The notes under the pieces: model-generated
What the model saw: only the letters and a program-made list of their open reading frames with translations
Database searches by the model: none
Told to the model about the DNA's origin: nothing
Source: Actinomycetota bacterium
GTDB taxonomy: Bacteria; Actinomycetota; Acidimicrobiia; Spongiisociales; UBA4744
Direction: 5' to 3'
Assembly: GCA_013152275.1 (NCBI GenBank)
Contig: JAADGS010000046.1
Span: forward strand, 1 to 41,265
DNA: 41,265 bases
Translations under genes and position numbers: made by a program
Shown here: piece after piece, positions 1-41,265 of the stretch
Numbering within the stretch: position 1 is the first letter of the stretch
How the letters are laid out: each line of letters begins with the position of its first letter

Positions 1-87
1 TGATCACGGTCACCTGGCTCGTATTGATCGTCAACGGAGTCTTGCTCTCCCTCGTGTTCCGCAGTCGTCTCCGGGACGACACCGCTC

Positions 88-593
88 CCTGGACCGGACA
101 CCATCGAGTCCTTCCGTGATGATCCACGGGTGCTCAGGGTGGCTTCCCGCGCAGATGCAGTTGAGGGCACTCGTGAGCTGGTGTCCGAGCTGGCCGGTCT
201 CATCGATGTGCTGCCGGCGATCAGCCTTGGCGTCGGGGCACTGTTCCTCGTGTCGGCCAACACCCTCGCCTGCCTCGACCGTGAGTCGGAGTTCGCTACG
301 CTGCGCGCCATCGGCTACGGGCGCCGTCACGTGGCCACGATCGTGGGTATCGAGTCGCTGGGTAGGCCGTGATCGCCGTCGTGCTGTCGGGTCCAGCCGG
401 TCTTCTGTTTGCTTGGCCCCTCCTGTGGAGGATCGGTCAAGCCTGGTTCCACGCTGCAATGGCGGCGAGCGCGTCGGATCATGCGCTCGTGGTCCCGGCA
501 CTCTTGCCGGCCGCCCTCGTCGAGGCCTTTTCGGCCCGTCGACTGCTTGGCGTCAACATCGCAGGTGTGGTGCGCGCCCGGTTCATCGGCTGA
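88..593 (+). pseudogene. Remnant of FtsX-like ABC transporter permease (C-terminal part, 5'-truncated, frameshifted near 365)
   Basis: Frame 130..372 has the FtsX-like motif 'DRESEFATLRAIGYGRRHV'. Hydrophobic helices continue in another frame (369..593). The upstream frame has in-frame stops at 1 and 25. Confidence 0.7.
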
Positions 594-815
594 CGGGGTC
601 GTCGCGATCGGATCGCACTTCCCGCCAGGGCACGTCGATTCGATCCCGAAGGTGACGAGAAGGGCGCGCACCGTCGGTGACGAATGCGCCCTACGTGCTG
701 TGACCGATGGATTCGTCGAGGTCGCCGCACCGCTGTCGTGAGCGAATGCGGTGTCGCACTCGACACAAGCCACGCAAGAGGTTGATCGACATGGAAGGCT
801 TTCGGTCTGCGCTGA

Positions 816-960
816 GTGGACGGCGATGGACACTCACGGATACCGGTTGGAGATCTGCGGATCTTGGGGTTCGAGTCCCTCCGGGCGTGCTGGCGAAACC
901 CTGCTCCTGCGGGGGTTTCGCATGAGAGAGGCTCCTTGACCGTTTGACGTTTGGGAGTCG
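816..960 (+). repeat. att-like composite site copy 1 (tRNA-Arg(ACG) 3' fragment, degenerate)
   Basis: GGA(C/T) at 818/828/838; TTGGAGAT-CTGCGGA-TC..TTGGGGTTCGAGTCCCTCCGGGCGTGC at 847-890; hairpin GCGAAACCC..GGGTTTCGC at 893-921; GACGTTTGGGAGTC at 946-959. Confidence 0.85.
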
Positions 961-997
961 TGTTGTGGACGTCGGCGTCGGTTCGTCTGGCCCACGC

Positions 998-1404
998 TCA
1001 GCCTTGGTCGGCGAACCGGACGCGTTCTCTGAGCCACGATGCAGTCCAGGTCTCGTCGACCTCTCCGGCGGCGATGGCCAGCATCGCTTCCTCGGCCTGG
1101 TCCGATGACGGGTGGGTCGGGGTCCCAGGTGCCGTGGTTGAGGTCGATGAACTGGCCGGCGTCGCCCAAGCCGCCTGCTTGTTCCCGTCGGGGAGGGGAT
1201 GGTTCCACGTCAGCCGACATACCAACACGGCGGCCGTGTCGTAGATATCTGGATAGAACTCCACGTCTCCGGACCCGGCCTGGGGGGCGTGCAACGCCGA
1301 GTCGGTCATATCGGAACGCGATCCTTTGGTGAGGGTGTCGGCGTCAACGCCCGTGACTTGTTCGGCCAGCCAGAAGTACTCGGCCAGTTGACGTATCGGG
1401 TCAC
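998..1404 (-). pseudogene. doc: Fic/Doc (death-on-curing) family toxin, frameshifted
   Basis: Fic motif HPLPDGNKQ (canonical R replaced by Q). The GTG start at 1404 overlapping the antitoxin stop (MTRYV..) is out of frame with LAEYFWLAEQV. The segment FIDLNHGTWDPDPPVI lies in another frame, implying compensating indels. Confidence 0.8.
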
Positions 1405-1610
1405 CGGGCGAGGCGTTCCAACAGCTCTCGGTCGCGTTCAAGGAGCCGCTTGGCGCGGCTGGTGAAGTCCTCGTCTTGGCAGACCCGTTCGATCTCGGCT
1501 TTGAGGGCGTCGATGATCAAGGCGTTGACGCTGGTGCCCTTGACTCGGGCGACAGCTTCGGCATCGTCGGCGAGTTCTTCGGGGAGGCGGACGGTGGTTT
1601 GCTTGGCCAT
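1401..1610 (-). CDS. Ribbon-helix-helix (CopG/Arc-like) antitoxin
   Basis: 69 aa MAKQTTVRLPEELADDAEAVARVKGTSVNALII fits the RHH pattern; GTGA overlap with the downstream doc. Confidence 0.85.
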   Translation of the reverse strand: MAKQTTVRLPEELADDAEAVARVKGTSVNALIIDALKAEIERVCQDEDFTSRAKRLLERDRELLERLAR

Positions 1611-1613
1611 GAC

Positions 1614-1644
1614 ATCGCAATATCGCAATATCGCAACAATGCAA
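1614..1644 (-). promoter_or_regulatory. Putative TA operator/promoter: tandem 8-bp repeats ATCGCAAT x3
   Basis: ATCGCAAT-ATCGCAAT-ATCGCAAC-AATGCAA lies immediately upstream of the antitoxin ATG. RHH antitoxins typically bind short repeats over their own promoter. Confidence 0.6.
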
Positions 1645-1777
1645 CTGTGCAGACACCGGCGTCGCCGAAGAGGTATCGCTCATCAGCTCGCGCTCTCGAT
1701 ACGGCCCACCGCCGTGGTGCCGCGGTCGCTCTGGACGAGAGAGGGAGGACGAACTGGGAACATGGATGCGGGCTTCT

Positions 1778-1990
1778 TGGGAGCCATTCGCTGTGGACTG
1801 CTGCGGATGTGCGCGGACGTCAGAGGACATCAAGCCCTGGTAGGTGATGCTGCACGGACGGCTGTGGACGCCTGTGGACACCGCTTGGAGATCTACGGAT
1901 CAGAAAGCTTGGGCCCGAACTCGGAGAGTTCGCCGAGTCCCGCCGGGCGTGGCACAGAAACCTCTGCGGTAGAGGCTGTCGCATGAGCGG
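1778..1990 (+). repeat. att-like composite site copy 2 (longest left arm)
   Basis: TGGGAGCC at 1778; GGA(C/T) at 1795/1805/1815/1825 and 1856/1866/1876; TTGGAGAT-CTACGGA-TCAGAA at 1885-1905; T-arm interrupted by hairpin CGAACTC-GGA-GAGTTCG; CGAGTCCCGCCGGGCGTG; hairpin CCTCT..AGAGG; GCATGAGCGG. Confidence 0.85.
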
Positions 1991-2264
1991 CGTCAAGCAC
2001 AATGTCCGGCATAGCGGGCCGCTATCAATGGTGTTCGATGTCGGGCCCAGATAGCGGTGCGTCGGTGGCGGTGGTTCTTGAACGTGCTGTGGACGAACGA
2101 GATGAGCTGCCATTGACCGGTGACGTCCTCGTAGTCTCGTCATAGGCACCGTCGGTATCCAAGCTTGTGTTCGATCCGGCCGAGGACCGGGCGGATGCTT
2201 CTCCCCGTTCCACCGTCACGATCAGCGAGCGCACGGCAGGCTCCCGCACCGCAACGCTGAGCCG

Positions 2265-3560
2265 CTATGCGGGAGCTTTCGCCCGGAGCTGTGTGACCAG
2301 CTTGTCGAGGAACTTCGATCGCAGCGGTTCGACCGCCATCGCCGCTTTCCACGGAGTCATCTGCTCGATCACCGACAGCGCATGAGAGACGGTTCGGCCC
2401 AGGCTGCTGCCGATGTTGTCGTACAGCAGATCGCCGAGCTTCCCCCGCTCGATCGCCATCATCGCGATCCGCTCCATCATGTCGGTCGGGATGTACGGTC
2501 GCTCTTTTCGTGGTTCCATGCCACGGGCCTCCCATCGACATGCGTCGTAGCAGACACCGCACCCGAGGCACCGATCCGGATCGACCACCGACCAGTTCCT
2601 CCTCAAGCCCTTGCCATGGGTGAGCACCACGTCGATGGCGTCGACCGGGCAGGCCTTGGCGCAGAGTCCACATCCACGGCACTTCGTGTGATCGACGGTC
2701 GCGAGCCAGTTCGACGGCACGATGCCGTCGTAGATGTTGTAGCGCTTGATCGAGCGCATCATCCCGCAGCAGCATCCGCAGCAGTTGCACAGGTACGAGA
2801 TCTCTTCGCGAACGTTGTCGCCGGTCTGGGCGAGTCCCATCGCCTTGGCCTCATTGAGGATCTCTATCCCCTCATCGTTTGTGATGGGCTCCGCGATCCC
2901 GGCCCTGATCATGATCCGGGCCGAGTTGCCGAACGTCATGCATGTGCGGGTCGGAGCATCGCACGCCTCGCCGCGCAATCCGGCGTCGGTCCGGCACGGG
3001 CAGAGGCTCACGGCCACCGTCTCGGCGGTTCGCACTACCTCGGTGGCCCGCTCCCAATCGAGGATCTCGGTCCCCCCTTCGGGAAGGATCTCCTCGCGGA
3101 CCAGGGATCGGCCGATCTGGGTGGTCTCCGTGAAGACACTTCGGACGAAATCCTCATCTTCGAAGAGAGCGTTGAACGCCTCGGCGTACTCCTCCATGGG
3201 TGCGTCGGGGCGCGGCCGCATGAAGGTGAACTCGTAGAAGCCGATCACCACCGGAGTCGCCACCACATAGCGCGTACCGTCTCGCTCGAAGTCGAGCAGG
3301 AGCCCACGTTCGGCCATCGACGTGATGTGACTACCGAGCTGTTCCGGGTCGGTTTCGAGCTTCTCGGCGAGTGTTGGCAGGCCGACCAGTTGGGGCAACT
3401 GCCGGGCGACGTGGGCATCTTCCGGTGTGAACAGGAGACGCAGAACGCGAAGCATCGCGTCGGAGCCGGGGGCACCGGTGACGTTGCGGTTGAGCCGTTC
3501 CTGCAACAGCCGGTACTCCTCGTCGACCGCGGCTTCCGAAATCGGCACCGCTTGGGCCAC
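2265..3560 (-). CDS. 4Fe-4S dicluster domain-containing protein (N-terminal winged-helix-like region, Cys-rich core)
   Basis: Motifs CPCR, CNCCGCCCG, CRGCGLCAKACP and CLGCGVCYDAC; GGAGG RBS before the GTG at 3560. Confidence 0.85.
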   Translation of the reverse strand: MAQAVPISEAAVDEEYRLLQERLNRNVTGAPGSDAMLRVLRLLFTPEDAHVARQLPQLVGLPTLAEKLETDPEQLGSHITSMAERGLLLDFERDGTRYVVATPVVIGFYEFTFMRPRPDAPMEEYAEAFNALFEDEDFVRSVFTETTQIGRSLVREEILPEGGTEILDWERATEVVRTAETVAVSLCPCRTDAGLRGEACDAPTRTCMTFGNSARIMIRAGIAEPITNDEGIEILNEAKAMGLAQTGDNVREEISYLCNCCGCCCGMMRSIKRYNIYDGIVPSNWLATVDHTKCRGCGLCAKACPVDAIDVVLTHGKGLRRNWSVVDPDRCLGCGVCYDACRWEARGMEPRKERPYIPTDMMERIAMMAIERGKLGDLLYDNIGSSLGRTVSHALSVIEQMTPWKAAMAVEPLRSKFLDKLVTQLRAKAPA

Positions 3561-3865
3561 GAGCAGCCTCCGTCCTTGGTGGCACTCTCCTTCGAGCGTA
3601 CACGGCGAGGGTCGTTGGCGCCAGACCTGGGCATCTCCGGCGATCATCCCGATCGATCACGAGATCCCGACTACCGTTCTCGGGGGACCTCGTCGTTCAG
3701 GACCGAGAGCACTCCCTGCGCTTGGCACATGGAAGGTTCATCGTGCGCTCCCTGAACCGGTGCTTCCGCGAGCATCGTGCGAGGTTGCTGAAGGCGAGCA
3801 TCACCTCGTTACGTTTCTTCGCTCCGATGGTGCCGTCGCAAGAGCATCTGGCTTCTCGGCCGCGG

Positions 3866-4028
3866 TGGGAGCCAAGTTGGGAGCCTTTCGCTGTGGACTG
3901 CTGCGTACGCCCGTGGACACGGCTTGGAGATCTACGGATCAGAAGGTTGGGGGTTCGAGTCCCTCCGGGCATGCCACTGGGACCCTTGTGCGAGCGGGGA
4001 TTTCGCTGTGAGCGGTTGATCGACGTTT
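3866..4028 (+). repeat. att-like composite site copy 3 (best-preserved tRNA-Arg(ACG) 3' half, 3932-3976)
   Basis: TGGGAGCC x2 (3866, 3878); GGAC at 3895 and 3915; TTGGAGAT then CTACGGA TCAGA AGGTT GGGGG TTCGAGT CCCTC CGGGCAT G CCA (anticodon loop, stem strand, variable loop, T-arm, acceptor strand, CCA). No 5' half; TGAGCGG downstream. Confidence 0.9.
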
Positions 4029-4199
4029 GCCGGCGGGATGCGGTCCTGGAAGCCGTTGGCCCGTAGTCGGGAGCTCTCGGATCATCACAGCAAGGGAACT
4101 CCACCGCCCGCATCCGTCGATGACCGATCGGCCCGCCACCGGTTGTCAGGGAGCAATGATCTAGGCTTGGTTGCTCGCCCCCCGGAGAGGAGCAGGCGC

Positions 4200-6527
4200 G
4201 TGGCGGGCTGGCAGCCATCACCCGAGATTCAGGCTCTCTATGCGGATCATGTCGAGAGTCGGGCCGCGCTCGGCGTCGAGCGTGCGATTCACTACACGGA
4301 GTATTGGAAGAGCAAGGCAGGCAAACAAAGCTCCTCGTGCCTCCGGAACGCCGAAGCGCTGGCCTACCACCTGGAACGACGTTCGATCCGGATCTACCCG
4401 GGTGAGCTGATCGTCGGTTCCCATACGGAGCATCGGGTCGGCGCCATTTGTCACATCGAGAAGGCCGGCTTGTTCATGCTGGGGGATCTCTTCCGTTTCG
4501 AGAAGCGAGCGGTGAATCCACTCCGTTTGGAGCCGGGCGCCAAGAGAGCGCTCCTTCGCTCTCCGATTCCCTACTGGCTCAATCGCAATGTGGCCATGCG
4601 CTCCTTCCCGCTTCGCGAGAGGCTTGCGTACGCCAAAGACCAGCTCCGTGCCACGTCTTTCGTCATCAACGAGGCCGGAGGCGTGGCCCACTTCCTGCCC
4701 GACTACGAACAGCTCATCCGGCTCGGCACCGACGGCCTGCGGGCGAAGGTGCAGGAACGAATCGATCGGGGAGGGCTCGGTGCGGACGGGCTCGACTACC
4801 TCGAGGCAAGCCTCGTCGCCCTGACGGCAGTCGAACACTTCGCCGATCGGTACCGGGATGAGGCCCGGCACCAGGGACGAGACGACATCGTCGAGGTGCT
4901 CTCCCACGTCCCGCGCCGGCCGGCCCGGACCCTTCGGGAAGCGCTGCAATTGATCTGGTTGTTCCAACTGTTGATCCAGGTCGAGTCCCTCGATCAGGGC
5001 ATCAGCCTCGGGCGCATGGACCAGTACCTGTATCCGCTCTTGTGTGAGGACAAGAAGGACCCCGGCTTCGACCCGGATCGGGTTCGTGACCTGTTTGCAG
5101 CCTTCTGCATCAAACTGTCGGAGATCGTCCCGCTCTTCTCCGAGCGCGTCACCGAGTACTTCGCCGGCCTGCCCACCGGGCAGGTCGTCACCGTCGGCGG
5201 TCTCGATGCCGATGGCAACGACTGCACCAACGAACTCACCTACCTGCTGCTGGATGTCATGGAGGGATTCAAGACCCGGCAACCCAACTGGCACGCCCGT
5301 ATCGGCGCTCGGTCGGATGAAGCGTATGTGAAACGGGTTGTCGAAGTGGTGGCCGGTGGTGGGGGATCTCCGGCGCTCTACAACGACGACGCGATCATGC
5401 CCGCAATGGTCGAACGGGGAGTGGACGCTTCCAAAGTATGGAACTATGCGACGGTGGGTTGCGTGGAGCCGGCGCTGCAGGGAGAGAGTTTCACCTCCTC
5501 CGACGCGGCCATCTTCAACCTGGCGATCGGCCTCGAGCTTCTGCTGGGTGGCGGGCGTCGGCTGAAGCGGGGAGAGGTCCGTGAACGCCCCTGGTTACGC
5601 CAGATCCGATCCACGGCCGAGCTGCTGAAACAACTGGAAGAGCAGACCGACGAGCGAATCCTCGGGATGAAGCACTCGCTCGACGCCATCGAGAGGACCA
5701 ACGCACGGTTCTTCCCAACTCCGCTGTCCTCGCTGACCGTCGGTGGGTGCATCGAGAACGCCACCGACTCCACTCGCGGCGGTGCCTGGTACAACGCCTC
5801 GGGGATCCAGGGGGTGGGCGTGGCCGACTTGGCGAACTCGCTCGCAGTAATCGAGAAGCTCGTCTTCCAGGATGAGAAGTGCACCTTGGAGGATCTCGCC
5901 AACGCCTGTGCGACAGACTTCGACGGCCAGGAGGCGTTGCGCGCCCGTGCCCTCAAGATCGCCGCCTTCGGCAACGACGACCCGCTGGTCGATGACCTGG
6001 CGAACGAAGTTGTCTCGATGTTCGATCGTTGCATCTCGCGGCACACCAACACACGCGGCGGACGCTGGATGCCGGGCTTCTACTCCATGACCTGCCACCA
6101 GGGTTTCGGCAAGCAGACGGCAGCTCTCCCGTCGGGCCGTCTCTCGGGACGTCCTCTGGCCGACGGTCTCGCACCGGTGGATGGCTCGGACCGGCTCGGC
6201 CCCACCGCCTCGCTCAACTCCGTGGCCAGGCTCGACCAGCGGCGCTTCGGCAACGGGATCAATCTCAATATCAAGTTCGACTCGGCAATGGTGGTGGGAC
6301 GGAAAGGCCGCGTCGCCCTCGAAGCCCTGATCCGTGGCTACTTCGCCCAGGGCGGCATGCAACTCCAGATCAACGTACTCGATGTGGACATTCTGGAGCA
6401 GGCCATGCGGGATCCCGATAGCCACCGCAATCTGCTCGTGCGGATCTCGGGCTACTGCGCGTACTTCGTGGACCTCACCCCGGGCATGCAGCAGGAGTTG
6501 ATCGACCGTACGCGACATCGGACGTGA
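4200..6527 (+). CDS. Glycyl radical enzyme (PFL2/dehydratase-like superfamily), substrate unknown
   Basis: Cys loop VGCVEP; C-terminal glycyl loop LLVRISGYCAYF; GISLGRMDQYLYP; AGGAG RBS before GTG at 4200. Confidence 0.92.
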   Translation: MAGWQPSPEIQALYADHVESRAALGVERAIHYTEYWKSKAGKQSSSCLRNAEALAYHLERRSIRIYPGELIVGSHTEHRVGAICHIEKAGLFMLGDLFRFEKRAVNPLRLEPGAKRALLRSPIPYWLNRNVAMRSFPLRERLAYAKDQLRATSFVINEAGGVAHFLPDYEQLIRLGTDGLRAKVQERIDRGGLGADGLDYLEASLVALTAVEHFADRYRDEARHQGRDDIVEVLSHVPRRPARTLREALQLIWLFQLLIQVESLDQGISLGRMDQYLYPLLCEDKKDPGFDPDRVRDLFAAFCIKLSEIVPLFSERVTEYFAGLPTGQVVTVGGLDADGNDCTNELTYLLLDVMEGFKTRQPNWHARIGARSDEAYVKRVVEVVAGGGGSPALYNDDAIMPAMVERGVDASKVWNYATVGCVEPALQGESFTSSDAAIFNLAIGLELLLGGGRRLKRGEVRERPWLRQIRSTAELLKQLEEQTDERILGMKHSLDAIERTNARFFPTPLSSLTVGGCIENATDSTRGGAWYNASGIQGVGVADLANSLAVIEKLVFQDEKCTLEDLANACATDFDGQEALRARALKIAAFGNDDPLVDDLANEVVSMFDRCISRHTNTRGGRWMPGFYSMTCHQGFGKQTAALPSGRLSGRPLADGLAPVDGSDRLGPTASLNSVARLDQRRFGNGINLNIKFDSAMVVGRKGRVALEALIRGYFAQGGMQLQINVLDVDILEQAMRDPDSHRNLLVRISGYCAYFVDLTPGMQQELIDRTRHRT

Positions 6528-7426
6528 CGGAACCAACGGCCCCGGTCTTCGACGTTCAGCGTTTCTCGCTCCACGACGGCCCCGGTATCCGATCCCTGGT
6601 CTTCCTCAAGGGCTGTGCCCTGCACTGCCCCTGGTGCCAGAATCCGGAATCGCAGGCGGCCCAACCGGTCATTGCCTTTTATGAAGATCGCTGTGAGGAG
6701 AGCTTCGAGTGCGCCGCGGTCTGTCCCAACGGGTCGATCCGGCTCGAAGGTTTCCGGGTCGACTACGGGCGCTGCGACCGGTGTGCGCTCTGCGTCGACG
6801 CCTGTGCGTACGGCGCGCTCCGGTTGATCGGTGAGACCCTCACGCCGCAACAGCTCATGGCACGGCTACTGGCGGATCGGCCCTACTACGAGAGCTCCGG
6901 CGGCGGGGTCACCTTCACCGGTGGTGAGCCGACACTTCACCACCGCTTCATGAAGCGCGTGCTCGAGCTCTGTAAGGGGGCCGGGGTTCATACGAATCTC
7001 GAGACCGCCGGGACCTTCTCGTGGGAGACGTGGGAGGAGACGCTTCGCTTACTGGATCTGATCTACTTCGATCTCAAGATCCTCGATTCGCAACTCCACG
7101 AACGGCAACTCGGCGGCGGTTTCGACAGGATCATGGAGAACGCCGTGAAGCTCGTCGCCGACGGGTTTCCGGTGGAGTTCCGGATGGCGCTGATCCCGGG
7201 TTTCACGGATACGCAGGCCAACATCGAAGCCGTCGTCGAACTCCTTCACGTGTTGGGACGGAAAACCATCCACCTGCTCGCCTACCACAACATGGGGGAG
7301 GCGAAGATCGACATCATCCGGGGAAGGCAACCCAAGCTCGGTCTTGCGCGCTACTCCGACGAACGTTGGCACGAGTTACGGAAGACCTTCGAGCTGCGCG
7401 GCGTCGAGGTGCCGGGAGTTCACTGA
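6524..7426 (+). CDS. Glycyl-radical enzyme activating protein (radical SAM with ferredoxin insert)
   Basis: HDGPGIRSLVFLKGCALHCPWCQNPES (CxxxCxxC); GGVTFTGGEP; extra CxxCxxCxxxC; GTGA overlap with the GRE. Confidence 0.93.
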   Translation: MTEPTAPVFDVQRFSLHDGPGIRSLVFLKGCALHCPWCQNPESQAAQPVIAFYEDRCEESFECAAVCPNGSIRLEGFRVDYGRCDRCALCVDACAYGALRLIGETLTPQQLMARLLADRPYYESSGGGVTFTGGEPTLHHRFMKRVLELCKGAGVHTNLETAGTFSWETWEETLRLLDLIYFDLKILDSQLHERQLGGGFDRIMENAVKLVADGFPVEFRMALIPGFTDTQANIEAVVELLHVLGRKTIHLLAYHNMGEAKIDIIRGRQPKLGLARYSDERWHELRKTFELRGVEVPGVH

Positions 7427-7779
7427 GCAACGCAGTCTCGCCTCTCGACGGCGAGGTATCACCGCCCGATGCGATATCGGCTCTGCCGTCGCGACACGAG
7501 GAGTGGCGACACCTCATCCCGTTCGAGTGTTCTTCACTTCCGATGGTTCTGTCGCACGGGATCGAGCTTGCCTGCCACCAGCCTGGTCGTGGAGCGGTGC
7601 TCGGGGGCCGTCTCGGCACAGGCTCCGCTGGTGCGTACGGCATGCAGGCAGCGGTGAGGGCAGCAGCTTCGGCGACCGGAGATCCATCCCTCGATACCCG
7701 TACCTACACCGCTGGTGACCCGCGTCGACACCGTCGAGAGCAGCCTCTTCGAAGAGCACGGCTAGAGTATCCTCGAATT

Positions 7780-7890
7780 CCCGAGCCTCCAGGTTCGGGC
7801 GTCCTCGACAGAGCGAAGTCCGGTGTGAATCCGGCGCTGTCCCGCAACTGTGATGCCTCCTCGTGAGGATAAGCCAGGACGCCTCTCTCG
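7780..7890 (+). ncRNA. Cobalamin riboswitch
   Basis: B12-element cores CCGGTGTGAATCCGGCGCTGTCCCGCAACTGTGA (7820-7853) and AAGCCAGGA (7871-7879) upstream of btuF. Boundaries approximate. Confidence 0.9.
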
Positions 7891-7968
7891 ATGGCGATGT
7901 GCCGAGTCCTCGGAGGAGGGACGACGCCATGGACCAAAGATTGACTCCTCCGACAACAAGGAGGAGTT

Positions 7969-8988
7969 ATGAAACTGATCCGTTCGGTGGCGCTCTTCGG
8001 CGTGCTGATGCTGCTTGTCGCCGCATGCGCCGGTCCGACCACCGCCACCGCCCCGTCGCCTACGACGGTTCCTGAAACCACGACAACGACCGCGGCACCG
8101 ACCACGTCGACCACGTCGACCACGGAACCGGCCACCACCACGACGACGGTGTTGCCGGAGGCTTTCCCGGTGACGATATCGGCCGCCAACGGGGAAGTGA
8201 CCGTCGAGTCGATGCCGAAGCACATCGTGTCACTGTCGCCAACGGGCACGGAGATGCTCTTCGCGATCGGTGCAGGTGACCAGGTGACGGCGGTCGACAG
8301 CTATTCGTACTATCCGGCGGAAGCGCCGGTCACCGAACTGTCGGCGTTTCAACCGGACGTCGAGGCGGTGGTGTCCTACGGACCCGATCTGGTCGTCGTA
8401 TCTCACGATCCGGATGGATTCGTAGCTGGCATGGAGGCTGTGGGCGTGACGGTGCTCATGCTGCCTGCTGCAGAGACACTGGATGACACGTACACCCAGA
8501 TCGAGCAGCTGGGGGCGGCCACAGGGCATGTGGGCGAGGCGGCGCTCTTGGTGGCAGATATGCAGACAGAGATCGACGAGATCGTCTCCGGTGTACCCGA
8601 GTTCGACGAGCCGCCGACCTATTTCCACGAGCTGAGTTCGTCGCTGTATTCGGCGTCGTCGGGAACCTTCATCGGTCAGGTATACGGCCTGTTGGGATTG
8701 GAGAACATTGCCGACGCGGCAGAAGGAGGGGGCCTCTATCCGCAACTGTCGGCGGAGTACATCATCGAGCAGGATCCGGACTTCATCTTCCTGGCCGATG
8801 CCGCCTGTTGTGGCGAATCGGCAGAGACGGTGGCGGCTCGGCCGGGATGGGGAGAGATGTCGGCGGTGACCGGAGGAAGAGTGGTGGAACTCGACACGGA
8901 CGTGGCATCGCGGTGGGGACCGCGCATCGTCGAGTTCCTCAAGACGGTCGCCGGAGCGGTGAGTAAGGCATCGGTGCCGACCGGGTGA
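7969..8988 (+). CDS. btuF: Cobalamin ABC transporter substrate-binding lipoprotein
   Basis: Lipobox-like VAAC, Thr-rich linker, IVSLSPTGTEMLFAIG periplasmic-binding motif, ASRWGPR; AGGAGG RBS; downstream of B12 riboswitch. Confidence 0.88.
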   Translation: MKLIRSVALFGVLMLLVAACAGPTTATAPSPTTVPETTTTTAAPTTSTTSTTEPATTTTTVLPEAFPVTISAANGEVTVESMPKHIVSLSPTGTEMLFAIGAGDQVTAVDSYSYYPAEAPVTELSAFQPDVEAVVSYGPDLVVVSHDPDGFVAGMEAVGVTVLMLPAAETLDDTYTQIEQLGAATGHVGEAALLVADMQTEIDEIVSGVPEFDEPPTYFHELSSSLYSASSGTFIGQVYGLLGLENIADAAEGGGLYPQLSAEYIIEQDPDFIFLADAACCGESAETVAARPGWGEMSAVTGGRVVELDTDVASRWGPRIVEFLKTVAGAVSKASVPTG

Positions 8989-10034
8989 ACACGAAGCTCG
9001 AAGCGACGCGACTCCCGGCCGGCTGGCTCGTGTTGGCCGGAGTCGCCGTCGCCGGGGCAGTGATCGTAGGGGTGTCGTTCGGTGCCGCCGATCTGTCGCT
9101 GGGGTCGATCTTGACCGAGTTCGTCAATCGGGTTCCCGGGATCCAACTCCACTCCGGTATGGGATCTGCGGAAGCAGCGGTCTTGTGGAAGATCCGGCTA
9201 CCGCGAGTCGTGTTGGGCCTCTTGGTGGGAGGGATGCTGGCGGTCGCAGGCAGTGCCTACCAAGGCGTGTTTCGGAATCCGTTGGCGGACCCTTATCTGC
9301 TTGGGGTGGCGGCGGGTGCCGGCTTGGGAGCAACGTTGGCCTTTGTGTACGGGGCGGGTTCGGGTGGTTTCCACGCGACGCTGCTGCCGGTGGCAGCGTT
9401 CGCGGGATCGATGATCGCTGTATCGGTCACCTACATGACCGGTTCGGGCGGCCGTGGCGGAACGTCGACGGCCTCTTTGATCCTTTCGGGGGTGGCAGTG
9501 GCCGCGATGTTGACCGCTGCCCAAACGTATCTTCAGCTCCGCCACACCGAGGTGCTGCGTGACGTTCTGTCGTGGGTGCTGGGGCGACTGTCGACGGCAG
9601 GCTGGCGCGAGGTGATCATCCTTCTCCCCTATGTCGTGGTCAGTGCGGGAGCTCTCGTATTGTCGCGCCGGGCACTCGATGTGCTGGCGCTCGGCGTCGA
9701 GGAGGCGTCGGCGCTGGGAGTCAATGTTCGGCAAGTCCGCATCGCAGTGTTGCTCTTCGCCAGTCTCGGTACGGCCGCGGCAGTTTCGGTGAGCGGGCTC
9801 ATCGGGTTTGTGGGCATCATCGTGCCTCACGCGGTCAGGATGGCTGTCGGTACGAGCTACCGCCGCATCATTCCACTTTCGTTGTTCGCGGGTGCTGCCT
9901 TTCTGGTGCTCGCGGACGTCATCGCACGATCGTTGATGTCTCCCGCGGAACTGCCGATCGGGGTGGTCACCGCGTTCGTGGGCGGCCCGTTCTTCTTGGT
10001 CGTGTTGCGTTCAACCCGGAAGGCGCTGTTGTGA
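8985..10034 (+). CDS. btuC: FecCD/BtuC-family ABC permease
   Basis: IRLPRVVLG, QGVFRNPLADPYLLG, ELPIGVVTAFVGGPFF. Confidence 0.9.
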   Translation: MNTKLEATRLPAGWLVLAGVAVAGAVIVGVSFGAADLSLGSILTEFVNRVPGIQLHSGMGSAEAAVLWKIRLPRVVLGLLVGGMLAVAGSAYQGVFRNPLADPYLLGVAAGAGLGATLAFVYGAGSGGFHATLLPVAAFAGSMIAVSVTYMTGSGGRGGTSTASLILSGVAVAAMLTAAQTYLQLRHTEVLRDVLSWVLGRLSTAGWREVIILLPYVVVSAGALVLSRRALDVLALGVEEASALGVNVRQVRIAVLLFASLGTAAAVSVSGLIGFVGIIVPHAVRMAVGTSYRRIIPLSLFAGAAFLVLADVIARSLMSPAELPIGVVTAFVGGPFFLVVLRSTRKALL

Positions 10035-10828
10035 CCGCCCTGTCCGTGGAGTCTCTCTCGGTTGCGTTTGGGGACGCGATCGTGCTGGACGATGTCTCCT
10101 TCGAAGTCGGGCCGGGCGAGTGGCTGACGGTGATCGGCCCCAATGGCGCCGGCAAATCAACGTTGCTGCTGGCGATCATGGGCTTGGTGAGCCATGGCGG
10201 GAAGGTGACCGTCGACGGTCACCATCGCTCGGATCTCAGGGGGAGGGAACTGGCAGGGAGGGTGGCATTCGTACCACAGCATCCGATGCGGCCCTCCGGT
10301 ATGCGCGTATTCGACTACGTCCTGTTGGGCCGGACACCACATCATTCGCTCTTCGCCACAGAATCGGAGAACGACCTCGATGCAACCCGCGAGGCTCTGG
10401 TCTTGCTCGATCTCGAGTCGCTGGCCGATCGGGACGTGTCGTCCCTGTCGGGCGGAGAGGCGCAACGGGCTGCTCTCGCCAGGGCGGTGGCGCAGCGGGC
10501 GCCGCTCGTGATCCTCGACGAGCCGAACAGTGCCCTCGACATCGGAAGGCAGCAGGAGGTGATGGGCATCATCGATGACATCCGGCACCTTCAGGGCCTG
10601 ACGGTGATCTCGACGTTTCACGACCTGGCTTTGGCCGGGCAATTCTCGGATCGCCTCGTGCTCCTGGACGACGGTCGAATCGTCGCGAGTGGCGACGCCC
10701 ACGACGTCTTGACCGAACCGATCATCGAGTCTGCCTATGGCGCGTCCGTGCGGGTGGTTTCGGAAACCGATGGGACGATCAGTGTCACTCCGCTGCGACG
10801 ACCTCGAATCGCAGAGGTGCGCCGATGA
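10031..10828 (+). CDS. btuD: ABC transporter ATP-binding protein
   Basis: Walker A GPNGAGKS, signature LSGGE, Walker B ILDEP; GTGA overlap. Confidence 0.9.
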   Translation: MTALSVESLSVAFGDAIVLDDVSFEVGPGEWLTVIGPNGAGKSTLLLAIMGLVSHGGKVTVDGHHRSDLRGRELAGRVAFVPQHPMRPSGMRVFDYVLLGRTPHHSLFATESENDLDATREALVLLDLESLADRDVSSLSGGEAQRAALARAVAQRAPLVILDEPNSALDIGRQQEVMGIIDDIRHLQGLTVISTFHDLALAGQFSDRLVLLDDGRIVASGDAHDVLTEPIIESAYGASVRVVSETDGTISVTPLRRPRIAEVRR

Positions 10829-11721
10829 GTGTGATTGTCGCCGGGATTGTGGACTGGTGGCTGGGTGAGGCACCGGCCGGCTGGCATCCCGTCCGGTGGA
10901 TGGGCAGATACTTGGAGAGAACCGGTTCCTGGATTCAACGCCCGGCGACCGACCGGGGAAAGCTGGTGGCAGGGGGAGCGGCTTGGCTGGGAGGGCTGAC
11001 CGGGGTGGCCGTTGCTGCGCTTGGAATCGACCGGTTCATCACTCGGCGGCTCCCCCCGGGCATGCAGGTGCTGATTCGAGGTCTGATCCTCAAGCAGATG
11101 CTGTCGCTTCGCCTGCTGCTGTTCGAGGTCCAGTCGGTCGAGACCGCTCTCGACGTCTCGGAGGAAGAAGGGCGTCGGCAGGTGAGACGGATCGTGAGTC
11201 GTGACACTGCACGATTGACGTCTGTCGAGGTGCGAGAGTCGGCGCTGGAGAGCCTGGCAGAGAACCTGGCGGACTCGGTGGTGGCCCCGATCTGGTGGTA
11301 CCTCGTGGCGGGATTGCCCGGCGCGATGGCCTTTCGGTATGTGAACACCGCGGATGCGATGTGGGGCTACCGCGGGGAGATGGAATGGCCCGGAAAAGTG
11401 GCGGCCGTCGCCGACGACATCGCCAACTTCGTTCCGGCGCGGATCACCGGGGTCCTCATCGGAGCCCCATCGGTCGGGCCGGGTCGGATCGGAGCGGAAG
11501 CGACCAAAGCGACGTCTCCCAACGGGGGATGGCCGATGGCCGCACTGGCTCTGCGGCTTGGCGTGCGCCTCTCGAAACCCGGTACCTACGTTCTGAATCC
11601 GGCCGGGCGTCCCCCGACACCCGGAGATACCCGAAGCGCGCTACGTATGGCCGCCGGGCGTTCGGCAGCCTGTCTGATGGCAGCCGCCTTGATGGAAGAG
11701 GCCGGCCGACGTGATCGGTGA
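10825..11721 (+). CDS. cbiB: Adenosylcobinamide-phosphate synthase (CbiB/CobD)
   Basis: HPVRWMG, ESLAENLADSVVAP, VNTADAMWGYR, SPNGGWPMAA. Confidence 0.92.
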   Translation: MSVIVAGIVDWWLGEAPAGWHPVRWMGRYLERTGSWIQRPATDRGKLVAGGAAWLGGLTGVAVAALGIDRFITRRLPPGMQVLIRGLILKQMLSLRLLLFEVQSVETALDVSEEEGRRQVRRIVSRDTARLTSVEVRESALESLAENLADSVVAPIWWYLVAGLPGAMAFRYVNTADAMWGYRGEMEWPGKVAAVADDIANFVPARITGVLIGAPSVGPGRIGAEATKATSPNGGWPMAALALRLGVRLSKPGTYVLNPAGRPPTPGDTRSALRMAAGRSAACLMAAALMEEAGRRDR

Positions 11722-12712
11722 CACTCACGGCGGAACCGACCTCGGGCCCGCGCCCCGGCTCGACTTCTCGACGAACGCCAATCCACTTGGACCGGATCCG
11801 CACGTGATGGCCGCCCTCCGAGACGTGAACGTCTCGGCGTATCCGGAACCGAGCTACACGGCGGTTCGTGGTCGCCTCGGTGCCTTCCACGAAGTCGACC
11901 CCGCGTGCGTCGTGGTGGGCGCAGGCGCTTCGGAGCTGATCCGCCGCCTGGTGACGTGGTGGTCCGGCCCGATCGTCGTCACGGATCCCACCTTCGGTGA
12001 ATACGCCGCGGCTGCATTTGCGGTAGGACGCCGAGTCATTACCGCGGGAGATGATGGTGACTTCCTTGCTGCGCTGGGCGGAGGTGCCCTCGGTTTCCTC
12101 TGCGTTCCCAACAATCCCGATGGCCGTCTGCCGCTCGAGGGGTTCGTCGAACAGGCCGCCGGGACCGCCGGCGCCTCGGGCGGCCTTCTCGTGATCGATG
12201 CCGCCTACGCGCCCTTCTGTTCACCTTGGCCGGTGTTGTCCTCCTCGGCGGTCGTGCTCCATGCACCGAACAAGGTCCACGGATGCACGGGGCTGCGCGC
12301 CGGCTACGCGGTCGTCCCTTCTCGGGAGATGGCGATCGAGCTGAGAAGGGTCGCTCCCTCGTGGGTCGTCGGCAACCACGGAGCATCGTTCCTGGCGGCA
12401 TCGGTGACGTCCCAGGCCCAGGAGTGGGTGAACGAGACAACCGGGACGCTGCGGACGTGGCGGGCCGATCTGGCAGACGGATTCCGGGTGCGAGGGTTTG
12501 CCGTGATCGAAGGGCCGGCGAACTTCCTGCTCGTCGATGTGGGGCACGCCGACACCGTGACCGAGACGCTGCGCGCCGACGGTCTCCGGGTGAGGTCATG
12601 CGTGTCGTTTGGCTTGCCCCGTCATGTGCGAATCGCCGCGCTTGCGCCCGAAGCCAACACCGAGCTGCTGGCCTCGGTCGATCGATCGGTACCTGGGGGA
12701 GTCACATCGTGA
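11711..12712 (+). CDS. cobD: L-threonine-O-3-phosphate decarboxylase (PLP class I/II aminotransferase fold)
   Basis: HGG..LDFSTNANPLG, PNNPDG, DAAY, K..G..GLRAGY; located in the cob operon. Confidence 0.8.
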   Translation: MIGDTHGGTDLGPAPRLDFSTNANPLGPDPHVMAALRDVNVSAYPEPSYTAVRGRLGAFHEVDPACVVVGAGASELIRRLVTWWSGPIVVTDPTFGEYAAAAFAVGRRVITAGDDGDFLAALGGGALGFLCVPNNPDGRLPLEGFVEQAAGTAGASGGLLVIDAAYAPFCSPWPVLSSSAVVLHAPNKVHGCTGLRAGYAVVPSREMAIELRRVAPSWVVGNHGASFLAASVTSQAQEWVNETTGTLRTWRADLADGFRVRGFAVIEGPANFLLVDVGHADTVTETLRADGLRVRSCVSFGLPRHVRIAALAPEANTELLASVDRSVPGGVTS

Positions 12713-14121
12713 GGGCGCTCATGGTCCAGGGATGCACCAGTTCGGCGGGCAAGAGCCTCCTGGTGACGGCGCTCGCCCGCATCTACCGGCGCCGGGGCTT
12801 CTCCGTCGCACCATTCAAGGCGCAGAACATGTCGAACAACGCCCGGGTGGTCGCCGGCGGTGAGATCGGTGTTGCCCAATGGCTCCAAGCGATCGCCGCG
12901 GGGGTTCCTCCGGACGTCCGCATGAACCCGATTCTGGTCAAACCCGAACGAGAGGGAAGCCAGGTGGTCGTCGATGGACAGGTGGATTTCGAAGTCTCCA
13001 ACTTGCCGTGGCGCGACCGATCGCCTCGGGTGTGGCCCGCAGCCCGGCAGGCACTTCACTCCCTGCTCGAGGAGTACGCACTCGTTCTGATGGAAGGTGC
13101 CGGAAGCCCGGCCGAATTCAATCTGTGGGAGAGCGATATCGCCAACATGCGATCAGCGGAGGAGGCGGACGCCGCAGTACTGCTGGTGGTCGACATCGAT
13201 CGAGGTGGTGCATTCGCGCACCTGTATGGGACGTGGCTGTTGCTTCCGGAACCGCAGAGGGAGAGGATCGTCGGGTTCATCCTCAATCGGTTCCGGGGAG
13301 ATGCCTCGCTCCTGGCACCCGCCCCCGAACGAATCGAGGAGATGACGGGAGTCCCGGTGCTGGGCGTCGTACCTTGGATCGCCCACGGACTTCCCGACGA
13401 AGACAACGCTTCGCTCATCGGGCGGAAAGCGACAGGACGCCGACACCGTGTGACGATTGTTCGTTGGCCCACCATCTCGAACTTCGACGAGTTCTCGACG
13501 ATGGCCGGCTTGACCGATGTCATCTGGGCGGAAGATCCGCACGATCTCGAAGGTTCCGATCTCATCATCCTGCCCGGTTCCAAGCATGTCACCTCCGACC
13601 TCGAATGGTTCCGCCGGCGCGGATTCGAACAGGCGCTGGCGGCCGAAGCAGACAAAGGGACACAGATCGTGGGGATCTGTGGCGGGTTGCAGATGCTGGG
13701 GCAAAGGCTTCGCGACCCGAATGGCATCGACGGCGAAGCAGACGGCCTGGGACTCCTCGAAATCGAGACGATCTTCGAGCACGACAAGATCCTCACCGCC
13801 GAGAGCGGCGTCTTTGGCACCTGTCCGGAACCTTGGGAGAAGCTGTCCGATCGCAGCTTCACGGGATATGAGATCAGGCAAGGGAGGTCTGTTGCGGTCG
13901 GGTCGGTGGTCGAGGTACTGCCCCGCGGGCTCGGATATGCCTCCGGCAATGTCCTCGGACTGTACGTGCACGGTGTCTTCGAATCGTCGGACGTGTTGCA
14001 GGGACTCTTGGGCGTAGCCCCGGAGGGGTCACTGGAAGAGGAAATCGACATCGTGGCGGATCATTTCGAACGGTCACTCGACATGACGCGCATCGATGAG
14101 ATTCTCGGAGTGGCGCGATGA
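12709..14121 (+). CDS. cobQ: Cobyric acid synthase
   Basis: VQGCTSSAGKS, PFKAQNMSNN, EGAGSPAE, DIDRGG; glutaminase GICGGLQMLG and YVHG. Confidence 0.95.
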   Translation: MRALMVQGCTSSAGKSLLVTALARIYRRRGFSVAPFKAQNMSNNARVVAGGEIGVAQWLQAIAAGVPPDVRMNPILVKPEREGSQVVVDGQVDFEVSNLPWRDRSPRVWPAARQALHSLLEEYALVLMEGAGSPAEFNLWESDIANMRSAEEADAAVLLVVDIDRGGAFAHLYGTWLLLPEPQRERIVGFILNRFRGDASLLAPAPERIEEMTGVPVLGVVPWIAHGLPDEDNASLIGRKATGRRHRVTIVRWPTISNFDEFSTMAGLTDVIWAEDPHDLEGSDLIILPGSKHVTSDLEWFRRRGFEQALAAEADKGTQIVGICGGLQMLGQRLRDPNGIDGEADGLGLLEIETIFEHDKILTAESGVFGTCPEPWEKLSDRSFTGYEIRQGRSVAVGSVVEVLPRGLGYASGNVLGLYVHGVFESSDVLQGLLGVAPEGSLEEEIDIVADHFERSLDMTRIDEILGVAR

Positions 14122-14669
14122 CCTCTCCCTCGTCCGGCAAGCCCCTTCACCGTTCTGCATCCCGAGTCCTGGTCAACACAGGCCACGGGAAAGGCAAGAC
14201 CTCGGCTGCCATGGGTGTCATGATCCGCGGAGTTGCCCGGGGGTGGAACGTCGCCGTAGTTCAGTTCATCAAGTCGGCTGACCGTCCGACCGGTGAAGCG
14301 AAGATAGGCGAGAGGCTCGGCGTCGACTGGTACACCCTTGGCGATGGCTTCACCTGGCGGTCCCAGGACCTGGACCGCAGCGCCGCCCTCGCCCGCGCCG
14401 GGTGGGAGAAGGCCCGGGCGCTCATCGAGGAGGGAAACCACGAACTGGTGATCCTCGACGAGATCACCTACCCGCTCAACTGGGGTTGGATCCCCGTGGA
14501 GGAAGCGGTGGAGACGATTCGCCAACGCCCCGGCAAGGTGAACGTCATCATCACGGGACGGGATGTTCCCTCCGAGATCATCGACATCGCGGACACCGTC
14601 ACCGAGATGTGCAAGGTGAAACATGCCCACGACCATGGCATTCGCGCCAAGAAAGGTATCGAATACTGA
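14118..14669 (+). CDS. cobO: Cob(I)yrinic acid a,c-diamide adenosyltransferase
   Basis: TGHGKGKTSAAMG, VQFIK, LDEI, ITGR, C-terminal KKGIEY. Confidence 0.95.
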   Translation: MTSPSSGKPLHRSASRVLVNTGHGKGKTSAAMGVMIRGVARGWNVAVVQFIKSADRPTGEAKIGERLGVDWYTLGDGFTWRSQDLDRSAALARAGWEKARALIEEGNHELVILDEITYPLNWGWIPVEEAVETIRQRPGKVNVIITGRDVPSEIIDIADTVTEMCKVKHAHDHGIRAKKGIEY

Positions 14670-15202
14670 TGAGCCTCACCGTGATCCTTGGTGGTGCCCG
14701 TTCGGGGAAGAGCGGCATGGCGCAGCGCCTGGCCCGGGCGACCGGTCGCCCGGTCGTCTTCCTGGCCACCGCGACGGCCGGAGACGACGAGATGGCAGCC
14801 AGAATCGAACGGCACCGCCGTGAACGGCCCACCGACTGGGTGGTCATCGAAGAGCCGGTCGACCTTTCCGGCACGCTCGAGAGGATCGATGGTGAAGACA
14901 CCGTCATCATCGACTGTGTGACGTTGTGGTTGTCCAACGTGTTGGGAATCGGTTGGAGCGAACCGACGATTCTCGCCGGCGCAGCGGAGACTGCCCAACG
15001 GGCGGGAACCCGGCCGGGAGAGACGATCGTTGTGTCAAACGAAGTGGGGATGGGCGTGGTCCCGGTGACTCCACTCGGGAGGAGCTTTCGGGATCTCGCC
15101 GGCCGGGTCAATCGAACGTGGGTCGACGCCGCAGACCGGGCCGGTCTGGTAGTGGCAGGCCGAGTCCTTCCCCTGCTGATGCCGTTGAAGTGGGACGAGT
15201 AG
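14669..15202 (+). CDS. cobU: Bifunctional adenosylcobinamide kinase/guanylyltransferase
   Basis: GGARSGKS, RIERHRRER, DCVTLWLSN, SNEVGMG; TGATG coupling. Confidence 0.95.
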   Translation: MSLTVILGGARSGKSGMAQRLARATGRPVVFLATATAGDDEMAARIERHRRERPTDWVVIEEPVDLSGTLERIDGEDTVIIDCVTLWLSNVLGIGWSEPTILAGAAETAQRAGTRPGETIVVSNEVGMGVVPVTPLGRSFRDLAGRVNRTWVDAADRAGLVVAGRVLPLLMPLKWDE

Positions 15203-15229
15203 ACGATCCGAACAGGAGCACGAGACGAA

Positions 15230-16228
15230 ATGAACAGCGCAACCCTCACTGGTCTGCTGGCCGAAGCGCCACAGCCGGACTCTGATGCGGCCGCGGCGGT
15301 GGCGGCCCGGGTCGCCGACATCCTTCGCCCGAAGGGTGCCCTCGCCCGACTGGACGACATTGCCGTCTGGCTGGCGGGTTGGCAACGCTCGAGCCGCCCC
15401 GCGGTGAAGAGCCCCGCAGTGCTGCTCTTCGCCGGCGACCACGGGGTGTGCGTCGATGGGGTGAGCGCCTATCCCGCCGAGGTCACCGGGGCAATGTGCC
15501 ATGCGATGCGCTCCGGGGTGGCAACGGTGACAGCGATGGCGGGCACCCTCGACGCGACGGTTGAATTGATCGACGTGGGAGTCGGCAAACCCACCGGCAA
15601 TCTGCGAGTCGAGCCGGCGATGTCGGAGGAACGGTTTGGGGAAGCCTTCGGGGCGGGCCGTGCTGCGGTCGCGCGGATCGAGACAGACTTGCTCGTGCTT
15701 GGCGAGATGGGGATCGGCAACACGACCGCAGCCGCCACGATCGCCGCGGCGGTCACCGGAAGCGATCCAAGTCTTTGGGTCGGCTCGGGAACCGGGGTGA
15801 ACAGCCGGGCACTCGAGGGCAAACGAGCGGTTGTCTCCGAAGCGGTACGACGGATTGCCGACGTGACCGATCCCCTCGAGGTGCTGCGCCAGGTCGGGGG
15901 AACCGAGTTGGTGGCCATGGCCGGCGCGGCCGTTGAAGCCCGGCTCCGATCGATCCCGGTGTTGCTGGACGGCTACGTCGTGACCGCTGCCTTGTACCCA
16001 TTGGAGAAGGCGGTCCCCGGCGCTCTCGATCACACCTTGGCCGGACACGTGTCGTCCGAACCGGGACACCGCAAGCTACTCGAGCTGCTCGGCAAGAAGC
16101 CGTTGCTCGATCTTGGGCTCAGGCTGGGGGAGGCGTCTGGTGCGCTGGCCGCTCTCCCGCTGGTCCGACTGGCTGCGGTCGTGGTAACCGACGTGGCCAC
16201 TTTCGCCGAGGTCGGGCTCGGCCGATGA
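15230..16228 (+). CDS. cobT: Nicotinate-nucleotide-dimethylbenzimidazole phosphoribosyltransferase
   Basis: FAGDHGV, GEMGIGNTT, GSGTG, LGLRLGEASGA. Confidence 0.95.
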   Translation: MNSATLTGLLAEAPQPDSDAAAAVAARVADILRPKGALARLDDIAVWLAGWQRSSRPAVKSPAVLLFAGDHGVCVDGVSAYPAEVTGAMCHAMRSGVATVTAMAGTLDATVELIDVGVGKPTGNLRVEPAMSEERFGEAFGAGRAAVARIETDLLVLGEMGIGNTTAAATIAAAVTGSDPSLWVGSGTGVNSRALEGKRAVVSEAVRRIADVTDPLEVLRQVGGTELVAMAGAAVEARLRSIPVLLDGYVVTAALYPLEKAVPGALDHTLAGHVSSEPGHRKLLELLGKKPLLDLGLRLGEASGALAALPLVRLAAVVVTDVATFAEVGLGR

Positions 16229-16992
16229 TCGGTCTGCGGCAGGCGATCGGGCTCCTCACTCGGGTTCCGGTGCGTGTCCCAGGGCCATCCGATGGTGTCC
16301 CGTCGGCCGGAGTGGCGTGGTTTCCGGCCGTCGGCATTCTGGTCGGCGCACTGGCGGGCGGGACATACGCTGCCGGTTTGCTGGTGATGCCGGCCCTTCC
16401 GGCAGCGGTCGCCGCAATAGCGATGGGGGTGCTCGTCACCGGTGCGCTGCATGAGGACGGCCTGGCCGACACCTGTGATGCTCTCGCAGGCGGGCAATCG
16501 CCGGAGCACCGGATGGAGATCCTCAAGGACTCTCGTCACGGCTCGTACGGCGTGCTGGCGCTGGTGCTCACGGTGGGCATGAGGGTGACGTTGGTGGGAT
16601 CACTGGGTGCCGGTTCCGGAATGGTGGCCCTTGTGGTCGCCCACACACTGGGACGGGCACTGGTGGGAGTGGCCATGTTCGTTGGAAAACCGGCGGCGGC
16701 CGAAGGTCTGGGGGCTCGCTACCGGGCCGGACTGGGTGCTTCCCACGCCACGGTTGCAGGCGTCGGTGGTCTGCTCGTGGTGGTTGCCCTGCTCGGATGG
16801 CCCGGGCCGGCTGTGGTGTTGCTGGGAGCCCTGGCCGCGGCAGGGGTCTTGTGGTGGGCTCACGCACGGATCGGCGGGTTCACCGGCGACATTCTCGGTG
16901 CCATCGAACAGGCCGTCGAAGTGGTGTCCCTGGCAGCCGTCGTCGTGCTCGTCGGCAGCGTCAGGGCGGCTGTTCCCTGGTGGAGTACCTGA
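16225..16992 (+). CDS. cobS: Adenosylcobinamide-GDP ribazoletransferase (cobalamin synthase)
   Basis: TGALHEDGLADTCD, ILKDSRHGSYG, GGFTGDILGA. Confidence 0.95.
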   Translation: MIGLRQAIGLLTRVPVRVPGPSDGVPSAGVAWFPAVGILVGALAGGTYAAGLLVMPALPAAVAAIAMGVLVTGALHEDGLADTCDALAGGQSPEHRMEILKDSRHGSYGVLALVLTVGMRVTLVGSLGAGSGMVALVVAHTLGRALVGVAMFVGKPAAAEGLGARYRAGLGASHATVAGVGGLLVVVALLGWPGPAVVLLGALAAAGVLWWAHARIGGFTGDILGAIEQAVEVVSLAAVVVLVGSVRAAVPWWST

Positions 16993-17065
16993 TGCCTCGG
17001 GTCGAGCGGCAGCGAAAGGCCGTCGACCTGGACGCCGTGTCGGCGGATATGGGCGCCAATTCACC

Positions 17066-17578
17066 ATGAGTGCCGGGAACGTGACGATCTGGTTACTCCG
17101 GCACGGGGCGACGGAATGGACTGCCGACCATCGCCTGTGCGGGTGGTCCGATCCGCCACTCAACGATCTCGGGCGCAGCCAGGCTCGGGCCGTCCGTGGG
17201 CGGATCGGCGAGATCCGGCCCGAGTCGGTGTGGTCTTCCGACTTGGCCCGGTGCGTGGAAACCGCAGTGCTCGTCGGAGCCGGCCACCCACGGATCGACA
17301 CCCGGTTGCGGGAGTTCGATTTCGGACGATTGGAGGGACGTCGCTTCGAGGACCTGGACGAGGAAACGCGGCGTGGGCTCGCATCATTCGACGGTTTCGA
17401 AGCTCCGGGAGGCGAGACCGTCGATGCATTCGCCCGGCGAGTCGACGAGTTCATCGCCGAGCTCGAATACGGCCGCCATCTCCTGGTCACCCATGGAGGG
17501 GTCATCAGGCATCTCCTCCGCACAAAGGGGTTGGATCGGTCCATACCACCGGCAGGTCTCGAGATGATCGAAGTCTGA
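17066..17578 (+). CDS. cobC: Histidine phosphatase family protein (likely alpha-ribazole phosphatase)
   Basis: RHGATEW, SSDLARC, LREFDFG, VTHGGVI; last gene of the cob operon. Confidence 0.8.
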   Translation: MSAGNVTIWLLRHGATEWTADHRLCGWSDPPLNDLGRSQARAVRGRIGEIRPESVWSSDLARCVETAVLVGAGHPRIDTRLREFDFGRLEGRRFEDLDEETRRGLASFDGFEAPGGETVDAFARRVDEFIAELEYGRHLLVTHGGVIRHLLRTKGLDRSIPPAGLEMIEV

Positions 17579-17645
17579 AGTGGGAGGGAGAACACGCGAC
17601 GGAAGGCCGGTCGCTTCCGTGAGTGCCGATCTGGGAATGTCGCAG

Positions 17646-17755
17646 CACGAGGTTGAAGTTCGAGTCCCTCCGAGCGTGCCGCGGACCCCCTTGTAGCGCA
17701 AGAGGTCTTGGCCGAGATGGATGAGCGGGCCGTCTGACGTTCGGGAGCCATTCGC
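17646..17755 (+). repeat. att-like composite site copy 4 (anticodon loop and left arm lost)
   Basis: CACGAGGTTGAAGTTCGAGTCCCTCCGAGCGTGCCG (17646-17681) is nearly identical to copy 5. Followed by hairpin GACC..CTTG..CAAG..GGTC, ATGAGCGG and GACGTTCGGGAGCCATTCGC. Confidence 0.8.
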
Positions 17756-17925
17756 GCCGGCCATTCCGTGCGAAACATCGTCGGCCGCGAGCCTCGACTC
17801 CCGTCGTGACGTCCATGACCGACGGAGCCTTGGGTCTGACTGGATCCGTCCGGCGTTGAGCCGATCGAGCAGATTGTCGGCGAGCGTTGCCGGGTCGAAA
17901 CCGTCTTTCGCCAGTTCTGGTGGGC

Positions 17926-18414
17926 CTACGGGTATCGAATGCCGACTTCGGCCTCGATCTCCACCGGCATCCCAAACGGCAACGCCGCCATTCCCACGGC
18001 AGAGCGGGCATGTCGTCCCACCTCGGCTCCGAACACGTCGAGAATCACGTTGGAAAAACCGTTGATGACCGTCGGCTGCCGATCGAAACCCGGAGCCGAG
18101 TTGACCATGCCAAACACGCGCAGCCAGCCCGTGACTCGATCGAGGCTGCCAAGGGATCGCTGCAGCGAACCGAGCATCGACAGGGCCGTGAGACGGGCTG
18201 CCGCCACGGCCTCGTCAAGAGAGACGTTTCCGCCCACCTGGCCGAATGGCGGTGCCGGCGGGCCCTCCGGAGACTGAGGTCCATGTCCCGAGATCAGCGC
18301 CCGGTCGCCTCGGATGTTCACGAAACTGAATGGAAGTACCACGCCTGGCGGTGCCTGGATCTCAGGTGGCAGCTCCAATCCCAGTTCTATCAGCCGATCG
18401 TCTGTCTGTCCCAT
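17926..18414 (-). CDS. RidA/YjgF/YER057c/UK114 family protein
   Basis: ISGHGP, VINGFS, GRHARSAVGMAALPFGMPVEIEAEV. Confidence 0.9.
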   Translation of the reverse strand: MGQTDDRLIELGLELPPEIQAPPGVVLPFSFVNIRGDRALISGHGPQSPEGPPAPPFGQVGGNVSLDEAVAAARLTALSMLGSLQRSLGSLDRVTGWLRVFGMVNSAPGFDRQPTVINGFSNVILDVFGAEVGRHARSAVGMAALPFGMPVEIEAEVGIRYP

Positions 18415-18455
18415 GAGTCACCATCCTCAGCGAGCACTCGCGTCCGGTCTCCGAA

Positions 18456-19151
18456 CTAGCCAAACTTGGCCGCGAACTTGCCGGACGCCCCGGACAGCAG
18501 AGGTTTGCCATGCCCGAATACTGCGGCTTCGAATTCACGATCGGCCAGCTTGGCAAGGCTGGCCCTGGCGGTTGGGAGATCGTTGTAGCCGAGCATGTAG
18601 TTGAGTCCCATCAAGTTGGCAGCGGCATCTCCGGTGATCAGAAGCCCGCGGTCTCTCTTCCACAGCAGCGAAACGTGGCCGGCGGTGTGACCGGGCGTGT
18701 AGATGACCTCGATGCCTCCTGCGACGTTGATCAAGTCTCCGTCGTTGAGAGCGACGTCAGGATCGAAGGCCGGGAATTCGGCGGGTTTCCTCGGGATGAG
18801 CAACCGAAACAGAATGCCGGTGAGCAGACCCGGTCCTGCCTTCATCGTCTGGTGGATGATCCCGGCCCGGGCGATGTCACCGTCTGCTGGGTGCAGGCCG
18901 ATGGGCGTGGTCCCACCAGACAGGTGCTTGGCGCTCCCAAGGTGATCGGGGTGGGCGTGGGTGAGCAGAATGCTCGTGAGGTCGGAGGGCTCACGTCCGA
19001 TCGACCGGATGTCTTTCTCGAGCGCCTCGGCATGTTTGGGGAACCCGGCATCGATGAGTGTGAGACCGTCGTCGCCTTCGTCGATGAGGAACGCGTTGAT
19101 CCCTCCATTGCTCAGCTGATAGAGATCCGAAACGACTTCCTTGGCAGCCAC
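18456..19151 (-). CDS. MBL-fold metallo-hydrolase
   Basis: LIDAG, THAHPDHLG, TPGHTAGH, TGDA, FGHG. Confidence 0.9.
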   Translation of the reverse strand: MAAKEVVSDLYQLSNGGINAFLIDEGDDGLTLIDAGFPKHAEALEKDIRSIGREPSDLTSILLTHAHPDHLGSAKHLSGGTTPIGLHPADGDIARAGIIHQTMKAGPGLLTGILFRLLIPRKPAEFPAFDPDVALNDGDLINVAGGIEVIYTPGHTAGHVSLLWKRDRGLLITGDAAANLMGLNYMLGYNDLPTARASLAKLADREFEAAVFGHGKPLLSGASGKFAAKFG

Positions 19152-19164
19152 GTTGCTCTCCTCG

Positions 19165-19971
19165 TCAGAGAGAGGATTGTCGCAGGAAGCCGGCGACGAT
19201 GTCGTTCCAGCGGGCGGGCCGTTCGAAATAGGGTGAGTGGCCGGTGTTCTCCACGACTGCCACCTCGCTTCCGTCGATGAATCCGGCGGCAGACTCGATC
19301 AGCGGCGGAGGGAATATCGGGTCGCGCTCACCGACCACGAAGAGTGTCCGAGCTTTCACTTGCGCGGCCCGGTCGGTGTGGTCGGTTGTCATGAGCAGCG
19401 GGATGATCTCCATCGGTGGCGGAGGCTCGGTGAGGCTACCCAACTGCGTGTAGAGGAACGAATGCGCCGGGTCTTCGTCGAGTAGTTGGGACCCGATCGC
19501 CGGATGAAGGCCGAGGGCCAGTCGGTCGGTCGGCGGCCCTGCGGCGATCTCCCGTCCGTAGTCGTCGAGCGTCCGGCGGATCTGCGGCGTGAAGATCCCG
19601 GCGGTGGTATCGGCCAGAACCAGTGAGATCGTACGGTCCGGATGGTCGATCGCGAAACCGAGTGCAGACCAGCCACCCATCGACTGCCCGACAATGTGAG
19701 CCCGGTCGATATCGAGATGATCGAGTAAACGCGCCATGTCGCCCACGGATGGAACCGGCCCGATATCTCCAGTGATACGGGTCGACCGGCCGAAACCACG
19801 CTGATCCCATGTGACAACCCGATAACGCGGCGCCAGGAAGGCCACTTGCTGATACCAGACCGCGTGGCTCCCGCCCATGCCATGCCCCAGGATCACCGCT
19901 TCGTCGCCGTCTCCCCAGCACTCGAAGTAGATCCGTTCGGTACCGGAGTCGATGAAACCGCATGTCGACAT
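19165..19971 (-). CDS. Alpha/beta fold hydrolase
   Basis: HGMGG, WDQRGFGRS, GQSMGG nucleophile elbow, GHSPYFE. Confidence 0.9.
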   Translation of the reverse strand: MSTCGFIDSGTERIYFECWGDGDEAVILGHGMGGSHAVWYQQVAFLAPRYRVVTWDQRGFGRSTRITGDIGPVPSVGDMARLLDHLDIDRAHIVGQSMGGWSALGFAIDHPDRTISLVLADTTAGIFTPQIRRTLDDYGREIAAGPPTDRLALGLHPAIGSQLLDEDPAHSFLYTQLGSLTEPPPPMEIIPLLMTTDHTDRAAQVKARTLFVVGERDPIFPPPLIESAAGFIDGSEVAVVENTGHSPYFERPARWNDIVAGFLRQSSL

Positions 19972-20320
19972 CGCGTGGGAGAGTAGACGCGGGGCGAGTC
20001 GGACGCTCAACCTCTGATCCCATGACCCAGCGCGAGATGCTGTCAAGCCCCCTGGGCCTGCTCGCTCCGCCCGGCTTGATTGCGTTGAGTCCCGGATCCC
20101 GGGGGAATAGGTGCATCTTCGGACTTTCGGCTGTGACCGGCGAGGACATCTACGACGCCCTGACATGCCGCCTCGACTGGACGGCGGATAACCTCGGGCA
20201 GCGGCTCGAAGAGTCCTTCAACGGACTGCCTCTCATCGACTCGAGGCCACGAGCGCAGAGGCCGACCCACACACCACCAGCCGGGATCCACACCCGTTGT
20301 CGCGTCGGGGCGCGCAAGTG

Positions 20321-20455
20321 GCTGCGGACCCCCACGCGCGGCGTTTGGAGATCTACGGATCACGAGGTTGGAGTTCGAGTCCCTCCGAGCGTGCCGAGAG
20401 ATCCCTGCTCCACTTCACCCTGTGTTGCGAACGCCTCCGGCAGGCGGTTGGTCGA
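20321..20455 (+). repeat. att-like composite site copy 5
   Basis: GCGGAC at 20324; TTGGAGAT-CTACGGA-TCACGAGGTTGGAGTTCGAGTCCCTCCGAGCGTGCCG at 20345-20396; CCCTGCTCC as in copy 1; GCGGTTGGTCGA resembling the copy 3 right flank. Confidence 0.87.
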
Positions 20456-20885
20456 GCCGAGTGACGGTGGAGCTTGGGTCCCGCTCGAAACTTCGAGATG
20501 TACGCGTCGATCGTGCCGAAGTGTGTCCCGCCGTCGAGTCCGATTCCGTTGCGGCGGTTCATCCATTCCCGAGATACGACACGGTCAAGGAGGTGGTGCA
20601 CCATCTCGGCTGTTGTCGACATGGCTCCCTTGGTGACACGGCGCACCACTTCGCACAACAGGTCGTTGTCGTTGGCCTCGAGTTGCCTGCCTCAGGCACA
20701 TCGATGCATCCGGCGGTCGATGTGCACTTCCTCACGGTCACAGCAACGGACACACGTGAGACCGACGCGATGATCCCCTGCAGGGAGGTGCCGGCGACGG
20801 ATCCTCCAGGCACCGCAACCGTCGACAGAGGGGCGTGGACTCCTCAAGGTCTGTGGCGATCAGTCGATAAATAGCCAGAGATACT

Positions 20886-23633
20886 ATGGAGCGTTACTTG
20901 GACGTGAACCTAGGCCAGAGTCCTGGCGGGCGTGTGGCTTCATCGAGTCAGTTTGCCGAGCTGGCGCGCGCCGTGGTGGCAGGATCCAAGGTGACGATGG
21001 TGTTTCAGCCCATCTTCGATCTTCGAGAACGTCGGGATGGAGGGAGGAGTCCGGTTGGTGTGGAGGCACTGGCCCGGTTCGGGATCGCGGGATCTCCACA
21101 GCTCGTGTTCGACGCCGCCGAGGGGATGGGCCTCGGAGTCGATCTCGAGATTGCGACGTTGCGTGCGGCTCTCGCGTATCTGGATCGGCTGCCGGCCGGG
21201 ATGTTCCTGACTGTGAACGTGTCTGCGACGGCCCTGGCGTCGGGGCGGGTCGGAGAGGCAATCCCTGCGGAGGTGGCAGAGCGTGTCGTGTTGGATCTCG
21301 TGGCGGGCGCGCAAGTGGTCGAGACGTGTGACGAAGCCGGGCTCGACCGTTTGGTGGAGGCCATATCCGATGTGCGCAGGGCGGGAGTTCGGGTGGCGTT
21401 GGACGATGTTGCCATGGCGCCAGAGGTTGTCTCGGATCTGGTGCTGTTGCCATTTGACATCCTCAAGCTGGACCGGGCGGTCGTGAGCGGCATCGACGCC
21501 GACTCCACCAAACAGGCAGCCGCGAGAGCGATCGTAGATCTCGCCGAGACGCTCGGAGTCCCGGTGATGGCCGAAGCGATCGAAACGGAGGCGGAAGCCA
21601 AGGTACTCGTTGAACAGGGTGTGCTGTTCGGTCAAGGATTCCACCTTGGCAGACCCGCCGTCTTCGGTGGGTGGGACGAGGCACGGCCGACATCATCTGG
21701 TAAGCCATTGGAGTGGGCTGCCACAGGACACGGTGTCAGTCAACCAAATGGCGAGTTCTCGCGAGAGGGGCTGCTGGGCTTCGCTTTGGATCGTGCGCCG
21801 ATCGTGGTGTGGGCGATCGACACCGACGGGGTGTTCACCCTGTCGGAGGGGGGAGCTCTCGCCGGGATGGGCGTTGCCCCCGGTGAGGTGGTCGGTCGTT
21901 CGGTGTTTGAGCTGTATGCGGGAAACGCGAGTGTGTTGGAGCCGACTCGTGCAGCCCTTCGGGGTGAGACGTCCGAATCGGTTATGCGGATGGGCTCATC
22001 GGTGTTCAGCACATCGTATGCGCCGCTGCGCGACGGCGAAGGCAGGGTGATCGGAGCTTCCGGCGTGGCGGTGAACATCAACGATGCGGTACGGGCTCGC
22101 GAGGAAGTCGAACGCAGCGAGGCTCGACGACTCGCTCTGTTCGAAACGGCACCGATCGGAGTCTGGGTCGGGACCGCCAACGGGCGACTCATCGAAGTGA
22201 ACGACGGATACCTCGACATGTTCGATATCGCTTCGAAGCAAGAGGCGCTCTCTTTGGATCTGGTTCGGCTCTGGCCGTCACCGGGTCACCGCGAACGGTT
22301 TCAGGATCGACTTCGCAGAGAAGGCGTGATCCGTGGTTTCGAGACAGAACTGATCAGTGCAAAAGGGCGCCCCATCCTCGCGCGAGTGTCGGCACGGTAC
22401 CTCGCGGAGACTGATGAGGTGGAAGGCATGGTCGAGGACATCACGGCAGAGGCCGCGGCGCGTTCGGCCGTTGCCGACTCGGAACGACGTTTTCGTGCCC
22501 TGTTCGAATCGGCACCGATCGCGTTGCAGGTGGAGGACTTCACCGATGTTGTCGCGTGGCTGGACGAGCTCGGCGTTGCTCCAGGCGACCTTGCCGGCTA
22601 CTTCGCCGCCCACCCCGGAAAGATCAGGGAGGGGCTGGGTCTCATCAAGATCACGAACGCGAACCCCGCCGCCATGCAGCTGTTCGGTCTCAAGCGATCG
22701 GAGCATCTCGGGCCACTGTCGAAACGTTCCGCCCTCCCTGCGTTCGCAGACCCCGAAGCAGTTACGTTGCGCAGCATCGCCAACAGAATCGCGACCTTCG
22801 AACGCCGAGCTACGGCCGAGATTCCCGGAAGGGGCGTCATCGATCTCGAGATCCGCTGGACGGCACCGGATCAGGGTGGAACGCCCGACTACTCGCAGGT
22901 GATCGCAGCGTTCGTCGACGTCACGAGTCTGGTCGAAGCAACACGGCGCGCCGAGGAACTCGCCGACATCAAGGGGCGTCTCATGGCGTCCGTGTCACAC
23001 GAACTCCGCACCCCGCTGGCTGCCGTCGTCGGCTTTGCCGATCTTCTCGAAGGAGGACAGTCGTCACTTTCCGAATCCGAAACGGCCGAGGCGATTCATC
23101 TCATCGCGTCGACCAGCCGACAGATGGGCGGCATCGTCGAAGACCTCCTCACCTCGGCAAGAACGGATGTCAGAACCCTGGCAACTGCGCCGACGATGAT
23201 CAGTTTGGGCGATGAACTCAACGCCGCGTTGCCTACCTGCGATACGGAAGACCGGCATGTCCACATACCTGCGGTGGACGCATGGGCGTGGGCGGACAGG
23301 GGCCGCACGCGTCAGATCATCCGCAACCTGATCAACAACGCCATACGGCACGGATCGGGAGACATCCAAATCGAAACCGCCTCCAGTGACGATCAGGTCA
23401 CCCTACGGGTGATCGACCACGGCAATGGGGTCCCCAACGATGACGCCGCGAAGATCTTCGATCTGTACTGGAGTGGGCACGACGCTCCTGGGCACACGAA
23501 CGCGCTCGGAATCGGCCTCAGCCTCTCGCGAACACTCGCCCGACTCATGGGGGGAGACCTGACCTACCGGCGAGATAACGGACGAACCATTTTCGAACTC
23601 ACCCTTCCGGCGTCACCAGCACCCGAACATTGA
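20886..23633 (+). CDS. EAL domain + multiple PAS + histidine kinase (HisKA/HATPase) signalling protein
   Basis: FQPI..VEALARF, LKLDR, AEAIET, GQGF; PAS repeats; H-box SHELRTPL, N-box NLINNA, DHGNG, GIGL. Start uncertain. Confidence 0.88.
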   Translation: MERYLDVNLGQSPGGRVASSSQFAELARAVVAGSKVTMVFQPIFDLRERRDGGRSPVGVEALARFGIAGSPQLVFDAAEGMGLGVDLEIATLRAALAYLDRLPAGMFLTVNVSATALASGRVGEAIPAEVAERVVLDLVAGAQVVETCDEAGLDRLVEAISDVRRAGVRVALDDVAMAPEVVSDLVLLPFDILKLDRAVVSGIDADSTKQAAARAIVDLAETLGVPVMAEAIETEAEAKVLVEQGVLFGQGFHLGRPAVFGGWDEARPTSSGKPLEWAATGHGVSQPNGEFSREGLLGFALDRAPIVVWAIDTDGVFTLSEGGALAGMGVAPGEVVGRSVFELYAGNASVLEPTRAALRGETSESVMRMGSSVFSTSYAPLRDGEGRVIGASGVAVNINDAVRAREEVERSEARRLALFETAPIGVWVGTANGRLIEVNDGYLDMFDIASKQEALSLDLVRLWPSPGHRERFQDRLRREGVIRGFETELISAKGRPILARVSARYLAETDEVEGMVEDITAEAAARSAVADSERRFRALFESAPIALQVEDFTDVVAWLDELGVAPGDLAGYFAAHPGKIREGLGLIKITNANPAAMQLFGLKRSEHLGPLSKRSALPAFADPEAVTLRSIANRIATFERRATAEIPGRGVIDLEIRWTAPDQGGTPDYSQVIAAFVDVTSLVEATRRAEELADIKGRLMASVSHELRTPLAAVVGFADLLEGGQSSLSESETAEAIHLIASTSRQMGGIVEDLLTSARTDVRTLATAPTMISLGDELNAALPTCDTEDRHVHIPAVDAWAWADRGRTRQIIRNLINNAIRHGSGDIQIETASSDDQVTLRVIDHGNGVPNDDAAKIFDLYWSGHDAPGHTNALGIGLSLSRTLARLMGGDLTYRRDNGRTIFELTLPASPAPEH

Positions 23634-23845
23634 GCCGTCCCGATCTCGTTGAGCCCCGTCGGATGCGCATCGGAGGAGCGAGGATGCTTGGTTCGACGGG
23701 TCGGGGCAGAGACTTCGGCGAAGACACGGCATAGCCCTGTCGTCCCTGGGCCGGCATCTGCTCCCGGCTCGGAGAGACCGGTCCGATGTCCGGCGCAGGC
23801 TCCGATTGACAGGCCTTGTTACGCAGAAGGTCGGTAAGGTCCTCG

Positions 23846-25195
23846 ATGATGCAGACCGATGACGGCGACCAAGCGAGATCCAGGGACGGTGGCAGGCGTT
23901 CGATTGGGCTCGTTGGTGCCGTGGCAATCGGGATCGGAGGGATGGTCGGCGGCGGGATCTTCGCCGTGCTCGGTGTCGCGGCAACCGATGCGGGCGGTGC
24001 CACACCGGTGGCGTTCTTGGTCGGCGGGCTGGTCAGCGTTCTGACCGCGATCAGCTACAGCAAGCTCTCCGTAGCTTTTCAGAGTGCAGGGGGCACCGTC
24101 GCCTTCGTCGACCGGATCTTCGGTATCAACGAACTCACGGGAAGCCTGAATGTCGTGTTGTGGGCCGGGTACGTGGCGACCACCGCTCTGTATGCGTCGG
24201 CCTTTGGGCACTATTCGGCAACCCTGTTCCCGGGCGGCACGGACCCTTCCGCCGTTCTGCTCCGGATGCTGATCTTCACGGGGATTCTTTTGCCGTGGCT
24301 GGTCAATCTGACGAACGCGGGGCTCGTTGCCAAGACGGAGGGCGCGATCGTCATGATCAAGTTGATCATCTTGGGTGTCGTGATCGCGGCCGGCATTCCG
24401 GCTGTCTCTCCCACGAAGCTCGCCCCCGGCTCCTGGCCGTCATTGATGGCAGTGGTGGCGGCGGGAATGCTGATCTTCGTTGCCTATGAAGGATTCGAGT
24501 TGATCGCCAATGCGTCGGCCGATGTTCGGGATCCCCGCCGGACGTTGCCGCGAGCGTTTGGTCTGTCCGTCGGGATTGTCATCGTCCTCTACGTTTTGGT
24601 GTCGGCAGTAGTGGTGGGGTCCCTGACGCCCGCACAGATCGCCAGAACGGCCGACTTCGCTCTCGCGCAGGCCGCATCCGCCACACTGGGATCGATCGGA
24701 TTCAGGCTCGTCGCCGTCGCCGCCATGCTCGCGACCCTGTCCGCCATCAACGCCACCCTCTATGGGGCGGCACGCCTCAGCTACACGATCGCGACCGTAG
24801 GCGAACTTCCGGACCGGTTCGAACATCTCAGATGGAACGAGCCGATCGGGTTGCACATCACGGCCGGCGCCGGACTCGCGATTGCCATTGCCCTGCCGCT
24901 GACCAGCATCTCCGCTTTGGCGAGTGCCATCTTTCTCATTGTCTTCACCGTCGTGAACGCCGCCGCGTTTCGTGTTGGACACAAAGCCGGCGTCAGACGG
25001 GGACTGGCGGCGGCAGGTGCCGTCGGTTGCCTCGGGTCTCTCGTGGTTCTCGTCATAAGATCGACGACTCATGATCCGGTCGGGCTGCTTGCGCTGTTCG
25101 GCCTCTTGGCACTGGCCCTCGGCGCCGAGCACCTGATCCTCAAACGTCGACCGCAACGACGGAATCGTCCGATCATCAATCTCGACGGAGACTGA
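23846..25195 (+). CDS. APC family amino acid permease
   Basis: GIGGMVGGGIF, AYEGFE; many hydrophobic helices. Confidence 0.9.
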   Translation: MMQTDDGDQARSRDGGRRSIGLVGAVAIGIGGMVGGGIFAVLGVAATDAGGATPVAFLVGGLVSVLTAISYSKLSVAFQSAGGTVAFVDRIFGINELTGSLNVVLWAGYVATTALYASAFGHYSATLFPGGTDPSAVLLRMLIFTGILLPWLVNLTNAGLVAKTEGAIVMIKLIILGVVIAAGIPAVSPTKLAPGSWPSLMAVVAAGMLIFVAYEGFELIANASADVRDPRRTLPRAFGLSVGIVIVLYVLVSAVVVGSLTPAQIARTADFALAQAASATLGSIGFRLVAVAAMLATLSAINATLYGAARLSYTIATVGELPDRFEHLRWNEPIGLHITAGAGLAIAIALPLTSISALASAIFLIVFTVVNAAAFRVGHKAGVRRGLAAAGAVGCLGSLVVLVIRSTTHDPVGLLALFGLLALALGAEHLILKRRPQRRNRPIINLDGD

Positions 25196-25717
25196 ATCGT
25201 TCTCCAGCCCCGCCCACGTTTCTGGTGTCGCACCGTGACCGTTCGGCACGACGCGACCGAGAGAGGACTGTGGCCGGACCTGGTCGGCGACGTCTGCTCA
25301 CGATCTGTCGACATCGTCCATGAGGACAGGTCCGGTCTCGAGCGGTCGCACTTGTCGAAGTCGTGGGCTTGGCGCTGCTCGCTACCGTTGCCCCGGCCGT
25401 CGATTCGATCCTCGGCGGTCCCGAAGTGGTGTTGGTCGGGCCCGGTGTCGGGCGATCCTCGGGTATCCCCCTCCTCGGGCATCCCCGGCAGCGGGAACCG
25501 AAGCGTGTCACGCGTGCCGGGCGGCCTGCCGGCACTTCGACGTACGCACCCCCCAGGTATGGTGACTGAGCGGACCCCGTCCGACTCACGATGCACGACG
25601 GCGCTCCCTGTCTCTTGCCCGGTTGCCGCCTGGAAGGATCGACCAGAGTCGTCCAATCGCCGGGCGTCGACATATGGATCACCCGGCGACCAAACGAATT
25701 GGCATGGTCGGCAGGTA

Positions 25718-26494
25718 TCAGCCTGGGAAATCCCGCTCAATCGGTGAGGAGATGATGTCGTTGTACTCGTCCCGAGAGATGTAGGTGGGTGTGTACGTCA
25801 CACCGCGCTGGGCGAGCTCCGCGACGAACAGCCGCAGGTGGTTGCGAGACGCCATCTGCGCGACCGCGTAGACGAGAGCGACGTCAGGGACATCGGTCGC
25901 TCGCTGCTGCAGGTCGAAGATATCCATCTCTTCGACGGTCGCGCCGACGGTGAGGGCGGCGACTACGGATTGACTGCCCTCGGCCAGGAACTTGTCGTAC
26001 GCCTTCTGCAGATCCGCATTGGTGAACAGTCCTGTCGGCTCGCCGGCGGCGGGGTCGTCGAGGCTGTACCTCTCCAGCAGTTGTGCGATCGCATCGGTGT
26101 GTGTCTGTTCCGCTGCCGCGATGTTGGCGAAGATCGGGAGTTGCCATTTGTCGTACAGTGCCGTGTACACGTCGTGGCCGAGCTTCTCTTCTTCCCGTGT
26201 CCATAGGAGGTCGTCGATCTGTTGCGAAGTCAGTGTCGAGGTAGGCATTCTCGAGAGGTGGGCCTTCAGCTCCTCGGCACCAACCGATGTGACTCCGGCG
26301 TCATCAACGTAGACGGTGCCGGCAGTGGGGGCAGTGCCGACTTCGGTCACCGTTGTCGTCGGCTCTGTCGTGGTCGACTTCTGGGGAGTTGTCTGAGCCG
26401 AGCACGCGCTCAGTAGGAGCGTGAAAGCAACGGCCACGATCAGACCGATCTTCCACCATCTCTTGGAATCGTTGAGATCGCCGTGTTCGTTCAT
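25718..26494 (-). CDS. DUF2202 ferritin-like domain lipoprotein
   Basis: Lipobox LSAC, Thr-rich linker, REEEKLGHDVY..FANIAAAEQTH, SRNHLR. Confidence 0.85.
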   Translation of the reverse strand: MNEHGDLNDSKRWWKIGLIVAVAFTLLLSACSAQTTPQKSTTTEPTTTVTEVGTAPTAGTVYVDDAGVTSVGAEELKAHLSRMPTSTLTSQQIDDLLWTREEEKLGHDVYTALYDKWQLPIFANIAAAEQTHTDAIAQLLERYSLDDPAAGEPTGLFTNADLQKAYDKFLAEGSQSVVAALTVGATVEEMDIFDLQQRATDVPDVALVYAVAQMASRNHLRLFVAELAQRGVTYTPTYISRDEYNDIISSPIERDFPG

Positions 26495-26811
26495 CTCATC
26501 GCCTCCTTACACTTCACGGAGCGACATACGAGGCGCCTCCTGCGAGGCGCCCCCTGCAGGTCTCTTCGCCCTTGGATCAATGGCCGCGGTTACCCATTCG
26601 ATCACCCAGTCCTTGTTGGGGACCCGCATTGTCACGGATACCGTCGTCGGCATCCACGAAACGGTCGCCGATACGGCCGCCGTCGTTGTCAACCACATTG
26701 TCGCAGATGCCATCACTAATCGAGTCGGCGGACACATCACCGGCTCCGGTTGCGGCGTGGGCCCCCGGCGTCGCTGCGAGGATCGGCCCGGCGTTGGCGC
26801 TAAAGCGTTGC

Positions 26812-26825
26812 CGAACACATGTTCG
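26812..26825 (+). promoter_or_regulatory. LexA (SOS) box
   Basis: CGAAC-ACAT-GTTCG next to -10 TATGAT (26828-26833), which ends 6 nt before the dinB ATG. Confidence 0.85.
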
Positions 26826-26839
26826 TTTATGATGCAGAT

Positions 26840-28081
26840 ATGGTTGACGCGGCCACCATCCTGCATGCCGATCTCGACGCCTTCTATGCCTCGGTCGAAC
26901 AGCTTTTGGATCCGACGCTGCGAGGCAGACCGATCGCCGTCGGCGGCGGAGTGGTTGTTGCGGCTTCCTATGAGGCGAAGGCGTTTGGCGTCCGTGGAGG
27001 CATGCCTGGCCGCCGCGCCCGCGAACTCTGCCCGCAGCTCACGTTCGTCGAGGGCCGTTTCAAGGAGTATCAGCGGCTGGGTGACGCCGTGATCGACGTC
27101 TATCGGGATTTCACGCCCCTGATCGAACGGATCTCGATCGATGAGGCCTTCATGGATGTGGCCGGGTCGACGCACCTCTTCGGCACACCAAGGGAGATTG
27201 CGGCTGCAATCCGGACGCGTGTTCGCGAGGAGATCGGTCTTCCGGTTTCGGTGGGTATTGCTCGGACCAAGCATCTCGCCAAGATCGCTTCGCAGGTGGC
27301 AAAGCCGGACGGACTCGTGCTCGTCGATCCCGAGCGCGAACTCGTGTTTCTTCACGCACTTCCCGTTGAGCTGATGTGGGGAATCGGGCCGGTCACCAGG
27401 GCGCGTCTCGCCGAACAGGGCATCCGCACGATCGCCGAGCTTGCGGCCGTCCCGGGGAAATCCCTCGACTATCTGTTGGGAAAGGCCGCGAGCGCCAAAC
27501 TGGGCTCGCTCGCCTGGAACCGAGACCCCAGGGAGATCGAGAGGCATCAGAAAGCCGCCTCCGTGGGTGCCCAGGCGGCACTCGGGCGCAGAGACGTATC
27601 AGACGAGTTGATTGACCGCACATTGCGACAGCTCGCAGACCGAGTGGCGACTCGCCTTCGTGCCAAGCAGCGAGCAGGTCGCACGGTCACGGTGAAGGTT
27701 CGATTTGCGAACCTGAAGGCGGTTACCCGCTCGGTCACACTGCCGGCCGCCGTGGCCGTCACGGCGATCCTCGCGGAAACCGCCGAGAAACTCGTTCGCG
27801 GGGCCCTTACCGACCATCCTTCCGAAAGAGAGATCTCGTTGCTCGCGATCTCGGTCTCGCAGCTCGTCCACGAGGTGGCGCTGCAGCTCGAGTTGCCTCT
27901 CGACGTGGGTGACGGGCAGTTGCATCCGGGTACCGAGGAAGGCTCGGAACGTTGGGCACTGGACCGCGCCGTCGACAGTGTGCGTGGCCGGTTCGGGAGA
28001 GCGTCCGTCGGTTACGCATCGGTGATCCTCGACGAATCAGATTCCGTGCCCGACGAGTTTCGGGAGCTGGCAGAACACTGA
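26840..28081 (+). CDS. dinB: DNA polymerase IV (Y family)
   Basis: LHADLDAFYASVEQ, ASYEA, SIDEAFMD, AKIAS..KPDG, WGIG. Confidence 0.95.
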   Translation: MVDAATILHADLDAFYASVEQLLDPTLRGRPIAVGGGVVVAASYEAKAFGVRGGMPGRRARELCPQLTFVEGRFKEYQRLGDAVIDVYRDFTPLIERISIDEAFMDVAGSTHLFGTPREIAAAIRTRVREEIGLPVSVGIARTKHLAKIASQVAKPDGLVLVDPERELVFLHALPVELMWGIGPVTRARLAEQGIRTIAELAAVPGKSLDYLLGKAASAKLGSLAWNRDPREIERHQKAASVGAQAALGRRDVSDELIDRTLRQLADRVATRLRAKQRAGRTVTVKVRFANLKAVTRSVTLPAAVAVTAILAETAEKLVRGALTDHPSEREISLLAISVSQLVHEVALQLELPLDVGDGQLHPGTEEGSERWALDRAVDSVRGRFGRASVGYASVILDESDSVPDEFRELAEH

Positions 28082-28085
28082 CTCT

Positions 28086-28138
28086 CTGAACCCAGGGCTC
28101 GTAGGGGTCGTGGCGACCCCCCTGAGCCCAGGGTTCAG
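28086..28138. terminator. Long imperfect hairpin between convergent genes
   Basis: CTGAACCC-A-GGGCTC..GGGGTCG-TGG-CGACCCC..GAGCCC-A-GGGTTCAG. Confidence 0.65.
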
Positions 28139-28140
28139 CG

Positions 28141-29112
28141 TTACACGAGGTTGGCGAGTCGGTCCGAGATGACCTGAGAGGCCTCGGTCATGATGCGATC
28201 GATGAGTTCTCCCACGGTCGGGATGTCATGGATCAAGCCGATGATCTGGCCGACGGCCATCGTCCCCTCATCGACGTTGCCGTTCCGGATGACCTCTTCA
28301 AGGCCCCTGCGACCAGACACGTAAGGGATGATGTCCTGGATCGTTGCATGACCGGTCGATTCGATCTCGATCACTTTCTCCGCCGTCTTGTTGCGGAGGA
28401 CGCGCTCGGTGTTGCGAAGCGTTCGCATGATCAGGGTCGTGTCGGTCTCGTTGTGGTCGAGGATCGCCTGCTTCACCGCGTCGTGGACCGGAGCTTCCTT
28501 GGTCGCGACGAAGCGCGTCCCCATGTTCATCCCGTCGGCACCCAGGGCCAGCGCTGCGACGAGCCCCCGGCCGTCGCCGAAACCTCCCGAGGCCACGATG
28601 GGGATGTCGAGAGCGTCGACCGTCACCGGGAGCAGGACCAGCGATGTGACATCGTCCTCACCTGGATGGCCTGCGCATTCGAAACCGTCGATCGATACCG
28701 CATCGCAGCCGATCGCCTGGGCTTTGAGCGCGTGACGAACCGAGGTGCATTTGTGGATCACCTTTATGCCGGCGGCCTTCAGGTGGGGCATATATGGTTC
28801 CGGGTTGCGGCCGGCCGTCTCGATGAACTCGATTCCCTCTTCAGCGCACACCCGGAGGTAGGCGGGGTAGTCGGGCTGACGCAGCGACGGCAGGAACGTG
28901 AGGTTGATCCCGAACGGCTTGTCGGTCATGTCCCTGCACTTGCGGATCTCGTTGCGAAGACCATCCGGTGTTTCGTGGCTGAGGGCAGTCATGAAACCCA
29001 TGGCTCCTGCGTTGGCGACTGCGGAGGTGAGTTCCGCGGCGGCGATCCACATGAGGCCACCCTGAATGATCGGGTGCTCGACTCCGAACAGATCCGTGAT
29101 TCTGGTCTTCAT
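28141..29112 (-). CDS. Nitronate monooxygenase / FabK-like flavin oxidoreductase
   Basis: PIIQGG, VANAGAMG, DGFECAGHPG, ASGGFGDGRG, MGTRF. Confidence 0.9.
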   Translation of the reverse strand: MKTRITDLFGVEHPIIQGGLMWIAAAELTSAVANAGAMGFMTALSHETPDGLRNEIRKCRDMTDKPFGINLTFLPSLRQPDYPAYLRVCAEEGIEFIETAGRNPEPYMPHLKAAGIKVIHKCTSVRHALKAQAIGCDAVSIDGFECAGHPGEDDVTSLVLLPVTVDALDIPIVASGGFGDGRGLVAALALGADGMNMGTRFVATKEAPVHDAVKQAILDHNETDTTLIMRTLRNTERVLRNKTAEKVIEIESTGHATIQDIIPYVSGRRGLEEVIRNGNVDEGTMAVGQIIGLIHDIPTVGELIDRIMTEASQVISDRLANLV

Positions 29113-29233
29113 TCCCGACTCCCTTCGATTCCGCACAAGCGTAGATCCGTTCAGCGGAGCATGGCACGTCCTGTTGCAGAAGGGGCCGGATCTGCCTTGC
29201 CTGATATCGTGTGACCGATCAGAAGGAGTCGCC

Positions 29234-30415
29234 ATGGCAGATGAAGGGGCGCTCGTCGACGAGCGCATCGAGAAACTCTTGTCCGGCTTCGGCCCGGACA
29301 CGGATCCCAAGGAGTTCTGGGGGAGGCAGTATGACCTGGGCCTGGCGTGGGTCCACTTCAAGGAGGGATTCGGCGGTCTGGGTGTCAAACCCAAATACCA
29401 ATCTGTCGTGCAGGATCGCCTCGAGGCGGCCGGCGCGCCCGTCGGGAATCGTGAGCTGAATCTCCTCGGCATCGGTATGGGCGCCGGTGTTCTCTCGGCA
29501 CACGGCACGGAGGAGCAGCAGCGCCGCTGGCTGCGCCCCATGTTCACAACCGACGAGATCTGGTGTCAGCTCTTCAGCGAACCGGGTGCCGGTTCAGACC
29601 TCGCGGGCCTGTCGACGAAGGCCTATCGGGACGGGGACGAATGGATCGTCAACGGCGAGAAGATCTGGACAACGCTCGCCCATGTCGCCAAGTGGGGAAT
29701 GCTTCCGGTGCGTACCGATCCGGATGCGCCGAAGCATCGCGGTATCACGTACTTCATTGTCGACATGAAGGCTGAAGGTGTCGATGTGCGCCCGTTGTAT
29801 CAGATCACCGGTGAGGCCGAGTTCAACGAGGTGTTCTTCGGCGACGTTCGGATCCCCGACGATCAGCGCATCGACGCGGTCGGCGCAGGCTGGCGCGTCG
29901 CGATGACGACACTCATGAACGAGCGGGTGGCGATCGGTGGCAAGATCCTCCCCAGGGAATCGGGTGCGATCGGAATCGCCGTCGAGACGTGGCAAGAGTA
30001 CGGACTCGACGATCCGGTATTGCGTGACGAGTTGGCGAGGCTGTGGGCCGAGACGGAGGCGATGCGTCTGACGACGATTCGTGCGGCTGAGATGAGAAAG
30101 GTCGGTGTTCCCGGTCCGGAGGGTTCGACCGGCAAGCTCGCGTGGGCCGATCTCAACAAGGCGATCACCGCGTTCACGCTGGACATGATGGGCTGGGACG
30201 GCACCTTGTTCCCCGGTGGCTACCAGAAGGTTCGACCCACGTCGATCGGAGACCCGAAGGCGCGGCAGAAACAGTTCCTGCGTGCCCGCGCCAATTCGAT
30301 CGAAGGGGGGACGTCGGAGATCCTGCGCAACATCCTCGGAGAGAGGGTGCTCGGCCTTCCGGGCGAGCCGCGAGTCGACAAGGACATACCCTGGAAGGAC
30401 GTTCGCCGTGGCTGA
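29234..30415 (+). CDS. Acyl-CoA dehydrogenase
   Basis: WCQLFSEPGAGSDLA, NGEKIWTT, EFNEVFF, SIEGGTSEI; AGGAG RBS. Confidence 0.93.
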   Translation: MADEGALVDERIEKLLSGFGPDTDPKEFWGRQYDLGLAWVHFKEGFGGLGVKPKYQSVVQDRLEAAGAPVGNRELNLLGIGMGAGVLSAHGTEEQQRRWLRPMFTTDEIWCQLFSEPGAGSDLAGLSTKAYRDGDEWIVNGEKIWTTLAHVAKWGMLPVRTDPDAPKHRGITYFIVDMKAEGVDVRPLYQITGEAEFNEVFFGDVRIPDDQRIDAVGAGWRVAMTTLMNERVAIGGKILPRESGAIGIAVETWQEYGLDDPVLRDELARLWAETEAMRLTTIRAAEMRKVGVPGPEGSTGKLAWADLNKAITAFTLDMMGWDGTLFPGGYQKVRPTSIGDPKARQKQFLRARANSIEGGTSEILRNILGERVLGLPGEPRVDKDIPWKDVRRG

Positions 30416-31529
30416 GATCACCTTCGCACTCACGCAAGAGCAGCAGATGCTCAGGGAGACGACTCGTCGGTTCCTCGAGGACCGTGCGGATTCGATGGTC
30501 GTGCGCGACCTGATGGAGAAGCCAGATGGCTACGACAGCGAACTGTGGAAGGCAGGCGCAGAGCTCGGATGGCATGGCCTTGCCATCCCCGAAGAATATG
30601 GTGGCATCGGATTCGGGTTCACCGAACTGAGCATCGTCGTCGAGGAACTTGGCAGGGCTCTGTTTCCGGGACCGTTCCTTTCGACCGTCGTGATGGCGGC
30701 GAATGCGATCCTGATCGCCGGTTCCGAACAGCAGAAGCAGGAGTTCCTGCCGGACATCGCCGCGGGAGAGCGCATCATGACGATGGCGCTGTTCGATGGA
30801 CCGCACGGTGCCGATCCGAGCGACGTCGCGATGCGGGCGACGGCCACCAAGGAGGGCTGGGTGCTCGACGGGCTCAAGCGATATGTGGCGTACGGGAACG
30901 TCGCCGACACGCTCATCGTCGCCGCCCGGACCGAGAGTGGCGTCAGCCTGTTTCTCGTTCCTGGTGACGCGGCGGGCTTACGTGTGAGCATCGTGCCGAC
31001 ACTCGACGCGACGCGCCGTGAGACCGACGTGTCCTTCGATCAAGTCGTGGCACAAGGCCTTCTCGGAAGGGAAGGCTCGGCAGGGCCGGTGATCGAGCGG
31101 ATTCTGTTGCTCGCCAACGTTGCGCTCGCCGTCGAGCAGGTGGGGGGAGCGCAGTGGTGTCTGGAAACGGCCGTCGAGTATGCGAAGACCCGTTTCCAGT
31201 TCGGTCGGGCGATCGGGTCGTTTCAAGCGATCAAACACAAGTGCGCCGACATGCTGGTGGCGGTGGAGCACGGCAAGTCGGCCGCACACTGGGCGGCACG
31301 CAACGCGGACGATGAAGCCGAAACGAGGATCGCGTCGCCGATGGCGAAAGCGGTCTGCTCGGATGCCTATGTCGGTGCGGCGGGAGAGACCATCCAGATC
31401 CTCGGTGGAACGGGCTTCACGTGGGAGCACGATGTTCACTTGTACCTGAAGAGGGCCAAATCAACGTCGCTCATGTTCGGTGGGGTTCGCCACCAGCGCC
31501 GCCTGTTGGCCAAAGCGCTCGGCTTCTGA
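30408..31529 (+). CDS. Acyl-CoA dehydrogenase (partner-subunit type)
   Basis: RFQFGRAIGSFQAIKH, QILGGTGFTWEHD; overlaps the upstream ACAD. Confidence 0.92.
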   Translation: MAEITFALTQEQQMLRETTRRFLEDRADSMVVRDLMEKPDGYDSELWKAGAELGWHGLAIPEEYGGIGFGFTELSIVVEELGRALFPGPFLSTVVMAANAILIAGSEQQKQEFLPDIAAGERIMTMALFDGPHGADPSDVAMRATATKEGWVLDGLKRYVAYGNVADTLIVAARTESGVSLFLVPGDAAGLRVSIVPTLDATRRETDVSFDQVVAQGLLGREGSAGPVIERILLLANVALAVEQVGGAQWCLETAVEYAKTRFQFGRAIGSFQAIKHKCADMLVAVEHGKSAAHWAARNADDEAETRIASPMAKAVCSDAYVGAAGETIQILGGTGFTWEHDVHLYLKRAKSTSLMFGGVRHQRRLLAKALGF

Positions 31530-31553
31530 GGCGGCTTCGAAAGGGCACCCGTC

Positions 31554-33263
31554 TCAGCCTGGTTGTTTGTGTGCGCGCTTGAATGCCTTGACGCCGGCGG
31601 TGATGGATCCGTAGATGTGGTCCTCACCGATCGCGTCGAGCACGCCGCTCGCCCGCATCACGTCCTTGACGGGATCACGAACACGAGCGAAACACAGTGA
31701 GATCTGACGGCGCTTCAGCTCGTCGTGGAGCTCGAGGAGACGTTCGGCGGCGGTGGAGTCCAGGCCGTTGATGCCTTCGGCGTCGACGAGCACCGTGTCG
31801 ATGTCACCTTCGGAGGCCAGACGCTCGACCTCCTCCACGAAGAAGGAGGCATTCGTGAAGATCAACGGGGCCTCGAAGCGGAACACGACCAACCCCGGGA
31901 CCGTCGTTCCCTCGGGGTGCAGCGAGAGGTCCTGAAAGACGTGACCGGCGGTCTTGCCCAGGGTGACCGCTCGGGGACGGCTCGCGCTGCGGATCAGGAG
32001 CAGCAGGTCGAGGGCGATTCCTGCCCCGATTCCGGGCAGCACACCCAATGAGAGGACTCCGAACATGGCAACGAAGGCGAGGAGGAATTCCGAGTGGCTG
32101 ATGCGCCAGAGCTTGCGGAAGTAGGCGGGATCCGCAAGGGCGACCATCGCCTCGATCACGACCGCGGCAAGCGCGGCGTCGGGTAGATGCTCGAAGACCG
32201 GCATGAGATACAGCAGTGTCAGGACGACCAGGCCCGCCGTGAGGACAAACCCGAGTTGTGTCTTGGCCTTCGCTGCCAGCACCACCGAAGTCTTGGAGAA
32301 GCTTCCCACGGCAACGAAGCCGCCGCTGAGGCCTGCTCCGAGATTGGCGGGTCCCAGGGCGAGGAGTTCCTGGTTGGGATCGATGGTTTCTCCGGTCTCG
32401 GCAGCGGCGGCCTTGGCCGATCCGAGCGTCTCCGCGTAGCCGAGGAGAACGATCGCCAGTGCTCCGGAGAAAAGCGTCTTGTACACGTGGAGGCCGCCGA
32501 CGGATGGCAGGCTCAGTCTGGGCAGGCCCGCGGCGATGGTTCCGACGACCGCGACCCCACGACCTTGCAGGTCGAGCAGGGTCACGGCCATGATCGCCAC
32601 GACAATCGTCGCCAAGGCTGCCGGGACCCGCGGAGCGTGCTTCCTGATCCAGAAGAGCAGGAGGAGACAGCCCACGCCAACGGTGACGGTGGCCAAGTTG
32701 ACGTTGTACAGGGCACCGAGGATGTCCCAGAGCTGCTGAAAGAAGTCACCCCTCGTCGGGGTGAGTCCGATCAGCGTCGGGACCTGGCCGATGATGGTGA
32801 CCAGCACGACGCCGGCGATAAAGCCTTGCATGACAGGCCGGGAGATGAAGTCTGTGACCCATCCGAGGCGAAGCAGCCCGAACACCAAGAAGAGGATCCC
32901 GACCAGGATGGCGAGCGCCGCCGTGAGGGCCACGTAGTCGGCGCTGCCGCTTGCAGCCAGAGATCCGATCGTCGCGGCCGACAACAGCGCGGTCGCCGAG
33001 TCGGGGCCGACCACCATGATGCGAGAACTCCCGAAAACCGCGTACGCGAGCAATGGCAGAGGGACGGTGTAGAGACCGATGACGGGGTCGACCCCGGCGA
33101 TCCCGGCATAGGCCATGGCCTCCGGTACGAGCACCGCCCACAGCGTGAGTCCGGCGAACAGGTCCGGCCGCAACCACGAGCGCCGGTAGTGAGGTAACCA
33201 CGCCATGATCGGCAGGTAACGCTGAAGGGCGCTCGTCTTCCGCTCGTTGTTCCGTTCGCGCAT
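31554..33263 (-). CDS. SulP family anion permease with STAS domain
   Basis: DLFAGLT..VPEAMAYA, NQELLALG, C-terminal STAS (FEAPLIFTN, LDSTA). Confidence 0.93.
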   Translation of the reverse strand: MRERNNERKTSALQRYLPIMAWLPHYRRSWLRPDLFAGLTLWAVLVPEAMAYAGIAGVDPVIGLYTVPLPLLAYAVFGSSRIMVVGPDSATALLSAATIGSLAASGSADYVALTAALAILVGILFLVFGLLRLGWVTDFISRPVMQGFIAGVVLVTIIGQVPTLIGLTPTRGDFFQQLWDILGALYNVNLATVTVGVGCLLLLFWIRKHAPRVPAALATIVVAIMAVTLLDLQGRGVAVVGTIAAGLPRLSLPSVGGLHVYKTLFSGALAIVLLGYAETLGSAKAAAAETGETIDPNQELLALGPANLGAGLSGGFVAVGSFSKTSVVLAAKAKTQLGFVLTAGLVVLTLLYLMPVFEHLPDAALAAVVIEAMVALADPAYFRKLWRISHSEFLLAFVAMFGVLSLGVLPGIGAGIALDLLLLIRSASRPRAVTLGKTAGHVFQDLSLHPEGTTVPGLVVFRFEAPLIFTNASFFVEEVERLASEGDIDTVLVDAEGINGLDSTAAERLLELHDELKRRQISLCFARVRDPVKDVMRASGVLDAIGEDHIYGSITAGVKAFKRAHKQPG

Positions 33264-33510
33264 GCTCGGAGACTAGGAGACCACCGAGTGACGCATGGCA
33301 AGCATCTCGACGACGGTGCATCGTTCATCGACACAGATCGATCCGGCATTCTCTCGGATCGGGTCGCGCCGTTCTGATGTCCGCTCGCCACGTTCTCGGC
33401 TCAACCGAACAGGCTCGAGCCGCCATCCCGCCTGCGGTCTTGCAGCAATGCTGCGTCACGCCGTGATCCCTGCCCGACAGGAGTGGCCTTGCGGGGAGTC
33501 AGGGGGGTCC

Positions 33511-33750
33511 ATGGGACAGTTTTTTGTTCTTGTGATTGGTGTCGTGTCGGCCGATCGTGTCGATGACATCATCCGTTCCTCGCATCTGCGATCTTTCGTG
33601 GTCCAGGTCACGGTCGTTGCCGGGGTGCTCTTCCTGGCCGGGCTCGTGGTGTGGTGGGCCGTGCACGACCGGTCATCCCGGGCGAAACCTCACGAAGAGC
33701 CCACAAGACCTTCCCGGGCGGACCAGGACACCTGGTGGTCCGGCGGATAG
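33511..33750 (+). CDS. Possible small membrane protein
   Basis: 79-aa ORF with one strong hydrophobic segment (FVVQVTVVAGVLFLAGLVVWWAV) and a G-rich RBS; no recognised family. Confidence 0.4.
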   Translation: MGQFFVLVIGVVSADRVDDIIRSSHLRSFVVQVTVVAGVLFLAGLVVWWAVHDRSSRAKPHEEPTRPSRADQDTWWSGG

Positions 33751-33819
33751 ACGGCTCCGATCCCGGTTCGCCGAGTGGGCGCGGCCCGATCAGGTATGTG
33801 CGGGTGTCGAGAAGACGTG

Positions 33820-34878
33820 TTACTCGAGTTCCGGTCGATTGGCCGATTCGAGACGTTCTACAAGGCGACCGACGTCCTGGGCGTTCTCGCGTGAGCACAC
33901 GAGGATCGCGTCAGGAGTCTCGATGACGACAACATCGTCGAGACCGGCGATCGCGACGAGACGGCTTTCCGCTCGCACGTACGATCCTGAAGTGTCCAGA
34001 GCAAAGACATCGCCGGCCAGGATGTTGTCATTCTCGTCCCGCTCGCCGATATCCCAGAGGGCCGCCCACGAGCCGATGTCGCTCCAACCCGCGTCGAGAG
34101 GCACGACGACGGCGTCTGCCGTCTGCTCCATCACGGCGTAGTCGATCGAGTCGCCTTCGATTGCCGCAAATGACTCGAGGTCGATGCGAATCGTTCCATT
34201 GCTGCGAGCGCTGCGTGACGAAGCCGAGCGTACGGCGGCGAGCATCTCGGGACGGTGTCTGTCGAGCTCCGCGAGGAATCGGGAAGCCCGGAACACGAAC
34301 ATGCCGCTGTTCCACAGGTAGCGGCCCGACGCGATGTAGTTGGCAGCGATTGCGGCGTTTGGCTTCTCGACGAATCTGGCCACCCGGTACGCGTCTGCGA
34401 TCGAGCCTCCCTGCTCGATGTAGCCGTATCCGGTCTCAGGTGCGGTCGGTACGATCCCAAACGTGACGAGTCTGCCGGCGTCGGCATGGGGGATCGCTCG
34501 GGCCATCGCATCGAGGTAGGCATCGAGATCCTTGATCACGTGATCGGCCGGCATGACCAGCAGGATCGGATCGGTGCCGTCGGCGGTGGAGTAGAGAGCG
34601 GCAAGGGCCGTGGCCGGCGCCGTGTTACGTCCGACAGGTTCGATGATCAGTGTGGCTCCGGGTGCCTGTTCGCGAACGGTGGCTGCCTGGGCGGCGTTTG
34701 TCACGATGATCGGGGCGCCGGCGGCTTCGATCATGTTGGCGCGCTCGACGGTCTCCTGCAACATCGTCCGAGGGCTGACGAGGGCGGTGAACTGCTTGGG
34801 GCTGGTTCGTCGTGAAAGCGGCCAGAGCCGTGTTCCGGAACCGCCGGCCAGTATCACGGGGATGATCGGTCTGGTCAT
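33820..34878 (-). CDS. manC: Mannose-1-phosphate guanylyltransferase (no C-terminal PMI cupin)
   Basis: LAGGSGTRLWPLSR, EPVGRNTAPA, FVEKP, WNSGMF, SIDYAVME, WSDIGSW. Confidence 0.92.
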   Translation of the reverse strand: MTRPIIPVILAGGSGTRLWPLSRRTSPKQFTALVSPRTMLQETVERANMIEAAGAPIIVTNAAQAATVREQAPGATLIIEPVGRNTAPATALAALYSTADGTDPILLVMPADHVIKDLDAYLDAMARAIPHADAGRLVTFGIVPTAPETGYGYIEQGGSIADAYRVARFVEKPNAAIAANYIASGRYLWNSGMFVFRASRFLAELDRHRPEMLAAVRSASSRSARSNGTIRIDLESFAAIEGDSIDYAVMEQTADAVVVPLDAGWSDIGSWAALWDIGERDENDNILAGDVFALDTSGSYVRAESRLVAIAGLDDVVVIETPDAILVCSRENAQDVGRLVERLESANRPELE

Positions 34879-35522
34879 CGTGCCACCTCGGCGTCGGTGA
34901 CGCCTTCCTGGGTTGCGAGCAACTCTACGAGTGTCTGGGCACGCTGGACGTCGACGTCCATGCGCATCGTGCCGCCCGTGTCCCCGTGCCGCCGAAAGCT
35001 GACATCTTCGGCAGAGGGGTCGATCTTAGTTGCGATCTTCCAAACCTTCGAGAAACTCGCTGCATCATCGAGAATCACCTCGACCGTGACGAGGTTCGTC
35101 CCAAGGCGCCGTCGCAGCCGGGCGTCGATGATCCGTAGGCCGAAGAGGACCAGGAGCACGACGGCGGTGGCGACGGTGGCCAGCAGCAGACTACCGACGC
35201 CGGCGGCCATCCCGATCGCCGCCACGGTCCACAGTCCTGCTGCCGTTGTGAGACCTCGAACGGTTGCGCCTTCCTTGAAGATCGCTCCTGCACCCAGAAA
35301 ACCGATACCGGTCACGATCTGTGCGGCGATACGAGCGGGATCGGCGGTCGGGCCGAAGGCAGTGAGCGAAAGGAGCGTGAACAGAGCCGATCCGATGCCG
35401 ACGAGCATGTGGGTACGAAATCCGGCCGCTTGGAGGCGGACTTCTCGCTCCAATCCGATGGCGCCCGAGAGTAACGCTGCGACCAGGAGCCGACCGGCAT
35501 CACCGAAAACGACGAGATCCAT
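34875..35522 (-). CDS. MgtC/SapB family membrane protein
   Basis: IGLERE..AGFRTH, RIAAQIVTGIGFLGAG, GLTTAA. Confidence 0.92.
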   Translation of the reverse strand: MDLVVFGDAGRLLVAALLSGAIGLEREVRLQAAGFRTHMLVGIGSALFTLLSLTAFGPTADPARIAAQIVTGIGFLGAGAIFKEGATVRGLTTAAGLWTVAAIGMAAGVGSLLLATVATAVVLLVLFGLRIIDARLRRRLGTNLVTVEVILDDAASFSKVWKIATKIDPSAEDVSFRRHGDTGGTMRMDVDVQRAQTLVELLATQEGVTDAEVAR

Positions 35523-35523
35523 G

Positions 35524-36327
35524 TCACTCTCCCTTGAAGTTGGGTGTACGGCGTTCCATGAGAGCGGTGAGGCCTTCTACGAAGTCGTCGGAGTTGAGGA
35601 ACGCCGCGTTCCAGAGGGCCACGTAGTCCAGTGCTTCCTCGATCGGCCGGCTCGCGCCGGCGCGCAGAACATGCTTGATGCCACGGATCGTGAGTGGGGA
35701 ATTGGCGGCGATCGACCCGGCGAGATCCTGTGCGGCCGTGAAGAGGGCATCGCTGTCCGCGTAGACATGGTTGACGAGACCGATGCGTTCGGCCTCGGCT
35801 GCCGTGACGTCCCGTCCGGTGTAGATGAGTTCGGCGGCATACCCGGCAGGGATGATCTTGGGGAGGCGTTGCATCGTGCCGACGTCCGCGATCATGCCGA
35901 GCCGGGTCTCACGTACCGAGAACAGGGCGTCTGCGGCGGCGAGGCGAATATCGGTGGCGGTGATGAGATCCACCCCCGCACCGATGCATGCACCGTGAAT
36001 CGCGGCGATGACGGGCAGGGGACTGTCTGCGAATGCGGTGAACGATCTCTGAAGGCGTTTGATCTCGTGGTAGAGGTCGTGGCGACGTTTGACGTCGGTG
36101 CCGGGTGGGAACGAGGCCAGAGCGGTGATGTCGATCCCGGCGGTGAATGCGCGGCCCCGACCTGCGATGACGATCGCCCGGGTCTCTCCGTCGTCTCCGA
36201 CGGCCTGGACGGCCTTGGGGATGTCGGTCCACATCGGCAGGTTCAGAGCGTTCAGCTTCTCTGGCCGGTTCAGCCAGATCGTTGCAACATGCTCTTTGCG
36301 CTCGATCTCGATAACGTCAGAATCCAC
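35524..36327 (-). CDS. Enoyl-CoA hydratase/isomerase (dienoyl-CoA isomerase-like crotonase)
   Basis: LNRPEKLNAL, FTAGID, CIGAGVDL, ADVGTMQRLP. Confidence 0.92.
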   Translation of the reverse strand: MDSDVIEIERKEHVATIWLNRPEKLNALNLPMWTDIPKAVQAVGDDGETRAIVIAGRGRAFTAGIDITALASFPPGTDVKRRHDLYHEIKRLQRSFTAFADSPLPVIAAIHGACIGAGVDLITATDIRLAAADALFSVRETRLGMIADVGTMQRLPKIIPAGYAAELIYTGRDVTAAEAERIGLVNHVYADSDALFTAAQDLAGSIAANSPLTIRGIKHVLRAGASRPIEEALDYVALWNAAFLNSDDFVEGLTALMERRTPNFKGE

Positions 36328-36360
36328 AGCAGCAGATTAGGCGAGAGACAGGAGCCGATG

Positions 36361-37302
36361 ATGCGATACCGGCAGTTGGGCAAGTGGGGGTTGAAGGTCT
36401 CGGAGATCTCGCTGGGCGCGTGGACGACCTACGGCGATTCCGTGAAGGACAAACAGTTGATCACCGAGATCACCAGGACCGCGTACGAGGGCGGTGTGAA
36501 CTTCTTCGACAACGCCGACGTGTACGCACAGGGACAGGCCGAACGGGTGATGGGCGAGGTGCTGGCTGATTTTCCGCGACATACGCTGGTGATGTCATCG
36601 AAGGTGTACTGGTCGATGTCCGAGGACGTGAACGATCGGGGTCTATCCCGCAAGCATGTGAGGGAGTCGATCGTGAAGAGCCTGGGACGGCTTCGCACCG
36701 ACTATCTGGATTTGTACTTCGCTCACCGCCACGACGATGCAGTGTCCATGGAGGAGATCGTTACCACGTTCAGCGGACTCGTCGACGAAGGCAAGGTGCT
36801 GTATTGGGGTACGTCGGAGTGGCCGGCGGCCAGGATCGCCGAGGCGGTCGCGTTCGCTCGCGGGAACGGTTTGCACCCGCCGGCGTGCGAGCAGCCGCAG
36901 TACTCGATGCTGTATCGGGAGCGGGTAGAGAGCGGGATCCTGCCCGAAGTGGAAGCGGCCGGGATGGGCATGGTCGTCTGGAGTCCGTTGGCCGGTGGGA
37001 TGCTGACCGGCAAGTACGACGACGGTTTCCCCGAGGGGTCGCGGTATGCACGGGATGAAGAGTTGAAGGACTGGATGTACACCGAAGAGCGGCGCGAGAA
37101 GGCCAAGGCACTGAAACCGATCGCCGAGGAGATGGGATTGACCCGGTCCCAGCTTGCGCTGGCCTGGGTGCTGCGCCGGCCGTCGCTGACAAGCGCGATC
37201 ACCGGCGCGACGAAGGTGTCGCAGATCGAGGAGAGCCTGGGCGCGAGTGGGGTCGAGATTCCGGCGGAGGTGCTGGAGAAGATCGACACAATCCTGTCCT
37301 GA
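36361..37302 (+). CDS. Aldo/keto reductase (Kv-beta-like family)
   Basis: MRYRQLGKWGLKVSEISLG, FDNADVY, WGTSEW, WSPLAGG. Confidence 0.93.
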   Translation: MRYRQLGKWGLKVSEISLGAWTTYGDSVKDKQLITEITRTAYEGGVNFFDNADVYAQGQAERVMGEVLADFPRHTLVMSSKVYWSMSEDVNDRGLSRKHVRESIVKSLGRLRTDYLDLYFAHRHDDAVSMEEIVTTFSGLVDEGKVLYWGTSEWPAARIAEAVAFARGNGLHPPACEQPQYSMLYRERVESGILPEVEAAGMGMVVWSPLAGGMLTGKYDDGFPEGSRYARDEELKDWMYTEERREKAKALKPIAEEMGLTRSQLALAWVLRRPSLTSAITGATKVSQIEESLGASGVEIPAEVLEKIDTILS

Positions 37303-37303
37303 A

Positions 37304-37354
37304 GTTTCCTGTCAATGCCGGCGTCGAATAGCGACGCCGGCATTGACGAGAAAC
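37304..37354. repeat. 51-bp palindromic element copy A (perfect 16-bp stem)
   Basis: GTTTCCT-GTCAATGCCGGCGTCG-AATAG-CGACGCCGGCATTGAC-GAGAAAC right after the AKR stop. Confidence 0.85.
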
Positions 37355-37570
37355 CGTTCTGGTGACGGCCAGGGGGCTCGGCGGCGGTGTATGCCCACGC
37401 AGCGTGGTCGACCGTCGGCTAAGCTCGACGGTGGAGCGATTCGCCGAAGGGGCCCGTGCTGACTGCAGTGTGGAGACGCGACTCGGGAGGATGTCGACGT
37501 TCAGTCGGTATCCCACTTTCGTCATGTTCTTGACCGTGTCGGCGCGCGCCCTCTGAGACAGGAGGGCACT

Positions 37571-40500
37571 GTGAAACGCAAGAGATGGACCGTACTGGCG
37601 ATCTTCGCGATGGTGGTGGCACTGTTGCCTCTCAGCGCAGCGCCGGCGGCAGGGACGGCAGGGACGTCGGTATTCATCAATGAGATCCACTATGACAACA
37701 CCGGCGGTGACACAGGTGAGGCAGTGGAGGTCGCCGGACCGGCCGGCACCGACCTCACGGGGTGGAGCATCGTGCTCTACAACGGAAGCGGCGGTGCCAA
37801 CTACGGTACGATCGATCTCTCGGGAACCATTCCGGATCAAATGGCGGGTTATGGCACCCTTTCGTTCCCACAAGCGAGCATCCAGAATGGCGCTCCCGAC
37901 GGCCTGGCACTCGTCGACAACAGCAGCACGGTGGTCCAGTTCCTGAGCTATGAGGGGACGTTCACCGCGACCACCGGTCCGGCAGATGGCATGACCAGTA
38001 CCGACATCGGCGTCTCCGAAAGCTCCTCGACGCCGGTCGGTGACTCGCTCCAACTCGTCGGCACCGGTTCGATCTACGAGGACTTCACCTGGACGGGACC
38101 GACACCCGCGACCTTCGGGGCCGTCAACACGGGGCAGACTCTTACCGCGGTGCCCGCTCCGGACGTCACGAACACGATCTACGAGATTCAGTACACGACC
38201 GGTGATGCCTCGCCGCTGGCCGGGCAGACGGTGGTGACCGAGGGTGTCGTCACCGCCGTGTTTGGCAGGAAGGTCTTCATCCAGGACGGAACGGGGCCGT
38301 TCAGTGGACTGTATCTGTACAACCCGAGCCCGATCCCTGCCGTCGGCAACGTCGTTCGAGTCCAAGGCCAGGTCAAGGAGTACCACGGCAAGACGGAGAT
38401 CGACGGTGGTGCACTGTGGAACATTGGTCCCGGGACGTTTCCGGCGCCCGAAGTGCTGGCCACCGGGGATATCGCCCGAGAGCAGTGGGAGTCCGTCTTC
38501 GTCCGTGCCGAGAATGCGACGGTCGTCGATCCCGATCTGGGACACGGCGAATGGTCGGTCGACGATGACAGCGGGCCGGTGCGAGTCGACGATCTCGGCT
38601 CATACGGCTACGTACCGTATGCCGGCGATCCGGTGACGTTCGTGCAAGGACCCCTCGACTATGCCTATGGCAACTTCAAGATCGAGCCACGTGACGACGG
38701 GGACCTCTTCGTCGATCTGCGTGCCTGCGGCCTCCGGTACACACCGATCTACGACATCCAGGGCAGCGGCGATGCCAGCCCGATCGAGGGTTCCATGATC
38801 TGGACCGAAGGTGTCGTGACCGCCGACTTTCAGGAATCGAGTGAGCTGAAAGGCTTCTTCCTGCAGGACGCCGCCGGTGACGGTGACGTCGCGACATCCG
38901 ATGGCATCTTCGTGTACCAGAAGGCGATGTGGGGCGACGTGGAGGTCGGCCAGCATCTGCGTTTCCAGGCGAAGGTGGCCGAGTACTACGGACTGACGGA
39001 GCTGAAGTATGTGTCCGACCTGACCGTGTGCGGCAGCGGGTCGGTTACACCGACCGCCGTCGATCTGCCGGTGGCAGAGGATGATCGCGAGCCGTACGAG
39101 GGCATGCTGCTGACATTCCCGGAATCCCTCGCGGTGGCCGACAGCTACAACCTGACGAAGTATGGCGAGGTCATCCTGTCGGCCGATGGGCGGCTGTTCG
39201 CTCCGACCAATCAGTTCGCTCCGAGCTTCGACTGGTACGACTCGAACGACAGTGACGGTGTCGCGGAGATCCTCGAACCGCGTCTCCTCGTCCTCGACGA
39301 CGCCAGCAACCACCAGTATCCGGATCCGGTTCCCTACATTCAGCCGTACGGAACCCTTCGCTGGGGTGACACGACGACCGATCTCACCGGGGTGCTCACC
39401 TACGCCTACGGTGCGTACAAGTTGGAGCCGACCGAGGCGGTCGTCTTCTCCGAGGACAACCCGAGGCCCGGCACACCTCCCGGCGTGGGCGGTGTGATCA
39501 AGGTCGGATCGTTCAACCTACACAACTGGTGGACGACGCTCGGAGGCCGTGGTGCCCGAAGTGAGAGCCAGTTGGAGAAGCAGGGAGCCAAACTCGTTGC
39601 TGCTATCACGGGCCTTGGAGCCGATGTCATCGGCGTTCAGGAACTCGAGAACAATGGAGACACGGCGGTTTCCGCTCTCGTCGATCTGCTGAACGCAGAA
39701 GAGGGCGCCGGGACGTGGGACTACATCCGGGATCCCGACTACCCGGGTGGCATCGAAGCCACGAACGCCATCAAGGTGGGGATCATCTACAAGCCCGCGG
39801 TGGTCAGCCCCGTCGGTGACGCGCAGTGGAGCCTCGACGCCTCGTTCGCGGAAGCGCGGCCTCCTCTGGCACAGACCTTCGAGTTCTATGGGGACGAGTT
39901 CACGCTGGTCGTGAATCACTTCAAGTCGAAGGGTTACTACGGGGATACGCTCGCCGAGGGCGATGAGGACATTGGCGACGGCCAGGGCTACTACAACGCC
40001 ACGAGGGTCAGCCAAGCCCGTGCGGTCGTGGAGTTCGTATCTGCATTGGAAGATGCCGGCAAGCCGAACGTTCTCGCGGTCGGCGATTTGAACGTCTATG
40101 CGAAAGAGGATCCGGTTGTCGTGCTCGAGGCAGACCTGGAGAATCTTCTGGCAGGACTTCCGATCAACGACAAATACTCGTACACGTACTATGGGCAGGC
40201 CGGCGAGCTCGACTACGCCTTCGCCAACGACGCGATGCAGGAGTATGTGCGCGGTGCGGGGATCTGGCACATCGATGCGGCAGAACCGGTCGGGTTCAAC
40301 TACTACGGAGCGAGCTCGCTCTACGCTGCGGATCCGTTCCGGGCGTCCGACCACGATCCGGTGATCGTCGGCGTCTGTGAGCTGATACCGCCGGAGATCT
40401 ACCTGAGCGCCGATCCGGACGTGCTCTTCCCACCGAATCACAGGTACGTCGAGGTGAACGTCGACGTGACCGTCGTCGACAACTACCCCCAGGATGTCGA

Positions 40501-40744
40501 GTGGCACCTGGTCTCGGTCGTCTCGAACGAACCGGACAATGGCAGGGGTGATGGCAACACGGTTCGGGATATCGTGATCATTGACGACACGACGTTCTTG
40601 CTTCGTGCCGAGCGCTCCGGACACGGGGACGGACGCATCTACACCGCGACGTACGAGGCGACGGATTCCTGCGGGAACACGACCGTGGCCACGGTGACCA
40701 TCACGGTTCCTCGCGGGCACGGCATGCGGCCGAGGATGCGGTAG
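37571..40744 (+). CDS. ExeM/NucH family extracellular endonuclease (signal peptide, lamin-tail domain, OB folds, EEP domain, C-terminal extension)
   Basis: VFINEIHYDN, TPIYDIQG, EGVVTA, GVQELEN, VVNHFKSKG, GDLN, LDY, SDHDPV. Confidence 0.92.
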   Translation: MKRKRWTVLAIFAMVVALLPLSAAPAAGTAGTSVFINEIHYDNTGGDTGEAVEVAGPAGTDLTGWSIVLYNGSGGANYGTIDLSGTIPDQMAGYGTLSFPQASIQNGAPDGLALVDNSSTVVQFLSYEGTFTATTGPADGMTSTDIGVSESSSTPVGDSLQLVGTGSIYEDFTWTGPTPATFGAVNTGQTLTAVPAPDVTNTIYEIQYTTGDASPLAGQTVVTEGVVTAVFGRKVFIQDGTGPFSGLYLYNPSPIPAVGNVVRVQGQVKEYHGKTEIDGGALWNIGPGTFPAPEVLATGDIAREQWESVFVRAENATVVDPDLGHGEWSVDDDSGPVRVDDLGSYGYVPYAGDPVTFVQGPLDYAYGNFKIEPRDDGDLFVDLRACGLRYTPIYDIQGSGDASPIEGSMIWTEGVVTADFQESSELKGFFLQDAAGDGDVATSDGIFVYQKAMWGDVEVGQHLRFQAKVAEYYGLTELKYVSDLTVCGSGSVTPTAVDLPVAEDDREPYEGMLLTFPESLAVADSYNLTKYGEVILSADGRLFAPTNQFAPSFDWYDSNDSDGVAEILEPRLLVLDDASNHQYPDPVPYIQPYGTLRWGDTTTDLTGVLTYAYGAYKLEPTEAVVFSEDNPRPGTPPGVGGVIKVGSFNLHNWWTTLGGRGARSESQLEKQGAKLVAAITGLGADVIGVQELENNGDTAVSALVDLLNAEEGAGTWDYIRDPDYPGGIEATNAIKVGIIYKPAVVSPVGDAQWSLDASFAEARPPLAQTFEFYGDEFTLVVNHFKSKGYYGDTLAEGDEDIGDGQGYYNATRVSQARAVVEFVSALEDAGKPNVLAVGDLNVYAKEDPVVVLEADLENLLAGLPINDKYSYTYYGQAGELDYAFANDAMQEYVRGAGIWHIDAAEPVGFNYYGASSLYAADPFRASDHDPVIVGVCELIPPEIYLSADPDVLFPPNHRYVEVNVDVTVVDNYPQDVEWHLVSVVSNEPDNGRGDGNTVRDIVIIDDTTFLLRAERSGHGDGRIYTATYEATDSCGNTTVATVTITVPRGHGMRPRMR

Positions 40745-40759
40745 CCAACACGAACGCGA

Positions 40760-40796
40760 GAGGGCGGGCTCTTCGGGGCCCGCCCTCCGTTTGTTT
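40760..40796 (+). terminator. Intrinsic terminator of the nuclease gene
   Basis: GAGGGCGGGC-TC-TTCG-GG-GCCCGCCCTC followed by GTTTGTTT. Confidence 0.8.
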
Positions 40797-40843
40797 CCTG
40801 TCAATGGGAGCGTCGAATGGCGACGCCGGCATTGACCAGAATC
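40793..40843. repeat. 51-bp palindromic element copy B
   Basis: GTTTCCTGTCAATGGGAGCGTCGAATGGCGACGCCGGCATTGACCAGAATC; same orientation as copy A; abuts the dgt stop. Confidence 0.85.
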
Positions 40844-41265
40844 AGTCGATCCCCTCGGGGCGGAACAGGTCGTCGTAGACGCGCAGCGCGTACCGATCGG
40901 TCATGCCGGACACGTAGTCGATTGCTCGCTCCACCGCATCGGCATCGTCGAGGCGGTAGGTGTCGGGTACCTCCTCCGGGTGTTCGATGAAATGATCGAC
41001 CAGATTTCTGATCACGGCGATGGCGCGTTCCCGTTGTGGGCGCGCTTCCGGTCGCAGGTACACCCGTTCGAACATGAAGTCACGCAGCTCCTGCATGGTC
41101 TCGGCGACGGTCGATTCCATTGCGACCGATCCTTGACGTACCGACTCGTCGACGACCGCGTCGACCATCGTGTTGATCCAATCCGATCCGGGCTCGCCGA
41201 ACACTTGAAGAGCGCTGACGGGAAGGTCTTCGCGGCAGATCACGTCGGCCCGGAGGGCGTCGTCG
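40842..41265 (-). CDS. dgt: Deoxyguanosinetriphosphate triphosphohydrolase, C-terminal part (partial)
   Basis: DDALRA..., LRDFMFERVY, DYVSGMTDRYA; runs off the window end. Confidence 0.85.
   Translation of the reverse strand, partial: DDALRADVICREDLPVSALQVFGEPGSDWINTMVDAVVDESVRQGSVAMESTVAETMQELRDFMFERVYLRPEARPQRERAIAVIRNLVDHFIEHPEEVPDTYRLDDADAVERAIDYVSGMTDRYALRVYDDLFRPEGID

Follow-up and report, generated by a model that had tools for sequence, protein, structure and literature searches.

Integrase-less units behind a tRNA-Arg(ACG) gene in Acidimicrobiia are probably CIMEs of an AICE family

How does a row of gene segments, bounded by pieces of one tRNA gene and carrying no integrase, come to stand in a genome, and what put it there? 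We analysed a stretch of 41,265 nt from an Actinomycetota bacterium of the class Acidimicrobiia (contig JAADGS010000046.1, here C97), referred to as the window. A sequence-only reading had proposed that five tRNA-derived sites delimit an integron-like array of cassettes mobilised in trans by a tRNA-Arg integrase. The observation was confirmed and the interpretation is partly supported. Our literature search found no paper on integron-like arrays at tRNAs, and there was no paper on 'Acidimicrobiia' among the literature matches listed.

The five sites are intergenic and co-oriented on the + strand at the positions previously given. When probed with 23 nt of the T-arm of this genome's tRNA-Arg(ACG), four of them matched at 22/23 positions, compared with a best match of 17/23 on the - strand and of 15-17/23 in 20 mononucleotide shuffles. 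The remaining copy, c2, is interrupted by 17 inserted nt, yet its TGGAGATCTACGGATC core is exact. The layout is attP-like: an arm of ~130 bp (two TGGGAGCC repeats, and GGAC at a 10-bp period), a CTACGGA crossover and the 3' half of tRNA-Arg(ACG). The junctions are:

783..960, + strand: c1, decayed; core CTGCGGA at 855-861; left arm with the proximal half only, lacking the TGGGAGCC repeats; right side with a tRNA-Arg 3' piece (7-nt deletion), a GC hairpin and a degenerate right arm at 946-960
1777..1990, + strand: c2; full-length left arm with one TGGGAGCC and GGAC repeats (arm HMM E 2e-24); exact core at 1893-1899; insertion splitting the tRNA piece
3866..4060, + strand: c3, best preserved; GGGAGCC at 3867 and 3879; left arm with three GGAC-type repeats, ~61 bp shorter; core 3932-3938; right side with tRNA 3' half (43/44) to 3975, hairpin and degenerate right arm
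17646..17752, + strand: c4, lacking the left half and core; tRNA 3' piece 17646-17681; right arm GACGTTCGGGAGCCATT intact at 17736
20321..20396, + strand: c5; arm remnant without TGGGAGCC repeats; exact core 20353-20359; tRNA 3' half (39/44)

Similarity to the tRNA was said to begin exactly at CTACGGA. This is the case at c2, c3 and c5, and not at c1, where CTGCGGA is followed by the 7-nt deletion, or at c4, where core and left arm are both lost. The copies are unequal, and c3 alone has kept the two arm repeats together with an undamaged core and tRNA half. Most junctions of this genome look decayed rather than active; judged by sequence, c3 and perhaps c2 look still usable. A sigma-70 promoter and terminator scan of 700-4300 gave no signal above chance. 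Run contigs cover 727-20470 in X1 with few differences (contigs of four of six listed runs), which supports the assembly of the window.

The segments between the junctions contain the following features:

1..854, + strand: right part of a further unit ending at c1, missed by the sequence-only reading; 3' end of a membrane-protein gene (start on contig C51) and an FtsX-domain remnant
855..1892, no strand assigned: RHH-Doc toxin-antitoxin (TA) cassette, 1.04 kb; also in 9 other arrays at 69-84% identity
998..1404, - strand: doc (Fic/DOC) toxin gene, Pfam PF02661; frameshifted
1401..1610, - strand: ribbon-helix-helix antitoxin, 69 aa; Arc-like PF03869; NF041551
2265..3557, - strand: 4Fe-4S dicluster protein, sole gene of a 2.0-kb unit
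4200..7426, + strand: glycyl-radical enzyme (GRE) and activating enzyme; PFL2-3-like, below cut-off; inferred start
7765-7904, + strand: cobalamin riboswitch (Rfam)
7765..17578, + strand: corrinoid uptake/salvage operon including the riboswitch; btuFCD-like, cbiB, cobD-like, cobQ, cobO, cobU, cobT, cobS and phosphatase genes; left edge without att site
17926..19968, - strand: Rid/YjgF-like, MBL-fold and alpha/beta hydrolase genes of a 2.7-kb unit

ORF and family searches returned the segment sizes and contents first described. None of 52 scanned ORFs matched a recombinase or transposase family, in agreement with the first reading, which recognised no integrase or transposase gene in any segment; PF00589 had no match on C97, and an HMM of the helper integrase introduced below had none in six frames of the window. 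Rfam detected only the cobalamin riboswitch, plus one chance-level match. The doc frameshift is evident in an alignment with the nine homologous cassettes. As anticipated, the gene content of relatives differs exactly at the sites. Homologues of the 4Fe-4S protein (74-76% aa) in another genus share a chromosomal context without these arms. Contrary to that reading, the 13.7-kb GRE and B12 block is not a single self-contained cassette. In genome G001, of the same genus, this site is followed by the GRE pair (92% nt) and the B12 operon is missing from the corresponding place, and the break at ~7552, between the two parts, has no att site; we ruled out one functional cassette on these grounds. 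None of 40 relatives matched the B12/hydrolase block closely at the DNA level, the best reaching 64-70%.

We searched for the arm in 301 sampled genomes of the class and found it in 28. Since the majority of hosts are metagenome bins, some short contigs may have been assigned to the wrong genome. In 97 of 98 complete junctions, no base to the left of the loop is shared with the tRNA, which bears out the view of the sites as att junctions with an anticodon-loop crossover. Across these 98 junctions GGAC starts at positions -17 (85), -27 (81), -37 (60), -68 (40), -78 (54), -88 (48) and -98 (32), and the right-arm GGGAGCC is present in 40 (expected 0.016 per 145 bp); arm conservation is inflated because one locus set was picked by exact arm motif. 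Three of 93 arm-ended segments match the helper-integrase HMM. The other 90, like the window, show no trace of it. The units resemble CIMEs in lacking genes for integration and transfer: a set of 131 representative cassette proteins included no replication or transfer function, and no integration gene except IS-type transposase pieces in one locus. Eighteen integrase-less units lie directly behind an intact tRNA. This arm terminates 21 of the 28 rank-1 segments, 3 helpers among them. An array can comprise as many as 8 arm-ended units within one 31-kb region that contains no helper. Both strands carry cargo ORFs (120 on -, 65 on +), and a type II TA gene is present in 25 of 80 units with ORF calls. 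One unit (L098) contains a repSA remnant, a 261-bp unit in G025 is gene-less, and a few arms lie far from a tRNA (G331:C3:1049202, G019:C2:224126).

The same arms occur on an element that has its own integrase. At tRNA-Arg(ACG), an AICE with Int, Xis, RepSA and TraB-like genes encodes a 397-aa tyrosine integrase (L020:7391-8584), and it and its 72-75% relatives sit between this arm and an intact tRNA-Arg(ACG) in G012 (11.8 kb), G173 (10.0 kb) and G181 (19.9 kb) and, in the same arrangement, in metagenome loci L218/L219 and L235. All of these loci show the tRNA target, flanking att repeats and an excisionase, the latter being an HTH_17 gene upstream of int. In G173 and G181 the backbone consists of a Phage_integrase-family Int (PF00589) beside the att end, HTH_17, RepSA (PF20199, 514 bits) and FtsK/SpoIIIE (PF01580), and the Int, RepSA and FtsK/SpoIIIE set recurs in L220, L223, L226 and L228; the helper TraB and RepSA score below NCBIfam equivalog cut-offs. 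In eleven metagenome integrases that we examined, the frame is free of stops and the catalytic motifs are retained. The AICE copies of genomes have damaged integrase frames (one TGA in G173, frameshifts in G181 and G331), or an intact integrase but no RepSA and TraB (G012). A phage origin of the arms was rejected: two DNA patterns and the helper protein had no match in viral_contigs.

The AICE is rare. The helper integrase (at least 72%) occurs in 3 of 301 genomes, together with the arm in 2, so that only 2 of 28 arm-bearing genomes have it. In five array-rich genomes, two of them single-contig, its best match is at most 39%. We found no clear intact AICE directly followed by several arm-complete units; in G331 such units lie further down, behind other junction types. 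The link between enzyme and arms is by co-occurrence, and the AICE integrase is the likely enzyme for window-type arms. The predicted tRNA-Arg integrase and RDF were found, as an Int and Xis with these arms, on another element. In the window's own genome, the best tblastn match to the helper integrase was 46% over 50 aa, and its RepSA had no match of at least 40%; a resident helper is not apparent there, although an assembly of 100 contigs may have missed one.

Units recur and are shared across hosts. The RHH-Doc cassette belongs to 10 arrays; it takes the first place after the tRNA in 2 and a later place in others, with differing neighbours; all ten units have the same orientation and arm-to-gene boundaries. 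Its tree conflicts with that of recA (AU p 0.006, 0.0006 and 0.0003), where recA comprised 594 nt only and tree groups were named after the trees were seen. G041 and L071, whose recA genes are 79% alike, share 1542 bp at 96.8% identity from the tRNA piece on, and not the upstream flank. The match breaks off ahead of the next core, by ~150 bp in L071 and by ~320 bp in G041, so that the two have different right ends. The G020/L084 pair is 97% identical; as the G020 contig measures 6 kb and may be misbinned, we do not use this pair as main evidence. These comparisons indicate that units move horizontally.

We conclude that the window probably holds the distal, largely decayed part of a tRNA-Arg(ACG) accretion array whose units are CIMEs of one Acidimicrobiia AICE family. 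Units with the element's docking ends and without its machinery appear to have been delivered and left behind by a visiting helper. The AICE integrase would bind the TGGGAGCC arm repeats and cross over at the anticodon loop, and the HTH_17 Xis would bind the GGAC repeats of 10-bp period. Units would arise when the backbone is lost and cargo remains between both arms. An AICE integrating at the tRNA ahead of resident units could excise jointly with them, and the composite would replicate (RepSA), transfer (TraB-like) and integrate in a new host. Once the AICE had excised by itself at a later time, the unit would remain immediately behind the tRNA, and repeated hit-and-run cycles would build the row. 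Att sites are retained, with the same arms on helper and units, although those of the window are partly decayed. As for derivation from an ICE or IME by deletion, we found the shared arms and the one repSA remnant; of 185 cassette ORFs, a single one has a counterpart on a helper locus at 45% or more, so origin by deletion from present-day helpers is not visible. Among the recurrent cargo, TA units are the most frequent, probably as a result of retention by addiction. Such accretion has precedents for CIMEs and AICEs in the available excerpts of earlier work (PMC5704250, PMC7563491, PMC3218068, PMC9513070).

It is possible, though doubtful, that the units are not decay products at all and instead are long-lived minimal mobile cassettes (two arms and one or two genes, often a TA pair) that capture chromosomal genes and are shuffled singly during AICE visits. 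They would then form a tRNA-anchored integron analogue across an Acidimicrobiia order, with the integrase supplied by a transient conjugative element. The shuffling itself, in which Int and Xis of a co-resident AICE excise single cassettes as circles and re-insert them one by one at the tRNA, while TraB may transfer them separately, we consider unlikely. Its appeal is that units are compact (median arm-gene gaps of 113 bp and 137 bp in 46 units, and a few tens of bp in the TA cassette), that one unit is found at different ranks, that cargo is unrelated to helper genes and that Frankia tandem AICEs are described, in the available text, as excising singly or jointly (PMC3218068). Against this, identical rank patterns are expected from cis-carriage, the 131 representative cassette proteins offer no replication or transfer function, and we found no pair of near-identical strains with reordered units. 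Contigs of four runs, a weak test as it covers contigs only, contained no circle or skip joint attributable to the own genome; the listed joints, whose sides are short (20-49 nt, and in one low-depth contig 85 nt), are accounted for by site copies of other organisms. What mobilisation in trans would explain is also accounted for by cis-mobilisation together with an AICE that excises afterwards, a route that has precedent.

Less probable still are dead relics, complete AICEs or islands that integrated, lost their backbone in place and never moved, with sharing due to vertical descent or repeated capture. Decay of c1, c4 and c5, the frameshifted doc, the L098 remnant and the gene-less G025 unit agree with this, as do the 87 of 94 segment clusters that are singletons and documented AICE decay (PMC9513070, as far as its available text goes). 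It is contradicted by the 96.8% identical unit in hosts with recA 79% alike, the conflict between TA and host trees, the uniform build of the ten TA units and the 90 of 93 segments without an integrase remnant.

A resident enzyme acting on the downstream array like an integron integrase is very improbable. The intact tRNA-Arg(ACG) lies, as predicted, upstream of the window on the same strand, on contig C75, and an integrase adjoins it with an intact 389-aa frame, an HTH gene upstream and the same tRNA target. However, its elements have GGTCCGC/GGGCCGC arm repeats and junctions in which TCTGA is retained to the left of the loop, which sets them apart from the window sites, and it is 30% identical to the arm-linked integrase. 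G042 has arrays, and none of its three tyrosine-recombinase matches (two long, one fragment) lies near a GGGAGCC arm pair. We rejected the C75 integrase on arm type; it belongs to another family and is probably not the enzyme for the window sites. A dispersed, MITE- or REP-like tRNA-derived repeat without ties to gene content, for which the few arms far from a tRNA might speak, can be dismissed, since arm HMM matches in the own genome are significant on C97 only, no comparison-set region has tRNA pieces on both strands, and gene content changes at the sites.

CIME accretion as a concept is already published. What our analysis adds is a concrete candidate helper (integrase, excisionase, arm sites and target) for integrase-less tRNA-bounded cassettes, which are usually logged as island debris. 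It also points to a way in which uncultured Acidimicrobiia may acquire and swap small sets of genes, although only about 1% of sampled genomes have the conjugative element. Cis-carriage and single-cassette shuffling can be told apart experimentally with two small genes and sites of ~250 bp, and the integrase/att pair is a candidate integration tool for actinobacteria.

Integrons and CALINs are ordered rows of one- or two-gene mobile units in which TA cassettes are common, and CALIN arrays persist without their integrase. Integrons have IntI, attC hairpins recombined as single strands and a Pc promoter. The analogy drawn at the outset does not hold, and the array is not an integron. TIGR02249 scores the helper integrase at 36.3 bits and the C75 integrase at 44.8 (cut-off 265); the junctions are tRNA halves with direct-repeat arms and not attC (Rfam search, general models only); and there is no attI/Pc platform, the insertion point being a tRNA gene. 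Unlike integron cassettes, cargo here lies on either strand and retains upstream DNA of its own.

Other systems are closer, as far as the available excerpts describe them. Additive flexible and tycheposon-built islands share cassettes at tRNAs, partial tRNA repeats and the building of persistent islands by transient elements, and in Ca. Actinomarinales cassettes are exchanged between genera; tycheposons carry their own integrase, and those excerpts give no arm-type sites or named helper for integrase-less cassettes (PMC7771536, PMC5217437, bioRxiv 10.1101/2020.12.28.424599). Dehalococcoides ssrA islands likewise stand in tandem, many behind one RNA gene, and 15 without an integration module were proposed as CIMEs; they involve a serine recombinase, a tmRNA target and a 20-bp repeat (PMC3146451), whereas here we find a tyrosine integrase, an anticodon-loop crossover and ~130-bp arms. 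The pSAM2-type AICEs at tRNA-Arg in Streptomyces and Frankia share Int, Xis, RepSA and FtsK-type Tra, the att-tra-rep-int-att order, the tRNA target, tandem insertion, decayed direct-repeat remnants and a proposed cis-mobilisation (PMC3218068, PMC2440964, PMC9513070). Streptomyces remnants are described there as decay products with truncated integrases. Compared with known AICEs, the host class here is Acidimicrobiia, cargo also lies between integrase and att end (0.6-8 kb), helper-less units dominate and full arm arrays are kept.

The proposed process is a variant of one known from streptococci. Streptococcal CIMEs also have lost integration and transfer genes and kept their att ends, have cargo units of 1.2-13 kb and gene-less microCIMEs, form tandem arrays at a gene end, can outnumber their helpers and are moved by cis-mobilisation (PMC5704250, PMC7563491). 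In the available text of the same papers the helper is a T4SS ICE or relaxase IME, most S. salivarius composites comprise two or three elements, and their CIMEs are always most distant. In contrast, the helper here is an AICE with RepSA and a TraB-like protein, up to 8 helper-less arm-ended units follow one another, units often lie directly behind the tRNA, and the same minimal TA cassettes recur in different host families.

The feature in the window is real and is probably a CIME-type (cis-mobilizable element) accretion array, for which a newly identified AICE family would act as helper. The composite site recognized by the sequence-only reading occurs there in five co-oriented, intergenic copies, and gene and family annotation bore out its description of the cargo of each segment, the DNA between adjacent sites. 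ORF scans and the helper-integrase HMM likewise found no recombinase gene in the window, in agreement with that reading, and no tRNA gene lies within it. The window is contig C97 of this genome (G000) in full. A 23-nt probe from the genome's own tRNA-Arg(ACG) matched four sites at 22/23 positions (20 shuffles gave 15-17/23); the remaining copy is not among these matches and has an exact 16-nt core. The sites, each referred to a left arm, a crossover core in the anticodon loop (CTACGGA) and a tRNA half, are as follows:

~855: without arm repeats
~1893: a single arm repeat, with an insertion within the tRNA piece
~3932: both arm repeats, core and tRNA half, with an arm shorter by about six helical turns
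~17646: without core and without left arm
~20353: without arm repeats

The tRNA-Arg(ACG) of this genome is single-copy (C75:67518-67594); downstream come the gene of a tyrosine integrase in convergent orientation and an HTH gene, 1.7 kb from the contig end. One gene of the same-genus genome G002 links the end of contig C51 (reverse strand) to base 1 of the window across a gap of ~132 bp, and C51 bears a further tRNA-Arg 3' piece. The dgt-like gene of the window's end lies 25 kb (G033) and 29 kb (G042) downstream of tRNA-Arg(ACG) in two other genomes. From the bridging gene and the position of the dgt-like gene we infer the order tRNA, C75 element, gap, C51 and window, including the link between C75 and C51. 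The dgt-like end (40793-41265) is 91% identical to C89:30315-30880, at the end of that contig, a second copy that could reflect duplication, strain mixture or an assembly issue. A ~50-bp palindromic repeat at 37304-37357 and 40793-40846, with other copies on C26, C30, C56, C71 and C89, resembles a REP-type or terminator repeat and is unrelated to the att sites. The recA gene (G000:C4:59535-60128) is 99% identical between this genome and its relative G001, whereas identity falls to 80-92% for genes in the region of the window. In G001 (locus L173, contig C7), the amino-acid permease/dinB interval contains one extra degenerate tRNA-Arg piece; the corresponding part of the window (~25300-26800) has a DUF2202 gene without that piece. 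The ancestral island may have extended as far as dinB.

Two element families, A and B, use tRNA-Arg(ACG). GGTCCGC/GGGCCGC repeats and the retention of TCTGA to the left of the loop mark family A, to which the C75 element belongs; the sites of the window belong to family B. Alignment of 16 clean B sites gave a left arm of ~130 bp, in which two copies of TGGGAGCC spaced 12 bp apart are followed by four GGAC repeats, a spacer, another three repeats, GCTTGGAGAT and the loop. Across 98 junctions with complete flanks, the GGAC repeats start at -17, -27, -37, -68, -78, -88 and -98, and 97 junctions have zero bases in common with the tRNA left of CTACGGA. The 12-bp arm pair is present in 81 of the 98, a figure biased upward because many loci were found by that same motif, the right-arm GGGAGCC in 40, and the shortened arm length of the ~3932 site in three, that site included. 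We take the arm repeats to be putative integrase arm-type sites and the GGAC repeats to be putative, helically phased Xis sites, as in lambda-type and mycobacteriophage att sites. Within this genome, an HMM of the arm scored significantly on the window's contig only. No region of the comparison set had tRNA pieces on both strands.

Other tRNA hot spots in this genome also have several fragments, many on short contigs near integrase matches. These are tRNA-Met(CAT) of C3 (nine fragments; C3, C21, C2, C14, C36, C63 and C92), tRNA-Val(CAC) (seven; C4, C39, C57, C56, C79, C73 and C12) and tRNA-Asn(GTT) (four; C14 and C24). At C39:85-7246, a Val array encloses an Arg-type site: two tRNA-Val(CAC) pieces and an integrase remnant surround the 3' piece of a tRNA-Arg(ACG) that has family-A arms (6821-6868).

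We searched the exact 23-nt arm motif in genome_contigs and found 104 stretches, mostly titled Acidimicrobiia; flanks were taken for 80. A B arm is present at 132 of the 176 junctions in the set formed by these loci and the relatives' regions. The set comprises 123 segments, of which 94 have a B arm at the end and no A arm at the start. The B-ended segments have a median length of 1.9 kb (10th-90th percentile 0.85-6.5 kb), and the longest row noted has eight such units in one 31-kb region. In an even sample of the class, the arm was found in at least 28 of 301 genomes (G181 was missed; the count includes G000 and G283, the latter unpublished), every one in the window's order. Two genomes have family-B arms at a distance from tRNA-Arg(ACG), ~830 kb away in one (G331:C3:1049202) and ~185 kb in the other (G019:C2:224126); these may be secondary sites or the result of rearrangement. 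A gene-less 261-bp unit in G025 (L014:7786-8122), in which a right arm meets a left arm immediately after the intact tRNA, resembles a microCIME.

A candidate helper was found in G012, where a B-armed element contains an HTH_17 gene and the intact gene of a tyrosine integrase of 397 aa (L020:7391-8584). Relatives of this integrase occur at 72-75% identity in three of the 301 genomes, and eight others match at 41-47%. In G173 and G181 the integrase has the intact tRNA-Arg(ACG) on one side and a B arm on the other; in G331 the nearest downstream junction is of another type. The backbone consists of Int, a small unassigned protein, an HTH_17 Xis, RepSA and an FtsK/SpoIIIE protein, and includes the triad by which PMC3218068 defines AICEs. 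We kept 80 of 138 metagenomic integrase relatives; the kept loci at ≥55% identity that reach a tRNA always reach tRNA-Arg(ACG), with GGG(A/T)GCC pairs, and in L218/L219 and L235 the locus covers everything from the tRNA through int and xis to the B arm. Among the metagenomic loci, L220, L223 and L226 hold an intact AICE. The int frames are damaged in all three genomic AICE copies and intact in 11 of 11 metagenomic integrases examined. Defence-like cargo of the helpers sits between att end and integrase: a SAVED-domain gene in G173 (L201:9469-9999), and IrrE-like peptidase and ThiF genes in G181 (L204:909-3649). A sister integrase clade (L231-L248; 55-59%) has an arm abutted directly behind tRNA-Arg(ACG) and includes multi-site rows, L242 having an intact tRNA and three further pieces. 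Assignment of the helper to the integron integrases was rejected (36 bits, cut-off 265).

The helper is rare beside the units. It occurs in two of the 28 arm-positive genomes, its HMM matches three of 93 arm-ended segments (one of the 94 had no usable left end), and in G041-G045, of which G041 and G042 are single-contig, the best identity is ≤39%. The 185 cassette ORFs called fall into 132 clusters, and the scan of 131 representatives found no tyrosine recombinase, Rep or Tra among them. A type II TA gene is present in 25 of 80 units. Clustering of 119 segments gave 94 clusters, 87 of them singletons. The largest is the window's RHH-Doc unit, present in 10 arrays of nine genomes, with two copies (78% alike) in G333. 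These units are 0.86-1.05 kb long, 69-84% identical and in one orientation, with arms tight against the genes; in two arrays they immediately follow the tRNA, and elsewhere they occupy later places. The recA data reject two 100/100 clades of their tree (AU p 0.006), and the TA data reject two groupings of the recA tree (p 0.0006 and 0.0003), in a comparison of groups named after the trees were seen and of hosts that are bins. The third unit of G041 and the first of L071 have 1542 bp in common at 96.8%, with no common flank and differing right ends, in hosts whose recA genes are 79% alike. Homologues of the 4Fe-4S gene of the window, at 74-76%, are present in seven of 10 genomes from another genus. 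The five of these loci that were fetched are syntenic with one another and match the window over the gene alone, with no B arm, a pattern that fits gene capture.

Accretion with cis-mobilisation by the AICE, as in the CIME route, is the account that we consider probable. The intact tRNA would be the entry point and newcomers would displace older elements away from it, each junction joining a newer unit's right end to an older unit's left end. An AICE ahead of resident units could excise jointly with them and transfer; it would then excise by itself, leaving the unit at rank 1. This would need no cassette function and would explain the helper-free arrays. Excision and re-insertion of single cassettes in trans would use the same enzyme and sites as carriage in cis, and seems unlikely as the main route. 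No excision joint attributable to this genome was found in the contigs of four sequencing runs. Pure in-place decay accounts for the state of the window but leaves the cross-host units unexplained, and is quite improbable.

The array in this genome is mostly fixed. The doc gene is frameshifted relative to nine homologues. In run X1, contigs that account for 56.6 of a depth of 100.6 carry a frame-restoring letter at position 1388; since the remaining depth is about that of this genome, the lesion is probably real. The 13.7-kb GRE and B12 segment had been read as one cassette and proved composite, since G001 has the GRE pair alone behind the same site (92% nt; B12 operon, ~17646 site, hydrolases and ~20353 site all missing) and the break at ~7552, left of the B12 operon, has no att site. 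A btuFCD-like set on C62 (47-60% aa) is duplicated by this operon (7765-17578), for which 40 relatives gave no close match.

Our literature search, made in a library with few subscription papers, found neither this AICE family nor its arms or the arrays described in print. The accretion and cis-mobilisation route is described in PMC5704250 and PMC7563491, and CIMEs are known there as integrase-less, att-bounded units, also in tandem. Other papers report tandem Frankia AICEs that excise one at a time or together (PMC3218068), AICEs that accrete at a tRNA-Arg alongside decayed remnants for which cis-mobilisation is considered possible (PMC9513070), 15 Dehalococcoides ssrA islands without an integration module (PMC3146451) and Ca. 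Actinomarinales cassettes marked by partial tRNA repeats (PMC7771536). The hitchers of bioRxiv 10.64898/2026.01.13.699239 are unrelated to their helpers and more numerous, and are mobilised by oriT, unlike the att-armed units here. The proposed analogy to integrons holds in that the array works somewhat integron-like, but it is not a member of the integron family. It is probably an order-wide variant of CIME accretion, distinguished by long rows that lack a helper and by minimal TA units that recur.
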